Shown piece after piece: positions 1 to 64,000 of a DNA stretch of 64,000 nucleotides. The stretch is from Patescibacteria group bacterium (GTDB lineage Bacteria > Patescibacteriota > Minisyncoccia > UBA6257 > UBA9933): contig JBBTYQ010000001.1 of assembly GCA_038078555.1 (NCBI GenBank), forward strand, positions 156,158 to 220,157, in the 5' to 3' direction. Positions within the stretch are counted from its first letter, which is position 1. Each line of letters begins with the position of its first letter. The notes below the pieces were generated by a model that saw only the letters and a list, made by a program, of their open reading frames with translations, had not been told where the DNA came from and made no database searches. The translations under genes were made by a program, and so were the position numbers.

Positions 1-311
1 AGCTTTTAAAAGACACTGATTTTATGTCTATGCATCATTCGGTGGAAGTCCGGGTGCCGTTTTTAGATCATCCGCTTGTTGAATATTTAAGTTCATTGTC
101 ACCGAAATTAAAATTAAGCAATGATGTAAGCAAGCCGCTTTTAGTTGATTCGGTTCGAAATTTATTGCCAGCTGAAATTTTGTCGCGTAAAAAAATGGGT
201 TTTACATTTCCGTTTCAAAAATGGCTTTCGTCTGACGTTAAAGGTCAAATGTTAAATATTAAAACGCATTGGTCGCGTTATTGGGCAAAAGTAATCCTAG
301 AAAAATTTTAA
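1..311 (+). CDS. asparagine synthase (glutamine-hydrolysing), C-terminal fragment; 5' end outside window
   Basis: The frame is open from the window edge. The translation ...SMHHSVEVRVPFLDHPLVEY matches the conserved E-x-R-x-PFLD region of AsnB-type enzymes, which are common in glycan loci. Confidence 0.75.
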   Translation, partial: LLKDTDFMSMHHSVEVRVPFLDHPLVEYLSSLSPKLKLSNDVSKPLLVDSVRNLLPAEILSRKKMGFTFPFQKWLSSDVKGQMLNIKTHWSRYWAKVILEKF

Positions 312-316
312 ATATC

Positions 317-1366
317 GTGAAAATTTTATTTTTAACCGGCGATTTAAAAAAAATCGGAGGAATTCAAACTTATAATAAAGACGTTATTGGCGCTTTGAAT
401 GATTTAAGAATTGAGCTTCTTGTTGTTGAATATAAAAATAAAGGGATTATTAATAAAATTAGATTTATATTTTTATTTTTAAGTTCAGTTTTTAAATTTC
501 AACCGACTATAATTTTTTGTGGACATATTAATTTTTCTTTACCGGTTTATTTTGTAAAAAAATTAATGAATTATGATTATGTTGTTTTTACTTACGGCAT
601 AGACGTCTGGGAGATTAAAAGCAATTTAAAGATAAAATCTTTAGAAAACGCAAGAGTAGTAGTATCAATTTCCCGGTATACTGCCGAAAAATTAAAGCAA
701 CAGATGTCAACTTTAATAAGTAAAATTTATTTATTATCCAATGCGATAGACGGGAAAAAATTTTATCCCAAAAATAAATCAGCGGAAATACTTTCTAAAT
801 ATAAATTGTCTAGTAATAATAAAATAATTTTAACGGTTGCTCGGCTCTCATCAAGCGAAAAATATAAAGGATATGATAATGTGATTAAAGCCATGTCCAT
901 GATTTTGGAAGAAATACCGGAAGCAAGATACATGATAGTTGGATCAGGCGATGATTTAGAAAGAGTCAGAAACTTAATAAAAAAGTCTAATCTGGAAGAG
1001 TATGTTATTTTAGCCGGTAAAGTTGAAGAAATGGTTGATTATTATAATTTATGCGATGTTTTTGCTATGCCTTCCAAAGGAGAAGGTTTTGGATTTGTAT
1101 TTTTAGAAGCTTTGGCTTGCGGAAAGCCGGTTGTTGCCGGAAATGCCGACGGCTCAGTAGACGCTGTGTTAGACGGCAAAATCGGATTATTGGTTAATCC
1201 GGATAATTTAAACGAAATTAGCGGCGCTATTTTGGGAGTTTTAAAACACAAAATTGATTCTCGGCTGCTGGATAGAGAGTTTTTGCGCAAAGCAGTTTTG
1301 GATGCTTACGGTATTGATAAATTTAGGGAAAAAGTTGAAGATTTATTATATGAATTACAAAAATGA
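317..1366 (+). CDS. glycosyltransferase, GT-B fold (GT4-like)
   Basis: C-terminal signature PSKGEGFGFVFLEALACGKPVVAG. The ORF-track start at 269 overlaps the upstream gene. GTG at 317, just after that gene's stop, is the more likely start. Confidence 0.8.
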   Translation: MKILFLTGDLKKIGGIQTYNKDVIGALNDLRIELLVVEYKNKGIINKIRFIFLFLSSVFKFQPTIIFCGHINFSLPVYFVKKLMNYDYVVFTYGIDVWEIKSNLKIKSLENARVVVSISRYTAEKLKQQMSTLISKIYLLSNAIDGKKFYPKNKSAEILSKYKLSSNNKIILTVARLSSSEKYKGYDNVIKAMSMILEEIPEARYMIVGSGDDLERVRNLIKKSNLEEYVILAGKVEEMVDYYNLCDVFAMPSKGEGFGFVFLEALACGKPVVAGNADGSVDAVLDGKIGLLVNPDNLNEISGAILGVLKHKIDSRLLDREFLRKAVLDAYGIDKFREKVEDLLYELQK

Positions 1367-2072
1367 CCTTTATTCAAAATATGTTTCCAGCCAAACCGCT
1401 GAAATTTACGGTGAATTGAAATTGGACGATATAAAAAAACAGTTTTCGGCTTGGAATAGTTATTTCGGCAAATTTTTGCCAGAAAATAAAGATTGTAAAA
1501 TAATTGACCTAGGATGCGGAAGCGGAGGGTTCGTTTATTGGTTAAAAGAAAGCGGTTTTAAAAATATTGAAGGCGTTGATATTAGCAAGGAACAAATAGA
1601 GCTTGGTTTTAGTTTGGGAATTAAAAATATCATCCAGGGAGACATTAAAAGTTTTTTAGAGAATAAAAAAAACGAATACGATGTAATATTTTGCCGCGAT
1701 GTTTTTGAGCATTTTACAAAAAACGAATTGTTGGAAATAACTAGATTGATTTATGAGTCTTTAAAACATGGCGGTCTTTTGATTATTCAAACAGTTAACG
1801 CCGAGAATTTGTTTTGGGGCAGATTAAGGCATGGAGATTTTACTCATGAGCTTGCCTTTACTAAAGAAAGCATAAATCAAATTTTAAAGTTCATCGGTTT
1901 TAATAAGATAGAAATTTTTGGCCAAAATCCGGTTGCGCACGGATTAAAATCATTAGTTAGGGCTATTTCATGGAAAATTTTCAATTTAATATTTAAACTT
2001 TATATTTTGGCCGAAACCGGTTCTTCCAAGGGTATTTTCAGCCAAAATATCATAGTAGTTGCCAAAAAATAA
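1350..2072 (+). CDS. class I SAM-dependent methyltransferase
   Basis: Motif I IIDLGCGSGGFVYWL and motif post-I/II (DVIFCRDVFEHF). ATG at 1350 (MNYKND...) is preferred over the track start at 1254, which lies deep inside the upstream gene. Confidence 0.8.
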   Translation: MNYKNDLYSKYVSSQTAEIYGELKLDDIKKQFSAWNSYFGKFLPENKDCKIIDLGCGSGGFVYWLKESGFKNIEGVDISKEQIELGFSLGIKNIIQGDIKSFLENKKNEYDVIFCRDVFEHFTKNELLEITRLIYESLKHGGLLIIQTVNAENLFWGRLRHGDFTHELAFTKESINQILKFIGFNKIEIFGQNPVAHGLKSLVRAISWKIFNLIFKLYILAETGSSKGIFSQNIIVVAKK

Positions 2073-2081
2073 TACTAATTT

Positions 2082-3293
2082 ATGTTTATGAAGAAAAAAC
2101 TGGCCGTATTGGTTTCTCATCCAATACAATATCAAACTCCTCTTTTCAAAAAAATCGTTGAGCAACTGGAGATTGATTTAAAAGTTTATTTCTGCTGGGA
2201 TTTTGGAATTAAAGAGAAATATGACGCGGAATTTGGGAGAAAAATTAAATGGGATATACCTTTATTGGAAGGCTATGATTATAAATTTTTAAAAAATTAT
2301 TCTTTTAAGCCCTCAAGCGATTTTTGGGGGCAGATTAATCCCGGCATTATTTCCGAAATTTATAAAAATAAATACGACGCGGTTTTAATTTTCGGCTGGA
2401 ATTCATTGACTAATTGGCTGGCCTTTTTGACGGCTTTTATTATTGGGACACCGGTTTTTTTACGCGGCGAAAATCCTCTAAATCAGGAGATTTTAAAAGA
2501 TAGTTCTAAATTGGCGGTAAAAAGAGTTATTTTAGGATCGCTTTTTAAATTCATCAAAGCGTTTTTATATATTGGGCAGGAAAACAAGAAATTTTACCAG
2601 TATTACGGAGTTGCCGAAAAAAGATTGTTTTTTGCCCCCTATGCCATAGATAATGAGCGTTTTATGGAAGAAGCAAAAAAATTAAAAAAAGAAAAAGCTA
2701 AAACAAAAAAAGATTTAAAAATTGACGCCAAAAAATCCGTAATTCTTTTTATCGGCAAGCTTATTGATAAGAAAAGGCCGATGGATCTTTTGAAAGCTTA
2801 CGAAAAAACAAAAAACCGAAAAGTCAAGAAGTCAAAACAAATCGCTTTGATTTTTGTCGGAGACGGACATTTGCGCGAAGAACTGGAAAATTACACAAAA
2901 TCTAACAATATAAAAGACGTTTATTTTCTCGGCTTTAAAAACCAAACGGAAATAATGAAATATTATAGCATTGGAGATACTATAGTTTTGCCCTCTGGGA
3001 GTGGAGAAACTTGGGGGCTGGTTTTAAATGAGGCGATGTGTTTTGGTTTACCGTTGGTTATTTCTGATGCGGTTGGCGCCGGCCCCGACTTGGTTCAAAA
3101 CGATAAAAACGGCTTTATTTATCCGGTTGGCGATATAGAAAATCTTTATTTTTGCTTGAATTTTATTGATGATAAGAAAAAAATAGATTTTTTTGGAAAA
3201 AATTCTTTGAAAATCATAAAAAAATATAGTTTCGATAATGATGTAAAAGCAATTTTAGGGACATTAAAATCACTCAAAAATAATTTGAAATAA
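2082..3293 (+). CDS. glycosyltransferase, GT-B fold (GT4-like)
   Basis: C-terminal motif VLPSGSGETWGLVLNEAMCFGLPLVISD. Confidence 0.75.
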   Translation: MFMKKKLAVLVSHPIQYQTPLFKKIVEQLEIDLKVYFCWDFGIKEKYDAEFGRKIKWDIPLLEGYDYKFLKNYSFKPSSDFWGQINPGIISEIYKNKYDAVLIFGWNSLTNWLAFLTAFIIGTPVFLRGENPLNQEILKDSSKLAVKRVILGSLFKFIKAFLYIGQENKKFYQYYGVAEKRLFFAPYAIDNERFMEEAKKLKKEKAKTKKDLKIDAKKSVILFIGKLIDKKRPMDLLKAYEKTKNRKVKKSKQIALIFVGDGHLREELENYTKSNNIKDVYFLGFKNQTEIMKYYSIGDTIVLPSGSGETWGLVLNEAMCFGLPLVISDAVGAGPDLVQNDKNGFIYPVGDIENLYFCLNFIDDKKKIDFFGKNSLKIIKKYSFDNDVKAILGTLKSLKNNLK

Positions 3294-4348
3294 TGAAAAT
3301 ATTATTAGTAGGAGAAAATTATAATGGCACTGCGCTTGAGTCAATTTATAATAATTTAATTAAATTAAATATTGACACTGAAGTATTAAATACTCATGAA
3401 TTATTTAGGGCTTCCTTTACGAATCGTGTTTTAAATAAATTCTTAAAAGTTCCTTATTATTATGGCAGAGGAGTAAAAAATATAAACAAAATAGTGCTTA
3501 AAAAAGCGTCAGGAAAAGATTTTGATTTCGTTTTTTTTGTAAAACCGATTTTTATCTATCCAGGAACAATTTCTGAAATTAAAAAACATGCCAAAGTTGT
3601 CGGTTTTTACCTTGACCATATAGATTTCCCCAAATCAGGCAGCAATTATTTTTATAAATCTTTGTCTTTATTTGATTTATATTTTATGTCGATGCTTACC
3701 GTCAAAGAAGCGGCTGAAGCGACTGATAAATTCGGTTCCAAAATAATTTCTCTCCCTTTCCATAATGCCGATTCAGCGTGTTGTTATCCAATTATCGCGG
3801 CTGATGATAAGGAAAAATTAGGCGCGGACATAGTGTTTTTAGGGACGCATGCTAATGAGCGGCGGATGGAATATTCCGAAAGATTGTGCCGAGATGGTTA
3901 TGATATTAAAATTTACGGCAACGGCTGGAATTGGCACAAACTTCCGTGGAATTCGTGTTTGCGCCGTCAGAAGCGGATTATTCCGGGCAACAAACCCTGT
4001 GAAGAAATGGCAAAAATCATAAACTCCAGCAAGATAATTTTGGCTTTTATGAGGGATCATAATAATGAAGTTACTGCTTGGCGCACTTATGAAATACCTC
4101 TTTGTGGTGGATTTATGCTTCATCAAAGAACTAAAGAAGCTGAACAACTTTTGGCGCCGGACAAAGAAGCGGTTTTTTTCGGCTCCTATGATGAAATGAG
4201 AGATAAAATAGATTTTTATTTGCAGCATTCTGAATTAAGGGATAAAATAGCCAAAGCCGGACGCGAACGGATTTTAAATTGCGGGGCTTTAAATATTAAT
4301 CAAGTTAAAAAAATGGTAGAAATTCTAAAAAATGAATTCGGCGGATAA
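3293..4348 (+). CDS. CgeB-family glycosyltransferase-like protein
   Basis: C-terminal RTYEIPLCGGFMLHQRTKEAEQLL...FFGSYDEMRDKIDFYLQH...IAKAGRERIL resembles the CgeB/Glyco_trans_1_2 family. Its start overlaps the upstream stop (TAATG). Confidence 0.6.
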   Translation: MKILLVGENYNGTALESIYNNLIKLNIDTEVLNTHELFRASFTNRVLNKFLKVPYYYGRGVKNINKIVLKKASGKDFDFVFFVKPIFIYPGTISEIKKHAKVVGFYLDHIDFPKSGSNYFYKSLSLFDLYFMSMLTVKEAAEATDKFGSKIISLPFHNADSACCYPIIAADDKEKLGADIVFLGTHANERRMEYSERLCRDGYDIKIYGNGWNWHKLPWNSCLRRQKRIIPGNKPCEEMAKIINSSKIILAFMRDHNNEVTAWRTYEIPLCGGFMLHQRTKEAEQLLAPDKEAVFFGSYDEMRDKIDFYLQHSELRDKIAKAGRERILNCGALNINQVKKMVEILKNEFGG

Positions 4349-4357
4349 GCTTTATTT

Positions 4358-5377
4358 ATGAATAATAAAAAAATAAAAAATAATTCAGCGGATATTTTAT
4401 TAAGCGTAAGCATGCTTACATACAATAAACCGCAGGAGGTTAAAAGAGTTTTAAAAGAATTATTGCTTCAAATGGAGCCGGGAGCAGAAATTGTGATTAA
4501 TGATAATAGCACTGACGATAGGATTAAATCGATGATAGAAAAAGAATTTCAAAGTTCTTACATTCGTTATTTTAAAAATGAACAAAATGTGGGTTTTGAT
4601 AAAAACATTTTATTGTCCGTAGAACGGGCAAAGGGAAGATATGTTTGGTGGATGGGACATGACGATAATGTGGAAAAAGGAGTGATTAAAAAATTGTTGG
4701 AAATATTGAATGAACATCCGGACATTTCTTTTATATTTATTAATTTTTATATAGCTGATCAAGGGCCGGAGAATCCAATATTAAAAATCGGAGAAGATAA
4801 GTTTTTTAATGATAATAACCAGGTTTTGGAAGAAATTGCCAATGTGTTGGGATTTATGTCAGCCATTGTCGTAAAGAAGGAAAATGCCGTAAACGCCGAT
4901 AATAAAAACGTTTTGCCATTTGTGGGTTCCGGGTTCATGCATTTTTATTTGGCGCTTCATGTGCTTTCTCAGGTTGGAAAATTTTATTTTTTATCTTATC
5001 CATACGTGCGTTGTTATCCAACTCCGCCGGAAAAAGCTCCCAACGACGAATTTCTTACATTCGCGGTTAATTTTTTTAAAATAGCGGAGAATTTTAAAAA
5101 ATCTTTTTCAAAAAATTCATTAAAAAAAATAATGGCGAAAAATTTCGGCCATATTTGGAGAGGAGTATTGGTGGAAAACGTCAAAGGACGCGGCGTTCCG
5201 ATGAAGAGATTAAAAGTTTTATTTAAGCTATATTGGAATTTTCCGGAATTTTGGGTTGCTTTGCCCTTTTTCCTGATGCCGCGTTTTATAAACTTATTTT
5301 TTTATAAATTATATAAAAAAATCACGGAAAGCAATAAATATTTAAAACAAAGGGTATCTAAGGTGCCTTGGTTTTAA
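4358..5377 (+). CDS. glycosyltransferase family 2-like
   Basis: N-terminal LSVSMLTYNKPQEVKRVL...VINDNSTDD (GT-A fold, DxD-type region). Confidence 0.7.
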   Translation: MNNKKIKNNSADILLSVSMLTYNKPQEVKRVLKELLLQMEPGAEIVINDNSTDDRIKSMIEKEFQSSYIRYFKNEQNVGFDKNILLSVERAKGRYVWWMGHDDNVEKGVIKKLLEILNEHPDISFIFINFYIADQGPENPILKIGEDKFFNDNNQVLEEIANVLGFMSAIVVKKENAVNADNKNVLPFVGSGFMHFYLALHVLSQVGKFYFLSYPYVRCYPTPPEKAPNDEFLTFAVNFFKIAENFKKSFSKNSLKKIMAKNFGHIWRGVLVENVKGRGVPMKRLKVLFKLYWNFPEFWVALPFFLMPRFINLFFYKLYKKITESNKYLKQRVSKVPWF

Positions 5378-5387
5378 AAATTGAATT

Positions 5388-6569
5388 ATGAAAATAACAA
5401 TTTCAGTTGCCGGGAGATTTCATCTTTTTAATCTTGCCCAGCAGCTTTTAAAGAAAAATTATTTAGGGCAATTAATCACTTCTTATCCTAAATTTGAAGT
5501 TGTGAAATACGGTATTCCCAGAGAAAAAATAAACTCCGTAATTATAAAAGAAATTATTGAGCGTGGCTGGAGGAAATTACCTGGATTTTTAAGAAATATT
5601 TATAATCCTCAGTATTTTATTCATGAGATGTTTGACTTTATCGCTTCTTTTTATCTAAAAAAAGGGGCGGATATAGTTATCGTAAGCGGTTTGCGTACTT
5701 TAAAAAAAGCTAAAAAGCTGGGAGCCATAACTATTGGCGAACGAGGCAGTTCGCATATCTTGTATCAGGATAAAATTTTACGTGAAGAATACGAAAAATA
5801 TGGGATTAAGATAAGGCCGTTTATGCTACCACATCAAAAAATTATAAAAAATGAATTAAAAACTTATGAGGAGCTTGATTATATTTCTATTCCCTCTTCT
5901 TTTGTAAGGAGGACTTTTTTAGAATACGGAATACCGGAAAACAAGCTTATTCAAGTTCCTTATGGCGTTGACCTTTCTCAATTCCGGCAAATTCCCAAAA
6001 ATGACGATGTTTTCCGTGTTATTTTTGCCGGCGGAATGAGCTTGAGAAAAGGAGTGCATTATTTACTTCAGGCTTTCTCTGAAATAGATTTACCGAATTC
6101 GGAACTTGTTTTAATAGGTTCTTTAAATGAAGAAATTAAGCCGTTTTTTAAAAAATACTCCGTGTCCAGCGTTGAGCGCTTCGGTGCGCGGGAAGGAAAA
6201 ATAAAATATTTGGGGCATATCCCGCAAAAAGAGCTTTATAAATATTATTCGCAAGGCTCGGTTTTTGCTATTATGTCCATCGAAGAAGGCCTGGCTATGG
6301 TTCAGCCGCAAGTAATGGCTTGCGGATTGCCGGTAATATGCACAACAAATACCGGAGGAGAAGACATAGTAAGAGACGGCATAGATGGTTTTGTAATTCC
6401 CATTCGTGATATTGGAGCGTTGAAGGAAAAATTAATTTATTTTTATAAAAATCCGGAAATCTGCCGCCGGATGGGACAATCCGCAAAAGAACGCGTAAGA
6501 AATAACTTTACGTGGGATAAATATGGCGAAAAAATGATTGAAGAATATAAGCGGATATTAAAAATTTAA
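5388..6569 (+). CDS. glycosyltransferase, GT-B fold (GT4-like)
   Basis: MSIEEGLAMVQPQVMACGLPVICTTNTGGEDIV matches the E-x7-E type GT4 C-terminal signature. Confidence 0.75.
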   Translation: MKITISVAGRFHLFNLAQQLLKKNYLGQLITSYPKFEVVKYGIPREKINSVIIKEIIERGWRKLPGFLRNIYNPQYFIHEMFDFIASFYLKKGADIVIVSGLRTLKKAKKLGAITIGERGSSHILYQDKILREEYEKYGIKIRPFMLPHQKIIKNELKTYEELDYISIPSSFVRRTFLEYGIPENKLIQVPYGVDLSQFRQIPKNDDVFRVIFAGGMSLRKGVHYLLQAFSEIDLPNSELVLIGSLNEEIKPFFKKYSVSSVERFGAREGKIKYLGHIPQKELYKYYSQGSVFAIMSIEEGLAMVQPQVMACGLPVICTTNTGGEDIVRDGIDGFVIPIRDIGALKEKLIYFYKNPEICRRMGQSAKERVRNNFTWDKYGEKMIEEYKRILKI

Positions 6570-6682
6570 TGCAGAAAATGCGATTATTCCTATCACTTTT
6601 TAGTTTGTTGTATATCTAAAGAAATTTTCAAGGGCTATTGTTATTAGTTAAAAAGTGTATTATAAATTATTGAATAAACTTT

Positions 6683-7477
6683 ATGAAAACAATAATTCTT
6701 TGCGGCGGGCAAGGCACAAGAATGAAAGAAGAAACGGAGTTTAAGCCAAAGCCATTAGTTAATGTAGGCGGCAAGCCCATTTTATGGCATATAATGAAAA
6801 TATATGCTCATTATGGTTTTAATGATTTTATTTTAGCACTAGGTTATAAAGGGGACATGATAAAGCAGTATTTCTTGAATTGGCGGAGTTTGACCAATGA
6901 TTTTACGATGGAAACGAAAAACCATGAAATTGTTTTTCATAATAATGATTGTGATGATTTTAAAATTACTTTTGCCGAAACTGGCCTTGAAAGTTTGACT
7001 GGGGAACGAGTCAGGAGATTAAAGAAATATATTAATGGAGATGATTTTATGCTGACATACGGCGATGGAGTGGCAAATATTAATGTAAAAGATCTGGTTG
7101 ATTTTCATAAAAAACAAAATACATTGGGAACGGTTACGGGGATTAAGCCAACTACGCGTTTTGGCTTGTTGAATGTTGATCATCAAACAAAAAAAGTAAA
7201 GGAATTTTTTCAGCACAAAGTAACTGATTCCAATGAATTGCGTGATGGAGATGATAATTTGATAAATGGCGGATTTATGGTTTTTAAAAACGGTGTCCTA
7301 GATTTAATTCCAGAAAATAGTTTAATAGAAGAGATATTTCCGATTTTAACTAAAAACAATGAATTATCAATCTATGTACACCCGGGAAAATGGAAATGTA
7401 TGGATACTTATAAAGAAGTTGAAGAAATGAATGAACATTGGGAAAAAGATCCATTTTGGAAAGTTTGGGAAGCATAA
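6683..7477 (+). CDS. rfbF: glucose-1-phosphate cytidylyltransferase
   Basis: The N-terminus MKTIILCGGQGTRMKEETEFKPKPLVNVGGKPILWHIMKIYAHYGFNDFILALGYKG is characteristic of RfbF/DdhA. Confidence 0.9.
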   Translation: MKTIILCGGQGTRMKEETEFKPKPLVNVGGKPILWHIMKIYAHYGFNDFILALGYKGDMIKQYFLNWRSLTNDFTMETKNHEIVFHNNDCDDFKITFAETGLESLTGERVRRLKKYINGDDFMLTYGDGVANINVKDLVDFHKKQNTLGTVTGIKPTTRFGLLNVDHQTKKVKEFFQHKVTDSNELRDGDDNLINGGFMVFKNGVLDLIPENSLIEEIFPILTKNNELSIYVHPGKWKCMDTYKEVEEMNEHWEKDPFWKVWEA

Positions 7478-7493
7478 TTGAATTATTTTTTAT

Positions 7494-8453
7494 ATGAAAC
7501 ACGATTTAAAAGGAAAAAATGTTTTAGTGACCGGAGCAACCGGCCTTGTGGGCGGGCATCTTACCGAGAAATTGGTTGAAATGGGCGCCAATGTGCATAT
7601 CACTTACAGGTCATTCAATCCAAAATCATATTTTGCCGGAAAAAAACTCGATGAAAAAGTTATCAGAGCTATTTGCGATATTAAGGACTTTAACAGGGTT
7701 TTTGATGTTATTACCAGATACGAAATTGAATATATTTTTCATGTTGCCGCTCAGCCGATTGTGGGCGTTGCCTATCTTAATCCCAGAGAAACATTGGACG
7801 TTAATATTATGGGCACGGTGAATATTTTGGAAGCCGCAAGATTATCCCCGATAATTAAAGGAATCGTCATTGCTTCAAGCGATAAGGCATACGGGAAAAA
7901 ATGCAGTAATGCCAAAGAAACCGAGCCGATGGCCGGAGACCATCCGTATGATGTTTCAAAATCTTGCACTGATTTAATCGCGCGGACTTATGCCAATACT
8001 TATAATATGTCTTTGGCCGTAAGCCGTTTTGGAAATATTTACGGGCCGGGCGATTTTAATTTCAGCCGGATAGTGCCGGGCATTATGAAAGCGATTATAA
8101 AAAACGAGACGCTTGAAATAAGAAGCGACGGAGAATTTATCCGGGATTATGTTTATGTAAAAGACGTGGCTGACGGCTATATCGCGCTTATGGAAAATAT
8201 GGATAAAATCAAAGGCGAAGCGTTTAATTTCAGCACCGGATACAATTTTTCCGTTGTTGAAACAATCAGAAAAATTGAAAAAATTCTAGGCGAAAAATGC
8301 AATTATAAAATTTTAAATACCCAAAAAAATGAAATCCCTTTCCAAAGCTTGAATTTTGAGAAAGTTACAAAAGTTCTGGGATGGAAATCAAAATACACGA
8401 TTGAAGAAGGAATCGTGGAAACATTTAATTGGTATAAAGAATATTTTAAGTAA
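7494..8453 (+). CDS. NAD-dependent sugar 4,6-dehydratase/epimerase (CDP-glucose 4,6-dehydratase-like)
   Basis: Rossmann motif VTGATGLVGGHL and SDR catalytic motif PYDVSK. It lies directly after rfbF. Confidence 0.75.
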   Translation: MKHDLKGKNVLVTGATGLVGGHLTEKLVEMGANVHITYRSFNPKSYFAGKKLDEKVIRAICDIKDFNRVFDVITRYEIEYIFHVAAQPIVGVAYLNPRETLDVNIMGTVNILEAARLSPIIKGIVIASSDKAYGKKCSNAKETEPMAGDHPYDVSKSCTDLIARTYANTYNMSLAVSRFGNIYGPGDFNFSRIVPGIMKAIIKNETLEIRSDGEFIRDYVYVKDVADGYIALMENMDKIKGEAFNFSTGYNFSVVETIRKIEKILGEKCNYKILNTQKNEIPFQSLNFEKVTKVLGWKSKYTIEEGIVETFNWYKEYFK

Positions 8454-8476
8454 TTTTATCGGGTTTAAAGAAAATA

Positions 8477-8506
8477 AAAACCGCCAATAATGGCGGTTTT
8501 TATTTT
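8477..8506 (+). terminator. intrinsic terminator after the dehydratase gene
   Basis: ACCGCCA-ataa-TGGCGGT hairpin followed by a T-run. Confidence 0.8.
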
Positions 8507-8526
8507 TCAAGATATTTGATTATTAT

Positions 8527-8631
8527 TTGACTTTGTTAATTAAAATTGATATAAAATAAACAGAACACAAAAGCGCATTATGCGCTAAAAATAAAAATTC
8601 CACTTAACGGAATAAATATGGAGGTATATCG
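8527..8631 (+). promoter_or_regulatory. promoter + conserved leader, module copy 1
   Basis: TTGACT (8527-8532), 17-bp spacer, then TATAAA (8550-8555). Next come AGAACACAAAAGCG, the palindrome AGCGCATTATGCGCT (8572-8586), a weak second hairpin (8598-8612), the GGAGG SD and ATG at 8632. Confidence 0.75.
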
Positions 8632-10128
8632 ATGGATAGCGTAAAAAAGCTTTTCATTTTTGAAATGGCCAATAATCATATGGGAAGCGTGGAACACGGG
8701 CTAAAAATTATCAGGGATATTTATGAAGTAAGTAAACATTTTAATTCTGTATGCGCTTTTAAATTCCAATATCGGAATTTGGAAACTTTTATCCACCCTG
8801 ATTATAAAGAACGGATGGACTTAAAATACGTGAAGCGTTTCTCCGAAACCAAGCTTACAGAAGAAGAATCTTTAATACTAAAAAAAGAAGCGGAGGCACT
8901 TGGCTTTATTACCATATGCACGCCCTTTGATGAAGCGTCTGTGGATTTAGCGGTGCAGCATGGCTACGATGTTATAAAAGTAGCGAGCGCTTCTTGCACT
9001 GATTGGTCTTTACTCGAAAAAATCGCTTTAGTTGACAAGCCTATCATAATTTCTACCGGAGGAGTTAAGCTGGAAGATATCGATAAGGTGGTCAGTTTTT
9101 TTCAGCATCGCAATAAGCAATTTGTTTTAATGCATTGCGTTGGAGAATATCCAACCGCGCCTAATCGTTTGCAGTTAAATCAAATAGATTTATTCAGGGA
9201 GAGGTATTTAAAAATACCAATTGGATTTTCTACTCATGAAGACCCGAATAATTTCGACGCGATTAAAATAGCGATGGCAAAGGGAGCTGAAGTTTTTGAA
9301 AGGCACGTTAGCGTTAAATCGGATAAGTATGAGATGAACGCTTATTCATCAACGCCCGATCAAATTAAGAAATGGCTGGAATCCGCCAAAGAAGCCTACG
9401 AAATGTGCGGAGAAGCCGGTCAACGCGCCTATTTTTCAGAAAAAGAAATTGCGGATATCAGGCAATTTCAAAGAGGTGCGTTTGCTAAGCGCGACATAGA
9501 AAAAGGCGAGCGCGTTGATACTAGTAACACTTTCTCGGCTTTTCCTAATCAACCCGGACAGATATTGGCAAATGACTTGTCAAAATACACGGTTTTTATC
9601 GCGCTTGAAAAAATCGGTAAAAATTGTCCGGCGGTCAATGTAAGCAGGGTAGATACCAGAGACAAGGTTTATGATATAGTTCAGAAATCAAGAGCGCTTT
9701 TGGCTGAAGCCAAAATCTCAGTTTCCAACAAGCTGGAGCTTGAAATCAGCCATCACTACGGCATCGATAAGTTTTACGAATGCGGCGCGGTGATCATTAC
9801 CTGCGTGAACCGGGAATACACGAAAAAACTGATACTTGTTTTTCCCGGCCAGCAAAGACATCCTTTGCATTTCCATAAAAAAAAGGAAGAAACCTTCCAT
9901 GTCTTATATGGAGATGTAACTTTTGAGCTTGACGGCGCAAAACATGAAACCAAAGCCGGCGATATTGTTGTGGTAGAAAGAGGAGTCAAACATGGGTTCT
10001 CTTCAAAGAGCGGTGCGATTTTTGAAGAAATATCAACCACTCATTATAAAGACGACTCTTTTTATGAAGACCCCGCTATAAATGAAAATCCATTCAGAAA
10101 AACCAGATTGAGCTTCTGGGTTGATTAA
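8632..10128 (+). CDS. NeuB-family (sialic-acid-synthase-like) PEP-condensing enzyme fused to SAF and C-terminal cupin domains
   Basis: N-terminal FIFEMANNHMGS and HCVGEYPT...STHE motifs of NeuB/SpsE TIM barrels. SAF-like segment RGAFAKRDIEKGERV. C-terminal cupin segment HPLHFHKKKEETFHVLYGDV...GDIVVVERGVKHGF. Confidence 0.75.
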   Translation: MDSVKKLFIFEMANNHMGSVEHGLKIIRDIYEVSKHFNSVCAFKFQYRNLETFIHPDYKERMDLKYVKRFSETKLTEEESLILKKEAEALGFITICTPFDEASVDLAVQHGYDVIKVASASCTDWSLLEKIALVDKPIIISTGGVKLEDIDKVVSFFQHRNKQFVLMHCVGEYPTAPNRLQLNQIDLFRERYLKIPIGFSTHEDPNNFDAIKIAMAKGAEVFERHVSVKSDKYEMNAYSSTPDQIKKWLESAKEAYEMCGEAGQRAYFSEKEIADIRQFQRGAFAKRDIEKGERVDTSNTFSAFPNQPGQILANDLSKYTVFIALEKIGKNCPAVNVSRVDTRDKVYDIVQKSRALLAEAKISVSNKLELEISHHYGIDKFYECGAVIITCVNREYTKKLILVFPGQQRHPLHFHKKKEETFHVLYGDVTFELDGAKHETKAGDIVVVERGVKHGFSSKSGAIFEEISTTHYKDDSFYEDPAINENPFRKTRLSFWVD

Positions 10129-10159
10129 TTAATCAGCAATTAGTTGGTTATTTTATTCA

Positions 10160-10190
10160 GGAGGGCATATTCCACGCCCTCCTTTTTATT
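10160..10190 (+). terminator. intrinsic terminator
   Basis: GGAGGGC-9 nt-GCCCTCC followed by a T-run. Confidence 0.8.
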
Positions 10191-10193
10191 AAC

Positions 10194-10318
10194 TTGACTT
10201 TTGTTGTAAAAGATATTATAATGTATATAGAACACAAAAGCGTATTTATGTACGTTAAAAAACAAAAAAGATAGACAAGCCCATAAAACATCAAATTTTA
10301 GCTTAAGGAGGGACAGCG
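10194..10318 (+). promoter_or_regulatory. promoter + conserved leader, module copy 2
   Basis: TTGACT (10194-10199), 17-bp spacer, then TATAAT (10217-10222). Next come AGAACACAAAAGCG, a degenerate hairpin (10239-10256), a longer A-rich leader, the AGGAGGG SD and ATG at 10319. Confidence 0.7.
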
Positions 10319-10822
10319 ATGAGATACGAAAACGATAAAAAAGCGGCAGTTGAAGCATTGGCAAAGATTGATCCGTTCCAGCCTCTTGGAGCAGAGCTTT
10401 TTAATGCGATTTTTCGAGTATCAGTTGGCATCGCGATTGAGACAGTCGCGATTCGCCGGAATTCCGAAACTGGAAAAGTGGAAGTTTTTCTAACGTGGCG
10501 AAACGAAACAGCGCCTACTTATAAAAACACTTGGCATGTTCCGGGTTCATACATGAGACCCGGAGAAACAATTAAGAAAACGATTGAGCGTATCGCAAGG
10601 GATGAATTTAAGTGTTCTATTAAAGTGATTAAGGATGCTGGATGGAAAGACAATCCGACCGAAGAAAGAGGTAGTTGCGTCCATCTTGTATTTCTAGTCG
10701 GTATTGGCGAACCAAAAAATGGGAAATGGTTTCCGGTTAATGAATTACCATCAGAAACGATCGAACATCATCGCCACGTTGTAATCCCTATAGCAGTTGA
10801 AGCTTTTAAGAGCATTAGTTAA
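10319..10822 (+). CDS. Nudix-fold protein with partly degenerate Nudix box
   Basis: WHVPGSYMRPGETIKKTIERIARDEF aligns to GX5EX7REUXEEXGU with several catalytic positions changed. It is a paralogue of 19010..19471. Confidence 0.6.
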   Translation: MRYENDKKAAVEALAKIDPFQPLGAELFNAIFRVSVGIAIETVAIRRNSETGKVEVFLTWRNETAPTYKNTWHVPGSYMRPGETIKKTIERIARDEFKCSIKVIKDAGWKDNPTEERGSCVHLVFLVGIGEPKNGKWFPVNELPSETIEHHRHVVIPIAVEAFKSIS

Positions 10823-10848
10823 CAGAATTAATTTTCTGGTTTTAACCA

Positions 10849-10877
10849 AGGAGGGATTAATATCCCTCCTTTTTTTA
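10849..10877 (+). terminator. intrinsic terminator
   Basis: AGGAGGGAT-ttaa-ATCCCTCCT followed by a T-run. Confidence 0.85.
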
Positions 10878-10963
10878 TTGACTTTGCCGGCAAAAGCTAA
10901 TATAAAATAAGAAGAACATCAAATCCGCTTAGCGGAATAAAAAACAAATATGGAGGAATTGAA
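10878..10963 (+). promoter_or_regulatory. promoter + conserved leader, module copy 3
   Basis: TTGACT (10878-10883), 17-bp spacer, then TATAAA (10901-10906). Next come AGAACATCAAA, the hairpin TCCGC-TTA-GCGGA (10924-10936), the GGAGG SD and ATG at 10964. Confidence 0.7.
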
Positions 10964-11989
10964 ATGAATAAAGCTAGGGATTTGACCGGTCAAGCGCCGG
11001 GAGGACAGCGAATAAAACTGGCAGAAGCGCTTCCATTGAGCACTCCGCTGGTGGTGCAGATATTTCCTGTTTATGCCTGCAATTTTAAATGTAATTACTG
11101 TATTTTTCAGCTAGACAAGAAAGAAAGGGGTTTTATTTCGGACAAAGCCGTTATGAGCTTTGAGTTGTACAAGAAAGTTATAAAAGAGCTGGCTTTATTT
11201 CCTAATAAAATAAAAGTGTTGCGTTTTGTCGGAATAGGCGAGCCCTTGCTTCATCCGAGGATAACCAATATGGTTGATTACGCGGTTTTTAAAGGAGTGG
11301 CGGATAAAGTTGAAATTCTGACAAACGCTTCTCCTTTAACGAAGAATATGTCAGATGCGTTGATATCAGCCGGACTTTCAAGATTGGTTATTTCTCTTCA
11401 GGGCTTAACAGCAGAAAAGTACTGGGAAACAAGCAAAATCAAGATAAATTTCAAGGCCTTTATTGAGAATATCAAGTACTTTTTTCAAAATAAAGGCAAG
11501 GCGCATGTTTATATTAAAATAGTAGACAGCGCCTTAGACGGCAAAGAAGACGAAGCGAAATTTTACGAGATATTTGGGAAAATTTGCGATAGCTTGGCAA
11601 TTGAGCATATTGTTCCCATACATTCAGGCGTAGATTACGAAAAAGCGTTGAAAGGCAAAGATATTTCTCAAACTCAGTTTGGTTTGCCTGTTTCAGAGCT
11701 GAAAATTTGCCCCCAGCCATTTTTCCATATGCAGATTAACCCTGATGGAAAGGTAGTCTCGTGCTATTCCTGGGATTATCCGAAAATCATAGGGGATTGC
11801 AATAACGAATCTGTATTTGAAATATGGAGTGGTAAGAAATTTCAGCATTTTAGAAGAAAGATGCTAGATGGAAGAAAGAGCGTATGCAAGATTTGCGCGG
11901 AGTGCAAGATAAGCACCTATCGGATGTTTCCGGAAGATGTTATCAGCGACGAAGACGCAGAAAGACTTAAAAAGTTTTATAAATTTTAA
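10964..11989 (+). CDS. radical SAM enzyme with C-terminal Cys-rich (SPASM/twitch-like) extension
   Basis: CNFKCNYC is a CX3CX2C motif near the N-terminus. The C-terminal region has additional cysteines (CPQPF...VSCYSW...CKICAECK). Confidence 0.8.
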   Translation: MNKARDLTGQAPGGQRIKLAEALPLSTPLVVQIFPVYACNFKCNYCIFQLDKKERGFISDKAVMSFELYKKVIKELALFPNKIKVLRFVGIGEPLLHPRITNMVDYAVFKGVADKVEILTNASPLTKNMSDALISAGLSRLVISLQGLTAEKYWETSKIKINFKAFIENIKYFFQNKGKAHVYIKIVDSALDGKEDEAKFYEIFGKICDSLAIEHIVPIHSGVDYEKALKGKDISQTQFGLPVSELKICPQPFFHMQINPDGKVVSCYSWDYPKIIGDCNNESVFEIWSGKKFQHFRRKMLDGRKSVCKICAECKISTYRMFPEDVISDEDAERLKKFYKF

Positions 11990-11993
11990 TTTG

Positions 11994-12020
11994 GAGGGGA
12001 CTTGTTCCCCTCTTTTTATT
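11994..12020 (+). terminator. intrinsic terminator
   Basis: GAGGGGA-cttgt-TCCCCTC followed by a T-run. Confidence 0.85.
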
Positions 12021-12024
12021 TTAA

Positions 12025-12130
12025 TTGACTTTATTGGTAAAAATTACTATAAGTATAGCAGAACACCAAAGCGTATTTTACGCGCTAACAAATAATTCCC
12101 GCTTATCGGGATAAATAAGGGAGAATATCA
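12025..12130 (+). promoter_or_regulatory. promoter + conserved leader, module copy 4
   Basis: TTGACT (12025-12030), 17-bp spacer, then TATAAG (12048-12053). Next come AGAACACCAAAGCG, hairpin 1 (12070-12087), hairpin 2 TCCCG-CTTAT-CGGGA (12097-12111), the GGGAG SD and ATG at 12131. Confidence 0.75.
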
Positions 12131-13372
12131 ATGGTATGCATATTATCAAAACCATCAAAGCAGTCTTTATTGGATGAAATAAAAAGCAAAAAATTGCCTG
12201 TTGTAATAGCCGGAGCGGGCGTTGTGGGCAAGACTTTGCTGTCAATCTGTAAAGATAATGGGATTGAAGTGGAGTGTTTTTGCGATAACAGCAAGAAAGT
12301 GGCCGAAGTTAAAAAATTTTGCGGGTTGGAGGTAATTTATACTCCTGATTTAAAAAAGAAGTATAAAAACGCAATAGTTTTGATATCAGTTGCTTCAATA
12401 AAAGATACAGTTGACTTGCTTCACAATCTTGGATTTTTTAATTGGTATGCTGGCGGCTTGCTGCTTAAGGATTTTGATGTTTCTCAAAATTCAGATGACG
12501 CTTCTTTGGATTATGCCAAGTTTGCCATAGAAAATTGCATTCTATGCCACGATGGTTATTTGAATCCAGACAAGCTTTTTTTGAGAAGCATAGATGTTGT
12601 TATCACTGAATGCTGTTCCTTAAAATGCAAAGATTGTTCCAATCTTATGCAGTATTACGAAAATCCCAAGAATTGCGACATCGGTATGTTGCTTAAATCC
12701 TTAGATGCTTTTTGCGCAATTGTGGATGAGGTGATGGATTTTCGGGTGATCGGCGGAGAGCCGTTTGTAAATAAAGAGTGGTATTTGATAGTCAGGAGGT
12801 TAGTGGCTGAACCAAAAGCAAAAAGAGTGGTGATATATACGAATGGAACAATTGTGCCTGATAAAAAACACATTCCGCTTTTAAAGAACAAAAAAGTACT
12901 TGTGATAATTTCGGATTATGGAACTTTATCAAAGAAGTTATCCGAATTAAAGCAAGTGCTGGAGGAAAATAAAATCGCTCATCATGTTTTGAAAATAACC
13001 GAGTGGCTTGATTGCTCGGCTATAGCGGCTCATAATCGCGGTGTTCGGCAGAATAAGGAAATATTCCGAGTCTGTTGTGCCAAAAATATGGCCACTTTAT
13101 TTGATGGAAAGTTGTATAGGTGCCCCTATTCGGCAAATGCCGATAGATTAGCTGCGATTCCGGATTGTAAAAGCGATTATGTCGATATTATGCATGAGCC
13201 GATTAGCGCGAAAAACATTCGCGCAATCAAAAACAAAGTTAAGCGTTTTCTTTTGTATAAGGAGTATCTTAAGGCATGCGATTTTTGCAATGGAAGACCT
13301 TTGTCCGGCGTTGAAGTGCCGCCCAGCGCGCAGATAGAAAAACCTTTGAAGTATCGCAAATATTCCGAATAA
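12131..13372 (+). CDS. radical SAM enzyme with N-terminal Rossmann-like domain
   Basis: CSLKCKDC (CX3CX2C) at about aa 162-169. N-terminal VVIAGAGVVGKTLL is a glycine-rich loop. C-terminal cysteines are present (CCAKN...YRCPY...CDFCNG). Confidence 0.75.
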   Translation: MVCILSKPSKQSLLDEIKSKKLPVVIAGAGVVGKTLLSICKDNGIEVECFCDNSKKVAEVKKFCGLEVIYTPDLKKKYKNAIVLISVASIKDTVDLLHNLGFFNWYAGGLLLKDFDVSQNSDDASLDYAKFAIENCILCHDGYLNPDKLFLRSIDVVITECCSLKCKDCSNLMQYYENPKNCDIGMLLKSLDAFCAIVDEVMDFRVIGGEPFVNKEWYLIVRRLVAEPKAKRVVIYTNGTIVPDKKHIPLLKNKKVLVIISDYGTLSKKLSELKQVLEENKIAHHVLKITEWLDCSAIAAHNRGVRQNKEIFRVCCAKNMATLFDGKLYRCPYSANADRLAAIPDCKSDYVDIMHEPISAKNIRAIKNKVKRFLLYKEYLKACDFCNGRPLSGVEVPPSAQIEKPLKYRKYSE

Positions 13373-13393
13373 TGTCCGATTTTAAATTAACTC

Positions 13394-13429
13394 GACCCCT
13401 TGCAAAATATATTTTGCAAGGGGTTTTTA
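13394..13429 (+). terminator. intrinsic terminator
   Basis: CCCCTTGCAAAATA-TATTTTGCAAGGGG followed by a T-run. Confidence 0.85.
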
Positions 13430-13470
13430 TTGAATGCAGTATCACATTACTGTATATTAATACTTAATAA
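13396..13470 (+). repeat. direct repeat, copy 1 (terminator ... ATTAATACTTAATAA)
   Basis: It shares CCCCTTGC, AATATATTT, GGGG(C)TTTTTATTG and ATTAATACTTAATA with 14215..14317. Confidence 0.6.
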
Positions 13471-13485
13471 ATTTATAAAATACTC

Positions 13486-13513
13486 TTGACAATTACTGAT
13501 AATTTGATATAAT
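13486..13513 (+). promoter_or_regulatory. near-consensus sigma70-type promoter
   Basis: TTGACA (13486-13491), 16-bp spacer, then TGaTATAAT, an extended -10 (13505-13513). Confidence 0.7.
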
Positions 13514-13590
13514 TTCATCGTTCTTTGATAACTTAACTTATACGGCAAATACCAAATACCAAAAAATTCAGAATAGTAAAAGGAGGGAAA

Positions 13591-14169
13591 ATGAAAATAA
13601 CAAAAGAAAGGGAAATAAAAATCTCTTGGAGGAAAGATGAGGACGGGAGAGAAACACCAGTAAGGTTAAATGATAAGGAGGTAGCCGCCCTACGTCCTGA
13701 GCCAATATCAACTGAACCGCCGATACAAAAAGACATAAATACAAGCACGGATGCGAAAAGTAGCAACGAGGAAAATTTGCGTTATCCCGTCATGGAGGCG
13801 CTGACAAGCAATTATTTTGATATTTGTGCTGAAAAAGAAAAAGAGAATCTTCGTCTTAATAAGATAAGAAAAAGAGTAGAAATGTTGTCAGTTCTTGCCA
13901 ATGAAGGCCGGATAACTGCGCCCCAAAAAAAGAGATTTCTTTCAAAAAAAAGAGAATGTCCCAATTGCGGTAAGGAACTTCACAGAGAAATATTTGAAGA
14001 TGGCGGTTATCCAGATTATGGCGACAAGTATGATTATTGCGCTTGTAGCTGCGGTTACGAATATGGGATAATACCGTCTCAGTTTAAAGATATTTTTAAG
14101 GATGTGCTCATTATGACGTTTCTAATAGGAAGCGCTTTAGGTTTTATCATATTAGAATCATCATGGTAG
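13591..14169 (+). CDS. hypothetical protein; C-terminal zinc-ribbon-like Cys cluster and one C-terminal TM helix
   Basis: Strong SD (AAAGGAGGGAAAATG). CPNCGKE...CACSCGYEY cysteine cluster, then the hydrophobic tail LIMTFLIGSALGFIIL. It has its own promoter and terminator. Confidence 0.6.
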   Translation: MKITKEREIKISWRKDEDGRETPVRLNDKEVAALRPEPISTEPPIQKDINTSTDAKSSNEENLRYPVMEALTSNYFDICAEKEKENLRLNKIRKRVEMLSVLANEGRITAPQKKRFLSKKRECPNCGKELHREIFEDGGYPDYGDKYDYCACSCGYEYGIIPSQFKDIFKDVLIMTFLIGSALGFIILESSW

Positions 14170-14214
14170 CGCCCTATCTACGATAATCATTTTGTTTCTT
14201 AACAATAATTCTAG

Positions 14215-14317
14215 CCCCTTGCGGAATATATTTCTGCTCGGGGCTTTTTATTGTAAAAATTGATATATTTTAGTTTGTGTTATAATATACAAAAAATATA
14301 CAGATTAATACTTAATA
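14215..14317 (+). repeat. direct repeat, copy 2 (terminator ... ATTAATACTTAATA)
   Basis: See 13396..13470. The hairpin AGCCCC...GGGGCT plus T-run also terminates the 13591 gene. Confidence 0.6.
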
Positions 14318-15424
14318 ATGGGAAATAAAGATATTATAAGCGTAGTTGTGCCGGTATATAACGCCGAGAAGTTTTTAAAGCAATCAATTGGAAGCGTTAT
14401 TGGTCAAAGCTATCCGTATCTTGAATTGATACTTATTAATGACGGCTCAATAGATAATAGCGAGGCAATATGCAAAGAGTACGCTACTATAGATAAAAGG
14501 ATAAAAGTAATTTCTCAAAGAAACAGCGGACCGGCTGCGGCCAGAAATAACGGAATCAGTCATGCTACGGGAGCGTTTGTTTTTTTTCTGGATGCGGATG
14601 ATTTTATCGACAGCAAAACCTTTGAGATATTAATTGATAAATACAACGAGCATCAGCCCGACTTGGTTATGGGAAATTTTTGTAAGCTGGAAAATAACGG
14701 AAAAATTGTAAACCAAAGCGTTACCTTTAGTCCTGATGGCTCGCCGTTTACCGGAGAAATTAAAATTTTATCAAAAGAAGAGATTATTGATTTTATCAGG
14801 CATTTTTTAAAGCATCCAAGCAATCATTTGGTAAGTTATTGCTGGGCGAGATTGTATAAATTATCAGTGATTAAAAATAATAATATTTCCGCTAATGAGG
14901 ATATGAGGCTTTTTGAGGATTTTGTTTTCAATTTGGAATATTTAAAACACATTGATAAAATAGTGTTTGTTAATAAGCCATTATATACCTATGTAATGCC
15001 CAACAATCACGTGACAGCCAGTATGGCGATTATAAACAGCGAAAGCTTATTGCATGATATGAATTTATTCAAGCAAAAAACCGGAGATTTTTTTCAGCAA
15101 GTAAATTTTGGTTTTAAAAGCGCAATTAATATTAATAAAGAGATAGGACACACTCTTATCCACTATACGATTATTTTTTTGGTTCGTTCTTGTCGGCAAA
15201 TTGGCAAAAATAATAAAAAGTTGATTTATGATGAAATTAGAAAAATGGTTAATGCGCCGATTATTAAAGATAATTTGCGCTATTATTCTCCGCAAAAAGG
15301 AAACAGCAGAATTTTGCCGTTGTTGATGAAGCTTAAATTAATTAAATTAATAATTTATTTTTGCAAACATAAAGCTTATAAACGGTACGGAAAATTGAAA
15401 TTAATAGAAAAGACTTCAAAATGA
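14318..15424 (+). CDS. glycosyltransferase family 2
   Basis: ISVVVPVYNAEKFLKQSIGSVIGQSY...LINDGSIDNS and the DAD motif (FLDADDF). Confidence 0.85.
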   Translation: MGNKDIISVVVPVYNAEKFLKQSIGSVIGQSYPYLELILINDGSIDNSEAICKEYATIDKRIKVISQRNSGPAAARNNGISHATGAFVFFLDADDFIDSKTFEILIDKYNEHQPDLVMGNFCKLENNGKIVNQSVTFSPDGSPFTGEIKILSKEEIIDFIRHFLKHPSNHLVSYCWARLYKLSVIKNNNISANEDMRLFEDFVFNLEYLKHIDKIVFVNKPLYTYVMPNNHVTASMAIINSESLLHDMNLFKQKTGDFFQQVNFGFKSAININKEIGHTLIHYTIIFLVRSCRQIGKNNKKLIYDEIRKMVNAPIIKDNLRYYSPQKGNSRILPLLMKLKLIKLIIYFCKHKAYKRYGKLKLIEKTSK

Positions 15425-16377
15425 ACAAACAAAAAATCGCCATATTAGGCGCAACTTCCCATATTGCTAAAGGCCTTATAAGCAACTTCTTTCAAAGCGG
15501 CGATTTTGAAATGCATCTTTATATAAGGTCGTCTGACAAAATAAAAGATTTTCTTGAAAAAATAGGGCAATCTAAAAGCAAGGATTATGCCATTTGCGAA
15601 GGCTACGACGATTTTTTAAAACATCATTATGACGTTGTGATTAATTGCGTTGGAGTCGGAACATCGAACAAGCTTCAAGGCAATTATTCCAATTATTTTA
15701 CAGTAACCGAAGAATACGACAATTTAGTCATTAAATATTTGCAAAATATTAATCCTGACGCTCTTTATATAAGTTTTAGCAGCGGCGCGGTTTACGGCAG
15801 AGAATTAAAAGAATCGGCTGAAGAAAATTCTCTAAACTGCATAAAAGTGAACAATATTTTAAAAGAAGATTATTATTCTATTGTCAGGCTTAATGCCGAA
15901 ACCAAACACAGGACTTTTAACAATCTCAATATCGTTGATTTGAGATTATTTTCTTATTTCAGCAGATTTATCGATTTAACAGACGGTTATTTCATCACGG
16001 AATTGTTAAATAGTCTTTTAAGTAAAGAAACTTTTATGACAAACGACCAAAATATTATTCGCGACTACGTTCATCCGAAAGACCTTTTTTCAATAATTAA
16101 AAAATGCATTGAGGCAAAAAAAATTAACGCGGCATTTGATGTGATAAGCGCCAAACCGGTCGAGAAAAAGGAAATCTTGGATTATTTTTCCCGAGAGTAC
16201 GGTCTGAAATATAAAACAATCTCGTCTTTGGCCAATACGAGCGCAACGGGTTCAAAAAATATTTATTATTCAAAATATAATAACTCTTCAAGTATTGGTT
16301 ACAAACCGGAATTCAGCTCTCTAGATACGATTCAGCAAGAATCAAAATATATTTTAGGCAATTTAACTAAATTATAA
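15421..16377 (+). CDS. NAD(P)-dependent sugar epimerase/reductase (SDR-like)
   Basis: N-terminal IAILGATSHIAKGL Rossmann loop. The length and context fit a sugar-nucleotide SDR. Its start overlaps the upstream stop (ATGA). Confidence 0.55.
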   Translation: MNKQKIAILGATSHIAKGLISNFFQSGDFEMHLYIRSSDKIKDFLEKIGQSKSKDYAICEGYDDFLKHHYDVVINCVGVGTSNKLQGNYSNYFTVTEEYDNLVIKYLQNINPDALYISFSSGAVYGRELKESAEENSLNCIKVNNILKEDYYSIVRLNAETKHRTFNNLNIVDLRLFSYFSRFIDLTDGYFITELLNSLLSKETFMTNDQNIIRDYVHPKDLFSIIKKCIEAKKINAAFDVISAKPVEKKEILDYFSREYGLKYKTISSLANTSATGSKNIYYSKYNNSSSIGYKPEFSSLDTIQQESKYILGNLTKL

Positions 16378-16389
16378 AAACGGAATTTT

Positions 16390-17322
16390 ATGAACAACGG
16401 ATTTTCATTGCAAGACCACTTTGATTTAACGAAAAGAAAACTAGAGGAGGCAAAGCCTTTAGTAAAATTATTTGCTTTTGATTATGATGGAACCATTTAT
16501 GACGGTCTTGATTATAAACAGCCGGAAGTTATTGCTTTGGTGGAAAAAATTTTAGCCAAAGGCAAGTCGGTTTCTTTTATTACCGCCAGCGCGGCTTCGG
16601 CTTTGAAAACTTTTGTTCCTTTACTTAAGGAATTTCTTGTAAGCAATAACATAAATAAGCCTGTTTTTATTGGAGTAAGCAATGGAACTGTTTTATTTGA
16701 ATTAAAAAAAGGCGAATTAAAAAAAATATATAGCCACGGATTAAATTTTGAGGAAATCAATCAAATAATTAGCGGATGGAAAAAGATTTATGATAAGTTT
16801 AGCAATATTGATTTGGCGGAGAAGGGATTAAACACGTTTCAAAAATTCTTGGGCGAAAGTTGGGTTGGCTATATTTCCGATGAGATTTTAAATTTATGCC
16901 GGCCATACGAAGGAAAAATTTTTGCCGAAGAAGCCAAGGTTACTTTTGTTTTGCCAAGAAGTAAAGATTTTCATGAACAAATCATAAACGATATGAAAAA
17001 AGAGCTGGGAGAACAATATAGTATAGTTGCGGGAAACGAACTATTCTGCCATATTACAAAAAAACTTGAGGAAGACAGCAAGGCGGTAGCGGTCAAGGCA
17101 ATTTTGAAATTATTAAATTTAAAACTAACCGAAGTGGTAACTTTTGGAGATATGCCGACAGGCAATGACGAGGGACTTTTAAATTTTCCGTATAGTTTTA
17201 CTAATTTATCTGAATTGATTAGAATAAAAAGTAATTTACAGAAACCCCCTTATATTTTATTTGAACCGGAATTATCACCCGTTGCTAAAATTTATAAGGC
17301 CGTAGAATATTTAATTCTATGA
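16390..17322 (+). CDS. HAD-superfamily hydrolase (Cof-like phosphatase)
   Basis: Motif I FAFDYDGTIY and motif IV-like FGDMPTGNDEGLL. Confidence 0.7.
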   Translation: MNNGFSLQDHFDLTKRKLEEAKPLVKLFAFDYDGTIYDGLDYKQPEVIALVEKILAKGKSVSFITASAASALKTFVPLLKEFLVSNNINKPVFIGVSNGTVLFELKKGELKKIYSHGLNFEEINQIISGWKKIYDKFSNIDLAEKGLNTFQKFLGESWVGYISDEILNLCRPYEGKIFAEEAKVTFVLPRSKDFHEQIINDMKKELGEQYSIVAGNELFCHITKKLEEDSKAVAVKAILKLLNLKLTEVVTFGDMPTGNDEGLLNFPYSFTNLSELIRIKSNLQKPPYILFEPELSPVAKIYKAVEYLIL

Positions 17323-18992
17323 AACTAAGCGATTACGTAATTAAATTTATAAAAGAAGAAGTGGCTGATTCGGTTTTTTTATTGTCCGGCGGAGGCATTA
17401 TGCATTTAGTTGATTCTATCGGTAAATCCGGCATTAACGCTTATTGCTGCCATCATGAACAAGGCGCAACAATTGCCGCTGAAGGATATGGGAGAATAAA
17501 AAATCACCCCGGCGTGGCTGTAGTCACCACCGGACCAGGTGGAACAAACGCCATAACCGGCATTGCCGGAGCTTGGCTGGACAGTATTCCAATGCTCGTT
17601 ATTGCCGGACAAGTGAAGCGTGATAATATTACGCCGAGAAAAAATGGCGTTTTAACCGTAAGACAAATAGGGCTTCAAGAGTTAAATGTTATTGATACAG
17701 TGAAGCCGATTACCAAATATGCGGTAACCGTTGAAAACGAAAAAGAAATCCGCTATCACTTGGAAAAAGCGCTTTATCTGGCAACTCACGGCAGACCGGG
17801 CCCGGTTTTTGTGGAAATCCCCCTTGATGTCCAGGCAGCGGAAATAGAGGCAGACAACCTGAAGACTTTTAATAAATCGGAATTGGAAACAAAATCATTA
17901 AATATAGACGATGCTTTAATGGAAAAAGCGGTTAATTTATTAAAAGAAGCGAAGAAACCGTTGCTTATGGTTGGCAATGGCATTCGATTGGCAGGAGGAG
18001 AAAATATTTTAAGGAAAGTGATTAAAAAATTAAAAATTAACGTTGTTAGCGCGATTTTTACCGCGGACGATTTAGTCACTTATGAATATCCTTATTATTT
18101 GGGACGGCAAGGTATGGTGGGAAATAAAACGGCAAATTACGCCGTGGATAATTGTGATATATTGCTGGTGGTAGGCGAAAGACTGCAATTAACTCAAACT
18201 TCGTATGATTATGACAAGTTTGCCACGCAAGCAAAAAAAATAATGGTGGATATAGATGAGAACGAACTTTATAAAAAAACCGTTAAAATAGACATTCCGA
18301 TTAATTGCGATGCTAAAGTTTTTTTAGAGGAGCTTTATAAACAAGATATAAACTTAAAAAGATGGGACGTAAAAGTTGAGCCGATTAATCCTGATAATTA
18401 TTCCGGCGAGTCAAAATATCTTAATGTTTATAAATTTTTAGAAAAATTAAATAATTGGGCTGGTAAAATGGACGTTGCCACTTCGGACGGAATGGCGAGC
18501 GTTGCTCCGCACCAAGCTCTTAAAATATCAGGAAACCAAAGATTTATTACCAATGCCGGATTGGGCCATATGGGTTCCGGCCTTCCTTTGGCAATTGGCG
18601 CTTGTGTGGCTAATGGTAAGAAACCAGTTATTTGCTCAGAAGGAGACGGTTCAATCATGCTTTGTATTCAGGAATTGCAAACAGTTATTTATAATAAACT
18701 ACCCATAAAAATTTTTATTTTTAACAATAACGGTTACATTTCAATTAGAAATACTCATATGAAATTTTTTGGCAAAATTTTTGCCGCTGATCCGTCATCC
18801 GGCGTAAGCTTCCCAGATTTTTCAAAGCTTATTCCCGCTTGGGGATTGGCTTACGAGCGGATTAATAATAACGATGAATTGGATAAATTAGAGAAAGTCA
18901 TGGATCATCAAGGGCCGATAGTGTGTGAATTAATAATTAATCCTGCTCAACCAATGCTGGAGCGATGGTCAGCGGGAATGCTGAAGGAATAA
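17319..18992 (+). CDS. thiamine-diphosphate-dependent enzyme (acetolactate-synthase large-subunit-like; YerE-type candidate)
   Basis: N-terminal HEQGATIAAEGYGR...GPGGTNAITGIA. ThDP-binding motif GDGSIMLCIQELQT...FNNNGY. 557 aa. Confidence 0.8.
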   Translation: MKLSDYVIKFIKEEVADSVFLLSGGGIMHLVDSIGKSGINAYCCHHEQGATIAAEGYGRIKNHPGVAVVTTGPGGTNAITGIAGAWLDSIPMLVIAGQVKRDNITPRKNGVLTVRQIGLQELNVIDTVKPITKYAVTVENEKEIRYHLEKALYLATHGRPGPVFVEIPLDVQAAEIEADNLKTFNKSELETKSLNIDDALMEKAVNLLKEAKKPLLMVGNGIRLAGGENILRKVIKKLKINVVSAIFTADDLVTYEYPYYLGRQGMVGNKTANYAVDNCDILLVVGERLQLTQTSYDYDKFATQAKKIMVDIDENELYKKTVKIDIPINCDAKVFLEELYKQDINLKRWDVKVEPINPDNYSGESKYLNVYKFLEKLNNWAGKMDVATSDGMASVAPHQALKISGNQRFITNAGLGHMGSGLPLAIGACVANGKKPVICSEGDGSIMLCIQELQTVIYNKLPIKIFIFNNNGYISIRNTHMKFFGKIFAADPSSGVSFPDFSKLIPAWGLAYERINNNDELDKLEKVMDHQGPIVCELIINPAQPMLERWSAGMLKE

Positions 18993-19009
18993 TAAAACGA
19001 ATTTAAATC

Positions 19010-19471
19010 ATGCTCAATAAAAAAGAGTTTAAACAATTATCGTCATTACTGAAAAAAATAAAAAATCCGCACGAGGGTTTGCCTCAGCCGGTTTTTGACG
19101 CTCTGTTAAATGTCGTTCCTTTTTTTGCCTGTGAATTGGTTATTGTCGGCAAAAAAGGAATTTTACTTACCTGGCGCGAGGATAAGTGGTGGAAAGGTTG
19201 GCATTTTCCCGGCGGACTTTTGCGCTATCGCGAGAGCTTTGACGAGCGCATTGCCAAAGTGGCGTTTAACGAATTGGGTATTAATATAAAAAAAAGTAAA
19301 TTTTTATTTTTAAAAAATTATGACCAAGGCATTCGTTGTCATACGATTTCCGCAGTTTTTCTTTGTAAGACCGATATGACGCCCAAAGACGGAAAATTTT
19401 TCGAAAAAATGCCGAAAAATATTATAGAAGAGCATAAGGAGTTGTGGAAGATGGTAAAGAAATATTACTAA
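19010..19471 (+). CDS. Nudix-fold protein with degenerate Nudix box
   Basis: WHFPGGLLRYRESFDERIAKVAFNELGI aligns to the Nudix box, but the RE..EE glutamates are replaced (KVAFNE). It is a paralogue of 10319..10822. Confidence 0.6.
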   Translation: MLNKKEFKQLSSLLKKIKNPHEGLPQPVFDALLNVVPFFACELVIVGKKGILLTWREDKWWKGWHFPGGLLRYRESFDERIAKVAFNELGINIKKSKFLFLKNYDQGIRCHTISAVFLCKTDMTPKDGKFFEKMPKNIIEEHKELWKMVKKYY

Positions 19472-19566
19472 TTTTAGTTTGACATAATTTTTTAAAAAGG
19501 GTATTTTATACAGAGTTAAATAAAAATTTTGACAATTAAATAAGAATAAAAACAGGAGAAACCGCG

Positions 19567-21231
19567 ATGATAGAAGAAAGAAAAGAAAGAATTTTATTCA
19601 TAGTTCCGCCTTATTTGAGCTATGACAATTTTATGAATCCGGCTTTTAACGAGCGTACAGTGGTGAAGAAATCGGGCAGTTATGGAAGCGTGGTTACTGA
19701 TATGCCCATCGGCTTGATGTCCTTAAGTGCTTATCTGAAAAAACATTCCGAGACGGAAATAAAATTGATAGATTTTAATGTAATTTTGAATCAGATTGAA
19801 TCTTTTAAATACCACTCCTTTTTGGATTTTTTTGAAGATATCCTTACATTTAAGTTTAAGGATCTTGTTGATTACAAACCAACCATCGTAGCAATATCTA
19901 CTTTGTTTACGCCGTCTTATTACAATATGTTAATTGCTGCTTTTGCGGCGAAGAATATATTTGCCGATGCTTTGATAATCGCCGGCGGCGGTGTGCCAAC
20001 TAATATGTACAAGGAGATATTCAATGATACTGATTGTATTGACGCGCTTTGTTTTGGAGAAGCGGAAAAACCTTTGTTAGGGCTCGTGAAAGCAGATGAT
20101 AAAAACGAGTTTTTCAAAAATAATCCGTCATGGATTACAAAAGAAAAAGTTGAAAAACATCAGCTGTTTAAATACGACTTTATAGAGGACCTTGATGAAA
20201 TACCATTCTATGATTACAGCATTCTTGATCTATCTGGATATGGTTTGAGCCCGACCATAAGCTCGTATGCCTCTTTTGAAAAAAAGAGCATAATCTTCCA
20301 TGTTTCCACATCAAGAGGCTGTCCCTTTCGTTGTTGTTATTGCGCTTCTCATACTGTTCACGGCAGAAAGATGCGTTATCACAGTGTAGCTCGGATAAAA
20401 GAAGATTTAATGCGTCTTAAAGAACAGTACGGCGCAAATAGAATCGGTTTTCAGGATGACCAGTTTATGGCGGATAAAAAAAGAGCGCTTGAAATTATCA
20501 ACATCGCCAAGGAATTAAAAATGGAAATTTTCTTCCAAAGCGGACTGGCTCTTTATGCTTTAGACAGGAAAATGTTGGAAACCATTAAAGAGGCCGGACT
20601 TAGCCAGCTTGTTTTAGCCATAGAATCGGGCAGTAACAGGGTTTTGAAAGAAGTAATGCACAAACCGCTTAACTTATCCATAATAAAGCGGGTAATTGCC
20701 GATTGCCGGGAATTGGGATTAGATACAGACGCCAATATTCTTATTGGCCTTCCGGGAGAAACAAAGCAGGACATTGAGGATACACGGACGTTCTTGAAGA
20801 CACTAGATGCAACATGGTTCAGAATTTATATCGCAACTCCTCTTATTGGAAGCGAAATGTTCGATATTTGCCTTAAGAAAAATTATCTGAAAGGCAGCCA
20901 TATCGGCAGCGATTTCAAAAGAGCAGTTGTTGAAACGGAAGATTTCAATTCAGACTACATTCAAGAAAAAGCTTATGCTTTAAATCTTGAGCTTAATTTC
21001 GTGGGAAACAGCGATTTCCGATTGAAAAACTATGAAAAAGCTTTGCAAGGTTTTGAGAATACGATAAGAGTAAAAAGCGACCATGCTTTTGCGTATTACT
21101 ACGCCGCAAAGTGTTATGATATGCTTGGTGATACAGAAAAAGCGCAACGTTATATGAATACCGCAAAGCAGATTGTGAAAGAATATCCATTTTGGCGCAA
21201 TTACGCTAATATGTTTCGTGTCCCAATTTAG
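19567..21231 (+). CDS. B12-binding-domain (class B) radical SAM enzyme with C-terminal TPR-like tail
   Basis: The N-terminal roughly 200 aa have the layout of a cobalamin-binding domain. CPFRCCYC (CX3CX2C) lies at about aa 252. The C-terminal AFAYYYAAKCYDMLGDTEKAQRYM is TPR-like. Confidence 0.75.
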   Translation: MIEERKERILFIVPPYLSYDNFMNPAFNERTVVKKSGSYGSVVTDMPIGLMSLSAYLKKHSETEIKLIDFNVILNQIESFKYHSFLDFFEDILTFKFKDLVDYKPTIVAISTLFTPSYYNMLIAAFAAKNIFADALIIAGGGVPTNMYKEIFNDTDCIDALCFGEAEKPLLGLVKADDKNEFFKNNPSWITKEKVEKHQLFKYDFIEDLDEIPFYDYSILDLSGYGLSPTISSYASFEKKSIIFHVSTSRGCPFRCCYCASHTVHGRKMRYHSVARIKEDLMRLKEQYGANRIGFQDDQFMADKKRALEIINIAKELKMEIFFQSGLALYALDRKMLETIKEAGLSQLVLAIESGSNRVLKEVMHKPLNLSIIKRVIADCRELGLDTDANILIGLPGETKQDIEDTRTFLKTLDATWFRIYIATPLIGSEMFDICLKKNYLKGSHIGSDFKRAVVETEDFNSDYIQEKAYALNLELNFVGNSDFRLKNYEKALQGFENTIRVKSDHAFAYYYAAKCYDMLGDTEKAQRYMNTAKQIVKEYPFWRNYANMFRVPI

Positions 21232-21256
21232 TTATAAGGGACGATTATAGATTATA

Positions 21257-21284
21257 GGAGGGGATTTACGTCCCTCCTTTTTAA
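21257..21284 (+). terminator. intrinsic terminator
   Basis: GGAGGGGA-tttacg-TCCCTCC followed by a T-run. Confidence 0.8.
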
Positions 21285-21372
21285 TTGACTTTATTAATAA
21301 AAATTATTATAAGTATAGCAGAACACAAAAGCGCATAAATGCGCTAAAAACAATAAATAAGGAGAAAGTAAG
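21285..21372 (+). promoter_or_regulatory. promoter + conserved leader, module copy 5
   Basis: TTGACT (21285-21290), 17-bp spacer, then TATAAG (21308-21313). Next come AGAACACAAAAGCG, the perfect palindrome AGCGCATAAATGCGCT (21330-21345), the AGGAG SD and ATG at 21373. It is nearly identical to copy 4 over about 60 nt. Confidence 0.75.
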
Positions 21373-22467
21373 ATGAATGATATTAGCAAAACGGTAATAT
21401 CGGGAATAACACAAAGCGAATCAGAAAAAAGAGATAAACTAAAGAAAGAAAAGCCGCGCGTTTACGAGAAAATTTTAAGATACAAGGAGAAAGTGGCCAG
21501 AGGAGAAGCCATTCCCATAATTCAGTTTCAATACCGGTATCCGTGCAACTACACCTGCGAGCACTGTTCCATTAAAAGATTTCAAACCACGAAAAAAGAG
21601 GAAACTGAAGACACAAGACGGGTTTTCACCATTCCGGACGTAAAGGAGCTTTTTCGCCAAGCTGATGAAATGGGTCTTGCCAATATGACAATCACCGGCG
21701 GCGAGCCCTTGCTTTTTCCGGACTTTGACGAGCTTGTTGGAGCAATAGGTCCGGACAGGTTTTACATTGCCTGCGATACCAACGGCTGGTTGCTTAGTAA
21801 GGACTGGGCAAAACGCTTGAAGGCCCTTGGCGTTGATAAAGTTCAGCCAAGTCTTGATAGCTTTTACGAGCATGAGCACGACGAGTTCCGCCAAAAAAAA
21901 GGGTCTTACAAAAGAGTGATGGATGCGATTAATTTTTGCCTTGAAGAAGGGCTAAGCGTCATGTTGCAGACCGTGCTCACAAAACATCGGGCTAGTTCCA
22001 AGGAATTTCTGGAACTATTGGAATTTGCCAAATCCAAAGGCGTTGGCGTTTACGTATGTTATGCTAAGCCGGTTGGAGCTTATGAAGGAAATATGGATTG
22101 CTTAATTACCCAAGAAGATGCCGACCGAGTGCGGGAGCTTGAAAAAGAGTATAACGTTTTTACTCATATGACTCCTTCATACGGCCTTAATCTCGGCTGC
22201 ATTACGGTCAAGCGCATGGTGTCTGTTACCAGATACGGCGATGTTATGCCTTGCCCGTATATTCATGTATCGCTCGGCAATTTCTTTAGCGAGCCATTAA
22301 AAGACATTATCGAGCGGGGCATGCAAATTAAGTGGTTTGGAGAATATCACCCCGAATGCATCTTGGGCGAAAATATGGATTTCATCAAGCTTATCACCGA
22401 TAAGATTAAGGGAAAGCCGCTTCCGATACCTTATACGGAAGTGTTTAAGGAAGAAGATTTTATGTAA
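21373..22467 (+). CDS. radical SAM enzyme
   Basis: CNYTCEHC (CX3CX2C) at about aa 58-65. GGEPLL glycine-rich SAM motif. Confidence 0.8.
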   Translation: MNDISKTVISGITQSESEKRDKLKKEKPRVYEKILRYKEKVARGEAIPIIQFQYRYPCNYTCEHCSIKRFQTTKKEETEDTRRVFTIPDVKELFRQADEMGLANMTITGGEPLLFPDFDELVGAIGPDRFYIACDTNGWLLSKDWAKRLKALGVDKVQPSLDSFYEHEHDEFRQKKGSYKRVMDAINFCLEEGLSVMLQTVLTKHRASSKEFLELLEFAKSKGVGVYVCYAKPVGAYEGNMDCLITQEDADRVRELEKEYNVFTHMTPSYGLNLGCITVKRMVSVTRYGDVMPCPYIHVSLGNFFSEPLKDIIERGMQIKWFGEYHPECILGENMDFIKLITDKIKGKPLPIPYTEVFKEEDFM

Positions 22468-22490
22468 TAAAATGTTCGTTTAAATAAACC

Positions 22491-22518
22491 AAAAGCCTCG
22501 CTCTACGGGGCTTTTTTA
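22491..22518 (+). terminator. intrinsic terminator
   Basis: AGCCTCG-ctcta-CGGGGCT followed by a T-run. Confidence 0.8.
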
Positions 22519-22583
22519 TTTTAAAAAATAAAGTATACGAAAACTTGTAAAAATAAGAAAATAATTTATAATAGTCAGAAGTT

Positions 22584-23771
22584 ATGCGAATACCTTATGC
22601 TTTGGCCGTTTACGGCAAAAATGAAATAAAAGCGGTTAATGATGTTTTAAAAGAACACCGAAAGTTCGCTTCATGGACAAAAACCAGAGAATTTGAGAAA
22701 AAAATAGCGAAACTTTTCGGTAAAAAATACGGAATAATGGTTAATTCCGGCTCTTCGGCTAATTTATTAGCTTTTGAGCTATTAGATTTGCCAAAAGGTT
22801 CGGAAGTGATTACTCCGGTTTTAACTTTTTCCACAACCATTTCGCCTATTCTTAAAAAAGGATTAGTGCCTGTTTTTGTAGATGTGGAAAAGGGCTCATA
22901 TTTGATAGATGAGGACAAAATCGAAAAACTTATTACTCCCAAGACAAAAGCTTTGATGATTCCGTCTTTAATCGGAAATATTCCGAATTTAAAACAATTG
23001 CGCAAAATAGCTGACAAATACAAACTCTATTTAATAGAAGATTCTTGCGATACTTTGGGCGCGAAGTTTGATCGCCGGCCAACTGGAAAATATTCGGATA
23101 TATCGACAACCAGTTTTTACGGGTCTCATATCATAACTGCGGCTGGCGGCGGCGGAATGATTTGTGTTAATAGGCCGGAGTGGCATAAACGAGCTCTTGT
23201 TTTGCGCGGCTGGGGGAGGTCTTCGGCATTATTTTCGGAATCTGAAGATTTAAATAAGCGATTCAGTGAAAAAATTAACGGCATTCCGTATGATGGAAAA
23301 TTTATTTTTGGCGAAGCGGGTTATAATTTCCAGCCAATTGAGATTCAAGCCGCTTTTGGCCTTGAGCAATTAAAGCGCCTTAAAACATTTTCTGCTACTC
23401 GAGCGAGAAGCTTCAAAGCGTTGAATAAGTTTTTTGAGAAATACGATAAATATTTTATTTTACCAAAATCCACAAAAGGCGCAGATACAAATTGGCTTGC
23501 TTTTCCTCTTACAATAAAAGAAAATGCTCCATTTTCCCGCATGGAGATTGTTAAATATTTAGAAAAAAATGACATTCAAACACGGCCGATTTTTACCGGC
23601 AATATCTTAAGACAGCCCGGATTTAAAAAAATTGCCAAAACTCAAAATAAATATCCAGTAGCCGATTATGTTATGGCTAATTCTTTTTTAATAGGCTGTC
23701 ATCATGGTATGGAGAAAAAACATATCCAATATCTTAAAGAAAAATTTAATTCTTTTTTGGATAAAAAATAA
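22584..23771 (+). CDS. DegT/DnrJ/EryC1-family enzyme of the His-for-Lys type (nucleotide-sugar 4-keto-6-deoxyhexose 3-dehydratase, ColD/E1-like)
   Basis: VNSGSSANLLAF and SFYGSHIITAAGGGG are present. The position of the Schiff-base Lys of aminotransferases (SFHxxK..T.GEGG) is occupied by His, as in E1/ColD. No C-terminal Cys cluster is seen. Confidence 0.65.
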   Translation: MRIPYALAVYGKNEIKAVNDVLKEHRKFASWTKTREFEKKIAKLFGKKYGIMVNSGSSANLLAFELLDLPKGSEVITPVLTFSTTISPILKKGLVPVFVDVEKGSYLIDEDKIEKLITPKTKALMIPSLIGNIPNLKQLRKIADKYKLYLIEDSCDTLGAKFDRRPTGKYSDISTTSFYGSHIITAAGGGGMICVNRPEWHKRALVLRGWGRSSALFSESEDLNKRFSEKINGIPYDGKFIFGEAGYNFQPIEIQAAFGLEQLKRLKTFSATRARSFKALNKFFEKYDKYFILPKSTKGADTNWLAFPLTIKENAPFSRMEIVKYLEKNDIQTRPIFTGNILRQPGFKKIAKTQNKYPVADYVMANSFLIGCHHGMEKKHIQYLKEKFNSFLDKK

Positions 23772-23954
23772 TCTGTTTTATAAGATACTGATGATTAGAG
23801 GCGATTATATCGACAGAATGAATTAAAATTAATTGAAGTACTATGTCTTCCAGTCTCAAAATTATATTAAGCGCCCAGCATTAATATAATTAATTTTAGA
23901 AAACAAAAAAGGTTTTTTAATTATCTTGCTGAAAAAATAATAGCGACTAATACC

Positions 23955-25412
23955 ATGCTTTTAAGAATTAAAAATTTAATTTTTGAAAATACAACCGTTC
24001 GCCAAGCAGTCGCGAAAAATGCTTTCTGGCTTAGCATTGGCCGGTTCGGCAGCCAATTTATTAAGGCGGCGATTACTATTTACGCTGCAAGAATTTTAGG
24101 GACTTCAGAATACGGAATTCTATCCTATGTTTTAGGTTTTGTCGGATTTTTCACGATTTTTGCCGATGTCGGCATGAGCTCCATATTAACAAGAGAAATC
24201 TCTCAAAAACCGAAAGAAGAAGATCGTTATTTTTCCACTTTATTTAGAATTAAGATCGGACTTCTTTTATTTACAACTTTTCTTCTTATTTTTGTCGCCC
24301 CTTATTTTGCGAAAATAAAAGACGTGGCCGTAATAATCCCGTTTATTGCCTTATTGGTGTCTTTTGACGGTTTAAGAGATTTTATAGTCGCTTATTTCAG
24401 GGGAAAAGAAAAAATGGAATTAGAGGCGATTACTATGATTGGCATAAGCATAGCAACAGTCGTTTTTGGATTTGCGGCTTTATATATTTCTCCTACTTAT
24501 CAAGCGCTTATTATTGCCTACATTTTAAGTTCAGCTTGCGGATTTTTAATAGCCGTCTTTTTTTTAAAAAAAGGGTTAAAAAAAATTATAGGCAATTTTT
24601 CAAGAGATATTCTTCCGTATGTGGCAAAATCGGCTTGGCCCATAGCCGCAGGAGGTATTGTTAGCGCCTTTATGGTTAACGTTGACATAATCATGCTGGG
24701 CTGGTGGCGGACATCTTCTGAAGTAGGCCTTTATTCAGCCGCTCAGAAAATTGTCGGACTGGTATATATAGCGCCCGGTTTAATCAGTTCGGCTGTTTTT
24801 CCGCTTTATTCCCGTCTTGTTCATGAAAATGAAACGGAAAAATTAAAATTACTTACATCAAAAGTAGTCGTTTTTCTTTTTTTAATTACTATCCCGATTG
24901 TTATAGGAAGTATTATTGTGGGTAAAGATATTATAAGTTTTATTTTCGGCGATGAATACGCTTCGGCCAATATTGCTTTTGCCGTTCTTATGAGTTCAAT
25001 TCTCGTTATTTATCCGTTTACTATTTTAAATGTTTTCGTTTTTGCTCATGACAAGCATAAGAGTTTGTTTATTTATAATATTATCGCTTCTTTGAGCAAT
25101 GTAGCGTTAAATGTCTTGCTTATACCGTATTATGGCATGATTGGAGCTGCAGTCGCGACAGTGCTTTCTAATTCATTATATACTTTATTTGTCTGGAGAT
25201 TTGCCAAGAAATTAAATTATTTTACAGTTTTACCTTGGCTTTTTAAAATCATAATCGCCGCTTTAATAATGGGAATTTCGACATTTTTTATTGCAAAACT
25301 GGGAGTCAATGTAATTATCAATATAATTAGCTCTGGCGTAATATATTTTGCATCACTTTATTTGTTAAAAGAAGAGATGGTAAAAGAAATAAAATTATTT
25401 TTTCCGCGATAA
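23955..25412 (+). CDS. polysaccharide flippase (Wzx / MOP superfamily)
   Basis: 485 aa, multi-TM throughout, with the typical Wzx N-terminus. It is a paralogue of 30465..31922. Confidence 0.8.
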   Translation: MLLRIKNLIFENTTVRQAVAKNAFWLSIGRFGSQFIKAAITIYAARILGTSEYGILSYVLGFVGFFTIFADVGMSSILTREISQKPKEEDRYFSTLFRIKIGLLLFTTFLLIFVAPYFAKIKDVAVIIPFIALLVSFDGLRDFIVAYFRGKEKMELEAITMIGISIATVVFGFAALYISPTYQALIIAYILSSACGFLIAVFFLKKGLKKIIGNFSRDILPYVAKSAWPIAAGGIVSAFMVNVDIIMLGWWRTSSEVGLYSAAQKIVGLVYIAPGLISSAVFPLYSRLVHENETEKLKLLTSKVVVFLFLITIPIVIGSIIVGKDIISFIFGDEYASANIAFAVLMSSILVIYPFTILNVFVFAHDKHKSLFIYNIIASLSNVALNVLLIPYYGMIGAAVATVLSNSLYTLFVWRFAKKLNYFTVLPWLFKIIIAALIMGISTFFIAKLGVNVIINIISSGVIYFASLYLLKEEMVKEIKLFFPR

Positions 25413-25414
25413 AC

Positions 25415-26596
25415 ATGAAAATTCTCCATATTGTTCCGACTTATCTTCCGGCTTATCGCTACGGCGGACCCATAAAAACCGTCCATGAGCTGAATAAACG
25501 GCTGGTAAAAAATGGGGCGGAGGTTATTGTTTATACGACAAATATTGACGGCAAAGGAGTTTTGGATGTCCCTCTAGGAAAAGAAGTTATTATAGACGGC
25601 GTAAAAGTTTATTATTTTCCTATAACTTTTCGGCTTTGGCAATATTCGTATTTATTACATCGCATTTTGGCGAAGAACGTTAAAAATTTTGATTTAATTC
25701 ACATTACTTCTGTTTTCCTTTCGGCTTCAACTTTAGGCGCTTATTACGCTAAAAAATTCAACAAACCTTATATTATTTCTCCAAGAGGCAGTTTAATGAG
25801 AGAACCGCTTAAAAGAAAAAGCAGTTTTTTAAAGAGAGTTTATATTTATTTGATTGAAAAGAAAAATTTAGCTGGCGCGGCAGCGATTCATTTTACGGTT
25901 GAAATTGAAAAGGATGAATATTTAAAAAATAATTTTCCTTTTAAAAAAGCAATAATTATTCCAAATGGGCTTGATGCTGAAGAATTTGAAGAGAAAAGAA
26001 TTCCTTTGGGTTTTTTCAGAGAAAAATTCAATATTCCTTTTGATAAGAAAAATGTTCTTTTTTTAGGACGCTTAAGCTGGAAGAAAGGATTTGATACTTT
26101 AATTCCGGCTTTTAGTAAAGTCATCGAAAAAGAGCCGAAAACTATTTTGACTATTGCCGGCGGGGACGATGAAAATTATAAAAAAGAAATTGAAAAACTT
26201 ATAAAAAAATACAATATTAAAAATCAGGTTATTTTCACCGGAATGCTTTTGGGAGACGATAAAATTTCGGCGTATCAGGACAGCAATGTTTTCGTTTTGC
26301 CGTCTTACGCGGAAAATTTCGGTCAGGCAGTTGTTGAATCAATGGCTTGCGGTTTGGCGGTTGTTGTTACTAAAAATGTCGGCATCGCGCCAAATATTGA
26401 AAAAGCGGCTGCCGGTTTAGTAATCGAAAAAGGCGAAAAACAATTGACTGAAGCGATTTTAAAAATTTTAAGCAATCCTGAATTGGCCAAAAAAATTGGC
26501 GAAACCGCCAGGCAATTAGTTAAGATCGAATTTTCCTGGCCTAAAATTGCCAATAAATTTATAAAAGAATATAATAACTTAATAATTAAATCATGA
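25415..26596 (+). CDS. glycosyltransferase, GT-B fold (GT4-like)
   Basis: VLPSYAENFGQAVVESMACGLAVVVT signature. Confidence 0.8.
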   Translation: MKILHIVPTYLPAYRYGGPIKTVHELNKRLVKNGAEVIVYTTNIDGKGVLDVPLGKEVIIDGVKVYYFPITFRLWQYSYLLHRILAKNVKNFDLIHITSVFLSASTLGAYYAKKFNKPYIISPRGSLMREPLKRKSSFLKRVYIYLIEKKNLAGAAAIHFTVEIEKDEYLKNNFPFKKAIIIPNGLDAEEFEEKRIPLGFFREKFNIPFDKKNVLFLGRLSWKKGFDTLIPAFSKVIEKEPKTILTIAGGDDENYKKEIEKLIKKYNIKNQVIFTGMLLGDDKISAYQDSNVFVLPSYAENFGQAVVESMACGLAVVVTKNVGIAPNIEKAAAGLVIEKGEKQLTEAILKILSNPELAKKIGETARQLVKIEFSWPKIANKFIKEYNNLIIKS

Positions 26597-27444
26597 AACT
26601 TCCTCTTAGTGTTATTATTTTAACTTATAACGAAGAATTAAATATTGAAAATTGTCTTAAAAATATCGTCAATTGGGCAGAGGAGATTTTTATCGTTGAT
26701 TCTTATTCTGCGGATAAAACTTTAAAAATTGCGAAAAAATACGAAGCAAAAATTATTCAGCACTCTTTTGAAAATCAGGCGCAACAATTTAATTGGGCCT
26801 TGGATAATTTGGAAATTAAGAACGATTGGATTTTGCGGTTAGACGCGGATGAATATCTGACCGAAGAGCTAAAAAACGAAATAATCGGAAAACTTAAAAA
26901 CACAGCAGACGACATAAGCGGTTTTTATATTAAAAGAAGAGTTTATTTTATGGGCCGTTGGATTCGCCACGGCGGTTATTATCCAATATGGCTTTTGCGG
27001 TTATTTAGAAAAAATAAAGCCAAGTCGGAATTACGAGCAATGGATGAGCATATTGTTTTATTGAACGGCAAAGGGGAAAAATTAAAAAATGACTTTATTG
27101 ATGATAATAAAAAAGATTTAACCTGGTGGATTGAGAAACATAATAATTATGCTTCGCGCGAGGCAGGTGAAGTAATGAATTATGAATCAGGAATCATGAA
27201 TTATGGAGGAAAAATAGAAGGCCAAGTAGCGCGAAAACGATGGTTAAAAGAAAAATTCTATTATCGCTTGCCTATTTTTTTCAGAGCTTTCTTTTATTTT
27301 ATTTATCGTTATATTATTCGTTTTGGATTTCTTGACGGCGCAAAAGGATTGATATTTCACTTTTTGCAAGGATTTTGGTATCGTTTTCTAGTTGACTCAA
27401 AAATTTATGAAGCAGAAAAAAGACAATTATATTCTGGGGATTAA
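26593..27444 (+). CDS. glycosyltransferase family 2
   Basis: LSVIILTYNEELNIENCL...VDSYSADKT...LDADE. Confidence 0.8.
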   Translation: MKLPLSVIILTYNEELNIENCLKNIVNWAEEIFIVDSYSADKTLKIAKKYEAKIIQHSFENQAQQFNWALDNLEIKNDWILRLDADEYLTEELKNEIIGKLKNTADDISGFYIKRRVYFMGRWIRHGGYYPIWLLRLFRKNKAKSELRAMDEHIVLLNGKGEKLKNDFIDDNKKDLTWWIEKHNNYASREAGEVMNYESGIMNYGGKIEGQVARKRWLKEKFYYRLPIFFRAFFYFIYRYIIRFGFLDGAKGLIFHFLQGFWYRFLVDSKIYEAEKRQLYSGD

Positions 27445-29176
27445 TGCTTATCATGGTGATTCTTCTGCTTGTCTGATTAAAAACGGCGAATTAATGGCGG
27501 CCTTGGAGGAAGAAAGAATTAGAAGAGTTAAACATTGGGCCGGGCTTCCGACAGAGGCGATTAAATTTTGTCTTGAGCATGCCGGTATCAGTATAAAAGA
27601 CGTTGATTATATCGCTATCAACCGCGACCCCTTTGCCCGGTTTCATAAAAAAATTTTAAGAGTTATTCGTAAAGGGATTAGTATTTCTTTTATTAAAGAA
27701 AGGTTGGCAAATCTCAAAAAAGTAAAAGGCGCAAAAAAAAGTATCGCTGATTTTTTTGGCGTAAGCGTAAAAGAAATAAAAGCAAAAATTATAAATGTTG
27801 AGCATCATCGGGCGCATTTGGCGAGTTCGTTTTTTGTTTCGCCGCTTGATGAAGCTGCGGTTGTTTCAATCGATGGAATGGGCGATTTTGTTTCCATAAT
27901 GACCGGCATCGCGAAAGGCAATAAAATAAAAATTCTTGATCGTGTTGAATTTCCGCATTCTCTTGGTATTTTTTATACCGCTTTGACTCAATTTTTGGGT
28001 TTTTGGAATTACGGAGACGAATATAAAGTGATGGGTCTTTCGGCGTTTGGGCAACCTATTTATTTGGATAAGATGCGTCAAATCGTTAAATTAAAAAAAA
28101 ATGGATTTTTTGAGCTGGATACTTCTTATTTCCGGCACGACAGCGAAGGCGTGGAAATGACTTGGCTTAACGAAAAGCCGATAGTCGGCCGTTTATTTTC
28201 GGATAAATTAATAGAATTATTAGGAGAACCGCGCAAAGAAAACGAAGAATTAAGTCAAAGGTTTAAAGATATCGCCGTCAGTCTTCAGGTAATGTACGAA
28301 GAAGCCTTTTTTAATATTTTAAATCATTTGCATCAAAAAACAGGTTTAAAAAATATTGCCTTAGCAGGTGGCTGTTTGCAAAACAGTTTGGCGAACGGAA
28401 AGATTTACGCTAATACGCCTTTTGATAATGTTTATATTCCGCCAGCCGCTCATGACGCCGGCGGTGCTATTGGCGCGGCTTTTTATGTCTGGAATCAGTC
28501 ATTGGATAACAAAAGAGATTTTATAATGAGCTCATCTTTTTGGGGGCCGGAATATAGCGATGAATATATCAAAAACGAAATATTAAGCATCAAAAATGAA
28601 AATTTTAAAGTAAAGCGTTTGGAGGAAAACGATTTAATAAAAGAAACCGCTAGGTTTTTAGCCGATGGAAAAATCGTCGGATGGTTCGAGGGCCGGACCG
28701 AATGGGGGCCGCGAGCATTAGGTAACCGCAGTATTTTGGCTAGTCCGTGCTTGTTGGAAATGAAGGAAACTTTAAATATTAAAATAAAAAAACGCGAGCC
28801 GTTCAGGCCCTTTGCTCCGGCGGTTTTAGAAAGCGCGGTTGGCGATTATTTTCTGTCGCCCGACGGCAAAAAATTAGCTCCAGTTCCGTTTATGGAAAAA
28901 GTTTATACTATTAAGCCGGAAAAAAGGCGGGAAATTCCGGCAGTTGTCCACATTGACGGCACCGGCCGGCTGCAAACAGTTAGCGAAGAAAACAACCCGT
29001 TATATTTCAAATTGATTAAAAAATTCGGAGAATTTACCGGAACCCCAGTTTTAATTAACACTTCCTTTAATGAAAACGAGCCGATTGTTAATAAGCCCCG
29101 GGAGGCAATTGATTGTTTTTTAAGAACGAAAATGGATGTAATCATCCTCGGAAATTATTTGATTACAAGGACATAA
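27407..29176 (+). CDS. carbamoyltransferase (NodU/CmcH family)
   Basis: [36 protein letters not shown] and GWFQG-like [18 protein letters not shown]. ATG at 27407 is preferred to the TTG track start at 27392. Confidence 0.85.
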   Translation: [589 protein letters not shown]

Positions 29177-29214
29177 AAACAGCAAAAAATTTTTTCCGTT
29201 TTTTTAATACTTTT

Positions 29215-29967
29215 ATGAAAATTTCTATCATCACGGTTTCTTATAATAGCGCAGCAACAATTGAGGATACGATTGAAAGCGTTTTGTCGCAAAGCTATAA
29301 AGATATTGAATATATTATTATTGACGGCGGTTCAACAGATGGAACGCTGGAAATAATCAATAAATATAAAGGCAAAATCGCTAAATTTATTTCTGAACCA
29401 GATAAGGGTCTTTATGATGCCATGAATAAAGGCATTAAATTAACCACCGGCGCGATTATCGGCACTTTAAATTCCGACGATGTTTATGCCGATGAAAAAG
29501 TGATTGAGCTGGTTGTTGAAAATATGAAGATTAAAGAAGCAGATGTTTTATGGGGAAATTTGATTTATGTGGATAAATTTAACCTGAATAAAATTATTCG
29601 ATATTGGAAATCTTCGAATTATCAAGAAGCAAAGTTTAAAATTGGTTGGCATCCGCCTCATCCGACTTTTTTTGTCAAAAAAAGTATTTACGAAAAATAC
29701 GGCGTTTTTAATCTGGATTTCAAAATTGCGGCTGATTATGAATTAATGTTAAGATTTTTGGAAAAATACAAAATTAAATCTTGCTATTTTGATAAAGTTT
29801 TGGTAAAAATGAGGGAGGGCGGAATAAGCAATAAAAGTATTTATAATATTATTAAGGCGAATATTGAAGTAGCTAATGCATGGAAAATAAATAATTTAAA
29901 AGGCGGAATCTTGGCGTCATTTTTAAAACCAGTTCTTAAAATCAGTCAGTTTTTTAAATCTAAATAA
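29215..29967 (+). CDS. glycosyltransferase family 2
   Basis: ISIITVSYNSAATIEDTIESVLSQSYKDIEYIIIDGGSTDGT. ATG at 29215 is preferred to the track start at 29113, which overlaps the upstream gene. Confidence 0.85.
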   Translation: MKISIITVSYNSAATIEDTIESVLSQSYKDIEYIIIDGGSTDGTLEIINKYKGKIAKFISEPDKGLYDAMNKGIKLTTGAIIGTLNSDDVYADEKVIELVVENMKIKEADVLWGNLIYVDKFNLNKIIRYWKSSNYQEAKFKIGWHPPHPTFFVKKSIYEKYGVFNLDFKIAADYELMLRFLEKYKIKSCYFDKVLVKMREGGISNKSIYNIIKANIEVANAWKINNLKGGILASFLKPVLKISQFFKSK

Positions 29968-29972
29968 CTTAA

Positions 29973-30422
29973 ATGACTCAGTGGATAGATGAAAATTTTT
30001 ATAAAGAAATTTTAAACGCAGTTCCGATTGTCTGCGTTGATTTAATTTTAATCAGAGAAAATAAATTTCTTCTTGGCCAACGGCTTAATGAACCGGCAAA
30101 GAGCCAATGGTTTTTTGCCGGCGGAAGAGTTTTTAAAAATGAACCTCTTAAAGATGCCGCTCTTAGAAAAGCTAAAGAAGAATTAGGGGTTGAAATAACC
30201 TATTCAGACCTTAAATTATTAGGCGTTGGCGAGACAATTTTTCAAGAATCTAATAGACACACCGTCAATACTGTTTTTACTGTTAATTTTAACAATACTT
30301 TAGCTATTAATTTTGATAAAACACAACATTCAAAAATTGAGTGGTTTTCCAGTATTGATGAAAATTGGCATCCTTATGTCAAAGAAATGCTGGAATTGGC
30401 GGGTTTCGGTAAAATTAATTAA
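29973..30422 (+). CDS. Nudix hydrolase (GDP-mannose mannosyl hydrolase/WcaH-like)
   Basis: Intact Nudix box GGRVFKNEPLKDAALRKAKEELGV. The glycan-locus context fits. Confidence 0.7.
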   Translation: MTQWIDENFYKEILNAVPIVCVDLILIRENKFLLGQRLNEPAKSQWFFAGGRVFKNEPLKDAALRKAKEELGVEITYSDLKLLGVGETIFQESNRHTVNTVFTVNFNNTLAINFDKTQHSKIEWFSSIDENWHPYVKEMLELAGFGKIN

Positions 30423-30464
30423 AATTTTACCTCATTGACAGAAAATAATTTTATTTCTTCAGTT

Positions 30465-31922
30465 TTATTTTATTTTTAAAATAGTTAGAATTTCCTCTAA
30501 AATTTTTTCTTTAAGCAAATAAAGCGTTCCGAAATAAATTCCGGCCGAAATAATTATATTAATAATTACATTTATATTAGATTCATTTAAAATAAATGCT
30601 ATTACTCCCATAATAATAGCGGCAATAATAGCTTTTGATAACTGGCGAAAGCTAAAAAAATCATTTATTTTTTTGGCTATTCTCCATGTGAGGCTGGTAT
30701 TTAAAAATTGGGCAATAACCGTGGCGATAGAACAGCCGACAATTCCGTAAGGCGGTATAAGCAAAACATTTAAAATAATATTGCTTATTGCTCCCAACCC
30801 GACAGGAAATTTCAATTCCTTTTGTCGGTTGTGCGCCAAGATGAAATTACCCAAAAGTATCTGAGGAAAAATAAAAAAGGGAGTAAAGAGAAGTATTTGG
30901 AAGGATAATGTTGCCGGCAAATATTCCTTTCCGTATAGCAATCCTATAATCGGTTTGGCTAAAATTACACCGCCTAAAAATACGGGCATAGCTATTGAAA
31001 ATATTATAACCATGCCTTTTTTCATAAGATTTTTAACTCTTTCGTTTTCTTGATTATTTACAAACCGCGACATAGAAGGAAAAATGCTGGTTGCCAAGAT
31101 TGCCGGTAAAGTATAAAGCAGCTGAATTATTTTCTGGCCGGCTGAATAGTATCCGATTTCTTTAGGAGTTTTCCACCAGCCGAGCATTATCATATCAGTA
31201 TTAAGCATAAAAGCGCCGAAAAAACTTAAAAGTGCTATCGGATAAGCAGAATAAAGAATCGGTTTAATCAGGCTTTTGTCAAAACAATTTAAAATTTTTT
31301 TAAAATGTTCTCTTAAGATTATAAAACCAACAAAAAATCCGATCATTGTGCTGAAGGCGTAGGCCAGTGTCAGAGATTTTGAAGTTGGCGCAAAATAAAG
31401 GGCGATTAATCCGAACGTCGTAATGGCAATGTTGGTTAATATTGAAATCAGCGCCTCAAACTCCATTTTTTCAAATGCACGAAATGAAGCTAAAGAAAAT
31501 TCTCGCAAGCCGTCAAAAATGACGATTAAAGCGATAAAAACCATTAAATTTTTTGCCGCCTCTAATTTGGAAAAATAAGGAGCCGCAAAAATAATTAAAA
31601 GAACCGTTATTGCGAGGATGAAAATCTTTATCCAGAAAGCAGTGGAAAAATATCGGTCTTTTTGACCCTGCTTTTGCACCATCTCTCTTGTCAGTATCTG
31701 GCTTATGCCAATATCAGAGAAAATCGTAAAAAATCCTGCTAGTCCCAAAGCGTAAGAAAAAATTCCGTAATCAGCCGCTCCTAAAGCGCGGGCAGCGTAA
31801 ATTATAATAATTGCTCTGATTAGTCGACTGCCTATTTGAGAAAAACTAAGCCAAAAAACATTTTTAGCGACAGTTTGGCGGATATTTCTATTTTGGAAAA
31901 GGAGCGATTTTAATTTATTCAT
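30465..31922 (-). CDS. polysaccharide flippase (Wzx / MOP superfamily), second copy
   Basis: 485 aa and collinear with 23955..25412. Compare NIRQTVAKNVFWLSFSQIGSRLIRAIIIIYAARALG with TVRQAVAKNAFWLSIGRFGSQFIKAAITIYAARILG. Confidence 0.8.
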   Translation of the reverse strand: MNKLKSLLFQNRNIRQTVAKNVFWLSFSQIGSRLIRAIIIIYAARALGAADYGIFSYALGLAGFFTIFSDIGISQILTREMVQKQGQKDRYFSTAFWIKIFILAITVLLIIFAAPYFSKLEAAKNLMVFIALIVIFDGLREFSLASFRAFEKMEFEALISILTNIAITTFGLIALYFAPTSKSLTLAYAFSTMIGFFVGFIILREHFKKILNCFDKSLIKPILYSAYPIALLSFFGAFMLNTDMIMLGWWKTPKEIGYYSAGQKIIQLLYTLPAILATSIFPSMSRFVNNQENERVKNLMKKGMVIIFSIAMPVFLGGVILAKPIIGLLYGKEYLPATLSFQILLFTPFFIFPQILLGNFILAHNRQKELKFPVGLGAISNIILNVLLIPPYGIVGCSIATVIAQFLNTSLTWRIAKKINDFFSFRQLSKAIIAAIIMGVIAFILNESNINVIINIIISAGIYFGTLYLLKEKILEEILTILKIK

Positions 31923-33247
31923 CAGCTATGCGAGATGAAAATATATTTAATAGTTTTTAAAATTATCAGAAAATCCAAAAAAAGCGAGCGATTTTTTATG
32001 TAAAATATATCGTATCGGAGTTTTTCATGAGCTTCTTCAACTGAAGCGCTGGGTTTGTAATTTAACTGCGCCCAGCCGGTCAGTCCCGGTTTGATAATAT
32101 GGCGCATCTCGTAAAAAGGCAGTTTTTTGTATATTTGAACAAGCTCCGAGCGTTCTGGCCGCGGTCCGATAAAAGAAATATTGCCTCTTAGGATATTGTA
32201 AAGCTGAGGCAATTCGTCCAAGTGGCTGTAGCGCAAAATTTTTCCCAAAGGCGTAAGCCGGTCGTCATTTTTAATAGTCCAAAGAGGCCCGTTCTGATTT
32301 GTTCTCATCGTTCTGAATTTGTAAAGAATAAACGCTTTTTCGTTTTTTCCGGTTCTAACTTGCTTGTAAATTATTGGTCCTTTTGAGGAAGCTTTAATTA
32401 ATCCCGAGATAACAATTATCAAAGGCAGAAAAATTATGCCCGAAATCAGCGAAAATAAAACATCAAAGATTCTTTTAAAAATATCGTAAAATTTTCGATA
32501 AGCAGTGATTTCTTCTATAAACCAGCTTTCCTCAAGATCTTCCAAAGGAAGTTTTTGGAAAATCATTTCGTAAAAATCCGAAAAGTAAAGAATTTTCATT
32601 TTTAGCGGTAAAAGTTTGTAGATTAATTTATTGGCAGAAGGATTATTTTTTAACTTATTTTCAATAACAACTATTTCAATGTTAGTTTCATTGATTTTTT
32701 CGATTAAATCGGAAAGATTTTCTTCAGTCGGTTCTTTTATCCATGAGTTTGCTCCGTATCCTGCTTGAGGATTATTTTTTAGATATTCAATAAGATGTAT
32801 TGTATTTGGCGAGCTTCCGGTTAGAAGCACTTGTTTTTTCCAGCCGCTGGAAATAAATATTTTTATGAGTATTATCCGCCAGGAATAATCAATTAATCCG
32901 AAAACAATTCCGAAAATCAGCAAGTTTGTTTTTGGCGTAAGCTGGAAAAACGGTTCAAAAGCGTAAAAAAGAATTATTGATATTACAATGCTTACGATTA
33001 TGGAAATTATAAAAACTCTGATTGCTTCTAGGTTGTGCCTAAAAAACTTGTTTTTATAAAGGTCAGATAGATAAAAAATAAGCACCCAAACGATAAAAAT
33101 AACCGAAAACGGCTTTAAATGGTCTTGCAGAGGATATTGAAATGTGTCCGAACCGTAGCGGATTAGCATGGTTAGCGCGAGCGAGCCGTATAAAATGATA
33201 ATATCTCCGATGATTATGAGGGCTGTTTTCAGTTTTGAGGCAAACAT
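31922..33247 (-). CDS. initiating polyprenyl-phosphate sugar phosphotransferase (WbaP/bacterial sugar transferase family)
   Basis: N-terminal TM helices. C-terminal KRIFDVLFSLISG...GPIIYKQVRTGKNEKAFILYKFRTMR...DELPQLYNILRGNISFIGPRPER. Confidence 0.85.
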   Translation of the reverse strand: MFASKLKTALIIIGDIIILYGSLALTMLIRYGSDTFQYPLQDHLKPFSVIFIVWVLIFYLSDLYKNKFFRHNLEAIRVFIISIIVSIVISIILFYAFEPFFQLTPKTNLLIFGIVFGLIDYSWRIILIKIFISSGWKKQVLLTGSSPNTIHLIEYLKNNPQAGYGANSWIKEPTEENLSDLIEKINETNIEIVVIENKLKNNPSANKLIYKLLPLKMKILYFSDFYEMIFQKLPLEDLEESWFIEEITAYRKFYDIFKRIFDVLFSLISGIIFLPLIIVISGLIKASSKGPIIYKQVRTGKNEKAFILYKFRTMRTNQNGPLWTIKNDDRLTPLGKILRYSHLDELPQLYNILRGNISFIGPRPERSELVQIYKKLPFYEMRHIIKPGLTGWAQLNYKPSASVEEAHEKLRYDIFYIKNRSLFLDFLIILKTIKYIFISHS

Positions 33248-33290
33248 TTAATTTAATATCTTAGCATATTTAAAGTCATAATTTCAAACC

Positions 33291-33318
33291 TTGACAAAGT
33301 CTATATGCGCGGTATAAT
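33291..33318 (+). promoter_or_regulatory. near-consensus promoter upstream of the small zinc-ribbon gene
   Basis: TTGACA (33291-33296), 16-bp spacer, then TATAAT (33313-33318). This implies a 5' UTR of about 125 nt. Confidence 0.65.
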
Positions 33319-33451
33319 GCAATAAGATTAGTAGAAGACAAAGTGAATTAGGTTTTTAGCCAAAACCATTTTGCCTTAGACTAAGACTAATAAAAAGGGA
33401 CGAAATTAAGTAATTGGATTGCAAATCAGCAGTCCATAAATATAAGGCAAA

Positions 33452-33661
33452 ATGGCTTATTCCGATAATCAGGGTTTTGAAAGGAAGATGTATTCCGGCA
33501 ACTGGCAGTGTTCAAAGTGCCAAGCCGCGATCAACGAACTTCCTTTTGAGCCTGATCCTCAAAGATTAGACCAACTTCTTTGCCGAGATTGTCATCGTCA
33601 AAGACGACAGTCATTCGGTGGCGGCGGCGGAGGAGGTGGTAAGAGATTTTTCAGGAAATAA
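33452..33661 (+). CDS. small zinc-ribbon protein (CxxC...CxxC) with Gly-run and basic tail
   Basis: WQCSKCQAAINELPFEPD...LLCRDCHRQRRQSFGGGGGGGGKRFFRK. A strong terminator follows at 33666-33707. Confidence 0.7.
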   Translation: MAYSDNQGFERKMYSGNWQCSKCQAAINELPFEPDPQRLDQLLCRDCHRQRRQSFGGGGGGGGKRFFRK

Positions 33662-33789
33662 TAACAAACCGCCCTTCACATTGTGTGGGGCGGTTTTGTT
33701 TTTTTATGATTATGATATAATTTAAGAAAGGTCGTAATTATTCCTTCAATATTTGCAAAGATTTTTTGCAGCCATTGAATTGATAACTT

Positions 33790-33996
33790 ATGAATATGAA
33801 TATGAGTTCGTTGCTTAATTGGGTTAATTTAGTATTGGGAGTTTGGATTTTAATTTCGCCGTGGGTTCTGGGATTCTCCGGTTTTGCTCCTGCCTTGTGG
33901 AGCAATATTATCGTCGGCGTTCTTATAGCGATTTTTGCATTATGGGCGCTGTTCGGTAGCAAGTCAGTTTCCTCGATGATGCCGCCGCAACAATAA
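33790..33996 (+). CDS. SPW-repeat-like small membrane protein
   Basis: Two TM helices with ILISPWVLGF...ALWSNIIVG. It is preferred over the overlapping 109-aa minus-strand ORF. Confidence 0.55.
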   Translation: MNMNMSSLLNWVNLVLGVWILISPWVLGFSGFAPALWSNIIVGVLIAIFALWALFGSKSVSSMMPPQQ

Positions 33997-34069
33997 TTTT
34001 TTAAGTCATGTATTGGTTGTGTCAGCTCGAATCTAGGCAGGCACAACCAATGCGCGATTTTATTCAAAA

Positions 34070-34297
34070 ATGGTTAAAATTTATTCAACATCAACCTGTC
34101 CCTATTGTGTGATGGCTAAAGATTATTTCAAAAAAATCGGGGAGTCTTTCGAGGAATATAACGTTTCCGAAGACGAAAACGCTCGCGAAGAAATGATTAA
34201 TAAGTCCCATCAAATGGGTGTGCCGGTAATTGATATCGACGGTACGATTATTGTCGGATTTAATCGGTCGGAGATAGATAAGGCGCTAAAAAAATAA
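34070..34297 (+). CDS. glutaredoxin/NrdH-like thiol-disulfide protein
   Basis: YSTSTCPYCVMAKDYF is a CPYC active site in a 75-aa thioredoxin-fold-sized protein. Confidence 0.8.
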   Translation: MVKIYSTSTCPYCVMAKDYFKKIGESFEEYNVSEDENAREEMINKSHQMGVPVIDIDGTIIVGFNRSEIDKALKK

Positions 34298-34364
34298 TTG
34301 TAATTGACTGACAACTTACGACTAGTAGCAAAAGTTATAATTTTAAACCAATTATTAGTTGTTG

Positions 34365-34404
34365 GCTTCGACGATTCTGTCGAAGCTCCGACTTTGCGTC
34401 GGAG
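34365..34404 (+). repeat. GC-rich twin-hairpin element in the trxB leader
   Basis: GCTTCGAC-gattct-GTCGAAGC directly followed by TCCGAC-tttgc-GTCGGA. It has the same architecture as 53621..53663. Confidence 0.7.
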
Positions 34405-34426
34405 TTGTAGGTTGTGAGTTAAATCT

Positions 34427-35347
34427 ATGTACGATTTAATAATTATCGGAGGCGGTCCGGCTGGAGTGGCTGCTGGAATTTACGCCGCCAGAAAAAAACT
34501 TAAAACCCTGCTTATTGCCGAAAGTATCGGCGGCCAGCCAGTTATTGCTTCAGAAATAAATAATTTTATAGGCTTTAAATCGCTTAGCGGTGTTCAATTA
34601 AAACAGGCTCTTGAAGAGCACCTGAAGTCTTACCCCAATATTGAAATAGAAGAAGGGCAAAAAGTTTTAAAAATAGAAAAAACCAGCGACTTTTTCGCAA
34701 TCTCGACTAATAAAGGCAACTCTTACGAAGCTAAAACCATTTTAATTTCTGTCGGTTCAAGTCCTCGCCGACTTAATATTTTGGGCGAAGACAAATTTGA
34801 AGGCAAAGGCGTTTTTTATTGTTCAATTTGCGATGCGCCGCTTATGAAAAATAAGGTTGTGGCGGTTATTGGCGGAGGCAATTCCGGTTTTTATTCTATT
34901 TTGGATTTGCTTCCCTACGCCTCAAAAATTTATGTTTTGGAATATGGAGATGTTTTAAGAGCCGACCCTATTTATATTGAAAAAGCCAAAAATTCCGGAA
35001 AGGTGGAAATAATAAAAATGGCTGAAATGAAAGAAGTTGTGGGCAATAATTTTGTTTCCGGTATTAAATATCAAGATCGGACAGGCGGAGAGCTTAAAGA
35101 AATTGAACTTCAAGGCGTTTTTGTCGCGATTGGCTATCAATCTAACAGCGCCTTAGCTCAAGGATTGGTGGAGATAAATGAAAAAGGGAAAATAACGGTT
35201 AATCATCAAACGCAGGCAACTTCAATTGAAGGCGTTTGGGCAGCCGGCGACGTCACCGATGTTTTATATAATCAAATAAATATTGCCATAGGCGATGCGG
35301 TCAAAGCGGTTCTAAATATCTACGATTACTTGCAGAAAAAGCAATAG
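34427..35347 (+). CDS. trxB: thioredoxin-disulfide reductase
   Basis: IIGGGPAG FAD motif, redox-active CSICDA, a second GGGNSG dinucleotide motif, and C-terminal GVWAAGDV. Confidence 0.9.
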   Translation: MYDLIIIGGGPAGVAAGIYAARKKLKTLLIAESIGGQPVIASEINNFIGFKSLSGVQLKQALEEHLKSYPNIEIEEGQKVLKIEKTSDFFAISTNKGNSYEAKTILISVGSSPRRLNILGEDKFEGKGVFYCSICDAPLMKNKVVAVIGGGNSGFYSILDLLPYASKIYVLEYGDVLRADPIYIEKAKNSGKVEIIKMAEMKEVVGNNFVSGIKYQDRTGGELKEIELQGVFVAIGYQSNSALAQGLVEINEKGKITVNHQTQATSIEGVWAAGDVTDVLYNQINIAIGDAVKAVLNIYDYLQKKQ

Positions 35348-35351
35348 TAAT

Positions 35352-36563
35352 ATGGAGGAAAAAAATCAAAACAGCGAAAAACCCCCTCAATCTTATTGGA
35401 AATTTTTCGGAATGTTTTTAGGAATTATTTTTTTGATTGTCGGAGGAGTTTATTTGGGATTTTTTAAAATTGATATTGATAAAAATTTATTCGGCAAAGT
35501 TTTCAGCGATGATTTTGAACTTATCAGCCAGATTAATTTAAATTCTCAGAAGAAATCAGAAGAAAAATCATTTTCTTCGGACAATAATACTCAACCCCAA
35601 ACTATTAAAAGCAAAAAAGCATCAACACAAGCAAAGAAAACTCAAAAAATCGATAAATCTCCGCAAAATAAATCCATTGTCGAATTAAAAACAAGCTCTC
35701 AAAATTTTTCCGGAATTGCGCCTCATACTTCTTCGTCAATTTCGGTTTTAACGCCGACTAATCCTTTAATAATCAATAATCAGGCGGGAGCTGCTTTACC
35801 CGCAGCATCAACAACTTTGCTTGTCTCAGCTCCGCTGAATTATTTATTAAAAGTGTCAAAATCAGGCGATGGGCAAGGTCTGATTACCGCTAACTCCGGT
35901 AATATTAATTGCGGAAGCGTTTGTGAGGATGAATATACCGGCGGAAGCTCGATTATTATTTTTGCCAAGCCGGATAGTAATTCTTCTTTTGGCGGTTGGT
36001 CCGGAGCTTGCAGTGGCTTAGGAAATTGCGAAGCATTGATTAACAGCGATATTTTAGCAACTGGCGCATTTTATTTATTGCCATCTGTCGCATCTCCTTC
36101 TTCTCAATCTCAGCCAGTTATAAACCATATTTTAATAAGTGAAATTATGGCTGGTAGTGACGCAAATTCTAATGACGAATTTATAGAACTTTATAATCCA
36201 ACGTCGAATCCGATTGATTTAACCGGCTGGTCTATCAAGAAAAAAAGCTCAAGCGGAAGCGAATCAACGCTTGTATCTTCCAGTCGGCTTGAAGGAAAAG
36301 TAATTTTTCCCAATAAATATCTTTTACTCGCTAATGAAGGCGGTTATAGCGGTTCGGTTTTCGCGGATATTTTTTGGCCAAAGTCATATAGTTTGGCTTA
36401 TGCCAATAATGCAATAGTTATTTATAATAGCCTCGGAGAAACAATTGAAGAAGCTAGCTGGACGGAAATTCCGAAAAATCAGAGCTATGAGCGCGTTTCT
36501 TGGGGCAATAGCCAATTTCAAGCTCAAGTCAATCCCAGTCCGCAGAACTCCAACAGCGATTAA
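35352..36563 (+). CDS. secreted/anchored protein with C-terminal lamin-tail domain
   Basis: N-terminal TM helix. The C-terminal ISEIMAGSDANSNDEFIELYNPTSNPIDLTGWSIKKKS is an LTD signature. Confidence 0.7.
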   Translation: MEEKNQNSEKPPQSYWKFFGMFLGIIFLIVGGVYLGFFKIDIDKNLFGKVFSDDFELISQINLNSQKKSEEKSFSSDNNTQPQTIKSKKASTQAKKTQKIDKSPQNKSIVELKTSSQNFSGIAPHTSSSISVLTPTNPLIINNQAGAALPAASTTLLVSAPLNYLLKVSKSGDGQGLITANSGNINCGSVCEDEYTGGSSIIIFAKPDSNSSFGGWSGACSGLGNCEALINSDILATGAFYLLPSVASPSSQSQPVINHILISEIMAGSDANSNDEFIELYNPTSNPIDLTGWSIKKKSSSGSESTLVSSSRLEGKVIFPNKYLLLANEGGYSGSVFADIFWPKSYSLAYANNAIVIYNSLGETIEEASWTEIPKNQSYERVSWGNSQFQAQVNPSPQNSNSD

Positions 36564-36573
36564 TTTAATATTA

Positions 36574-36602
36574 TTGAAGTATTGGGTGGACTATTATATA
36601 AT
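36574..36602 (+). promoter_or_regulatory. predicted promoter
   Basis: TTGAAG, 17-bp spacer, then TATAAT. Confidence 0.55.
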
Positions 36603-36657
36603 AACAGCAGTTGATTTCAAAAAATAATAAGTCTGAAAACTAAAAAGGAGGCGCGCA

Positions 36658-37041
36658 ATGGTAAAAGGAATCTTCAACAGCCTTGATTTTTGGCTTATGA
36701 ACGACCTGATATTTTTCGAAAGCTTGATAATTATTTTAATAAGTATCAAAATAGTTGAATATCTATCAATAAGAAAAGATTTGATATTGATAAATTGCGA
36801 CCAGATGCCGCTTGCGCTAACTCTTCAGTTTTATTTTTTATTAATGCTTTTACTGATATTAGGAATTTTTGATATGTCTGAAGCGATTGTTATTGTTTCG
36901 GCGGTTATTATGATTTTATTTTTAATTTTGGAGCACCAACTTGAAGCTTGGAAAAGATTTATTGAATTTCGTGTAGCGATTGGCTATTTTGATGGTCATC
37001 CGGAAAATCAGGTGTTAATACTGGATGTAAAAAGAAAATAA
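36658..37041 (+). CDS. hypothetical membrane protein (3-4 TM)
   Basis: Strong SD (AAAAGGAGG), hydrophobic segments, and a terminator at about 37064-37090. Confidence 0.55.
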   Translation: MVKGIFNSLDFWLMNDLIFFESLIIILISIKIVEYLSIRKDLILINCDQMPLALTLQFYFLLMLLLILGIFDMSEAIVIVSAVIMILFLILEHQLEAWKRFIEFRVAIGYFDGHPENQVLILDVKRK

Positions 37042-37117
37042 TTTATGAGTTTTTATTGAGGCAGGACCAATATCCTGCCTTTTTATTTTATGCTGGAAAA
37101 TGATATAATTTTATCAA

Positions 37118-37438
37118 ATGAACTATCAATTGCTCCTCGGCGTAATTCTTTCCATTATTTTAGTTTTTTTAATTTGGCGAAAGCCGGAATATGAAAATAT
37201 CGGTCTTAGCCAATACCGGAAAGAAATTAATTTTCTTAAAGAAAAGCGCAAGTACAAGATTATCAGTCTTTTGAGGGAAAAAAGTGAAATTACCAATAAC
37301 GATGTTGAAAAATTGCTGGATGTTTCCGATGCCACTGCCACTCGTTATCTTGATGAGCTTGAAGCAAAAGGCATAATTGAAGCTCTTGGAGAAACCCGAG
37401 GCATCAAATATCGTTTTAAAAAATCGGCTCATCGTTAA
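37118..37438 (+). CDS. membrane-anchored winged-helix DNA-binding protein
   Basis: N-terminal TM helix. [31 protein letters not shown] is HTH-like. Confidence 0.55.
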
Positions 37439-37577
37439 ATCTTGGATGAGCCGATTTTTGTCTATATTTAACAAGGGTTTTTTAATTATCGGCTCACCTC
37501 GAAATTCAATAATTCATCAAAAAAAGATAAAAAAAAAGCCCGTTGCAGTCTAGATTAGACTGCAACGGGCTTGGCTC

Positions 37578-37943
37578 TTATTTATTGGGATGTTTATTTA
37601 AATAATTAATTGATTCTTGAGCAGAACTTTTTTTTGGAGTCAGGATATTAGGCGGTTTATTTATATTTTCAGAATTTACGGCGTTATCATACGCCTTGAA
37701 AATTGCTTTTTCCAAAACTTCTTTGGTTTGTTTGTTATTAGGGAAAAGAATATCTCTATTTAAACCTCTGGAGTCAATTCTTTGGGGCATAGCAAGATAT
37801 AGCTTATTTCCAATTTTAATAATTCTTATTCCGGTAATTCCTATCTGAATATTTCCTCCATTAATGGCAAAAGAGGCATATGCTATGCAATTGTCTCTGG
37901 TTGGCTTGGTGATTAAATGGATTCTTATGTTTGAAATTTCCAT
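37578..37943 (-). CDS. spoVG: SpoVG-family protein
   Basis: MEISNIRIHLI...AYASFAING...GIRIIKIGNKLYLAMPQR is collinear with SpoVG. GGAGG SD. Confidence 0.75.
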   Translation of the reverse strand: MEISNIRIHLITKPTRDNCIAYASFAINGGNIQIGITGIRIIKIGNKLYLAMPQRIDSRGLNRDILFPNNKQTKEVLEKAIFKAYDNAVNSENINKPPNILTPKKSSAQESINYLNKHPNK

Positions 37944-38092
37944 TTTATTCGCCTCCTCGTGATTTATAAGTTATAGGAATAACCACAGTTAAAACATCCC
38001 TTTTATTTATTAATGATGCAATGAGTTAAAGATCTAATTAAAGCATATTGTTTTTTATTTTTAGAGTCAAGTTTAGATGGTATAATGTTTAG

Positions 38093-38587
38093 ATGGTGGT
38101 CATTCTTCATAATATAAGAAGCTTGTATAATGTCGGCGCTATTTTTAGGACTGCGGACGCGGCAGGAATTGAAAAAATTTATTTATGCGGCATTACTCCT
38201 AAACCGATTGATGAATTAAGCCGGCCGCGAAGCCAATTAACTAAAGTTTCTTTAGGTGCGGAAAAATATATGAAATGGGAATATGTAAAAAACACTACTA
38301 GTCTGATTGATAAACTCAAAAAAGAAAAATACAAAATATTCGCTATTGAGCAAAGCAAAAAATCAATTCCGTACTATAAGAAGATAAAACGTAAAAACTT
38401 AAAAACTAAAAAATTAAAGATAGCATTGGTTTTGGGTGGTGAAATTAAAGGTTTGCCGCCGTCAATTCTGAACCGCGCGGATAAAATTTTGGAAATCCCG
38501 ATGAAAGGCAGGAAGGAATCGTTGAATGTAAGCGTAGCTTTCGGAATAGTTGTTTTTAATTTAGTTAATTTGTATAATAAAAATTAA
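38093..38587 (+). CDS. TrmH/SpoU-family RNA 2'-O-methyltransferase
   Basis: LHNIRSLYNVGAIFRTADAAG and C-terminal LNVSVAFGIVVF SPOUT motifs. Confidence 0.8.
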   Translation: MVVILHNIRSLYNVGAIFRTADAAGIEKIYLCGITPKPIDELSRPRSQLTKVSLGAEKYMKWEYVKNTTSLIDKLKKEKYKIFAIEQSKKSIPYYKKIKRKNLKTKKLKIALVLGGEIKGLPPSILNRADKILEIPMKGRKESLNVSVAFGIVVFNLVNLYNKN

Positions 38588-38588
38588 T

Positions 38589-39629
38589 ATGACAAAGATT
38601 GCAATCAACGGTTTTGGCAGAATCGGCCGGTTATTTTTTCGGCAGATTTTCGATGAAAAATCCGCCAGCCGGCGGATTGAAATTACCGCTGTTAATGATT
38701 TAGGCGACGCGGAAAACCTTGCTTATTTATTGAAATATGATTCGGTTTACCGAGCTTATCCCGGAGAAATATCTATTAAAAAATCAAGCGACAAAAATTA
38801 TCTTGTAATTAACGGCAAGGAAATTTTATTTTTGCAGGAAAAAGATCCGACTAAACTCCCCTGGAAAGATTTAGGCATTGATATTGTTGTTGAGTCAACC
38901 GGAGTATATGAATCATACGATAAAGCTAAAGCTCATCTGGAAGCCGGCGCTAAAAGAGTGGTAATGACCGCTCCGGCAAAAGATGCTGATGGCGAACTTG
39001 GACAGACCGTGCTGGTTGGTATAAATGAGGGTAATTTGAAAACTTGTAAAATTTCTTCCAATGCATCGTGTACAACTAATGCCGCTTCGCCGGTAATATC
39101 GGTATTAATGGAAAATCCCGGAATCGAAAAAGCGGTTTTAAATACGGTTCATGCTTATACTAATACTCAAACAATCGTGGATAGCTCGGTAAAGGGCTTG
39201 GATTTTCGGCGGGGCAGAGCCGGAGCGCAAAATATAATTCCCTCAAGCACCGGGGCGGCTCTTGCCGTATCCAGAGTTATAAAAGAACTGGAAAATAAGT
39301 TTGACGGCATTGCTATTAGAGTTCCTGCGGTGACTGGTTCAATTGCGGATATTACTTTTGTAAGCAAAAGAAAGACCTCGGTCGAAGAAATTAATAATAT
39401 CTTAAAAGAAGCGGCTAAGTCAGACCGTTGGCAGGGAATTTTAAAAGTAGTTGACGATCAGGTTGTTTCTTCTGATATAATCGGCGAGCCGTACGGCGCG
39501 ATTGTTGATTTAAAATTTACCAAAGTTATTGACGGCGATTTAGTAAAAGTGTTGAGCTGGTATGACAATGAATGGGGTTATGCGGCAATGCTCGTTAAAC
39601 ATGTTTTAAAAGTCGCGGAAAACCTGTAA
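38589..39629 (+). CDS. gap: glyceraldehyde-3-phosphate dehydrogenase
   Basis: INGFGRIGR, the active-site SNASCTTN, and WYDNEWGY. Confidence 0.95.
   Translation: MTKIAINGFGRIGRLFFRQIFDEKSASRRIEITAVNDLGDAENLAYLLKYDSVYRAYPGEISIKKSSDKNYLVINGKEILFLQEKDPTKLPWKDLGIDIVVESTGVYESYDKAKAHLEAGAKRVVMTAPAKDADGELGQTVLVGINEGNLKTCKISSNASCTTNAASPVISVLMENPGIEKAVLNTVHAYTNTQTIVDSSVKGLDFRRGRAGAQNIIPSSTGAALAVSRVIKELENKFDGIAIRVPAVTGSIADITFVSKRKTSVEEINNILKEAAKSDRWQGILKVVDDQVVSSDIIGEPYGAIVDLKFTKVIDGDLVKVLSWYDNEWGYAAMLVKHVLKVAENL
38659..38678 (+). repeat. GC-rich perfect hairpin inside gap coding sequence
   Basis: AATCCGCC-agcc-GGCGGATT, encoding the extra ...KSASRRI... segment. Confidence 0.65.
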
Positions 39630-39639
39630 AATAAAAATT

Positions 39640-39975
39640 ATGAACCAACAACTTCTTGATTACATAAAATATCAGCTTCAAGAGGGCATAAAGCCCGTTG
39701 ATATAAAAAATATTTTAGTTTCTAAAGGCTGGATAGATGAAGACGTAAGCGATGCGATGAATGTGGCAATCAGGCAGATGGGACTGCCTTCAAAAGAAGC
39801 CGGCGCGCCTTTAAGTAAAAATTCAGATAATTTTCCGCCCAAAAGCCATAAGTGGATTTTTATAATTCTTATTTTAATAATTATTTTAGTTGTTTCCGCG
39901 GGATTAATTTTCTTCTTGATTCCGGAAATTTTCTATTCATTTTTAGATTCTGTTTATCGGTCAATAGTTAGTTAA
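39640..39975 (+). CDS. hypothetical protein with C-terminal TM helix
   Basis: The ORF has a hydrophobic segment WIFIILILIIILVVSAGLIFFLI. No family was recognised. Confidence 0.5.
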   Translation: MNQQLLDYIKYQLQEGIKPVDIKNILVSKGWIDEDVSDAMNVAIRQMGLPSKEAGAPLSKNSDNFPPKSHKWIFIILILIIILVVSAGLIFFLIPEIFYSFLDSVYRSIVS

Positions 39976-40015
39976 TTTGCGTTAATTTGTAGAACCAAGT
40001 TATTTTATAAATTTT

Positions 40016-40909
40016 ATGATTAAATTGATTTTAATTATAGCTGGAATTTCACTTGCGTCTTCTGGTCTTTTTGCCGGCGCTGTTTCCAGTCTTTCCCCGA
40101 TTGATATTGCCATTACGCCGGACAACCCTTTTTATTTTTTCAAAAGCTGGAAAGAATCAGCTGAAACATTTTTCTCTTTTGGCGCGGAAAATAAGGCCAA
40201 GCAGTATCTTCATTTGGCGGAAATTCGGCTGGCTGAATATTCTAAATTGATGGATAAAGGCAAAATTGAATCCGCGGAACGCACTTTGCAAAAATATCAG
40301 GACCAGCTTAACCGAGCTCTTCAAAAGATCGAAGAGTTGAAACAGAAAGGCGAGGATATAAAAGATCTAAGCCAGCAAATTGAAGAAACCACTTCAAGAC
40401 ACATTGAAGCTTTGCAACAAAATCTGGAAAAAATCCCGGAAACCGGTAAAAAAAGTCTGGAAAACGCTATTGAAAATTCGCAAAAAGCGATAGAAAAAAT
40501 TTTTGAAAAAAATAATCAAAAGATTAATTCTGGTCCCTGTACTATATTAGGAGACAAAAGAGGATGCGCAAGAACTGATTTCAACCTTATTGAGCCAAAC
40601 GGCGGGGAAAAATTTTGTATGGGAGACGATATGAATATTAAATGGGAAGTTCCCAAGGAATATTTTGACGTAATTAATGTTACATTAAGAGGAGGAGGTG
40701 ATTATTTAAAAGAAATTAAGATAGGAAGCTTTCCTTCAAGTTATAATGAATCAGGAGAAATTAATGGAAAAGGAGATATGCTATGGAAAATTCCATTAGG
40801 AATTAACGAAAGTCAGGTTTATGAATTATGGATTAATGGAATTTATAGTGGTTCTTATGTTAATGATGTTAGCGATGGATTAATTTCAATAAGAAATTGT
40901 CAGGGATAA
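40016..40909 (+). CDS. secreted DUF5667-like protein
   Basis: Signal/TM N-terminus followed by PDNPFYFFKSWKE and a helical repeat region, as in CPR DUF5667 proteins. Confidence 0.55.
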   Translation: MIKLILIIAGISLASSGLFAGAVSSLSPIDIAITPDNPFYFFKSWKESAETFFSFGAENKAKQYLHLAEIRLAEYSKLMDKGKIESAERTLQKYQDQLNRALQKIEELKQKGEDIKDLSQQIEETTSRHIEALQQNLEKIPETGKKSLENAIENSQKAIEKIFEKNNQKINSGPCTILGDKRGCARTDFNLIEPNGGEKFCMGDDMNIKWEVPKEYFDVINVTLRGGGDYLKEIKIGSFPSSYNESGEINGKGDMLWKIPLGINESQVYELWINGIYSGSYVNDVSDGLISIRNCQG

Positions 40910-40995
40910 CAGGATTTTTTTAAATTTATTAATTTTAAATATTACCCCCCCCTCCTATCGGGGGAAATTTTTTAGCTTTATGTTATAATTTTTAA

Positions 40996-42045
40996 ATGGT
41001 GCGCTATTTTTATTTTGCAATTTTAATCGGTATTTTAGGCGGTTTATCCTTTGCCTTTTTTAATATTAATAGCCGGATTGTTAATTTGTCCAGCACGGCA
41101 GTTTCCTCCAGTTTACAGGCGAATTTAATTGCCACTCAATTTCAGGTTATCAGCCGAATTATAGATTTCAAAAAACAAGAGCCGATAACTTTGATATTTG
41201 TCGGAGATATTATGCTTGACCGAGGCGTGGCTAATCAAATAAAAAAGAACAGCGATTATTATTTCCCTTTTTTAAAAACCGCGGAAATTTTGCGCTCTGC
41301 TGATTTAACTTTCGGTAATTTAGAGGGTCCTATTTCAAGTAGCGGAAGAAATCAGGGCAGTATTTATTCATTCAGAGCCGAACCAAGCGTTGTTGAGGGT
41401 TTGAGATTTGCCGGCTTTGATGTTTTATCCGTTGCCAATAATCATATTATGGATTGGGGCAGGGAAGCGCTTGAAGATACAGTTGATATTTTAGAGGCAA
41501 ACGGCATAAAATCGATAGGCGCTGGAAAAAATTTTTTTGAAGCCAATAATTTTACGATAAAAGAAATAAAAGGAACAAAAGTCGCGTTTTTTGCCTTTAC
41601 CGATTTGTATCCAAAAAGCTTGGAAGCTGATGTTAATTCAGCCGGTATCAGCTCGTTTGACGCAGAAAGAGTTAAAAATGAAATTTGGCTTATAAAAAAT
41701 TTAAAAGTTGCGGATATTGTCGTTGTTTCATTCCATTGGGGCAAAGAATATGAGACGCGTTCAAATTCTTTTCAGCAGAAAATAGGCCGAGATTTAATAA
41801 ATAGCGGAGCCGATATAATTATCGGCCATCATCCTCACGTAGTTCAGGAAATTGAGCGTTATAAAAGCGGCTGGATTGCTTATAGTTTGGGCAATTTTGT
41901 TTTTGACCAGAATTTTTCCGATGGTACCAAAGAAGGCTTGGCGCTTTTTGCGGAAATAAGGGATAAAAAAATAATCTCTTTTAATCCGCTGGAAATAAAA
42001 ATAAACCCTTATTTTCAGCCGGAAATTGTTTCTAATCATCAATAA
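40996..42045 (+). CDS. CapA-family (poly-gamma-glutamate synthesis/metallophosphatase-like) protein
   Basis: FVGDIMLDRGV...FGNLEGPIS...VANNHIMDWG...SFHWGKEY...IIGHHPHVVQ. Confidence 0.8.
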   Translation: MVRYFYFAILIGILGGLSFAFFNINSRIVNLSSTAVSSSLQANLIATQFQVISRIIDFKKQEPITLIFVGDIMLDRGVANQIKKNSDYYFPFLKTAEILRSADLTFGNLEGPISSSGRNQGSIYSFRAEPSVVEGLRFAGFDVLSVANNHIMDWGREALEDTVDILEANGIKSIGAGKNFFEANNFTIKEIKGTKVAFFAFTDLYPKSLEADVNSAGISSFDAERVKNEIWLIKNLKVADIVVVSFHWGKEYETRSNSFQQKIGRDLINSGADIIIGHHPHVVQEIERYKSGWIAYSLGNFVFDQNFSDGTKEGLALFAEIRDKKIISFNPLEIKINPYFQPEIVSNHQ

Positions 42046-42095
42046 TATCGGCGGTAAATTTGATTTTTTAATTTATTTATGATAAAAATAAAATT

Positions 42096-42716
42096 ATGGA
42101 AGAAAACATGGATAATTTTGAATATATGACTTTAATACCAACAGTAATAGAAAAATCACAATACGGCGAACGGGCCTATGACATTTATTCCCGGCTTTTA
42201 AAAGATCGGATTATTTTTCTTGGCGGACCGGTTACCGATTCGGTGGCAAATAGCATTATTGCCCAATTGCTGTTTTTGGAGCACGAAGACCCTAAAAAAG
42301 ACATTACGCTTTACATTAACAGCCCGGGTGGAGTGGTAACTGCCGGACTCGCGATTTATGACACTATGCAACACATTAAGCCCGATGTCTCTACTATTTG
42401 CCTCGGCATGGCGGCATCTATGGGCGCAGTTCTTTTAACAGCCGGCAAGAAAGGCAAAAGGTTTATCTTGCCCAATTCCGAAGTTTTGCTCCATCAAGTA
42501 ATGGGCGAGGCCGGCGGTCAGGCAGTGGAAATCGAAATAACCGCTCGTCAGATTTTAAAAATCAAAGAAAGATTAAATCAGATTTTGGCTAAACACACCG
42601 GTCAGTCGCTTGCCAGAATTGAAAAAGACACTGACCGCGATTTTTATCTTTCGGCTACTGACGCTAAGGAATACGGCGTGATAGATGAAATCATAAAAGG
42701 AAAGAATAATAAATAA
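42096..42716 (+). CDS. clpP: ATP-dependent Clp protease proteolytic subunit
   Basis: [20 protein letters not shown]. The catalytic Ser lies in GMAASMGA, His in LLHQ, and Asp in DTDRDF. Confidence 0.95.
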
Positions 42717-42897
42717 AAAAAACCCCCCGCAAAGCGGGGGGTTTTTTAATTTAGATTTTTTCGCTGGCGGATTTTTAACAATCACAGTTAACAATAATTT
42801 ATTCGTTTGGTTTTATCGATAATCTAACATAAGCAGCCTAATATTTTTTTAGATAATTATTTGATTTAATCGGATAAAATTATTATAATTAACATTA

Positions 42898-43914
42898 ATG
42901 GCTAAAATTCATTTTTTTGAAATAGAAGACTGGGAAGCTGATTATGTTAAAAAACAGCTGCCTGGTTTTGAATTATTTTTCAGTAAGGAAAAATTAAACA
43001 AAGATAATTTGCCGCAAGACAAAAACGCCGATATTATCTCTGTTTTTGTCGGCTCGGAAGTCAAAAAAGAAGTTATTGACAGTCTGCCTGATCTCAAGTT
43101 AATAACAACGCGCTCCACAGGTTTTGACCATATAGATTTAAGCATTGTTAAAGAAAAAGGCATTAAAACTGCTTATGTGCCGGGCTATGGCGACAATACA
43201 GTGGCGGAATTCGCTTTTGGATTAATTTTAAGCCTGTCTCGAAAGATTTATGAAGCTTTTGATCGGTTAAAAGAATCCGGCCAGTTTTCTTTTGACGGAT
43301 TAAGAGGCTTTGACCTTAACGGAAAGACAATCGGCGTTGTTGGTACGGGCCGAATCGGCAAGCACAGTATAAAAATAGCCAAAGGATTTGGAATGAATGT
43401 TTTGGCTTATGATGCTTACCCGAGCGAAGAATTGTCCAAAGAACTTGATTTTAAATACGCGCCTTTTGAAGAATTACTATCGCAGTCAGATGTCATAACT
43501 CTTCATATTCCTTATAGCCAATCAACTCATCATATAATTAATAGCGATAGCATAAAGAAAATAAAAAAAGGGGCAATTTTGATAAACACCGCGCGCGGCG
43601 GCTTGGTTGAAACCGAAGCTTTGGTTAAAGCCTTAAATGACGGGATTTTAAGCGGTTACGGAGCCGATGTTTTGGAGGAAGAAGGGGTAATTAAAGATGA
43701 AAGAGCATTTTTGCTTTATGGTCATCCGGAGGAGCATAATTTAAAAACCGCTTTAGCTAACCATGTTTTAATTGATACGCCTAATGTTATTATTACGCCT
43801 CATAATGCATTTAACACAACCGAAGCACTTCAGCGTATTTTAAATACAGATGTTGAAAATATAAAAAGCTTCATTGAGAAAGGAGAAGTAAAATACCCGA
43901 TTCCAATGAAATAG
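42898..43914 (+). CDS. D-isomer-specific 2-hydroxyacid dehydrogenase (D-lactate dehydrogenase-like)
   Basis: GVVGTGRIGK NAD motif, LINTARGGLV, and the ITPHNAF catalytic His region. Confidence 0.85.
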   Translation: MAKIHFFEIEDWEADYVKKQLPGFELFFSKEKLNKDNLPQDKNADIISVFVGSEVKKEVIDSLPDLKLITTRSTGFDHIDLSIVKEKGIKTAYVPGYGDNTVAEFAFGLILSLSRKIYEAFDRLKESGQFSFDGLRGFDLNGKTIGVVGTGRIGKHSIKIAKGFGMNVLAYDAYPSEELSKELDFKYAPFEELLSQSDVITLHIPYSQSTHHIINSDSIKKIKKGAILINTARGGLVETEALVKALNDGILSGYGADVLEEEGVIKDERAFLLYGHPEEHNLKTALANHVLIDTPNVIITPHNAFNTTEALQRILNTDVENIKSFIEKGEVKYPIPMK

Positions 43915-43993
43915 TTTTTTAACTTAATTAGCTTCTTTGGTCTATTAAAGTTAAAAAATTAACAAGCTAACAAGCTGATAAACTAACAAGCTA

Positions 43994-44335
43994 ATGAAGT
44001 TAATCTCTTATCTTTTTAAACATTTTTTTTATCGTATCAAAGAATTTTTTCGCCATTGGTACATTAAAAGTTTTTTTATCTATTCAAATTTTGTGGTTTC
44101 TTTATTGGAGCGCTTGGATAGATTTTTTGCCTTAAAAATTACATTTCGCTTTATTTTTCAGCCGCTTTATTCCGATAGAAGCGTTATCGGCTATATATTA
44201 GGCTTTATTTTTCGGCTGGCGAGATTGATTATTGCGTCAATGGTTTATCTTTCGGTTATCTTAATCGCAGTTTTTTTATATTTAGTTTGGCTGACCATTC
44301 CGATTTATCTGATAATAAAAATTTTTATAGGTTGA
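43994..44335 (+). CDS. small membrane protein, first gene of the Clp-like operon
   Basis: Hydrophobic C-terminal helices. Its stop lies 7 nt before the next start. Confidence 0.5.
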   Translation: MKLISYLFKHFFYRIKEFFRHWYIKSFFIYSNFVVSLLERLDRFFALKITFRFIFQPLYSDRSVIGYILGFIFRLARLIIASMVYLSVILIAVFLYLVWLTIPIYLIIKIFIG

Positions 44336-44342
44336 GAATCAA

Positions 44343-46895
44343 ATGTTTGAATTAAAATTGCAAAATTTATATTTTGACGAACCGCGCCTTAAAATGGGGC
44401 ATTCTTCGCGTTTCTTCTCGCGGCTGATTATCTATTCTTTTTACGTGATTTTATTTGTTGGTGACATTACTTTTTTGCTTTCGAGCGCCCGGCAGTTATT
44501 TTTTGTCGGATTATTGATTTCTTTATTTTTAACCGACCGTTTGATTCACTTTGGCCAGGCGGAAAGATCATTAGTTGGTTTAATCCGTTATTTACCAAGG
44601 CTTAGCCGTCGAGGCAAATCATCCGATCCGGGTAGAATCAATGTTGCTAATTTTTTTACGCCGAAAAGTTTTTATATTTTAGAAAAATCTTTCGAAAAAG
44701 CTTTATTTTTAGGCGGAAATTTTCATCTTTATTTACTGGAAAATATTTTATCTCAAGCGGAAATTCAAAAGGGATTTTTGCGACTGGATGTTTCTTTGAA
44801 AGATGTTAATCAGAAGCTTAGAGAGTTTATAAAAGAAGCCGGAGATAAGAAATGCAACCCCTTAGAACTGTGGAGCAAATTAGACATGCTGGCAAAATCA
44901 GCTTTTGTTTTTGCTTTTTACAATAAAAATCGGTTTGTTGCTCCGTGGGATTTATTTTCCGCTTTGGCAAATATCGAAGATCCCTTAATTAGCCGCTTTT
45001 TTGGCATATTTGCAATTGACGCGTCTGATTTGGAAAAGACCATGATTTTTTCCCGATTCGACAAAAAAATTGATTTTTTTAGGAGAGCGCCGAAAGTGTT
45101 AGGCGGATTTGTCCGAAAACCGTTCCGATTGCGTCATCGGGTGATAAATCGGGCTTGGACCAGCCAGCCGACTCCTGTTCTCGATAAATATAGCGTTGAT
45201 TTTACTGATTTGGCGCGCGCTGGCGGTCTTGGTTTTTTGATCGGCCATCAACAAGAATATGATCGCTTAGTAGATGTTGTTTCAAGGCTTAGCAAACCCA
45301 ATGCCTTGCTTGTTGGCGATCCGGGCAGCGGTAAAGAGGCAATTGTTTCAGCCTTGGCTTTTGGAATTGTTAAAGACGAAGTGCCGGAAGCGATTTTCGA
45401 TAAGCGATTGGTTTCTTTGGAAATTGGCAATCTTATTTCCGGAGCGCCGCAAGAGGAAATTTCCAAAAGAATTAATAAAATTGTTGAGGAAATAATTTTA
45501 TCCGATAATATTATTCTTTATATTCCAGATATTCATAATTTGGTTAAAACATCAGGGCAAGGCCTTATGAGCGCGTCGGATATTTTAATGCCGATTATCA
45601 GTAATGATGCGTTTCCGGTAATCGGCGCCACATATTCCCGAGAATTTAAGCAATTTATAGAGCCCTTGAGCGATTTTTCCAATAATTTTGAAATAATCCG
45701 AGTAGAGGAAATTTCTGAAGAAGAAGCAATGAGAGTTTTGGTTTATGAAAGCTTGATTTTAGAAAAACAGTATAAAATAACTATAAGTTTTAAGGCAGTT
45801 AAACAAGCGGTAATTTTAGCTCATAAGCATTTTCATCAGAAGCTCTTGCCTTCAAGCGCTGAAGATATTTTAAAAGAATCTTTGACGAGCGCTTACAAAA
45901 ATGGAAATAAAATTTTGCGAGCCGATGATGTGACGGAAATTGCTCAGCGAAAAATCAATGTGCCTTTGCAGACGGCTGAAAAAGGCGAAGCGGAAAAACT
46001 TTTAAATCTTGAAGAATTTATTCATAAAAAATTTGTTGACCAAAAAGAGGCCGTCAGCGTAGTCTCTCGAGCCTTAAGAGAGTATCGCAGCGGCCTTTCA
46101 AGAAAATCCGGACCAATTGCCAGTTTTTTATTTGTCGGGCCGACCGGCGTAGGAAAGACAGAACTTTCTAAAATTTTGTCAGAAATTCAATTTGGTTCAG
46201 AATCTCAGATGGTTCGTTTTGATATGTCTGAATATCAGGCCAAAGAAAGCATTTTTAGGTTTATTGGTTCAGTTGACGGAAAGATTTCCGGCACTTTGAC
46301 CGAATCGGTGCTTAACAAGCCGTATTGTTTGATTTTGCTGGATGAGTTTGAAAAAGCCCATCCCGATATCTTGAATCTTTTTTTGGCAGTTTTTGATGAC
46401 GGCCGATTGACTGATTCCACGGGAAGAACTGTTAATTTTAATAATACTATTATAATTGCCACCTCAAACGCTCATTCCCATTTTATTAAAGAAAAAATCG
46501 AAGCCGGCGAAGCTATTGGAAAAATCAACGAAGAGCTAAAGAAAAAATTAACCGAGTATTTCCGGCCGGAACTGCTTAACCGGTTTTCCGGCATAATTGC
46601 TTTTAAAAATCTTTCGCCGGCGGATATTAAGGCAATTGCCGAATTTCAGCTGAAATCATTGGCAAAATCTGTCGAAGGAAGCCATGGCATCAGTCTTAAT
46701 TTTAATCAGGCGGTTATCGGGAGAATCGCCGAACTTGGTTATGATCCGGCTTTTGGCGCTCGGCCGCTTCGCGGCGTGATATCCGATAAAATTAAAAGCG
46801 TCATGGCAGAAAAAATTTTAAGAGGTGAAATTAATCGGGGCAATATCGTGGAGTTGAATTTAGAGAATAATGAGGTAAAATTCTTAATAAGATGA
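44343..46895 (+). CDS. membrane-anchored Clp/Hsp100-family AAA+ ATPase (degenerate D1, intact D2)
   Basis: N-terminal TM helices and Clp_N-like repeats. D1 has GDPGSGKEAIV / ILYIPDIH in place of GxPGVGKT / ILFIDEIH. D2 has the canonical GPTGVGKTEL and LILLDEFEKAH, plus GARPLRGVI. Confidence 0.8.
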   Translation: MFELKLQNLYFDEPRLKMGHSSRFFSRLIIYSFYVILFVGDITFLLSSARQLFFVGLLISLFLTDRLIHFGQAERSLVGLIRYLPRLSRRGKSSDPGRINVANFFTPKSFYILEKSFEKALFLGGNFHLYLLENILSQAEIQKGFLRLDVSLKDVNQKLREFIKEAGDKKCNPLELWSKLDMLAKSAFVFAFYNKNRFVAPWDLFSALANIEDPLISRFFGIFAIDASDLEKTMIFSRFDKKIDFFRRAPKVLGGFVRKPFRLRHRVINRAWTSQPTPVLDKYSVDFTDLARAGGLGFLIGHQQEYDRLVDVVSRLSKPNALLVGDPGSGKEAIVSALAFGIVKDEVPEAIFDKRLVSLEIGNLISGAPQEEISKRINKIVEEIILSDNIILYIPDIHNLVKTSGQGLMSASDILMPIISNDAFPVIGATYSREFKQFIEPLSDFSNNFEIIRVEEISEEEAMRVLVYESLILEKQYKITISFKAVKQAVILAHKHFHQKLLPSSAEDILKESLTSAYKNGNKILRADDVTEIAQRKINVPLQTAEKGEAEKLLNLEEFIHKKFVDQKEAVSVVSRALREYRSGLSRKSGPIASFLFVGPTGVGKTELSKILSEIQFGSESQMVRFDMSEYQAKESIFRFIGSVDGKISGTLTESVLNKPYCLILLDEFEKAHPDILNLFLAVFDDGRLTDSTGRTVNFNNTIIIATSNAHSHFIKEKIEAGEAIGKINEELKKKLTEYFRPELLNRFSGIIAFKNLSPADIKAIAEFQLKSLAKSVEGSHGISLNFNQAVIGRIAELGYDPAFGARPLRGVISDKIKSVMAEKILRGEINRGNIVELNLENNEVKFLIR

Positions 46896-47548
46896 TTTCT
46901 TTTGTTAAAAGCATAAAATCAGGCGCCTGGTTTAATAGGGTTGTTAAGTATTTTGTTATCAGCGACTTATTGCTTTGGACCGGCTGGGGCGTTATTGACC
47001 CGATTTTTTCTGTTTTTATTGTCAGTAAAATTGTCGGCGCCACTCTTCTTTCAGTCGGGCTCATGGCAACCATATATTGGCTTACGCGGGCCGTTTTTCA
47101 GATTCCCATCTCGCTTTATCTTGATAAAAACGACGGAGAAAAAGACGATTTTTATATTTTGATTATTGGCATTATAATTGTCGGAATCAGCGCTTTAGGC
47201 TTAGTTTTTTCCAAAGAATTATGGCAGATTTATTTGATTCAATTTGTAAAAGGCGCTGGATTTGCGCTTTATCTTCCTTCTTGGCTGGCGATTTTTTCCC
47301 GGCACTTGGATAAAAATCATACTGCCTTGGATTGGGCAATCAATAGCAGCGCGGTAAGCTTGGGCGTTGGTTTGGCTGGAATTATCGGAGGCACAGTCGC
47401 CACTTTGTTTGGCTTTAAGCTTGTTTTTTTAAGCGCGTCTGTATTTGCCATACTAAGCGCGATAGTATTGCTTTTGGTTTCCAATTCAATAATGCCGAGA
47501 GATAAGGCAAAAGTTGCCTTAGAAAAACAATTATTAAGAAACCAATAA
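46892..47548 (+). CDS. six-TM membrane protein (MFS-like half-size)
   Basis: Six hydrophobic segments. ATGA overlap with the upstream gene. Confidence 0.5.
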   Translation: MISFVKSIKSGAWFNRVVKYFVISDLLLWTGWGVIDPIFSVFIVSKIVGATLLSVGLMATIYWLTRAVFQIPISLYLDKNDGEKDDFYILIIGIIIVGISALGLVFSKELWQIYLIQFVKGAGFALYLPSWLAIFSRHLDKNHTALDWAINSSAVSLGVGLAGIIGGTVATLFGFKLVFLSASVFAILSAIVLLLVSNSIMPRDKAKVALEKQLLRNQ

Positions 47549-47614
47549 AAGTTGATTTTTTGAAATGTTTATTTATTATTAATTAAGACCTTCAATAATT
47601 TAAAGGAGGATATT

Positions 47615-47719
47615 ATGGCAAACGTAGAGAGAGTCGGTAGCCTGCGTCGGAAGAGAATTAAAAAGCTCAAAAAGCTAAAATCTAAAAAAAGAAAAGAGAT
47701 AACGCCCCGGCAGAAATAG
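47615..47719 (+). CDS. 34-aa highly basic peptide (not in ORF track)
   Basis: AAAGGAGGatattATG SD. The translation is MANVERVGSLRRKRIKKLKKLKSKKRKEITPRQK. The CCCCGGC-agaaata-GCCGGGG terminator plus T-run spans its stop codon. Confidence 0.5.
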   Translation: MANVERVGSLRRKRIKKLKKLKSKKRKEITPRQK

Positions 47720-47794
47720 CCGGGGTTTTTTATTTAACAATATCGTAAAATGACAGATTAAAATCTGTAAGCTATAATTATTTTAAACAAAATC

Positions 47795-49528
47795 ATGTCC
47801 AACAAAGAAATAGCCAAAATTTTTCATAATATGGCGCTTTATCTGGAGGTGGAGGGCGTGATTTTTAAGCCGCAGGCTTATGAGCGGGCGGCGATGAGTT
47901 TTGATGTTTTATCAGAAGATATTCGCGAAATTTATAAAAAAGAAGGCATCAAAGGAATAAGAAAAATTTCAGGAGTGGGCGAGAGTATGGCCGATAAAAT
48001 TGTTGAATATTTGGAAAAGGGGAAAATTAAAGAATACGAAAATTTTAAGCGGAAAATACCCATTGATATTGAAGAACTTATAGCGGTTGAGGGAGTGGGC
48101 CCGAAAATGATAAAAACTCTTTATCAAAAATTAAAAATAAAAAATCTTCAAGACCTGGAAAAAGCCGCTAAGTCCGGGAAAATCAGAAATTTGCCTAAAT
48201 TTGGAGAAAAAAAAGAGCAAAATATTTTGCAAAGCATTGAGTTTTTAAAGCGCGCCAAAGGAAGGTATTTATTAGGCGATATTTTGCCGACTGTTAAAGA
48301 AGTAATCATAGGATTAAAAAATATAAAAGATGTTAAGGAGGCGCATGTAGTTGGCTCTTTGCGCCGAATGAAAGAAACTATCGGTGATGTGGATGTTTTA
48401 GTTGTTGCCGAAAAACCTCAAAAGGTGATGGATTATTTTGTTTCAATGCCGGGAATTGAAAAAATCTTGGCTAAAGGCGCGACTAAATCTTCGGTTAGGA
48501 TGAGCGCTGGTTTTGATATTGACATAAGAGTGGTTTCTGAAAAAAGCTATGGTTCGGCTTTGCAGTATTTTTCCGGCTCAAAGGAGCATAATATCGCTTT
48601 AAGAAAAATAGCGATCAGTAAGGGATTAAAATTAAACGAATACGGCTTGTTTGAAGGAGTAAAAATGATTGCTGGAAAATCCGAAGAAGAAATATATGAA
48701 AAATTGGGTATGGCGTGGATTCCGGCGGAACTTCGAGAAAATAGCGGCGAAATTGAACTAGCCCAGAAAAATAAATTACCCGAACTTATTAAAGTCAGTG
48801 ATATTAAAGGCGATTTGCATGTCCATTCTGATTGGGATGGAGGCGAAAATTCAATTTTAGAGCTCGTTGAGTCAGCAATTAAAATGGATTATCAATATCT
48901 TGGCATAGCTGACCATACAAAATTTTTACGCATTGAAAATGGTCTTGACGAGAAACGCCTTCGCGAAAGAAATAAAGAAATTGATAAATTAAATTTTCGC
49001 CTTCGCCAAGGCTTCGGCGGGCAAGCAAAATTCCGGATTTTGAAGGGCTGCGAAGCAAATATTATGGTTGACGGCTCGATTGATATTGATGATCAAGCGC
49101 TTAAAGAGCTTGATTTTTTGATTGCCGGAATTCATTCTCAGCTAAAAATGAAAAAAAAAGAAATGACAAGTAGGATTATTAAAGCGATGCAGAATCCGCA
49201 TGTTGATATAATTTCTCATCCCACCGGAAGAATTTTGCAAAAGCGAGACGAATATGAAATGGACTTTGACAGAATTTTAAGAGTCGCTAAAGAAACAAAA
49301 ACTGTTTTAGAAATTAATTCTTTTCCGTTGAGGCTTGATCTAAAAGACATAAATATTAAAAAAGCCAAAAAAGCAGGCGTTAAAATGGTTATTAATACCG
49401 ATGCTCACCATAAAGATTCTCTGCGTCTTATGGAATACGGTGTTTCTCAGGCGCGCCGTGGCTGGGCGGAAAGGACTGATATTGTAAATTGCTGGCCAGC
49501 GGAGAAAATGTTAAAAATGTTAAAATAA
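47795..49528 (+). CDS. polX: DNA polymerase X family protein with C-terminal PHP domain
   Basis: HhH motifs (ISGVGESMADKI, VEGVGPKMIKTL). GSLRRMKETIGDVDVLV polymerase-beta nucleotidyltransferase motif. GDLHVHSDWDGG PHP motif. Confidence 0.9.
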   Translation: MSNKEIAKIFHNMALYLEVEGVIFKPQAYERAAMSFDVLSEDIREIYKKEGIKGIRKISGVGESMADKIVEYLEKGKIKEYENFKRKIPIDIEELIAVEGVGPKMIKTLYQKLKIKNLQDLEKAAKSGKIRNLPKFGEKKEQNILQSIEFLKRAKGRYLLGDILPTVKEVIIGLKNIKDVKEAHVVGSLRRMKETIGDVDVLVVAEKPQKVMDYFVSMPGIEKILAKGATKSSVRMSAGFDIDIRVVSEKSYGSALQYFSGSKEHNIALRKIAISKGLKLNEYGLFEGVKMIAGKSEEEIYEKLGMAWIPAELRENSGEIELAQKNKLPELIKVSDIKGDLHVHSDWDGGENSILELVESAIKMDYQYLGIADHTKFLRIENGLDEKRLRERNKEIDKLNFRLRQGFGGQAKFRILKGCEANIMVDGSIDIDDQALKELDFLIAGIHSQLKMKKKEMTSRIIKAMQNPHVDIISHPTGRILQKRDEYEMDFDRILRVAKETKTVLEINSFPLRLDLKDINIKKAKKAGVKMVINTDAHHKDSLRLMEYGVSQARRGWAERTDIVNCWPAEKMLKMLK

Positions 49529-49532
49529 TTTT

Positions 49533-49994
49533 ATGAGAGAAATTTCAGCGGGAATAATTATTTATCGAAAAACCAAAGACGGACTAAAATTCTTATTGCT
49601 CTATCATCGAGGCAGTTATTGGAATTTTCCTAAGGGGAAAATAGAAAAAGAGGAGCGCAGTTTTCAGACGGCAATTCGAGAAATTAGGGAAGAAACCGGA
49701 TTAGGCAGAAGCGATTTAAAATTCAGCGATTATTTCAAGGCTTACGAGCGTTTTGTTTTTTGGCGGAAAATAACCGATAAAAATGTCAAAGTATTTAAAA
49801 CAGTCATTTTTTATTTAGCAGAAACCGAAGAAAACCAGATAAAAATTTCCAAAGAACATGAAGGCTATGGCTGGTTTGATTATAAAGAAGCTATGAAGAT
49901 ACTTTCTAAATATAAAGACAGCCAAAGAATTTTAGCTCAAGCTTACGAGTTTTTGAATAAAAGAAGCGTGCGTCAAGTTAGGCCGTTAAAGTGA
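49533..49994 (+). CDS. Nudix hydrolase
   Basis: Intact Nudix box GKIEKEERSFQTAIREIREETGL. Confidence 0.85.
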   Translation: MREISAGIIIYRKTKDGLKFLLLYHRGSYWNFPKGKIEKEERSFQTAIREIREETGLGRSDLKFSDYFKAYERFVFWRKITDKNVKVFKTVIFYLAETEENQIKISKEHEGYGWFDYKEAMKILSKYKDSQRILAQAYEFLNKRSVRQVRPLK

Positions 49995-50124
49995 AGCTCT
50001 GTTAACAGGAGTTGGCGGCTTCTCTTGGAAGCCGGTGCGGAGCGAAACCCCGCACCGAAAGCCTCCGGCTTGACACCTCCATCCCCAAGCAGAGATAGGG
50101 GCTTTCTGGTGCGTGGGTAAGTAT
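49995..50124. other. GC-rich multi-hairpin element (candidate small RNA, 3'-UTR structure, or cluster of palindromic repeats)
   Basis: Consecutive hairpins: GGCTTC-tcttg-GAAGCC, GGTGCGG-agcgaaacc-CCGCACC, AAGCC-tcc-GGCTT and CCCC-aagcagagata-GGGG. The element is non-coding in all frames and much more GC-rich than its surroundings by eye. Confidence 0.35.
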
Positions 50125-50127
50125 CTT

Positions 50128-50159
50128 AAAAAAAATCCCCGGCAAACCGGGGATTTTTT
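50128..50159. terminator. bidirectional intrinsic terminator (Nudix/element on +, rplT on -)
   Basis: A-run, ATCCCCGG-caaa-CCGGGGAT, then a T-run. Confidence 0.85.
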
Positions 50160-50502
50160 ATTTTACTTTCTCTACAATTTTTTCGAATACCAGTGGTTCA
50201 TTTTTGGCTAAATCCGCTAAAATTTTTCTATCCAAAATAATGTTTTGTTTTTTAAGACCAGCAATTAGTTTGCTGTAGGTTAGGTCATGCGCTCTTACAC
50301 CCGCGTTAATTTGAACCTGCCATAAGGCGCGATAATTTCTTTTTTTCTCTTTTCTGCCTTTGAAACTGCGGCTCCAAGCGTGAAGTAATGCTTCTTTAGC
50401 CGCTCTTTCCTTAGATTTTCTGCCCCAGCGGAATCCTTTGGTATATTTTAATATTTTTTTTCTTTTTCTTGTGGCATTTTTGCCTCGTTTTACTCTGGTC
50501 AT
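50158..50502 (-). CDS. rplT: 50S ribosomal protein L20
   Basis: MTRVKRGKNATRKRKKILKYTKGFRWGR...YRALWQVQINAGVR. Confidence 0.95.
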   Translation of the reverse strand: MTRVKRGKNATRKRKKILKYTKGFRWGRKSKERAAKEALLHAWSRSFKGRKEKKRNYRALWQVQINAGVRAHDLTYSKLIAGLKKQNIILDRKILADLAKNEPLVFEKIVEKVK

Positions 50503-50571
50503 ATTATTAGTATTTTAGTGATTGGTATTTAGTGAATAGGTTTTTTATTAAATACTAATCACTATCCACTA

Positions 50572-50745
50572 TTATAAATATTTCTTAATAAGTTTTTTGC
50601 TTAAGTCGTCAATTGATCTGGTTATTTTTTTTCTTTTTATTTGTGAACTGCTTTTTTTGGCGCGAAAATGGCACAGACCCATCGCTCTTCTTAAAACCTT
50701 TCCCGTTCTTGTAACTCTTATTCTTTTAGAAACAGTTTTTCTCAT
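50572..50745 (-). CDS. rpmI: 50S ribosomal protein L35 (57 aa, below ORF-track cutoff)
   Basis: Hand translation gives MRKTVSKRIRVTRTGKVLRRAMGLCHFRAKKSSSQIKRKKITRSIDDLSKKLIKKYL. It occupies the canonical position between infC and rplT. Confidence 0.85.
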   Translation of the reverse strand: MRKTVSKRIRVTRTGKVLRRAMGLCHFRAKKSSSQIKRKKITRSIDDLSKKLIKKYL

Positions 50746-50757
50746 ATTTTGCGTAAT

Positions 50758-51258
50758 TTATTTTTTTATGATTTGCATTACCAATCCCTTTCCTCCGAAT
50801 CTCGGCTCCATAGTTATTTTTATATCAGAGGTTATCATTTTTATAAATTCATCAAGTTTATGTCTTGCCCAGTCTCTGTTATATTTTTCTCTGCCTTTTA
50901 GTATTAGCATGATTTCCACCTTATGCCCTGCCTCTAAAAATTCTTGAATTTTTTTAGCTCTTATCTCTAAATCGTTTTTAGCGGCTCTTGCGCTGATACG
51001 CACTTGTTTGAGCCCGCTGACTTTTTGGCTGGCCTTTTGTTTTTTTAGTTCTTTTTCTTTTTGATAGCGGAATTTGTCAAAGCTGATTATCTTGGCAATC
51101 GGCGGTTTTGCCGTAGCGGTTATCTCCACTAAATCCAATCCTTTTTCTTCTGCAAGTTTTAATGCCTCCTCGCGAGACATGACTCCTAAATTTGTGCCGT
51201 CTTCGTTAATTACTCTCAGCTCCGGAGCAGTTATTTGATTGTTGATTCGATAGTTAAT
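50758..51258 (-). CDS. infC: translation initiation factor IF-3, non-ATG (ATT) start
   Basis: The track ORF starts at an internal Met (51180). The frame stays open upstream and encodes I(I)NYRINNQITAPELRVINEDGTNLGVMSREEAL, the conserved IF-3 N-terminus. Tandem ATT codons lie at 51258 and 51261. An ATT start is the known autoregulatory feature of infC. Confidence 0.85.
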   Translation of the reverse strand: MNYRINNQITAPELRVINEDGTNLGVMSREEALKLAEEKGLDLVEITATAKPPIAKIISFDKFRYQKEKELKKQKASQKVSGLKQVRISARAAKNDLEIRAKKIQEFLEAGHKVEIMLILKGREKYNRDWARHKLDEFIKMITSDIKITMEPRFGGKGLVMQIIKK

Positions 51259-51353
51259 AATTTTTAGAAATTTAAAAAATTCAATGGCAACGCGGATGCA
51301 ATTGCGTATCCATTGATTTGCTGTTGAATTACAATTAAATTCTAATTGTAATT

Positions 51354-51717
51354 TGGTGGAAATGGCGGGAATTGAACCCGCGTCTGGCAGTGAATTTATA
51401 AAATATCTACAAGCTTAGCCTAATTTAAATTTAGAATTAAGAATTATGAATTAGGCAAAACATTCTCAATTCTTTGCCGTTATTGTCTTCCGATTTCCGG
51501 CAGGAGCGGAACAAGCTCAAATTATTACACCCGAAACCCTCAAATTGAGCGTTTAAGGACGGATGCTGCATTAAGCAAAAGCTAACGCAGGAGTCCCGCT
51601 CAGCGGGACTAATCTGTTTTTGGCAGATATTTTGTTTAATCCGATGATTTATGAGGTGACGAATTGTCCTCAGCTTGCTGTTTTATAAATGTGCCGCCAT
51701 CAAATCCAATCATTCCC
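51354..51717 (-). ncRNA. ssrA: tmRNA (SsrA)
   Basis: The 5' end GGGAATGATTGGATTTGATGG pairs with the 3' end ...CATTTCCACCA, including the G3:U pair. T-arm GCGGGTTCAATTCCCGC. The internal tag ORF GCC AAA AAC AGA TTA GTC CCG CTG AGC GGG ACT CCT GCG TTA GCT TTT GCT TAA encodes AKNRLVPLSGTPALAFA. It is adjacent to smpB. Confidence 0.9.
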
Positions 51718-51726
51718 ATTTGCTGA

Positions 51727-52170
51727 TTACTCTCGCAGTTTTTCCCGAATTTTCGCTTCAATGTCTCTTTTTTTAATAAGCTCTCTTTTATCGGTTTTTT
51801 TCCTGCTTTTTCCCAATCCGATATCTATCTTAATCAGGCGATTTTTAGTATAAATCTTTAAAGGCACTAAAGTCAAGCCTTTTTCCGCTACTTTACCGAT
51901 TAAGTTTTTTATCTCAGATTTTCTTAAGAGCAGTTTACGGTTGCGTTTTGAGTCGTAATCAATCGGCGCGTTTTTGGGCTGATAAGCAGGAATATCGGCG
52001 TTGATAAGCCAGGCTTCGTTTTGCCTGATTATTGCATAAGATCCCGCAAGATTAATTCTGCCGTTTTTTATTGATTTTGCCTCAAAGCCTTTCAATTCCA
52101 AACCCGCCTCAAAAGTTTCAAGGATATTGTAATCAAAGTATGCGCGTTTGTTGGTGGTGATCATTGGCAT
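51727..52170 (-). CDS. smpB: SsrA-binding protein
   Basis: NKRAYFDYNILETFEAGLELKGFEAKSI...GSYAII...RKLLLRKSEI...LVPLKIY. Confidence 0.95.
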   Translation of the reverse strand: MPMITTNKRAYFDYNILETFEAGLELKGFEAKSIKNGRINLAGSYAIIRQNEAWLINADIPAYQPKNAPIDYDSKRNRKLLLRKSEIKNLIGKVAEKGLTLVPLKIYTKNRLIKIDIGLGKSRKKTDKRELIKKRDIEAKIREKLRE

Positions 52171-52214
52171 AATTAGAGTATAAAACGATTATCGAATTAA
52201 ATAAATAATCTAAG

Positions 52215-52250
52215 TAAAAAAATGGACCATCTGTTTTGCACAAATGGCCC
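52215..52250 (-). terminator. intrinsic terminator after the 63-aa zinc-ribbon gene
   Basis: The minus strand reads GGGCCATTTGTG-caaaa-CAGATGGTCC (imperfect) followed by T7. Confidence 0.6.
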
Positions 52251-52274
52251 AAAGCGGATACTTTAAATTGCAAC

Positions 52275-52466
52275 TTACAAGCTATTTGCCATTTTTTCTA
52301 TATTCTTAAAATATTTTCGGCAACTCGGACAAAGAACGTAATCTTTGCCGTTCACCATATTTTTTAAAGCCAGCCATTCTTTCGTAACATCAGGAGCAAG
52401 AACTTCTTTCCCGCAATCATTGCATTTGTAGCTCATAATTACTCCGGCAATGTATTTTATCGGCAT
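52275..52466 (-). CDS. small zinc-ribbon protein (63 aa)
   Basis: AAAGGAGGattttATG SD. KCNDCGKE...LCPSCRKY. It resembles the N-terminal half of the upstream 111-aa protein. Confidence 0.65.
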   Translation of the reverse strand: MPIKYIAGVIMSYKCNDCGKEVLAPDVTKEWLALKNMVNGKDYVLCPSCRKYFKNIEKMANSL

Positions 52467-52478
52467 AAAATCCTCCTT

Positions 52479-52814
52479 TTATTTTTTTTCAGATCGCACC
52501 ATATGATAAATTTTTAAGCCACGACTATTTATCAAAGGTCTGTTGTTTTCGTAAAACAGTCCGCAGAAATAACAGTGATAAGCTACTCTTGCTTGATTTT
52601 TTATTTTTTCTACATGCGGATCATTAAAAGCAACTAACCCTCCGCATTCCACGCACCTTTTTGCTAAGCAGTCAAAACATATTATGTATTCAGCTTTTTT
52701 GGCATATATTTTCCAGTTTTTTATTTTGACATCGGAATAAGGAGCCGTAAACTCTTTCTTTCCGCAAAAATCGCATTTAAACAAATGAAATTTAAGCGAG
52801 CGGATTATCGGCAT
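52479..52814 (-). CDS. small double zinc-ribbon protein (111 aa)
   Basis: AAAGGAGGGGTTATG SD. Four CxxC pairs (CDFC, CFDC, CVEC, CYFC). Confidence 0.65.
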   Translation of the reverse strand: MPIIRSLKFHLFKCDFCGKKEFTAPYSDVKIKNWKIYAKKAEYIICFDCLAKRCVECGGLVAFNDPHVEKIKNQARVAYHCYFCGLFYENNRPLINSRGLKIYHMVRSEKK

Positions 52815-52892
52815 AACCCCTCCTTTTTATTAAGTTGTAAAGCTATCTTATTATAGTAAATCATATTTTTTGATAATTGTCAATCAAATTGT

Positions 52893-52923
52893 TTTAAAAT
52901 AAAAAGGAGCAGAATCGCTCCTT
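52893..52923 (-). terminator. intrinsic terminator after the 87-aa Cys-rich gene
   Basis: The minus strand reads AAGGAGC-gattct-GCTCCTT followed by TTTTATTTT. Confidence 0.75.
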
Positions 52924-53187
52924 TTAATAAAAATTTTTAGATTTATAGGCTCGAAAGATAAGAATTCTCTCTTTTTCGGGAAAACAATCTATTTTTATTT
53001 TAGCGTTACAACACAGACAACGGAGATAGGTAAGTTCGCTGTTTTTATCATAAATAGGCTTAATATCTGATATTTTTTCGCCACAGCTGTGGCGGTGTTT
53101 TTTCTTGATTGGCTGGCAAAGATGGCGTACCAAGCCGATGCCCGCTACTGGCCATTCCTCGGCGATGATTGCTGGCAATTTGCCCAT
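52924..53187 (-). CDS. small Cys/His-rich protein (87 aa)
   Basis: AAAGGAGtagggtcATG SD. HRHSCGEK...LRCLCCNAKIKIDC. Confidence 0.55.
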   Translation of the reverse strand: MGKLPAIIAEEWPVAGIGLVRHLCQPIKKKHRHSCGEKISDIKPIYDKNSELTYLRCLCCNAKIKIDCFPEKERILIFRAYKSKNFY

Positions 53188-53214
53188 GACCCTACTCCTT
53201 TTGCTTTTCGGTTT

Positions 53215-53376
53215 TCAATCCTTTTCTTTTTTATCTGTAAATTGGGGTGGCGGCGAATAGGCAAATTTATCTTTCAGTTCTTTTTGCGCGCGTTCTTCGG
53301 CATAGTTGATAAGATTTTCGTCCACCGGAATAATAGTGACTATTCCGGATTTCATTTTTCCGCACTTCTCGCACAT
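53215..53376 (-). CDS. 53-aa protein starting MCEKCGK (not in ORF track)
   Basis: Hand translation gives MCEKCGKMKSGIVTIIPVDENLINYAEERAQKELKDKFAYSPPPQFTDKKEKD. Strong SD AAGGAGGAGTAAAAATG. Its stop lies 27 nt before the next gene's start. Confidence 0.55.
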   Translation of the reverse strand: MCEKCGKMKSGIVTIIPVDENLINYAEERAQKELKDKFAYSPPPQFTDKKEKD

Positions 53377-53423
53377 TTTTACTCCTCCTTTTTAATTTTG
53401 AATTTGATGCTTTCTAAATTATA

Positions 53424-55070
53424 ATGAAACTAATGATTAAATCAATAATTGAAAATTATCTTAAAAAAATTATTAAAGAGCCGGTAGCAATAGAAGTTTT
53501 TGCGCCAGAACAGGAACAATTCGGACACTATTCAACCAGCGTTGCTTTAAAGTTAGCAAAAGAAAAAAAGCAAAGCCCGATGGAAATCGCAAATAAAATA
53601 GTGTCAGGTGTTAAAGGTCAGCCTCGACGTCAAAGAGTCGGGGCTCCGACCGAAACATCGGAGATGTCAGATATCGTGAGTAAGATTGAAGTTGTTCCGC
53701 CCGGCTTTATAAATTTTTGGATTTCTCCAGAAGCTTTGCAGGATGAGCTTAAAGAAATTTTGAAGAAAAAAGAAAAATATGGCAGGTTGAATGTCAAAGG
53801 TAAAATCTCAAAGGTTCAACTAGAATATGTCTCCGCCAATCCAACAGGACCTTTGACTTTAGCTAACGGCCGAGGCGGATTTTTTGGCGATGTTTTAAGC
53901 AATATTTTGGAATTTTCCGGCTGTAAAATTGAGCGGGAATATTATGTTAATGATACCGGCAATCAGATATTCACTTTAGGCCGGTCGATTTTGGCTCTAA
54001 GGGGATTAATTGACTCTGAAGAAAAATTTTATAAAGGGCAATATTTGAAAAAATGGGCGGAGGGAAAATCTGCTTTAATAAAAAGATTTGCCAATAATCC
54101 CTTGAAGTTAGGCCAATTAGCAGCCAAAGATTTTCTGGCGGAAATAAAAAAAGTTTTAAACAAAGGCGCTGATATATGTTTTGACAGGTGGACTTCGGAA
54201 GATAAGCATATTCATAAAAAAAGTTTTATCACAAAAACAATGGAAGTTTTTAATCGTACCGGTTTAGTTTATGAAAAAGAAGGAGCGGTTTGGCTAAAAA
54301 CTTCAAAATACGGCGATGATAAAGATAGAGTATTAATTACCAGCGATGGTTTGCCTACTTATTTTTTAGCAGATGCCGGCCATTTTTTGGAAACCAAGTC
54401 CCGCGGTTTTAATTCGAAAATAATGATTTTAGGCCCCGATCACTATGGCTATGTCAAAAGAATTCAAGCAGCCGCTAAAATCATTGGCCTGGAAAAATTA
54501 GAAATTATTATTACTCAAGCCGTTAGGTTAATCAAAGATAATCAGGAAGTTAAAATGTCCAAGCGGAAAGGCGAATTTGTTGCTTTTGAAGAATTATTGA
54601 AAGAAGTAGGAAAAGACATCGCTAGATTTTTCTTTTTAATGCATTCTCCGGACAGCCATATGGATTTTGACCTTTCATTAGCCAAAGAGCAATCGATGAA
54701 AAATCCGGTTTATTATTTGCAATATGCGGCAGTAAGGGCGCAAAGTATTTTAAATAAATCAAATGTCAAAAATAAGATGTCAAATGCCAATTTAAACCTA
54801 TTAAATACTCCTGAAGATATAAATTTAATGCGTTTGCTTGCGCGGTTTCCCGAAAGCGTTGAAGAATCAAGAAATAAATACAGTCCGCAAATTTTAGCGC
54901 GTTATTCTCTGGATTTAGCGAGAGAGTTTCATAATTTTTATGAGCGGGAGCGCATTATTGGGGAGGCGCCAGAACTTGCGGTAGCGAGGCTTCAATTAAT
55001 TAAAGCAGTCAGAATAGTTTTTGGAAATTTGTTTAATTTATTGGATGTCAGCTATCCAAAAAAAATGTGA
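53424..55070 (+). CDS. argS: arginine--tRNA ligase
   Basis: PPGFINFW, SANPTGPLTLANGRGG (HIGH-region equivalent), GPDHYGYV and MSKRKGEFV (KMSKS-like). The start may be the second ATG at 53433. Confidence 0.95.
   Translation: MKLMIKSIIENYLKKIIKEPVAIEVFAPEQEQFGHYSTSVALKLAKEKKQSPMEIANKIVSGVKGQPRRQRVGAPTETSEMSDIVSKIEVVPPGFINFWISPEALQDELKEILKKKEKYGRLNVKGKISKVQLEYVSANPTGPLTLANGRGGFFGDVLSNILEFSGCKIEREYYVNDTGNQIFTLGRSILALRGLIDSEEKFYKGQYLKKWAEGKSALIKRFANNPLKLGQLAAKDFLAEIKKVLNKGADICFDRWTSEDKHIHKKSFITKTMEVFNRTGLVYEKEGAVWLKTSKYGDDKDRVLITSDGLPTYFLADAGHFLETKSRGFNSKIMILGPDHYGYVKRIQAAAKIIGLEKLEIIITQAVRLIKDNQEVKMSKRKGEFVAFEELLKEVGKDIARFFFLMHSPDSHMDFDLSLAKEQSMKNPVYYLQYAAVRAQSILNKSNVKNKMSNANLNLLNTPEDINLMRLLARFPESVEESRNKYSPQILARYSLDLAREFHNFYERERIIGEAPELAVARLQLIKAVRIVFGNLFNLLDVSYPKKM
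53621..53663 (+). repeat. GC-rich twin-hairpin element in frame inside argS
   Basis: GCCTCGAC-gtcaaaga-GTCGGGGC directly followed by TCCGAC-cgaaaca-TCGGAG. It encodes part of the extra ...GQPRRQRVGAPTETSEM... segment. Confidence 0.7.
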
Positions 55071-55209
55071 AAACGGCTCAAAAATAATTCAATTGACCGA
55101 TGAGCCGTTTTCCAGCTATATTTTATGATGGTTTTTAAAGAATCGCCTGCCTGCCTGCAGGCAGGGTCCATGTCGTTTTTAGCGATTTTTAATATTTTAG
55201 AAAAAATTT

Positions 55210-55614
55210 ATGGCAAAACTGGAAAAACTCGCGCTTATTCTTATCGGCCTTATCGCCGGAATTGTTTTGATTTTTTTGGGCAAGCCGCAAGTCGGCGATA
55301 ATGCCTCAAAAATTACTTTAATTATTGAAGGCAAGGAATATGCATTGCTTAAAGCCGAGACTTCTCTTGAAAAAATGCGCGGCCTTTCCGGAATTACCGA
55401 ACTTAAAAACGCCGATGGCATGATTTTTTATTTTAAGCCGGCGCAAAAAGTTTCTTTTTGGAACAAAAATACTCATTTTGATTTGGAACTTATCTGGATG
55501 AAAGATAGTAGGGTTGTCGGCCGTGATTTTCTGCCGTCGGAAGAAAGGACTGGATTAGTTATAAAAAATTCTCCGGTTGAAGTTGATTGGGTTGTGGAAT
55601 TAATAAAATCTTGA
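55210..55614 (+). CDS. DUF192-family protein with N-terminal TM/signal
   Basis: EKMRGLSG...ADGMIFYF...SFWNKNTHFDLELIWM matches the pattern typical of DUF192. Confidence 0.7.
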   Translation: MAKLEKLALILIGLIAGIVLIFLGKPQVGDNASKITLIIEGKEYALLKAETSLEKMRGLSGITELKNADGMIFYFKPAQKVSFWNKNTHFDLELIWMKDSRVVGRDFLPSEERTGLVIKNSPVEVDWVVELIKS

Positions 55615-55717
55615 CTTTTATTGACTAAAACGATAATAGCTATTATTCTAAGTTTAGATTTTTAAAATATAGCAAGATATATTTAAAGCCATACACAAAG
55701 AAAAGGGAGGTGGGGCT

Positions 55718-56065
55718 ATGAAAAAAGCAATAAGAAAAATATTAGCTTTTTTATTATGCTGGATTTTATGGATTATGCCGGCAATCAAAGATTTAAAAGA
55801 GTCGGGATTTGAGTATGGCGGAATAACCTGTCTTTTTCTTTCCCTTGCAACAAATGCGTTAATTCTTCCTTTTATATTCTCAGGGATTCATCTTTTGGTT
55901 GTTACAGAAATAAATCCAAATATTCCGCTTGTCATATTTGATTTTCTTCCTTTTACTTTTCCAGTAGGGTTGTCAATTTATCTGATAGCAGGAATCATTT
56001 ATCACCTTACTGTAAAAGAATACGGTGGTGCTTCGTGGTACGTAATTTATAAGAATATATCCTAG
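55718..56065 (+). CDS. hypothetical membrane protein (4 TM)
   Basis: AAAGGGAGGTGGGGCTATG SD. Hydrophobic segments. A terminator lies at about 56078-56115. Confidence 0.55.
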   Translation: MKKAIRKILAFLLCWILWIMPAIKDLKESGFEYGGITCLFLSLATNALILPFIFSGIHLLVVTEINPNIPLVIFDFLPFTFPVGLSIYLIAGIIYHLTVKEYGGASWYVIYKNIS

Positions 56066-56152
56066 ATTTTTGTTTAATTACGGGCTTGGTTTATTTAAAA
56101 TCAAGCCCTTTTTTATTAAAAATTTTGTGATAAAATTAATTATATTTATATT

Positions 56153-59100
56153 ATGCTTAAAAATCTTAAACACTTAACGCCTGCGGAAACCGAAGAAGAA
56201 GTATTAAAATTTTGGCAAAAAGACAAAACTTTTGAAAAATCCCTTCAGCAAGCTCAGGGCAAGTCTTTAGATAAAAAAACGTCCAAGGGCGATTTTGTTT
56301 TCTATGACGGTCCGCCTTTTGCCACTGGCTTGCCGCATTACGGCCATATTTTAACCAGTATTTTGAAAGATGTTATTCCTCGATATCAAACAATGAAAGG
56401 CAAAATTGTGCCGCGCCGTTGGGGCTGGGATTGCCATGGTTTGCCCATTGAAAACGAAATTGAGAAAAAACTTGGCTTAAAAACCAAAAAAGACATTGAA
56501 AATATCGGAATAGGAGTATTTAACGAATCAGCTCGAGATAATGTTTTGCAATATGCCGACGAATGGAAAAAAATCATTCCCAGAGTAGGCCGCTGGGTTG
56601 ATATGGAGCGGGATTATAAAACAATGGATTCGAATTATACAGAATCGGTCTGGTGGGTTTTTAAATCGCTTTTTGATAAGGGCTTGGTATACGAAGGCAA
56701 TAAATCAATGCATGTTTGTCCGAGGTGCGAAACTCCTTTGGCAAATTTTGAGCTTAATCAGCCCGGCGCGTATCGTGATATTACCGATATTTCAATCACT
56801 GTAAAATTTGAACTTCTGGAAGAAAAAAATACTTATATTTTAGCTTGGACCACTACGCCTTGGACTTTACCGGGCAATGTGGCGCTCGCAATTAATCCAA
56901 AAATAGATTATGTAAAAGTTTCTAAAGGCAGTGAAAATTTAATTTTAGCAAAAAGCCGGTTGGCTATAATTGAAGGTGAATATAAAATTTTAGAAACTTT
57001 TAAAGGTAAAAATTTAATCGGAAAAAAATATCAGCCGGTTTTTGATTATTATTCTTCTGCCGGCGGACAATTAAAAAACAGGGAAAACGGCTGGAAAATT
57101 TATCCTGCTGATTTCGTTTCAATCGAAGAAGGCACCGGCATTGTCCATATTGCTCCGGCTTTTGGCGAAGATGATATGAAGTTGGGCAATAAATTTAATC
57201 TGCCTTTTGTCCAGCATGTTTCAACAAGCGGAAAATTTAAGCCCGAAGTAAAAGATTTTGCCGGCATGGATGTTAAGCCGAAAGAAAATCACCAAATAAC
57301 CGACATTGAAATTATTAAATGGCTTGCCAAAGAAAATAAGCTTTTCAGCAAACAAAAAATTGTTCATTCTTATCCTCATTGTTGGCGTTGTGATACTCCG
57401 CTTCTAAACTATGCCAGCACTTCGTGGTTTGTTAAGGCGACGGATATCAAGAAAAAACTCATTGAGAATAATAAAAAAATAAACTGGATTCCAGGCCATA
57501 TTAAAGAAGGCCGCTTTGGCAAATGGTTGGAAGAAGTTCGCGATTGGGCGATTTCCCGCACTCGCTTTTGGGGCGCGCCGCTTCCGGTTTGGCAATGCAA
57601 CAAATGCGATAAAAGAGAAATTATCGGTTCATTGGAAGAACTTAAAAATAAAATTGAGAAATCAGGCAATAAATATTTTGTTATGCGCCATGGCGAAGCT
57701 CAAAGTAATGTTAAAAATATTGCCAGCTGCAATGTAAAAAATAGCCATCATCTTACGGAAAAAGGGAAAAAGCAGGCGATTGCCGCGGGCAGTAAATTAA
57801 AAAAAGAGAAAATAGATTTGATATTTGCTTCCGATTATTTGCGCACTAAAGAAACTGCCGAAATTGTTGCCGATAAACTGGAAATTTCAAAAAAAGATTT
57901 AATTTTTGACCAAAGGTTGCGCGAAATTAATGTTGGCATATTTGACGGCCAATCAGCCGGAGAATATCACAAATATTTTTCTTCGCTTGAAGAAAAATTT
58001 TACAAAAATCCGCCAAAAGGAGAAAATTTAACAGAGTTGAAAAATAGGGTTTCAGAATTTTTATACGAAATAGATAAAAAATATTCTTGTAAGAATATTT
58101 TAATTGTTTCTCATGAATATTCTATCTGGCAGATGTTTGCCGGAGCTCTTGGCGCCAATCCCAAAAAAGCGGTTGAAATAAAGTATAAGGATGATTTCAT
58201 AAAAACCGCTGAAATTAAAAAACTTGATTTTATCCCCATTCCTCATAATAAAAATTATGAGCTTGATTTTCATCGGCCTTATATTGATGAGATGGTTTTC
58301 CCTTGTTCCAATTCAGCAGGTTCAGGGAAAGCTTGTGGCGGAGAAATGACGCGCATTAAAGATGTTTTTGATTGCTGGTTTGAGTCAGGCTCAATGCCTT
58401 ATAGCCAAATTCATTATCCGTTTGAGAATAAAAAATGGTTTGAGGATAATTTTCCGGCGGAATTTATCGCTGAAGGCATCGATCAGACTCGCGGTTGGTT
58501 TTACACGCTTTTGGTTTTATCCACTGCTTTGTTTAATAAGCCGGCTTATAAAAATGTGATTGTAAGCGGCATTGTTTTAGCCCAAGACGGCCAAAAAATG
58601 AGCAAGCGCTTAAAAAATTATCCTGACCCGATGGAAATTGTAAATAAATACGGCGCGGATGCTCTAAGGCTTTATTTGCTTTCTTCGCCATTGGTGCGCG
58701 GTGAAAATCTGAATTTTTCCGGCCATGGCGTTGACGAAGTTTATAAGAAAGTCATTTTGCGTTTCTGGAATACTTATAAATTTTATGAGCTATATAACAA
58801 TCAAATTTCTAGTTCTAAAAACAAAATTCCAAATCCAAATAATGTTTTGGACAAATGGATTATTGCGCGCCTTAAGGAGTTAGTAAGCGAAACTTCAAAA
58901 TTTTTGGATAGCTATGAATTAGACCGCGCCAGCCGGCCGATATTTGATTTTGTCGACGATCTTTCCACCTGGTATATCAGAAGATCGCGTGAAAGGTTTA
59001 AGGGGGACAGCAAAGATAAAAAATCTGTCGCAACTGTCACTAGTTTTGTGCTTATTGAATTTAGTAAGGTCACTGCGCCTTTTATGCCTTTTATTAGCGA

Positions 59101-59692
59101 AGGTATTTATAAGTCATTGACTAGCGGAAGAAGCGTTCATTTGGAAAATTGGCCTAAAGCCGCTAAATTAACTCCTCAAGACAATAAGATAATTGAAAAT
59201 ATGAAAAGCGCGCGGCAAGTCGCTTCTTCGGCGCTTCAGGCCCGGGCTAAAAACGGCATTAAAGTCAGACAGCCGCTGGCCAGCTTAAAAATAAAAAATG
59301 AAAAATTAGAAATTCGAGATCAGAGCGATTTTTTGAATTTAATTAAAGACGAGATTAATGTTAAAGAAATTATTTTTGATAAAGATATTAAAGAAGAAAT
59401 CGAGCTTGATTTAAAAATCACCGCCGAGCTAAGGCAGGAGGGAATAGTAAGAGATATAAGCAGAATGGTTCAGGAATTAAGGCAGGATGCGGGGTGTAAG
59501 CCTCAACATAAAATCGATTTGCATATTGAAGTGCCCGAGGAAATTAAAAACGCGCTCTTGAATTACATCAATGAATTAAAAGAAAAAGTAGGCGCAAAAA
59601 ATATAGAATTTCGCCGTAATGATAAATTTGACGCGGAAATTGAAACAAAAATCGATGATTCCAAAATTTGGATAGGAATAAAGAAATTATAA
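56153..59692 (+). CDS. ileS: isoleucine--tRNA ligase (type 2) with nested histidine-phosphatase domain
   Basis: PPFATGLPHYGHIL (HIGH), the CP1 editing region (TTTPWTLPGN), KMSKRLKNYPDP (KMSKS), and Cys pairs CWRC, CNKC and C..C.GEM. Residues of about 507-702 are RHG-type histidine phosphatase (FVMRHGEAQSN...ASDYLRTKETA...LIVSHE). Confidence 0.9.
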   Translation: MLKNLKHLTPAETEEEVLKFWQKDKTFEKSLQQAQGKSLDKKTSKGDFVFYDGPPFATGLPHYGHILTSILKDVIPRYQTMKGKIVPRRWGWDCHGLPIENEIEKKLGLKTKKDIENIGIGVFNESARDNVLQYADEWKKIIPRVGRWVDMERDYKTMDSNYTESVWWVFKSLFDKGLVYEGNKSMHVCPRCETPLANFELNQPGAYRDITDISITVKFELLEEKNTYILAWTTTPWTLPGNVALAINPKIDYVKVSKGSENLILAKSRLAIIEGEYKILETFKGKNLIGKKYQPVFDYYSSAGGQLKNRENGWKIYPADFVSIEEGTGIVHIAPAFGEDDMKLGNKFNLPFVQHVSTSGKFKPEVKDFAGMDVKPKENHQITDIEIIKWLAKENKLFSKQKIVHSYPHCWRCDTPLLNYASTSWFVKATDIKKKLIENNKKINWIPGHIKEGRFGKWLEEVRDWAISRTRFWGAPLPVWQCNKCDKREIIGSLEELKNKIEKSGNKYFVMRHGEAQSNVKNIASCNVKNSHHLTEKGKKQAIAAGSKLKKEKIDLIFASDYLRTKETAEIVADKLEISKKDLIFDQRLREINVGIFDGQSAGEYHKYFSSLEEKFYKNPPKGENLTELKNRVSEFLYEIDKKYSCKNILIVSHEYSIWQMFAGALGANPKKAVEIKYKDDFIKTAEIKKLDFIPIPHNKNYELDFHRPYIDEMVFPCSNSAGSGKACGGEMTRIKDVFDCWFESGSMPYSQIHYPFENKKWFEDNFPAEFIAEGIDQTRGWFYTLLVLSTALFNKPAYKNVIVSGIVLAQDGQKMSKRLKNYPDPMEIVNKYGADALRLYLLSSPLVRGENLNFSGHGVDEVYKKVILRFWNTYKFYELYNNQISSSKNKIPNPNNVLDKWIIARLKELVSETSKFLDSYELDRASRPIFDFVDDLSTWYIRRSRERFKGDSKDKKSVATVTSFVLIEFSKVTAPFMPFISEGIYKSLTSGRSVHLENWPKAAKLTPQDNKIIENMKSARQVASSALQARAKNGIKVRQPLASLKIKNEKLEIRDQSDFLNLIKDEINVKEIIFDKDIKEEIELDLKITAELRQEGIVRDISRMVQELRQDAGCKPQHKIDLHIEVPEEIKNALLNYINELKEKVGAKNIEFRRNDKFDAEIETKIDDSKIWIGIKKL

Positions 59693-59695
59693 AAA

Positions 59696-60028
59696 ATGGC
59701 AACAATAGAAGATTTTCAAAAACTTGATATTAGAGTTGGGAAAATAATAAGCGTGGAAGATTTTCCGGAAGCGAAAAAGCCGATGTATAAGTTAAAAATT
59801 GATTTTGGCGCGGAAATTGGCGTTAAACAATCTTGCGCGCAATTAACGCAGAATTATACAAAAGAACAGCTTATAGGAAAGCAAATTTTAGGGGTGGTTA
59901 ATTTTCCGCCGCGCAAAATTGGCCCGGAAATATCAGAGGTTTTAACGCTTGGCGTTGCCGATGAAAACGGCAATTGTGTTTTAGCGGTGCCGGATAAAGA
60001 TGTTCGGGCAGGAGCAAGATTATATTAA
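59696..60028 (+). CDS. stand-alone tRNA-binding domain protein (CsaA/Trbp111-like)
   Basis: FQKLDIRVGKIISVEDFPEAKKPMYKLKIDFG...LIGKQILGVVNFPPRKIG. Confidence 0.85.
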   Translation: MATIEDFQKLDIRVGKIISVEDFPEAKKPMYKLKIDFGAEIGVKQSCAQLTQNYTKEQLIGKQILGVVNFPPRKIGPEISEVLTLGVADENGNCVLAVPDKDVRAGARLY

Positions 60029-60057
60029 GATTTGAAAACGGAAAAAGTTTTAAATTT

Positions 60058-60651
60058 TTGAAAAATTTTAATTTTGGTAATTTAAAAGTTGGCGTTGGCG
60101 ATGTTGGGTTGGGGATTTTTTCAGCAATTTTTATAAGTTCAATTTTGAAAATCGAACTTAATTTTTGGGTATTTTTTATTTCAGTTATTTTTACTTTATT
60201 ACCAGATATTGATTTTTTATTTCACTTGATAAGAAATAAGCCGAGTCAGGAAGATTATCGGCATCGTGATATTTCGCATTATCCTCTTATTTATATACCA
60301 ATAGGAATGTTAGTTTTACTATTTATTGGCAAAGAATGGAGTTTTTTATTTTGGATAACGTCTTTTTTGCATTTTATTCACGATAGTATTGGTATTGGTC
60401 GTGGCGTAAAATGGTTATTCCCATTCTCAAAAAACTCATTCGCTTTCTTCTATTTATACTCAAGAGTTGTTAAAATTGGGCTTTGGCAATGGGTATTTAT
60501 TTTTAATGACAAAAATTTAGATAAATGGGACAATGAACATGGTGATGAAAATTGGATAAAAAATATCTACGATAAATGGCATCCAATTTTCGTTATTGAA
60601 TTTTTAATTTTTATCATTTCAATAATTTCACTAATTATTTATGTCAGATAA
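60058..60651 (+). CDS. membrane-bound metal-dependent hydrolase-like protein (YdjM/DUF457-like)
   Basis: Multi-TM with RHRDISHYP and HFIHDSIG His motifs. The track start is TTG, so the true start is uncertain. Confidence 0.5.
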   Translation: MKNFNFGNLKVGVGDVGLGIFSAIFISSILKIELNFWVFFISVIFTLLPDIDFLFHLIRNKPSQEDYRHRDISHYPLIYIPIGMLVLLFIGKEWSFLFWITSFLHFIHDSIGIGRGVKWLFPFSKNSFAFFYLYSRVVKIGLWQWVFIFNDKNLDKWDNEHGDENWIKNIYDKWHPIFVIEFLIFIISIISLIIYVR

Positions 60652-61918
60652 AATTCAATTTCCAAAAGGATTTTATTGGGGGGCGGCGACCTCGGCACAT
60701 CAAGTTGAAGGGAATAATCATAATGATTGGAGCGAGTGGGAAAAAGAAAATGCCGAGCGATTAGCAAGGGAAGCAAAGAATAAATGGCAAAAATGGCAGC
60801 AAGAGAAATTTCCAGAGATGTTTGAACCAGAGAATTATATTTCCGACCGCGCTTGCGATCATTACAACCGCTATGAGGAAGATTTTGATATTGCCAAATC
60901 TTTGGGTCATAACGCGCACCGCTTTTCTATTGAATGGAGCCGGATTGAGCCGGAGGAAGGAAAATTTAACGAGGACGAAATTGAGCATTATCGAAAAGTT
61001 ATAAAAGCTTTAAGAGAGCGTGGCATTGAACCGTTCGTTACGTTGTGGCATTGGACGATTCCGTTGTGGGTAAGGGATAAAGGCGGGGTAGCAAATAAAT
61101 ATTTCTCGGAATATTTTTCGAGGTATGCCGAGCGAATGGCTCAAAAATTGGCGGATATAAAATTTTGGATAACTTTAAATGAGCCAACAGCGGTAATCGC
61201 AATGGCATATACAAAAGGAGATTGGCCGCCGCAAAAACGAAATCCTATTACGGCGCTGAAAGTCTATAAAACGCTTGCGCAGGCGCATAATGAGGCATAT
61301 AAAAAAATTCACGCCGTCTCTCCGGAAGCGAGAGTTGGGTTTGTAAATATATTATCGTATATTGAGCCGCATAATAAAAATTCGCTGTTTGATAAACTTA
61401 CGGCGCGCATCGCGAAATATTTTTCAAATGAGAAATTTCTTAATTTAACAAATAACAACAATGATTTTTTAGCAATAGATTATTATTTTCATAATCGCTT
61501 AAAATTTCCCGGAAAATTAAAAAATGAAAAAAAAGAAGTTTCAGATATGGGATGGGAATTATATCCAGAAGGCATATTTCATGTTTTAAGCGATTTGAAA
61601 AAATATAAAAAACCGATATATATTACAGAAAATGGACTTGCGGATGCGGAAGACGCTCGTCGTGAATGGTTCATCAAGGAGTCACTAAGGAATGTATTTA
61701 GGGCAATTTCCGAAGGCGTAGACGTGCGTGGATATTTGTATTGGTCGCTTTTAGATAATTTTGAATGGGACAAAGGCTTTTGGCCTCGGTTTGGCTTGGT
61801 GGAAATAGATTATTCCGCCAAAGGCGAATCCGCCTCAGGCGGAAAAATGATGGAACGCAAAATCAGACCCAGCGCTTATGAATATGCTAAAATATGTAAA
61901 AATAACGGGCTAGATTAA
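60641..61918 (+). CDS. glycoside hydrolase family 1 (beta-glucosidase-like)
   Basis: FPKGFYWGAATSAHQVEG, the acid/base TLNEP, and the nucleophile YITENG. Confidence 0.9.
   Translation: MSDKIQFPKGFYWGAATSAHQVEGNNHNDWSEWEKENAERLAREAKNKWQKWQQEKFPEMFEPENYISDRACDHYNRYEEDFDIAKSLGHNAHRFSIEWSRIEPEEGKFNEDEIEHYRKVIKALRERGIEPFVTLWHWTIPLWVRDKGGVANKYFSEYFSRYAERMAQKLADIKFWITLNEPTAVIAMAYTKGDWPPQKRNPITALKVYKTLAQAHNEAYKKIHAVSPEARVGFVNILSYIEPHNKNSLFDKLTARIAKYFSNEKFLNLTNNNNDFLAIDYYFHNRLKFPGKLKNEKKEVSDMGWELYPEGIFHVLSDLKKYKKPIYITENGLADAEDARREWFIKESLRNVFRAISEGVDVRGYLYWSLLDNFEWDKGFWPRFGLVEIDYSAKGESASGGKMMERKIRPSAYEYAKICKNNGLD
61813..61843 (+). repeat. tandem 15-nt GC-rich hairpin units in frame inside the GH1 gene
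   Basis: TCCGCCAAAGGCGAA followed by TCCGCCTCAGGCGGA. Each is self-complementary, and together they encode SAKGE-SASGG. Confidence 0.65.
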
Positions 61919-61923
61919 TATCT

Positions 61924-63774
61924 ATGAATTGGCTTTATCTTGCGATTTTATCTCATTTTTTATTTGCCGTTGTTTTTGCGCTGGACAAAGTTTTAATAAA
62001 AAAAATTATTTCTCCGCTTAAATATGCGCTGATAGTTGGAGCGTTCGAGGGATTAGTTGTAGTACTGATTCCTTTTGTTGATTTTGTCCTGCCCCAAAAT
62101 TCAATAATTCTTCTGGCTCTTTTAAGCGGCCTTTGTCTTGGCGTAGGACTTTATTTTTATTTTAAAACACTTTTAAATAACGAAGCCAGCTGGGTGGCGC
62201 CGTTTCTTTTCGGGGCTTTAATACCGATTGCCACTTATATTTTCAGTCGGATTTTTCTAAATGAAGTGTTGACGCTTTTTCAGGCTTTTGCGTTTATTCT
62301 TTTATTGGCTGGCGGTTTTGTAATTTCATTCAGCCGGCAATATAAATTAAGTTCAATTTTTTATCTTATTGTCTCCGCTGTTTTTGTTTCTCTCGGATTT
62401 GTATTTTTAAAAATTGTATTTAACAATACCAATTTTATTTCCGGTTATATTTTATCAAGATTGGGAGGATTTTTAGTGGCCACCATTATTTATTTTGTTG
62501 TTTATGGGCGCGGATTAAAGTTTAAACAAATTTTTGAAGCAAAAAGCCGTTTTGAAAAAGGCAAAAAATTCATTTGGGAATTTATTTGGAATCAGTTAAG
62601 CGGCCTTGTTGCGTTGAAGCAATTTTTGGCTTTTGTCGCCAATATTATTTTACTTTATGCGGTTTCTATCGGAAATTTAACTTTAATAAATGGTTTGGGT
62701 GGAATTAGATACGCATTTTTAATAATTTTAGCCGCTTTTATGGCCAGAAAATGGCCGAATTTAATGGATGAAAAATTATCCTTTTGGATGATTTTAAGAA
62801 AATCAATCGCGGTTTTGTTGATAATTATTGGCGTCTTGATTTTATTGATTAAGCCGTCGCAAACTACGGGCGCAAAAATTTGGGGTGCGGATTTTTCTTC
62901 TTTGTACGCCAATCAATTAGGGCTAGACAGCCGGCAGGCTTTGCTGGAAATTATCGATGATTTAAAGATTAGAGATTTTCGCCTTAACGCTCATTGGTCG
63001 GAAATTGAAAAAAATGAAAATAATTATGATTTTTCCGAGCTTGATTTTCAGATAGATGAAATTGAAGCGTCGGGCGGCAAAATTATTTTAGCAGTTGGCA
63101 AAAGGTTGCCAAGATGGCCGGAATGCCACGAGCCCGAATGGGTTAAAAATTATGAAACAGAAAATAAGAATAGTGCATTATTAAAATATATTGAAATAAC
63201 CATTGATCGCTATAAAAACAGAAAAGCGATTTGGGCATGGCAGGTGGAAAATGAGCCGTTTTTGTGGGGTTTTGGCGAATGTCCGAGAACTGATGATGAA
63301 TTTTTTGATAAAGAAATTTCTTTAGTTAAAGGATTAGATAATACAAGGCCAATTATTATTACCGATAGCGGAGAATTTGGTTTCTGGCACAGAGCTTACA
63401 AGCGGGCTGATATTTTTGGGACAACAATGTATAGGGTAGTTTATTCAAATCTATTAGGCGATTATTTGAAGTATCCGATTGGACCCGATTATTTTAAAAC
63501 AAAAGCGGCTATAATGGAAAATTTATTCGGTAAAAAAGAAATTATTAATATTGAGCTTCAGGCCGAGCCGTGGCTTCAAAAACGGCCGCCCGACGTGCCG
63601 CTTGAAGAACAACTGAAAGTTTTTAGTTTAAGCCAGCTTCAAGAGAACATTGAATACGCCAAAGCTGTGGGATTTGAAAAAAATTATCTCTGGGGTATTG
63701 AATGGGCTTACTGGATGAAGGAAAAACAAAATCATCCGGAGTTTTGGGAGGAGGCGAAGAAATTATTTGATTGA
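61924..63774 (+). CDS. fusion of a ~10-TM EamA-like membrane domain with a C-terminal TIM-barrel glycoside-hydrolase-like domain
   Basis: The first roughly 300 aa are hydrophobic repeats. The C-terminal half has WAWQVENEP (a GH clan-A acid/base-like motif) and a later E in IELQAEPW. Confidence 0.6.
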   Translation: MNWLYLAILSHFLFAVVFALDKVLIKKIISPLKYALIVGAFEGLVVVLIPFVDFVLPQNSIILLALLSGLCLGVGLYFYFKTLLNNEASWVAPFLFGALIPIATYIFSRIFLNEVLTLFQAFAFILLLAGGFVISFSRQYKLSSIFYLIVSAVFVSLGFVFLKIVFNNTNFISGYILSRLGGFLVATIIYFVVYGRGLKFKQIFEAKSRFEKGKKFIWEFIWNQLSGLVALKQFLAFVANIILLYAVSIGNLTLINGLGGIRYAFLIILAAFMARKWPNLMDEKLSFWMILRKSIAVLLIIIGVLILLIKPSQTTGAKIWGADFSSLYANQLGLDSRQALLEIIDDLKIRDFRLNAHWSEIEKNENNYDFSELDFQIDEIEASGGKIILAVGKRLPRWPECHEPEWVKNYETENKNSALLKYIEITIDRYKNRKAIWAWQVENEPFLWGFGECPRTDDEFFDKEISLVKGLDNTRPIIITDSGEFGFWHRAYKRADIFGTTMYRVVYSNLLGDYLKYPIGPDYFKTKAAIMENLFGKKEIINIELQAEPWLQKRPPDVPLEEQLKVFSLSQLQENIEYAKAVGFEKNYLWGIEWAYWMKEKQNHPEFWEEAKKLFD

Positions 63775-63838
63775 CAATAAGTTAATCAAGGGTTAATTTA
63801 GTAAAAGAAAATCAAAAAAAAATAGAGGGAGATTGTGT

Positions 63839-64000
63839 ATGAAAAAGTTTACTCTGTGCATAATCTATAAAAGCGATAAAGTGTTGTTGGGGTTAAAAAA
63901 GCGTGGGTTTGGAGAAGGCATATGGAATGGTTTTGGCGGAAAAGTAGAAGAAGGGGAATCTGAAGAAAATGCCGTAAAAAGGGAAATTAAAGAAGAAACT
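63839..64000 (+). CDS. Nudix hydrolase (MutT-like), 3' end outside window
   Basis: GAGGGAGattgtgtATG SD. The translation MKKFTLCIIYKSDKVLLGLKKRGFGEGIWNGFGGKVEEGESEENAVKREIKEET contains an intact Nudix box. Confidence 0.8.
   Translation, partial: MKKFTLCIIYKSDKVLLGLKKRGFGEGIWNGFGGKVEEGESEENAVKREIKEET

Follow-up and report, generated by a model that had tools for sequence, protein, structure and literature searches.

What does a 17-kb block of sugar-modifying genes carrying four radical-SAM (rSAM) enzymes make in a groundwater ultra-small bacterium? We examined a 64,000 nt stretch (the window) of a Patescibacteria genome (GCA_038078555.1, contig JBBTYQ010000001.1), in which an earlier note, made from sequence alone, had listed 14 genes between positions 6683 and 23771 and inferred a locus for one or more heavily tailored sugars (deoxy, branched and/or C-methylated, possibly a PEP-derived higher sugar) with an unusual rSAM load. 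The observation held: all 14 ORFs were present on the + strand where the note placed them, and Pfam and NCBIfam searches returned the expected domains, with the exception of a SAF domain in the NeuB protein, which was not detected by Pfam and is only implied by alignment to the 350-aa SpsE-like structure 3g8r. The note also missed a 192-aa ORF at 13591-14169. This ORF had no family hit, was absent from all relatives, carries Zn-ribbon-like Cys motifs and a C-terminal hydrophobic helix, and has its own consensus promoter at 13486-13513; its function is unknown and it is probably a lineage-specific insertion rather than part of the cassette.

Five genes resembled those of acyl-branched sugar synthesis. 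The first (6683-7477, +) encodes an NTP_transferase-domain, RfbF-like sugar-1-phosphate cytidylyltransferase scoring 274.8 bits to the glucose-1-P cytidylyltransferase model (TIGR02623), just under the cut-off of 300. The second (7494-8453, +) is an RfbG-like SDR with GDP_Man_Dehyd/Epimerase Pfam hits, whose best NCBIfam hit was CDP-glucose 4,6-dehydratase (215 bits; cut-off 278). A DegT family gene (22584-23771, +), with RfbH as best hit, encodes a PMP-dependent NDP-4-keto-6-deoxyhexose 3-dehydratase scoring 260 bits to the E1 structures 3bcx/3bb8 and 183 bits to ColD. The His-for-Lys substitution proposed in the note is real, as SFYGSHIIT aligns with SFYPAHHIT of E1 (His220). However, the [2Fe-2S] cysteines of E1 (CxCx7C), which are present in relatives, are absent here as in ColD, and GGGG replaces the GEGG of relatives; this enzyme may work differently or poorly. 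As RfbF, RfbG and RfbH all scored below their equivalog cut-offs, the nucleotide and sugar are not certain. The three-domain ThDP enzyme (17319-18992, +) is a YerE-like carboligase that scored 354 bits to JanthE (8rph) and 255 to PpYerE (5ahk), against no more than about 215 to acetolactate synthases, and reached 357 bits against the acetolactate synthase equivalog cut-off of 538. The fifth (15421-16377, +) is a YerF/ErwF-type SDR, putatively a side-chain ketoreductase, 49-68 % identical in relatives.

Two further genes may provide a donor. The gene at 8632-10128 (+) encodes a NeuB-type PEP-condensing synthase (147 bits) fused to a metal-binding cupin (Cupin_2), a fusion conserved in all of the 120 best-scoring homologues listed. 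The PseI and NeuB equivalog models scored only 133 bits against cut-offs of 340 and 400, and the best PDB hit was 3g8r (352 bits). The gene at 16390-17322 (+) encodes a Cof-type HAD-IIB phosphatase (Hydrolase_3). In relatives, a HAD of one type or another sits beside the NeuB-cupin or ThDP gene, whether Hydrolase_3, HAD_2 or an unannotated family of ~200 aa with a WDIDDV (DxDxV) motif. That three unrelated HAD types are swapped across cassettes argues that a phosphatase step is required.

All four rSAM translations carry CX3CX2C. The note had stated that its reading would fail if these proteins fell into characterized non-sugar subgroups; instead, none reached an NCBIfam cut-off, and their nearest characterized relatives all act on sugars or nucleotides. 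rSAM1 (10964-11989, +; 56-68 % identical in relatives) has a SPASM/twitch C-terminal domain and matched the BtrN twitch domain and the DesII core in the PDB. rSAM2 (12131-13372, +) comprises an N-terminal Rossmann-like (C2185-like_N) domain fused to a twitch-type core. It had 1556 homologues, of which the best 120 listed were 55-77 % identical and spanned several phyla, with CX3CX2C invariant and nine further Cys invariant or nearly so. Its AF2 model (pLDDT 83) gave the SpeY twitch rSAM dehydrogenase (E 2e-10), then BtrN, as top Foldseek hits. The protein at 19567-21231 (+) combines B12-binding (41.9 bits), Radical_SAM (82.5 bits) and C-terminal TPR domains; its best NCBIfam hit scored 142 bits against a cut-off of 575, and its best PDB hit was AprD4 (6fd2; E 7e-20), whilst TsrM scored only 18.6 bits. 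As it is closer to AprD4, a dehydratase, than to solved methylases, the C-methylation raised in the note is not established. rSAM4 (21373-22467, +; Radical_SAM 89.8 bits, partial SPASM) is 53-61 % identical in relatives and nearest to MoaA, a viperin-like enzyme and BlsE.

The remaining members are two Nudix-fold proteins and a glycosyltransferase. Nudix protein 1 (10319-10822, +; 26.5 bits) has a degenerate Nudix box and homologues in only two Patescibacteria-type relatives, loci L005 (a Saccharibacteria MAG) and L007. Nudix protein 2 (19010-19471, +) belongs to a family that keeps only the last Glu of the box, and a profile search placed GDP-mannose mannosyl hydrolase first in the PDB (E 7e-9). 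The GT2 gene (14318-15424, +; Glycos_transf_2, 127 bits) travels with rSAM2, usually abutting it, and is proposed to be the dedicated transferase for the product sugar. A terminator-promoter-leader unit was identified as a repeat at 8517-8630 (+), 10183-10274, 10866-10961, 12015-12128 and 21273-21369; an nhmmer profile found exactly these five copies in the window, all inside the block, and the element is shared by NeuB-cupin, Nudix1, rSAM1, rSAM2 and rSAM4. The block sits within a glycan assembly locus. Upstream (269-6569, +) are three GT4, one GT2, one Glyco_trans_1_2-type transferase and one methyltransferase, whilst downstream (23955-33247) are a Wzx flippase, GT4, GT2, carbamoyltransferase, GT2, a third Nudix, a second Wzx (-) and an initiating Bac_transf (-).

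Lack of conservation as a unit in relatives had likewise been named as a result that would count against the note, but the arrangement is more than chance. The cassette was found at 50-68 % protein identity, often in the same gene order, in Patescibacteria, Desulfobacterota-type MAGs, Nitrospirae, Synergistia, Victivallales, Omnitrophota, Methanoperedens and Nanoarchaeia. Among 28 rSAM2-anchored loci from other species with at least 8 kb on both sides, 26 carried the GT2, 23 the Nudix (Nudix2), 22 rSAM4, 21 the ThDP enzyme and 17 the NeuB-cupin, and 20 carried at least three of the four rSAM families. All 17 loci with the NeuB-cupin also had the ThDP enzyme. The canonical order in relatives was RfbF-RfbG-E1-NeuBcup-HAD-like-ThDP-GT2-rSAM2-rSAM4-(B12)-Nudix-rSAM1-SDR, in which NeuB-cupin plus HAD flanks the ThDP gene. 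Six loci anchored independently on NeuB-cupin homologues all carried a ThDP enzyme within 10 kb; in four of these the NeuB-cupin, a HAD or HAD-like gene and the ThDP gene sat together, followed by a Nudix or Nudix-sized ORF in three, and none had CTP_transf_3.

The above results support the interpretation given in the note, with refinements. We favour, with moderate confidence, a conserved, horizontally spread cassette that makes a long acyl- or polyhydroxyalkyl-branched deoxyhexose for a cell-surface glycan, by a version of the YerE/ErwE 'acyl-branched sugar' pathway with a PEP-derived donor and anaerobic radical tailoring. In this view, RfbF, RfbG and the 3-dehydratase would make a CDP-4-keto-3,6-dideoxyhexose acceptor, whilst the NeuB-cupin would condense PEP with an aldose or aldose phosphate, which the cupin may first isomerise and which the GDP-mannose-mannosyl-hydrolase-like Nudix protein may release from a nucleotide sugar. 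The HAD would then dephosphorylate the product to a 3-deoxy-2-ulosonic (4-hydroxy-2-oxo) acid, the donor, which the ThDP enzyme would decarboxylate and add to C-4 of the keto sugar, and the SDR would reduce the side-chain carbonyl. The NeuB-cupin is more likely the supplier of the keto-acid donor than the maker of a separate sialic-acid-like sugar. The four rSAM enzymes (two twitch/SPASM dehydrogenase-like, one AprD4/class-B-like and one MoaA/BlsE-like) would tailor the sugar or side chain by oxygen-independent chemistry, possibly oxidation or epimerisation, deoxygenation and perhaps C-methylation. The GT2 would install the product, with flanking glycosyltransferases, Wzx and the initiating transferase building and exporting the glycan. 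Our data show the domain identities, homology to the YerE-type gene set, conserved synteny and the absence of an aldolase and of a CMP-ulosonate synthetase; the donor role of NeuB-cupin plus HAD, the Nudix role, every rSAM reaction and the product structure are inferred, without biochemical or glycan-structure evidence. NeuB-family enzymes are known only as nonulosonic-acid synthases and none is known to feed a ThDP carboligase. Moreover, the GT2-rSAM2-Nudix-rSAM1 (+/- rSAM4, B12) module occurs without NeuB, ThDP or RfbFGH within 10 kb in Sulfuricella, Dechloromonas, Pseudothauera and Ignavibacteria loci, and the rSAM enzymes may therefore tailor a sugar core independently of the branch.

An alternative that appears unlikely, yet survives best, is that two or more independent sugars are made side by side: a short-branched yersiniose-like sugar (RfbF/G/H, ThDP with pyruvate, SDR) and a separate nonulosonic- or Kdo-like acid (NeuB-cupin, HAD, Nudix), one of which is tailored by the rSAM enzymes. 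NeuB-family enzymes are established ulosonic-acid synthases, the combination of cupin isomerase, synthase and HAD phosphatase mirrors KdsD/KdsA/KdsC logic, YerE itself uses pyruvate (PMC9306805) and the locus has two Wzx flippases. In contrast, no CMP-ulosonate synthetase (PF02348) was found in the window block or in seven Pfam-annotated related loci, no NeuC/PseG-type hydrolase or acetyltransferase is present, the PseI and NeuB scores are far below cut-off, and NeuB-cupin and ThDP co-occurred in 17 of 17 and 6 of 6 loci, usually adjacent. Slightly less likely, the rSAM/GT2/Nudix module may be an autonomous tailoring unit for a different nucleotide sugar, merely co-located and often co-transferred with a YerE-type module. 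It was found without NeuB, ThDP or RfbFGH within 10 kb in rSAM2-anchored loci L017, L018, L026, L040 and L044, and distant rSAM2 homologues in Pelagibacteraceae and other taxa travel mainly with the GT2 alone. However, in 21 of 28 close loci the module is interleaved with the ThDP gene, in a fixed order in at least seven phylogenetically distant genomes, the NeuB-cupin and three rSAM genes of the window share one promoter-leader element, and the YerF-like SDR overlaps or abuts rSAM1 in relatives. A secondary-metabolite (aminoglycoside- or nucleoside-antibiotic-like) cluster is very unlikely, for although SpeY, BtrN, AprD4, DesII and BlsE all come from antibiotic pathways and weak rSAM2 homologues occur in Streptomyces and Nonomuraea, the block lies in a Patescibacteria genome among at least ten glycosyltransferases, two Wzx flippases and an initiating phosphoglycosyl transferase, relatives have Wzy, GtrA and Bac_transf genes nearby, and no aminocyclitol, resistance or export genes typical of such clusters were seen.

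Lastly, the note had accepted that a gene-for-gene match to a published pathway would overturn its reading. We found such correspondence for five genes only (RfbF, RfbG, 3-dehydratase, ThDP and SDR), which match the published acyl-branched sugar scheme of yersiniose, erwiniose and caryophyllose (PMC9306805); the lead to YerE given in the note was right and can be extended to this scheme, although prior description of the present arrangement is not excluded, as the comparison did not extend to Krug et al. 2024, which surveyed more than 200 YerE-like clusters. The neighbourhood of JanthE, the closest solved homologue, is RfbF-RfbG-DegT-JanthE-SDR-acetaldehyde dehydrogenase-DmpG aldolase-SDR-GT2, and RfbF, RfbG, RfbH, ThDP and SDR of the window hit those genes at 39, 28, 36, 35 and 37 % identity, respectively, the last over its full length (E 1e-62) to the SDR immediately downstream of JanthE. 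The ThDP identity is thus only 35 %, and the physiological substrates of JanthE are themselves unknown (PMC12188165). The published clusters and the JanthE cluster supply the keto-acid donor with a pyruvate aldolase, and in the JanthE and Erw clusters the aldolase pair sits a gene or two from the ThDP gene. No class II aldolase family turned up among the recurrent gene families of 29 related loci, and the cassette described here instead has a NeuB-cupin fusion plus a HAD phosphatase next to the ThDP gene.

The block lies inside a larger glycan locus in a window of about 32-40 % G+C, in which nearly all genes of the first 30 kb are on the + strand. Its B12-domain radical-SAM (rSAM) protein is encoded identically on an ENA contig named Hain_H41_01um (243 kb), a name that suggests a 0.1-µm groundwater fraction. 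Upstream of the block are three GT4 genes, one GT2, one Glyco_trans_1_2-type transferase and a methyltransferase, whilst downstream are a Wzx flippase, GT4, GT2, a carbamoyltransferase, GT2, a third Nudix gene, a second Wzx and an initiating Bac_transf on the opposite strand. The two Wzx-type flippases (23955-25412, + strand; 30465-31922, - strand) are convergent and 46 % identical, with the NodU-like carbamoyltransferase (27392-29176) and the third Nudix gene (29973-30422) between them. A search of Rfam at the gathering threshold returned a single hit in the window, a tmRNA gene at 51354-51717 on the - strand (RF00023, 149.9 bits), and nothing in the block.

The observation set out in the earlier note was borne out: every ORF that it listed is present at its given start with the domain content it described, and all four rSAM proteins carry CX3CX2C. 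Three corrections apply. A 192-aa ORF at 13591-14169 had been overlooked, the SAF domain ascribed to the NeuB protein is not detected by Pfam, and the 3-dehydratase, although it has the His-for-Lys change, lacks the [2Fe-2S] cysteines of E1. The 192-aa ORF carries Zn-ribbon-like CPNC...CACSC motifs and a C-terminal hydrophobic helix, has been inserted between the Rossmann-rSAM gene (rSAM2) and its usually abutting GT2, has its own perfect TTGACA-16-TATAAT promoter (13486-13513), matches no family and is absent from all related cassettes.

Conservation of the genes as a unit in relatives had been named beforehand as a test of the note's reading, and the block proved to be such a unit. The rSAM2 protein (12131) had 1556 homologues in the search (E at most 1e-5), of which the best 120 listed are 55-77 % identical and come from several phyla; the CX3CX2C motif is invariant and nine further cysteines are invariant or nearly so. 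A scan of one genome per species returned 80 loci, and a tblastn search of all window proteins against them showed that the NeuB-cupin, rSAM1, rSAM2, the GT2 at 14318, the SDR, the ThDP enzyme, Nudix2, the B12-rSAM, rSAM4 and RfbF/G/H-like genes co-occur at 50-68 % identity. The carriers are MAGs of Roizmanbacteria, Wolfebacteria, Deltaproteobacteria, Smithella, Nitrospirae, Synergistia, Desulfatibacillum, Victivallales, Desulfatitalea, Desulfosoma and Omnitrophota, and of the archaea Methanoperedens and Nanoarchaeia. At least seven distant genomes share one order, RfbF-RfbG-E1-NeuBcup-(~200-aa ORF)-ThDP-GT2-rSAM2-rSAM4-(B12)-Nudix-rSAM1-SDR. Among 28 close loci with at least 8 kb on both sides, the GT2 was present in 26, Nudix2 in 23, rSAM4 in 22, the ThDP enzyme in 21, the NeuB-cupin in 17, the 3-dehydratase in 17, RfbG in 16, rSAM1 in 16, RfbF in 13, the B12-rSAM in 12 and the SDR in 10, and 20 of the 28 carried at least three of the four rSAM families. 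Relatives often add further tailoring genes, including a second B12-rSAM family, a fifth rSAM, a TylC3-like C-methyltransferase, an FkbM methyltransferase and extra SDRs. In the Nanoarchaeota cassette (locus L089), a LAGLIDADG/NUMOD3 homing-endonuclease-like gene (20638-21530) lies next to a B12-rSAM gene.

A gene-for-gene match to a published pathway had likewise been named in advance as a point against the note's reading, and we found such a match for five genes only. Steitz et al. 2022 (PMC9306805) showed the logic of the relevant pathway class, in which YerE-like enzymes couple a functionalized alpha-keto acid, made by a pyruvate aldolase, to CDP-4-keto-3,6-dideoxyglucose, followed by a YerF-like reductase and a dedicated glycosyltransferase, accounting for yersiniose, erwiniose, caryophyllose and 'gastriose'. 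The ThDP enzyme of the block is not an acetolactate synthase: it scores 354 bits to JanthE (8rph) and 255 bits to PpYerE (5ahk), against about 215 or less for acetolactate synthases, and falls below the acetolactate synthase equivalog cut-off; its activity was not assayed. Most of the JanthE sequence was rebuilt from the HMMER alignment, the protein was recovered from the database and its neighbourhood was read, giving the order RfbF-RfbG-DegT-JanthE-SDR-acetaldehyde dehydrogenase-DmpG-type aldolase-SDR-GT2, an erwiniose-type cluster. The RfbF, RfbG, RfbH, ThDP and SDR proteins of the window hit those genes at 39, 28, 36, 35 and 37 % identity, the SDR over its full length with E 1e-62 to the SDR next to JanthE. 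The best NCBIfam hits of the cytidylyltransferase and 4,6-dehydratase are the CDP-glucose enzymes, though below the equivalog cut-offs (274.8 bits against 300 and 215 against 278).

The 3-dehydratase (22584-23771) has His in place of the Schiff-base Lys, its SFYGSHIIT aligning with SFYPAHHIT of E1, and scores 260 bits to E1. Fifteen of 16 relatives have E1-type proteins with SFYPxHHIT, GEGG and a CxCx7C motif, whereas the window protein has GGGG and no cysteines at that site, and no E3-like reductase gene was seen in the block. It resembles ColD in needing no Fe-S cluster or E3 partner, and is a diverged, ColD-like or possibly impaired variant of E1 whose activity was not examined. ColD-type enzymes work without either the motif or the partner.

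The block departs from the published scheme in the supply of the keto-acid donor. No aldolase domain, the ErwI/MMAR_2331/MygI type that would supply branches longer than C2, was found in the window block or among the recurrent gene families of 29 related loci, although one is present in the JanthE cluster. Beside the ThDP gene sits a NeuB-cupin fusion instead. Its Pfam NeuB domain is clear (147 bits), but the PseI and NeuB equivalogs score only 133 bits against cut-offs of 340 and 400, and the best solved relative is the uncharacterized SpsE-like 3g8r. A phosphatase accompanies it, which is a Cof-type HAD in the window and in two other Patescibacteria MAGs (loci L003 and L015), a HAD_2 protein in others and, in most non-CPR cassettes, a ~200-aa protein with no Pfam hit that starts with the HAD motif WDIDDVLND. 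We considered that this ~200-aa ORF, found between the NeuB-cupin and ThDP genes in relatives, might correspond to Nudix1 or the 192-aa ORF of the window, but a profile search found no similarity and its WDIDDV motif marks it as HAD-like. Swapping between unrelated HAD types suggests that the step itself is needed. Six loci anchored independently on NeuB-cupin homologues all carry a ThDP enzyme within 10 kb; in four of them the NeuB-cupin, a HAD or HAD-like gene and the ThDP gene sit together, followed by a Nudix or Nudix-sized ORF in three. No CMP-ulosonate synthetase domain (NeuA/PseF/KdsB, PF02348) was found in the block or in the Pfam-annotated related loci L001 and L085-L090. In one Patescibacteria relative (L088, 10001-12592) the NeuB-cupin is fused to an N-terminal SDR of the dehydratase/epimerase type (863 aa), and in several other loci such an SDR gene lies directly upstream.

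A NeuB-type reaction (PEP plus an aldehyde) gives a 4-hydroxy-2-oxo acid, the same chemical class as the aldolase products used by ErwE, and on this basis we infer that the NeuB-cupin and HAD supply the donor. The cupin has the His/Glu metal motifs and weak similarity to lyxose and mannose-6-phosphate isomerases; its structure was not modelled, and its role is a guess. The Nudix2 family keeps only the last glutamate of the Nudix box, which reads K-V-A-x-x-E-x-G where the canonical box has R-E-U-x-E-E-x-G, and its profile matches GDP-mannose mannosyl hydrolase (GDPMH) best in the PDB (E 7e-9). The box resembles that of GDPMH itself, an enzyme that releases a free sugar from a nucleotide sugar. 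This suggests, by inference only, that the aldose for the NeuB step may come from a nucleotide sugar, as in pseudaminic- and legionaminic-acid pathways.

Assignment of the rSAM proteins to subgroups, which had been proposed as a check, gave no placement from NCBIfam because none of the four reaches a curated family cut-off. In a predicted structure of rSAM2 (AlphaFold, pLDDT 83), the only rSAM protein modelled, the core superposes best on the twitch dehydrogenase SpeY (E 2e-10, TM 0.63-0.65 on the target) and then on BtrN (E 1e-5), whilst the N-terminal domain resembles nucleotide-binding Rossmann-like domains, including that of VioB. Pfam calls this domain C2185-like_N (PF22674), and in related cassettes (L085, 3742-4902 and 7726-8892; L089, 4944-6125) it is also fused to FkbM-type and class I methyltransferases, so it may be a shared substrate-binding module for tailoring enzymes. 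In addition to C162, C166 and C169 of the CX3CX2C cluster, rSAM2 has invariant C315, C316, C331, C383 and C386 as C-terminal auxiliary-cluster cysteines. rSAM1, compared by sequence only, has CNFKCNYC and a full-length SPASM hit and matches the BtrN twitch domain and the DesII core. The B12-domain enzyme combines a B12-binding domain (PF02310, 41.9 bits against a cut-off of 32.1) with an rSAM core (PF04055, 82.5 bits) and matches AprD4 best (E 7e-20), while the solved methylase TsrM scores only 18.6 bits. Its best family models, the Sden_1168 P-methyltransferase (142 bits against a cut-off of 575) and HpnJ (133 bits), are both far below cut-off, and methylation is therefore not established; with the closest solved structure a non-methylating enzyme, these scores do not settle membership of a characterized methylase family or use of cobalamin either way, nor do they decide between a methylase and a dehydratase. 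The nearest relatives of rSAM4 are MoaA, a viperin-like enzyme and BlsE. All of these relatives act on sugars or nucleotides, which fits tailoring of a nucleotide sugar or its side chain, although no reaction was assigned to any of the four and two-electron oxidation of a sugar secondary alcohol was not assayed.

The version of the cassette in the window is not a tight operon. Many genes are separated by 140-220 nt containing a G+C hairpin with a T-run, a TTGACT-N17-TATAA promoter and a conserved leader with a short hairpin. A profile of this ~95-115-nt unit finds exactly five copies in the 64-kb window, all inside the block, at 8517-8630, 10183-10274, 10866-10961, 12015-12128 and 21273-21369, upstream of the NeuB-cupin, Nudix1, rSAM1, rSAM2 and rSAM4, respectively. 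The layout is a terminator hairpin, the promoter, AGAACAC.AAA, a short GCGCA/TGCGC hairpin (TCCGC/GCGGA in one copy) and an AAGGAG ribosome-binding site. The unit may be a shared regulator site or an RNA leader, and it links the five genes functionally.

In sum, the inference in the earlier note of a locus for one or more heavily tailored sugars is upheld, save that the C-methylation it raised as one option is not established. The block is best described as a YerE-type acyl-branched deoxysugar pathway distinguished by a PEP-dependent NeuB-cupin/HAD donor module in place of an aldolase and by a heavy load of uncharacterized rSAM enzymes, and it is widely shared among anaerobes, CPR bacteria and archaea. 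The domain content, shared gene order and homology to the YerE-type genes were observed directly, whereas the donor role of the NeuB-cupin and HAD, the part played by Nudix2 and the tailoring by rSAM enzymes are inferred; the glycan was not analysed for a C-4 acyl- or hydroxyalkyl-branched sugar. Literature searches on rSAM enzymes with CDP-glucose, dideoxy or branched sugars, on YerE with rSAM enzymes, on the structures 7WZV, 7WZX and 7X0B, on SpeY and spectinomycin and on rSAM enzymes with glycosyltransferases in Patescibacteria gave nothing on this gene combination, within a literature that did not extend to the directly relevant survey of Krug et al. 2024 or to Lanza et al. 2024 (Angew. 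Chem.).

If this model holds, it would extend the acyl-branched-sugar scheme beyond aerobic Proteobacteria and mycobacteria, the cassette being widespread and horizontally shared among uncultivated anaerobes, CPR bacteria and archaea, and it would give the NeuB family a new role as supplier of a keto-acid donor to a ThDP carboligase. It would also define several large rSAM families with no characterized member, which are candidates for new oxygen-independent sugar chemistry, and would point to an elaborate surface sugar kept by genome-reduced episymbionts, which may bear on host attachment or phage evasion. ThDP enzymes of this class are also sought as biocatalysts for tertiary alcohols.

The GT2-rSAM2-Nudix-rSAM1 module, with or without rSAM4 and the B12-rSAM, occurs without NeuB, ThDP or RfbFGH genes within 10 kb in some Betaproteobacteria and Ignavibacteria (loci L017, L018, L026, L040 and L044, from Sulfuricella, Dechloromonas, Pseudothauera and Ignavibacteria), one Dechloromonas locus having six rSAM genes, and the rSAM chemistry may therefore be independent of the branch. 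Among culturable species suggested by the related loci, the matches for Victivallis vadensis and Sulfuricella denitrificans are MAGs, and Pseudothauera nasutitermitis carries the rSAM module only. A more far-reaching possibility, which we regard as tentative and less likely than not, is that both partners of the ThDP ligation derive from nucleotide sugars. In this view, a tailored sugar would be released by the Nudix hydrolase, extended with PEP by the NeuB-cupin to a C8-C9 ulosonic acid, and decarboxylatively joined through a C-C bond to C-4 of a CDP-3,6-dideoxy-4-ketohexose, giving a 'sugar-on-sugar' branched monosaccharide of 13 or more carbons that several uncharacterized rSAM families would then remodel without oxygen. 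This would be an anaerobic route to caryophyllose- or gastriose-like sugars, shared by CPR bacteria, DPANN and methanotrophic archaea, and diverse anaerobes. A phosphonate pathway, suggested by the P-methyltransferase hit of the B12-rSAM, was rejected because no PEP mutase is present and the score is far below cut-off, and hopanoid-type HpnH/I/J logic was rejected for weak scores and the glycan context.

Among known systems, GDPMH (Gmm/WcaH/NudD) shares with Nudix2 a Nudix fold, the modified box and a place in polysaccharide loci, but the similarity covers only about 75 residues, and the substrate nucleotide and the bond cleaved were not tested. AprD4, a cobalamin-independent rSAM diol dehydratase paired with the reductase AprD3, and the class B cobalamin rSAM methyltransferases share with the B12-rSAM an N-terminal B12-binding-like domain and an rSAM core, and SDR reductases are present in the cassette; however, the AprD4 family model scores only 90 bits against a cut-off of 500, lower than the Sden_1168 and HpnJ models, and the protein has a C-terminal TPR extension. 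With regard to the twitch dehydrogenases BtrN (butirosin) and SpeY (spectinomycin) and to DesII, sequence identity is only about 20 %, rSAM2 has the extra N-terminal domain, no substrates are assigned and the context is glycan rather than antibiotic. The nonulosonic-acid and Kdo pathways (NeuB/PseI/LegI; KdsD-KdsA-KdsC-KdsB) also have a PEP-dependent NeuB-family synthase, possibly with an isomerase (here a cupin) before it and a HAD phosphatase after it, and include a candidate nucleotide-sugar hydrolase that could release a free sugar, but the block has no CMP-ulosonate synthetase and no amino or acetyl tailoring set, its synthase scores about a third of the PseI and NeuB cut-offs, and that synthase is genetically coupled to a ThDP decarboxylating carboligase. 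The acyl-branched sugar pathways for yersiniose (YerE/YerF), erwiniose (ErwE/F/I/J), caryophyllose (MMAR_2331-2333) and 'gastriose' (MyGE/MygI/MygF) (PMC9306805) share CDP-hexose activation, a 4,6-dehydratase, a His-type PMP 3-dehydratase, a YerE-like ThDP carboligase, a YerF-like SDR and a dedicated glycosyltransferase with the cassette, the ThDP and SDR genes being clear homologues of those in the JanthE cluster. Where those published clusters supply the donor with a class II or HpcH-type pyruvate aldolase (plus an aldehyde dehydrogenase), this cassette carries the NeuB-cupin fusion and a HAD phosphatase, and adds Nudix proteins and three to six rSAM enzymes.

Follow-up and report, generated by a model that had tools for sequence, protein, structure and literature searches.

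A repeated module of predicted terminator, promoter and leader precedes five sugar-modifying genes in a Patescibacteria chromosome

The window (the whole stretch of 64,000 nucleotides that was analysed) comes from an uncultured groundwater bacterium of the Patescibacteria (CPR). It contains a glycan locus whose neighbours are housekeeping genes, indicating a cellular Patescibacteria chromosome and not a phage. One terminator-promoter-leader module is present in this locus as five homologous copies, each wiring a single gene, and the five genes are sugar-modifying. The module had been predicted from the letters of the sequence; it proved real, its coordinates and motifs were verified, and the driven genes (a NeuB-cupin fusion, a Nudix-like protein and three radical SAM enzymes) were identified as claimed. 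The leaders contain an AGAACAC box and up to two small hairpins, HP1 and HP2. The features are as follows.

8474..8631, + strand: module copy 1; terminator AAAAACCGCCA-ATAA-TGGCGGTTTTT at 8474-8507
+ strand: copy 1 promoter; -35 TTGACT 8527-8532, -10 TATAAA 8550-8555, predicted +1 at about 8562 (AGAACAC)
+ strand: copy 1 leader; HP1 8572-8586, HP2 8598-8612, SD GGAGG 8620-8624
8632..10128, + strand: driven gene 1 (498 aa), NeuB-family synthase with a fused cupin domain
10159..10318, + strand: module copy 2; terminator AGGAGGGC..GCCCTCCT at 10159-10188 including the U-run
+ strand: copy 2 promoter; -35 10194-10199, -10 TATAAT 10217-10222, predicted +1 at about 10229
+ strand: copy 2 leader, long and A-rich; HP1 10239-10256 with two G.U pairs, SD GGAGG 10307-10311
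10319..10822, + strand: driven gene 2, Nudix-like protein, 167 aa
10848..10963, + strand: module copy 3; terminator 10848-10871, then a U-run
+ strand: copy 3 promoter; -35 10878-10883, -10 TATAAA 10901-10906, predicted +1 at about 10913 (AGAACAT)
+ strand: copy 3 leader; one HP2-type hairpin 10924-10936, SD GGAGG 10952-10956
10964..11989, + strand: driven gene 3, radical SAM/SPASM enzyme, 341 aa
11993..12130, + strand: module copy 4; terminator 11993-12013
+ strand: copy 4 promoter; -35 12025-12030, -10 TATAAG 12048-12053, predicted +1 at about 12060
+ strand: copy 4 leader; HP1 12070-12086, HP2 12097-12111, SD GGGAG 12119-12123
12131..13372, + strand: driven gene 4, radical SAM enzyme, 413 aa; own terminator 13394-13425
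21256..21372, + strand: module copy 5; terminator 21256-21278
+ strand: copy 5 promoter; -35 21285-21290, -10 TATAAG 21308-21313, predicted +1 at about 21320
+ strand: copy 5 leader; HP1 21330-21345, SD AGGAG 21360-21364
21373..22467, + strand: driven gene 5, radical SAM/SPASM enzyme, 364 aa; own terminator 22491-22515

The predicted spacing, in which TTGACT is followed after 17 bp by TATAAN and after 6 nt more by AGAACAY, is kept in all five copies. Five perfect matches to the pattern TTGACTTT-N15-TATAA-N7-AGAACA were found, all on the + strand (8527, 10194, 10878, 12025 and 21285); when up to three mismatches were allowed there were six matches, against 0.08 expected from dinucleotide shuffles. 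A 16-copy profile, run with nhmmer --max against 83.5 kb of uninterrupted sequence (about one third of the 243-kb contig), recovered only the five known copies, and a covariance model of the box and HP1 gave no new match in 269 kb. A stable hairpin with a U-run precedes each copy, as had been proposed (-13 to -21 kcal/mol, z-scores -2.2 to -6.6). Terminators also lie 3' of the last gene in each run, so that each of the five genes is enclosed as a unit of its own. Copies 4 and 5, described as nearly identical, share 93% of a 55-nt core and 80% of 104 nt including the terminator, while copies 1 and 5, which precede the NeuB-cupin gene and a radical SAM gene, are 83% identical over 82 nt.

About 21 copies of the module were detected in six related Patescibacteria (Wolfebacteria-like) contig types: the window, the Hainich H51/H41 organism (L064/L065), Ca. 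Wolfebacteria GCA_016215225 (L056/L057), L058, L033 and L135. The nhmmer E-values for this family range from 1e-7 to 1e-12. All copies sit within the same sugar-tailoring cluster, in agreement with the proposed confinement to the locus, but they precede different genes in different genomes (NeuB-cupin, several radical SAM enzymes, a B12-radical SAM enzyme, HAD, a TPP enzyme, a C-methyltransferase, DegT and a small ORF). Genomes that carry the same genes in tight operons (L059-63, L136, L137) do not contain the module. The logo of 19 copies reads ttttaN-TTGACTTT-..-AAAAA-..-TATAA[G/A]-..-AG, and conservation is limited to the terminator, the promoter and the A-rich, SD-containing leader.

Comparison of the copies revealed a mean core identity of 0.67 among copies of one genome; between genomes it was 0.62 where the downstream genes differed and 0.59 where the positions were orthologous. 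The best match was the copy's own orthologue in only one of 20 cases, and three genomes contain near-identical pairs (0.92, 0.96 and 0.87). Between two genomes whose coding DNA is 72–78% identical, modules reach 86% identity. No individual module could be traced one-to-one between orthologues, and travel of a module together with a gene was not seen. Differences in gene order among the relatives often coincide with modules: the Nudix-like gene is inserted between copies 2 and 3 and is missing from the equivalent position in L056 and L065; the B12-radical SAM gene is missing at copy 4 and present beside copy 5; and the NeuB, HAD and TPP genes are differently placed and module-driven in L065. 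This coincidence is weak evidence, because breakpoints must fall between genes anyway. The cluster is prone to horizontal transfer, judging from driven gene 3, which is 65–76% identical to homologues across many phyla.

The module also differs from the usual gene start of its host. An SD is absent in 42 of the 56 genes of the window and strong in all five module genes, where predicted folds of the leaders leave it unpaired. Other promoter-like sites in the window have the form (TGn)TATAAT and lie 6–17 nt from the ATG. Thus, the host typically places TATAAT near the ATG and uses no SD, and the module contrasts with this.

The original prediction saw the regulatory core in the box and the palindrome, as an operator or a ligand-sensing RNA. 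The coordinates of HP1 and HP2 are correct, and each is predicted to fold into a small hairpin (-6 to -8 kcal/mol), but this part of the prediction was not supported, since these elements are variable and often missing in relatives. The box degenerates there to AGAGTAC, AGTACGT, AGAATAT or AGCACAA, and three of the five Wolfebacteria copies are hairpin-free, including copies before orthologues of genes that have HP1 or HP2 here. An essential operator or riboswitch is unlikely given this variability, and hairpins of 5–7 bp are too small for an aptamer. Like riboswitches and Rfam cis-regulatory leaders, the hairpins lie in the 5'UTR of biosynthetic genes; unlike them, they span 15–18 nt, vary and are optional. 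As anticipated, no riboswitch class fits: no Rfam family reaches its threshold, and the best matches fall on terminators and score below half of the gathering cutoff. In HP1 the invariant AGCG and CGCT arms stand 6 to 10 nt apart and some pairs are G.U, which points to a + strand RNA hairpin and not to a dimer operator of fixed spacing. Phage T7 gene 10 leader and the ompA and aprE 5' stabilisers combine a 5' stem-loop with an AU-rich leader and a strong SD. The module shares with them a small 5'-proximal hairpin, an unstructured A-rich stretch and an unpaired consensus SD, but its hairpin is dispensable in many copies and begins about 10 nt into the predicted transcript. Such an offset is not ideal for a classical 5'-terminal stabiliser in mRNA decay of E. 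coli and B. subtilis.

We consider it probable (about 0.6) that the five regions represent a copied, insulating expression cassette of about 120–160 bp, and not a sensor RNA or a repressor site. In the best reading, copying and homogenisation of the cassette took place within a sugar-tailoring cluster of Wolfebacteria-like Patescibacteria that is horizontally mobile. Its anatomy suggests how it may act. The G-rich/C-rich intrinsic terminator would halt transcription from the upstream gene; the -35 element directly adjoins its U-run and AT-rich tail. A -35-dependent sigma-70-type promoter (TTGACTTT, a 17-bp spacer with a fixed AAAAA tract and -10 TATAAR) would then fire. Consensus spacing predicts the start of transcription at the A/G of AGAAC, 7 nt past the -10. 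The resulting A-rich 5'UTR of 45–95 nt would leave the consensus GGAGG SD unpaired; one or two GC-clamped hairpins (HP1, HP2) are optional in it and would probably serve as RNA-level stabilisers or insulators rather than sensors. Each gene would thus become an insulated, SD-translated, possibly highly expressed monocistronic unit in a host whose other genes appear mostly leaderless and without SD. Since the same sequence beside unrelated genes provides homology for recombination, exchange between modules would account both for the near-identical copies within a genome and for changes of gene order at module boundaries.

Among the alternatives, the most credible, although unlikely, is that an alternative sigma factor or activator reads a promoter class of its own, with a regulon set at initiation. 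Such a factor would recognise TTGACTTT, which is invariant, together with the AAAAA tract of the spacer and TATAAR. In favour of this, 18 of 19 family members lack the final T of the -10 (no T at -7), whereas TATAAT is present in 54 of 55 phage promoters that share this -35 and spacer, as well as in the other promoter-like sites of the window. The module's architecture is also unlike that of the leaderless TGnTATAAT sites. However, the -35, TATAA and the 17 bp between them match the ordinary sigma-70 consensus, many phages of low-GC hosts have the same combination of -35 and A-tract, and no sigma or activator gene was seen nearby. As the missing T is normally critical, the promoter may be weak or factor-dependent rather than strong, and a looser kind of regulon, defined by a shared unusual promoter class (consensus -35 with TATAAR), is possible. 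The same generic -35/spacer/-10 pattern would suit five strong promoters of independent origin whose likeness comes only from consensus promoters, terminators and SDs in an AT-rich genome, and AGAACAYMAAA occurs by chance at the same position in dozens of unrelated promoters of public data. This already disfavoured explanation is very improbable: after masking of the promoter elements the closest pairs are still 0.89–0.94 identical, the likeness reaches into terminator loops and leaders, E-values are as low as given above, and the family recurs in relatives.

It is somewhat more doubtful than the sigma-factor or activator class that a trans-acting RNA- or DNA-binding protein recognises the element at +1 to +26 (the box plus the AGCG..CGCT hairpin or palindrome) and co-regulates the tailoring genes of this pathway. 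The box and the HP1 frame AAAGCG..CGCTAAAAA recur at a constant distance from the -10 in four genomes, and the frame could reflect a conserved binding partner; HP1 has three pairs with compensatory changes and 89% pairing; and in the DNA examined the element is found in this pathway only. Nevertheless, the covariation is marginal (its observed value was reached by 17–18 of 500 shuffles), the element is missing or degenerate in many family members, orthologous positions included, and the inter-arm spacing varies. AGAA at +1 is generic, occurring at the predicted start of 36 of 55 unrelated strong AT-rich promoters. A search for a linked HTH regulator, which had been suggested, found no regulator gene within the glycan locus of about 33 kb, the nearest winged-helix gene being at 37118-37438. 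Least probable of all is a selfish miniature repeat (MITE or Correia-like) or an integron-type cassette site with promoter-like sequence. Correia elements are short intergenic repeats with inverted repeats and promoter and terminator activity, and the module resembles them, MITEs and attC cassettes as a hairpin-bearing repeat of about 60–150 bp separating single genes. As an intergenic unit of about 140 bp it has internal inverted repeats and a predicted promoter and terminator, and its ends, as read from the sequence, show loose inverted similarity (CCTCCTTTTT...AAATAAGGAGG). This similarity is explained by function, as a C-rich stem arm with a U-run against an A-rich leader with an SD. Moreover, copies are not dispersed beyond one gene cluster in 83.5 kb, all keep the same orientation and register relative to the downstream ATG, and each cassette has its own promoter. 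No transposase or integrase was found among the scanned window proteins (some small ORFs excepted) or in the contig Pfam gene tables, and by eye the module sequences contain no GTTRRRY core sites, terminal inverted repeats or target-site duplications.

Returning to the copied expression cassette, the module resembles the PeSL (promoter-early stem-loop) cassettes, repeated composite intergenic motifs of T4-type phages (Arbiol et al., 2010, PMC2839356; Comeau et al., 2014, PMC4122927). Both consist of an upstream stop codon, a G-tract/C-tract stem-loop terminator, an AT-rich stretch, sigma-70-type -35/-10 elements, an SD and a start codon, and both bracket single genes in a plastic region where relatives show indels or replacements at the motifs. 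In contrast to PeSL, the module is located on a cellular chromosome, its stem-loop is always upstream of the -35, its unit includes a long 5'UTR with optional hairpins, and it flanks conserved pathway enzymes, not ORFans. No phage sequence similarity of the module was found. The module can also be classed among the putative mobile promoters, upstream regions of 50–100 nt with at least 80% identity before non-homologous genes of one genome, some of them shared between genomes (Matus-Garcia, Nijveen and van Passel, 2012, PMC3488235), as the identities of copies 1 and 5 and of copies 4 and 5 illustrate. However, these promoters form a statistical catalogue without a defined architecture, whereas the module includes a terminator on its upstream side as well as a structured leader and, in the DNA examined, occurs in one pathway only.

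It should be added that the driven genes had been judged richer in GC than their neighbours. This holds against the adjoining glycosyltransferase genes (0.38–0.44 versus 0.31–0.35), but equal values are found in the module-less genes for the TPP enzyme (0.39), the B12-radical SAM enzyme (0.38) and the dehydratase (0.38).

The window is a section of a contig of 243 kb (ENA ERZ1292619) from well H41 of the Hainich aquifer, whose proteins are labelled 'Patescibacteria group bacterium' at NCBI and whose GC content is about 35%. The modules are located in a glycan locus with chromosomal neighbours (tmRNA, SmpB, ArgRS, IleRS, GAPDH and ClpP). Its sugar-tailoring block comprises a NeuB-cupin fusion, four radical SAM enzymes, a TPP enzyme, a HAD phosphatase, a DegT aminotransferase and Nudix proteins.

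Features of the locus
Bases 1-33,000: glycan locus with glycosyltransferases, flippases, nucleotidyltransferase, 4,6-dehydratase and the sugar-tailoring block
8474-8631 (+): module copy 1, before the NeuB-cupin gene
10159-10318 (+): module copy 2, before the Nudix167 gene
10848-10963 (+): module copy 3, before the radical SAM gene rSAM341
11993-12130 (+): module copy 4, before a radical SAM gene (413 aa)
21256-21372 (+): module copy 5, before a radical SAM gene (364 aa)

The tmRNA gene at 51354-51717 (-), with the tag peptide AKNRLVPLSGTPALAFA, adjoins smpB in an ordinary housekeeping context.

The pattern TTGACTTT-N15-TATAA-N7-AGAACA gave five mismatch-free matches in the window (8527, 10194, 10878, 12025 and 21285), all on the + strand, and with three mismatches allowed six matches were found versus 0.08 expected. 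The five intergenic regions said to be built from the same parts are real and non-random, and their description was accurate. A hairpin followed by a U-run, with a predicted energy of -13 to -21 kcal/mol and far more stable than shuffled sequences, lies upstream of all five copies. Each copy continues into an A-rich leader of 45-95 nt, which closes with a GGAGG-type SD 7-9 nt ahead of the ATG. Since a separate terminator also follows the final gene of each run (13394-13425 and 22491-22515), all five genes are enclosed as single units by stable predicted hairpins, in agreement with the original prediction. Copies 4 and 5, proposed to be nearly identical over about 60 nt, share 93% identity over a 55-nt core and 80% over 104 nt; for copies 1 and 5 identity is 83% over 82 nt. 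The driven genes are GC-richer than the adjacent glycosyltransferase genes, as had been suggested, but several module-less genes are equally GC-rich.

To place the module among other gene starts of the host, we searched 83.5 kb, that is the window with 9.7 kb upstream and 9.8 kb downstream on the same contig. An nhmmer --max profile of 16 family members revealed no copies in this DNA besides the five, the next match having E = 0.23. A covariance model of the box, AGAACAC(A/C)AAAGCG at the predicted +1, together with the leader hairpin HP1 found nothing new in 269 kb of window-contig and related DNA. With only five copies in 83.5 kb, the module is confined to the pathway in this DNA, and within the examined third of the contig it is not a generic promoter. 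The other intergenic regions mostly contain TATAAT, often as TGnTATAAT, 6-17 nt from the ATG, without a -35 match and without an SD, which would be a leaderless-type architecture. By mechanical ORF calls, 42 of the 56 gene starts in the window lack an SD-like sequence, and all five module genes have a strong SD. The tailoring block holds seven of the window's 12 strong SDs; those outside it precede a few small genes, e.g., the SpoVG homologue at 37578-37943. In general, initiation in this genome seems to be largely leaderless or independent of an SD.

The tailoring pathway (about 12-15 genes, 6683-23771 in the window) recurs with shuffled order in many phyla (loci L056, L058, L059, L062, L064 and L135-L137). 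Its recurrent members are an NDP-sugar transferase, a 4,6-dehydratase, the NeuB-cupin fusion, four radical SAM enzymes (one B12-binding with TPR), a TPP enzyme, a HAD phosphatase, DegT, an epimerase, a GT2 and a Nudix protein. The rSAM341 protein shares 65-76% identity with proteins labelled Wolfebacteria, Desantisbacteria, Omnitrophica, Ignavibacteria and Bathyarchaeia, and the pathway itself is widely exchanged. By a pattern scan of metagenome contigs and look-up of the contexts of rSAM341 homologues, we detected module copies in five further contig types besides the window.

Module copies in related genomes
Second Hainich organism (L049/L053, identical to L064/L065): four copies
Ca. Wolfebacteria GCA_016215225 (L056/L057): five copies
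Contig L058: four copies
Contig L033: two copies
Contig L135: one diverged copy

Every recovered copy lies within the same tailoring pathway, and the genes driven differ between genomes. They are rSAM340, rSAM408, HAD and TPP enzyme genes in the second Hainich organism, a C-methyltransferase and DegT in L033, and NeuB-cupin, rSAM341, B12-rSAM, rSAM401 and a small ORF in L056; in the window HAD and TPP are operon members without a module. No modules were found in genomes where these genes form tight operons (L059-63, L136 and L137). The stricter pattern TTGAC-N18-TATAA-N7-AGAACAYMAAA gave 18 singleton matches in unrelated taxa among species-representative genomes, a set of which the window's own genome is not a member. 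As none of them has HP1, these were considered chance matches on ordinary promoters. Among metagenome contigs the matches were also mostly due to chance, yet the true relatives L033 and L049/L053 were recovered.

Comparison of the module cores revealed that copies resemble each other most within a genome.

Mean core identity of module copies
Within a genome, different genes: 0.67
Between genomes, different genes: 0.62
Between genomes, orthologous genes: 0.59

In three genomes, pairs of copies are nearly identical (0.92, 0.96 and 0.87), and the orthologue was the best match for only one of 20 copies. The window and L065 share 72-78% identity in coding DNA and up to 86% over 93 nt in modules, and a module usually has its best partner elsewhere than at the corresponding position. 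This likeness within genomes, together with the non-positional best partners, indicates that the cassette would have been copied or gene-converted independently of the genes.

Gene order differs among the module-bearing genomes, often at modules (window, L056, L058 and L065). Nudix167 is found between copies 2 and 3 in the window only; the B12-rSAM gene lies between rSAM341 and rSAM~410 in L056 and L058 and beside copy 5 in the window; NeuB, HAD and TPP occupy other places in L065, where they are module-driven. Because breakpoints must be intergenic, the coincidence of these changes with modules is weak evidence. The travel of a module with a particular gene (B12-rSAM and the module downstream of it, in one-to-one orthology) was not traceable, all modules being about equally similar. 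Nudix167 was also considered as a moved copy of the Nudix gene that precedes GT2 in relatives, but the two are only 30% identical and so are different paralogues.

It should be mentioned that ORF 13591-14169, which is small, Pfam-less and has CxxC pairs (zinc-ribbon-like by eye), has its own promoter, TTGACA-16-TGATATAAT. The same terminator, GCCCCTTGCGGAATATATTTC..GGGGCTTTTT, flanks it on both sides (13394-13425 and 14213-14250) and is single in L056 and L065. This ORF looks like a putative gene insertion bounded by a duplicated terminator.

The logo of 19 distinct family copies reads ttttaN-TTGACTTT-N5-gtAAAAA-N3-tTATAA[G11/A7/T1]-ataanc-AG-aAca. In its full form the box is restricted to L033 and the two genomes from Hainich; other relatives have AGAGTAC, AGTACGT, AGAATAT, AGTACAA or AGCACAA in its place. 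In a scan of viral contigs, the pattern TTGACTTT-N7-AAAA-N4-TATAA was found in dozens of unrelated phage promoters, 36 of 55 of which also start with AG and then AA, and no module homologues were revealed among the viral contigs matching the -35/spacer/-10 pattern. In its predicted form, the promoter part of the module is a generic strong AT-rich promoter. The last base of the -10 is G or A (TATAAR) in 18 of the 19 family copies (window positions 8555, 10906, 12053 and 21313); the phage promoters with the same pattern have TATAAT in 54 of 55 cases, as do the other promoter-like sites of the window. With this ending, a factor-dependent promoter class is possible.

Another promoter and leader, highly conserved and different from the module, was noticed at L011 3700-3745, L018 192-237 and in L023, L025, L027, L048 and L051. 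It reads TTGACCGAAAnnCTTTTTTnnnGTATAATTTnAnCAGAACAyAAAAAA, followed by an AT-rich leader of about 70 nt, and overlaps with the module in AGAACAYAAAA at +1. Its hosts are Moranbacteria, one Patescibacteria MAG and unlabelled metagenome contigs, two of which come from the Hainich well H41, and the gene behind it begins with MNMATTNPA or MDIGKNDPA.

HP1 (8572-8586, 10239-10256, 12070-12086 and 21330-21345) and HP2 (8598-8612, 10924-10936 and 12097-12111) were found where they had been placed, and fold as small hairpins that are predicted to leave the SD single-stranded. In an alignment of the 12 leaders bearing HP1, 89% of cells pair and three of the six pairs are changed on both sides (A-U to G-C, G-C to A-U and C-G to U-A), with one copy at an intermediate A.C state. 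The observed pairing or covariation score was reached by 17-18 of 500 column shuffles; as the sequences are related, the covariation is suggestive and not decisive. HP2 keeps its pairing with differing sequences (UCCGC/GCGGA, UCCCG/CGGGA, CUCGC/GCGGG and UUCCG/CGGAA).

The box and palindrome had been proposed as either an operator for a dimeric regulator or a riboswitch-like leader element, a proposal not borne out by the variable box, the optional hairpins, the variable arm spacing and the lack of a linked regulator. The constant AGCG and CGCT arms of HP1 are separated by 6-10 nt, and in copy 2 HP1 contains two G.U pairs, which are A.C mismatches on the opposite strand. Such spacing and the G.U pairs, which break DNA symmetry, fit a + strand RNA hairpin and speak against a fixed-spacing dimer operator and, in addition, against a minus-strand terminator. 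The element is also missing in many copies. The expected HTH regulator was not found at 1-33 kb of the window, the nearest winged-helix gene being at 37118-37438. Small Zn-ribbon ORFs were rejected as a shared regulator, since those at 13591-14169 in the window and at 10463-10828 in L057 have no significant similarity and no Pfam domain. As to a riboswitch, no Rfam family explains the motif: in the window the gathering score was passed by tmRNA only, and permissive scanning of the modules yielded nothing but sub-threshold terminator-like matches. Moreover, a structured aptamer should be conserved at orthologous genes, and those in L056, L058 and L065 lack the hairpins or have different ones. 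The leader of rSAM341 contains just HP2 in the window and just HP1 in L064; that of L056 lacks both, and that of L058 has HP1 and at best a weak HP2; three of five Wolfebacteria copies (L056/L057) have no hairpin at all. Being optional and of 5-7 bp, HP1 and HP2 are not aptamers, and the module adds no new RNA class. They may serve as optional leader hairpins for stability or SD insulation, although our confidence in the exact role is low. For a classical 5' stabiliser, the position of HP1, which begins about 10 nt from the predicted 5' end, is less than ideal. A looser reading, a promoter class shared by one pathway, is possible.

A second recurrent leader motif of these clusters, distinct from the module, reads '(A)AGTTTTTTAACAATTAAATA(A/T)AAGGAGG' or 'TTTTGACAATTAAATAAG', with a small inverted repeat, TTTAA-CAA-TTAAA, directly before the SD. 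It was found at 19510-19566 in the window (before the B12-radical SAM gene), L056 16800-16847, L065 15040-15091 and 19610-19645, and L135 6455-6489, 9960-10000 and 12740-12777.

Several known kinds of repeated elements were compared with the module. An integron cassette array does not fit, because each unit carries its own promoter and attC-type cassettes are promoterless; no integrase was found among the window proteins scanned or in the contig gene tables, and inspection of the boundaries by eye revealed no GTTRRRY cores. A MITE or Correia-like repeat, which would be dispersed and carry terminal inverted repeats and target-site duplications, is not in accord with five copies only in 83.5 kb, all from a single cluster, with one orientation and a constant register relative to the downstream ATG. 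Putative mobile promoters are defined as upstream regions of 50-100 nt with at least 80% identity within one genome and non-homologous downstream genes (PMC3488235). The module falls under this definition both in identity (83% over 82 nt for copies 1 and 5, 80% over 104 nt for copies 4 and 5) and in the genes driven, which are NeuB-cupin, Nudix and radical SAM here and HAD, TPP enzyme, methyltransferase and DegT in relatives.

The promoter-early stem-loop (PeSL) cassettes of T4-type phages consist of a repeated stem-loop terminator, a sigma-70 promoter and SD motifs, often with polyG/polyC stems; they flank single genes in plastic regions and bring about modular shuffling (PMC2839356, PMC4122927). 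They are defined by hyperplastic T4-type phage regions, by indels and replacements bounded by the motifs, and by recombination between motifs that yields mini-circles (PMC2839356, PMC4122927). All five modules have, like PeSL, a predicted sigma-70-like promoter and a stem-loop terminator, then an SD and a start codon. They differ in their location on a cellular chromosome, in the long leader within the unit and in flanking pathway enzymes. A comparison with PeSL-like indels rests on relatives that are only 72-78% identical, and BLAST of copy 5 against phage records gave no match. In its predicted architecture the cassette is closest to PeSL, without being a member of the PeSL family, and would be a novel, cellular form of an element type already known.

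The best-supported explanation is that the module represents an expression cassette which insulates its gene and has been copied within a horizontally mobile tailoring cluster, its promoter, terminator and translation activities all being inferred. It can be tentatively hypothesized, with a probability of roughly 0.3, that the modules are a cellular counterpart of PeSL. These portable cassettes would move and recombine in a horizontally exchanged CPR sugar-tailoring cluster, driving SD-dependent expression in leaderless/SD-less hosts as well as the gain, loss or rearrangement of individual tailoring genes and thus changes in surface-glycan chemistry. The -35 and TATAAR class and the HP1 frame could add to this portable-cassette reading a pathway-wide control by a dedicated factor.

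To our knowledge, little is known about gene expression in CPR/Patescibacteria, and no work on their promoters was found among the leading literature matches. The main significance of the module concerns CPR gene expression and glycan-locus plasticity: one genome would combine two expression architectures, leaderless/SD-less for most genes versus a copied cassette, with consensus -35, 5'UTR and strong SD, for radical SAM and other sugar-tailoring enzymes. If active and recombinogenic, the cassettes would keep a shared glycan-modification pathway expressible in different hosts and explain its reshuffled gene content, which bears on the cell-surface diversity of episymbionts. The modules are also candidate promoter, terminator and RBS parts for CPR organisms, for which we know of no genetic tools so far.

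Finally, L065 contains at 6158-6547 a truncated extra copy (129 aa) of the nucleotidyltransferase gene, located upstream of an O-antigen-polymerase-like gene. Its DNA is 84% identical to the 5' end of the full gene (window 6673-6873), and this copy may be another sign of glycan-locus rearrangement.

Follow-up and report, generated by a model that had tools for sequence, protein, structure and literature searches.

A short GC-rich palindromic repeat of Patescibacteria, probably mobile and inserted in frame in argS

The arginine-tRNA ligase gene (argS) of a Patescibacteria genome holds an in-frame, GC-rich insert of two abutting hairpins. In all likelihood this insert is one copy of a short palindromic repeat family that is dispersed in AT-rich Patescibacteria (CPR) and behaves as non-autonomous mobile DNA. 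The stretch that we analysed is 64 kb long (hereafter the window) and contains exactly two copies of ~42 nt, both of the pattern CYTCGAC-loop-GTCGRRG abutting CTCCGAC-loop-(G)TCGGAG. One copy lies in argS and the other in the 129-nt spacer between nrdH and trxB (Table 1). The argument for a mobile repeat rests mainly on a comparison of filled and empty sites, on a second in-frame insertion in another gene, and on further copies in other lineages of the group.

Table 1. Twin-hairpin copies in the window and the genes around them.
Feature	Position	Strand	Remarks
Twin-hairpin element, in frame in argS	53622..53663	+	42 nt; ArgRS residues 67-80 = PRRQRVGAPTETSE
argS element, hairpin 1	CCTCGAC(53622-53628)-GTCAAAGA-GTCGGGG(53637-53643)		8-nt loop gtcaaaga; preceded by G
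argS element, hairpin 2	CTCCGAC(53644-53650)-CGAAAC-ATCGGAG(53657-53663)		abuts hairpin 1
argS (arginine-tRNA ligase), host gene	53424..55070	+	548 aa from first ATG; otherwise full length
Second twin-hairpin copy, non-coding spacer	34366..34404	+	ends 22 nt upstream of trxB ATG
Spacer copy, hairpin 1	CTTCGAC(34366-34372)-GATTCT-GTCGAAG(34379-34385)		6-nt loop; preceded by G
Spacer copy, hairpin 2	CTCCGAC(34386-34392)-TTTGC-GTCGGAG(34398-34404)		5-nt loop
Glutaredoxin/NrdH-like ORF, upstream of spacer copy	34070..34297	+	name from CPYC motif only
trxB-like ORF, downstream of spacer copy	34427..35347	+	ORF; name from the initial annotation

In-frame insertions in argS and dus

The ArgRS alignment comprised the query and 120 listed homologues, among them a database entry of 545 aa that is identical to the window protein (P0001). 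Only the query and P0001 carry PRRQRVGAPTETSE, and the segment is missing in all 119 other listed relatives. The window ArgRS is closest to proteins of Candidatus Wolfebacteria and other Patescibacteria, with a best named match at 69% identity. A relative that is 66% identical (P0004) has an empty site, at which its protein reads KGQ followed directly by MSDVVSKIEV. In the DNA of P0004, AAAGGTCAA is joined directly to ATGTCAGAT, whereas the window has AAAGGTCAG, the 42 nt and then ATGTCAGAT, such that the extra DNA in argS is exactly 42 nt long and coincides with the twin hairpin. Judged by this alignment, the argS copy is an exact insertion of 42 nt and 14 aa, as the initial annotation had suspected. 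The junctions at this site share no more than two bases (AG), which leaves no room for a target duplication of 3 bp or longer. Insert-bearing ArgRS has been recovered from independent assemblies (GCA_964355705.1, ERR3858120, SRR32696712 and ERZ1292619), which excludes an artefact of assembly.

The insert is free of stop codons and sits between codons Q66 and M81, where the translation across it is GQPRRQRVGAPTETSEM. It would be read out as a 14-residue segment rich in Pro, Arg and Gly, and VGAPTETSEMSDIVSK is the tryptic peptide predicted if the insert is translated. The conserved PPGFINFW block, before which such a stretch had been noted earlier, begins 11 residues downstream. In an AlphaFold2 model of ArgRS (74 aligned sequences, mean pLDDT 92.9), DSSP assigns residues 66-79 to coil, between a helix at 52-65 and a helix/strand at 80-91, and the block pLDDT at this coil drops to 75 and 61. 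The rest of the protein outside the insert is modelled confidently and at full length. The insert is thus modelled as a floppy coil or loop in the N-terminal domain, and its coil state and low confidence are the basis on which we speak of a surface loop. A low-confidence coil between well-modelled secondary-structure elements also agrees with the loop placement that the initial annotation had raised.

A comparable event is seen in another Paceibacteria genome, in which the element lies within a tRNA-dihydrouridine synthase (Dus) gene on a contig of 35% GC (L010). The protein reads KFN-RPRRSSRGSDRSVG-ENEKP, an insert of 14 residues encoded by exactly 42 stop-free nucleotides. This insert is missing in 118 of 120 orthologues, including relatives at 79-80% identity, and is present in a 97% identical gene from another sample. 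Judged against the empty site of a relative that is only 79% identical in protein, there may be TCGR microhomology at the junction. The reading frame through hairpin 2 differs between the Dus and argS copies. Across nine copies 48 of the 54 reading frames are stop-free, which explains how the element can survive in coding sequence. Both coding copies are exactly 42 nt long and non-coding copies 41-44 nt, as selection for frame would produce.

A family of twin hairpins in Patescibacteria

The two window copies are identical at 25 of 28 stem positions and have unrelated loops, in keeping with the common stems and differing loops that the initial annotation had described in argS and the trxB leader. 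From the spacer copy to the argS copy, stem 1 shows a double change from T-A to C-G and a change from T-A to T-G, and pairing is kept at both. The window has 35.7% GC, with a GC skew that climbs along its whole length; both copies have 56-63% GC. Each is predicted to fold as two hairpins, at -24.8 kcal/mol (argS; z -4.0) and -22.0 kcal/mol (spacer; z -3.3).

This likeness goes well beyond background. Chance would give 2e-11 occurrences of the stem pattern in 64 kb, against the two observed. The 14-nt junction GTCGRRGCTCCGAC, with up to two mismatches allowed, occurs solely at the two window copies (0.24 matches expected). We also built a covariance model (R2, from alignment A4) on copies from other organisms only, with both window copies left out. 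Scanned against the whole window with filters off, it recovers the two copies at 43.8 and 42.2 bits (E 1.9e-8 and 4.4e-8). Its next match, at E 1.3, is an ordinary terminator at 47702-47741, which scores E 0.7-1.3 with the element covariance models. Neither window copy has a T-run on its 3' side, and an intrinsic-terminator scan called neither. An Rfam search of the window returned tmRNA only, and local E-value scans gave noise at 10-14 bits.

Further copies, anticipated by the initial annotation, were found outside this genome. When one genome of each species was scanned with a strict pattern, the element turned up in one Taylorbacteria and one Saccharibacteria genome, and a metagenome scan placed it on low-GC contigs (0.35-0.39; L006/L008 and L010). 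Two more twin hairpins came from contigs richer in GC (L011, 0.63; L015/L016, 0.48-0.50). The high-GC pattern matches L003, L004, L009, L012-L014 and L017 were rejected as chance matches in GC-rich sequence, stem 1 being unpaired in those inspected closely, such as L004. When the Taylorbacteria locus was searched again with the model, it proved to hold four near-identical copies within 8 kb, alike in their loops and ~10 nt of flank, in spacers among RseP, a class II aminoacyl-tRNA synthetase, mreBCD, PBP2 and greA. Their loops, GCTTCG and CGAAGC, are mutual reverse complements; hairpin 2 is therefore the reverse complement of hairpin 1, and a single long hairpin spanning all 40 nt is an alternative fold.

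Across the family the element is about 40-44 nt long and consists of two abutting hairpins with nearly identical 7-bp stems. Among ten distinct sequences, pairing holds for 98.6% of stem cells and the loops vary. Four stem pairs are changed on both sides, and these compensatory changes are modest evidence because none of the double changes is seen in more than one sequence. Nine of 11 distinct copies are extragenic. The genome studied here has 2 copies in ~74 kb (the window plus the adjoining 10 kb), and the Taylorbacteria locus has 4 in 8 kb. Some 140 kb from seven related contigs held no twin-hairpin copy and one solo-hairpin remnant. Viral contigs gave 0 matches to the strict pattern and 34 loci with a looser one, none of which the covariance model accepted, and these scans lend no support to carriage of the element by phages.

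The position of some copies relative to genes invites a functional reading. In front of trxB, the Taylorbacteria PBP2 gene and a gene on L006, a copy ends 15-22 nt before the start codon. We rejected a Shine-Dalgarno role for the terminal GGAG, as the ATG is 15-22 nt away and the motif is paired in a hairpin. Antisense placement of two Taylorbacteria copies and of the one from Saccharibacteria (L001, L002) led us to reject a sense-strand orientation bias, which might have hinted at an RNA function.

Mobility and its alternatives

The filled and empty sites, together with the dispersal of the copies, suggest that the element is or has been mobile. We envisage that the twin hairpin spreads as non-autonomous mobile DNA, and that copies in coding sequence would survive only if they are in frame, stop-free and in a permissive loop. 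For the mobilising step our preferred guess, a tentative one that may well prove wrong, is an HUH/Y1 tyrosine transposase of the RAYT or IS200/IS605 TnpA type. Such a candidate enzyme, acting in trans, would recognise the hairpins in single-stranded DNA and insert the element without a target-site duplication. This guess is favoured by the two-hairpin architecture and by the argS site, where nothing of 3 bp or longer is duplicated, as HUH-type insertion would leave it. The element-bearing contig L006 also carries a Y1_Tnp gene (PF01797, 28.3 bits); that gene is flanked by a different hairpin, AACAGCGCCTAAGGCGCTGTT, and not by the twin hairpin, and we dropped it as direct evidence of the mobiliser. 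Outside L006, neither the window nor any of the loci sampled yielded a homologue of this gene, and no transposase was found among ten Taylorbacteria ORFs scanned against Pfam. The copies share no conserved flanking tetranucleotide (e.g. GTAG) or consistent target sequence, and no presence/absence polymorphism of the element was seen within populations.

A more far-reaching idea, which we consider rather doubtful, is that of a pan-Patescibacteria element whose stems (GTCGGGGCTCCGAC core), near-invariant across lineages that differ at class to phylum level, would reflect recognition by a conserved CPR enzyme, either in a miniature REPIN/RAYT-like pair or through a new mobilisation route. Together with other palindromic hairpins in the very same ArgRS loop of other lineages, such an element could be a general source of lineage-specific CPR protein loops.

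A different view is that the twin hairpin is not selfish DNA and is instead a module under host selection that has been recruited many times, for instance as a site bound by a protein, as a signal for RNA stability or processing, or as a leader that modulates translation. This would account for stems that are near identical across Wolfebacteria, Taylorbacteria and Saccharibacteria and kept by compensatory changes, and for the three copies just upstream of start codons; REP elements are known to be co-opted in such a way (PMC3337134). However, the neighbours are unrelated (trxB, PBP2, tRNA genes, a LysM protein, a pilin-like gene), the copies have no consistent orientation relative to transcription, with antisense ones in Taylorbacteria (two) and Saccharibacteria, and a role as leader or terminator would make no sense for the two copies within coding sequence. 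Coding copies, unrelated genes and inconsistent orientation together make a general regulatory role unlikely, although a host-selected function is conceivable for the spacer copies. The lack of a T-run and of an Rfam match, and the closest relatives that go without the element at the same sites, also count against such a module, which we hold to be improbable. Mobility of another kind, that of a classical MITE moved by a DDE transposase via terminal inverted repeats, is considerably less probable again. The element is small, non-coding and dispersed, and its outer arms, CCTCGAC and GTCGGAG, form imperfect inverted repeats. Yet argS shows no target-site duplication of at least 3 bp and the other copies no consistent direct repeats, a parental IS with such ends was seen in none of the loci examined, and ~40 nt is far under usual MITE sizes (PMC10969869).

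Chance similarity, or an ancestral ArgRS loop that was lost elsewhere and is unrelated to repeated DNA, has the shortness of the element in its favour and nothing else. Against it stand the 2e-11 expected matches, the leave-out E-values of ~2e-8 and 4e-8, the occurrence of the same DNA in non-coding spacers and in a different gene (Dus), and the absence of the segment from all 119 other listed ArgRS relatives. The ArgRS alignment, the leave-out model and the Dus copy leave this reading a negligible probability, and we regard it as already refuted. The 42 nt of argS might also be missing from the protein, either cut out of the mRNA or skipped over by the ribosome, as in T4 gene 60 or the Magnusiomyces mitochondrial 'byp'. 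The local structure is indeed very stable (-24.8 kcal/mol), and GC-rich palindromic inserts in an AT-rich genome are a known setting for bypassing. But both coding inserts are exactly 42 nt long and stop-free in the host frame, a constraint that is needed only if they are translated, and no matched take-off and landing codons or adjacent stop are evident in the argS sequence. Removal or bypass is accordingly a remote prospect, of about the same standing as the DDE-moved MITE or slightly below it. A dispersed repeat inserted as mobile DNA accounts best, in our view, for both the coding and the non-coding copies.

Known repeats and the place of the twin hairpin among them

Patescibacteria genomes are very small and streamlined and are thought to be almost repeat-free. 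A 42-nt palindromic repeat that is present in several CPR lineages, and that has twice been fixed in essential translation-related genes (argS and dus), stands out because it is so small, is conserved between deeply separated CPR lineages and occurs in streamlined genomes. In the full-text literature, as far as our incomplete coverage of it reaches, we found no paper that joins CPR or Patescibacteria with palindromic, REP, RPE or MITE elements. The family offers a concrete source, open to testing, for some short insertions that are specific to single lineages in CPR proteins, and annotators should take such inserts neither for sequencing errors nor for functional ArgRS motifs. The element could also serve as a compact marker for strain typing and as a substrate for finding the single-strand DNA enzyme responsible.

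The closest parallel in behaviour is with the palindromic elements (RPEs) of Rickettsia, another reduced, host-dependent bacterial group. RPEs are ~100-150 bp long, form ten families and are confined to Rickettsia, and R. conorii has 44 RPE integrations into unrelated genes (PMC10969869). Like them, the twin hairpin is a dispersed palindrome in the small AT-rich genome of a host-dependent bacterium, with copies in frame in housekeeping genes as well as in non-coding DNA; in-frame RPEs are read through as extra peptide segments, and the twin hairpin probably is too. Unlike them, it measures 40-44 nt, is built of two abutting 7-bp hairpins, adds 14 aa only and resides in Patescibacteria, and its in-frame cases documented so far number two, against the 44 integrations of R. 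conorii. The parallel that the initial annotation drew with RPEs therefore holds for behaviour only. In-frame behaviour is borne out by argS and Dus, but length (42 nt vs ~100-150 bp) and host place the twin hairpin outside the RPE family.

In architecture the twin hairpin is closest to a REP doublet, or REPIN, albeit a very short one. A REPIN is a REP doublet able to form one long hairpin (PMC3337134, PMC3116915), and the Taylorbacteria twin hairpin is likewise an inverted doublet of reverse-complement hairpins. As with REP, BIME and REPIN sequences, its copies are short, imperfect, GC-rich palindromes, and most of those sampled lie in spacers between housekeeping genes. It departs from REPINs in having no spacer between its units and a total of ~40 nt rather than ~100 nt, in lying also inside genes, and in an apparently low copy number in this genome, with 2 in ~74 kb where REPINs typically number hundreds. 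A cognate RAYT flanked by the repeats was not found in the window or the sampled loci, and the twin hairpin spans phylum-level CPR lineages whereas a REPIN family as a rule stays within one lineage.

The subterminal hairpins of IS200/IS605 elements (IS608, ISDra2), which are recognised by the Y1/HUH transposase TnpA (PMC6006769), offer a further comparison. The twin hairpin has two similar hairpins on one strand that could serve as left-end and right-end structures, and it too lacks a duplication of 3 bp or more at argS. It differs in having no cargo gene between the hairpins, and no conserved cleavage tetranucleotide, guide sequence or linked enzyme was found. The twin hairpin is not a DDE-type MITE, an intrinsic terminator or an Rfam family.

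Mobile GC clusters and byps of yeast mitochondrial genomes are short GC-rich palindromic inserts, some of them in genes; translation skips byps, and their lengths need not be multiples of three. GC clusters and byps are discussed in PMC4464245 and PMC5009743, and bypassing is reviewed in the latter. The twin hairpin resembles these inserts as a short GC-rich palindrome that is scattered in an AT-rich genome and lies in some coding genes. In contrast to the twin hairpin, those inserts are organellar. The 42-nt, stop-free form of both coding twin hairpins sets them apart as well and favours translation over bypass.

Palindromes at the ArgRS loop

In ArgRS genes of other CPR lineages (L025 and L026), palindromes unlike the twin hairpin are inserted in frame at the same ArgRS loop; palindromic DNA seems to have landed there repeatedly. 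A separate ArgRS relative, P0108, carries an insertion of ~65 aa, rich in R, Q, T and D and lying ~20 residues upstream of the loop; its coding DNA is a GCGACA-like tandem repeat rather than a palindrome.

Features within and beyond the window
Feature	Locus	Position	Strand	Details
In-frame GC-rich palindrome, ArgRS gene (P0094/P0099)	L025	2479-2506		CCCGCAACGCTTCGCGTAGCGATTCGGG; peptide PARNASRSDSG
In-frame GC-rich palindrome, ArgRS gene (P0071/P0102)	L026	10204-10224		AACAGTCGCAAAGCGACTGTT; perfect 9-bp stem; peptide SPKTVAKRLFGQ
ArgRS P0108 gene	L027	935-2875
Twin hairpin and duplicated LysM gene end	L015 (also L016)	4996-5150		minus-strand gene
Y1_Tnp ORF	L006	3151-3873		PF01797; IS200-like/RAYT-like
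Hairpin, three copies	L006	3139-3159, 3369-3389, 3865-3885		AACAGCGCCTAAGGCGCTGTT
Mosaic spacers, Taylorbacteria	L001	5650-5900, 7280-7350
Solo hairpin, hairpin-2-like	L029	12525-12552		GGCTCCGAC-caagc-GTCGGA
Intrinsic terminator, ordinary	window	47702-47741		GCCCCGGC...GCCGGGG then T-run
tmRNA gene	window	51354-51717	-	tag AKNRLVPLSGTPALAFA
IleRS gene, 1179 aa, adjoining argS	window	about 56144-59683	+

Twin hairpins and other repeats at loci outside the window

On the metagenome contigs L015 and L016, a LysM-domain gene reaches its stop codon just before a twin hairpin, and beyond the hairpin the gene's last 15 codons and stop occur a second time (QNSDLITAGQVIKLP*), with all differences between the two copies being synonymous. 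A replacement 3' end for the gene seems to have arrived with the insertion or to have arisen from it. The twin hairpin of the low-GC locus L006 sits 1.1 kb upstream of a Y1_Tnp ORF, which has a different hairpin at both of its sides and a third copy of that hairpin inside it, in frame (..TAPKALS..).

The Taylorbacteria spacers are a mosaic in which several further short repeat families, such as GATGGGGTGT and CTTCCCCTCTTTAGAGGGGAAG, stand beside twin hairpins, and ATTCGTAT motifs are found on both sides of the latter. The solo hairpin occupies the spacer before ileS in a Wolfebacteria-like relative; it resembles hairpin 2 and may be a remnant of half an element.

Surroundings of argS in the window

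When the window was scanned with the covariance models of the element, the sole other match, a weak one, was an ordinary intrinsic terminator. Small Cys-rich ORFs lie upstream of argS, and the tmRNA gene is flanked by these ORFs on one side and smpB on the other. In the neighboring IleRS, a histidine-phosphatase domain (PF00300 His_Phos_1) splits the tRNA-synt_1 domain into two halves, an arrangement kept in all sampled relatives (L018, L022, L025, L026, L028 and L029).
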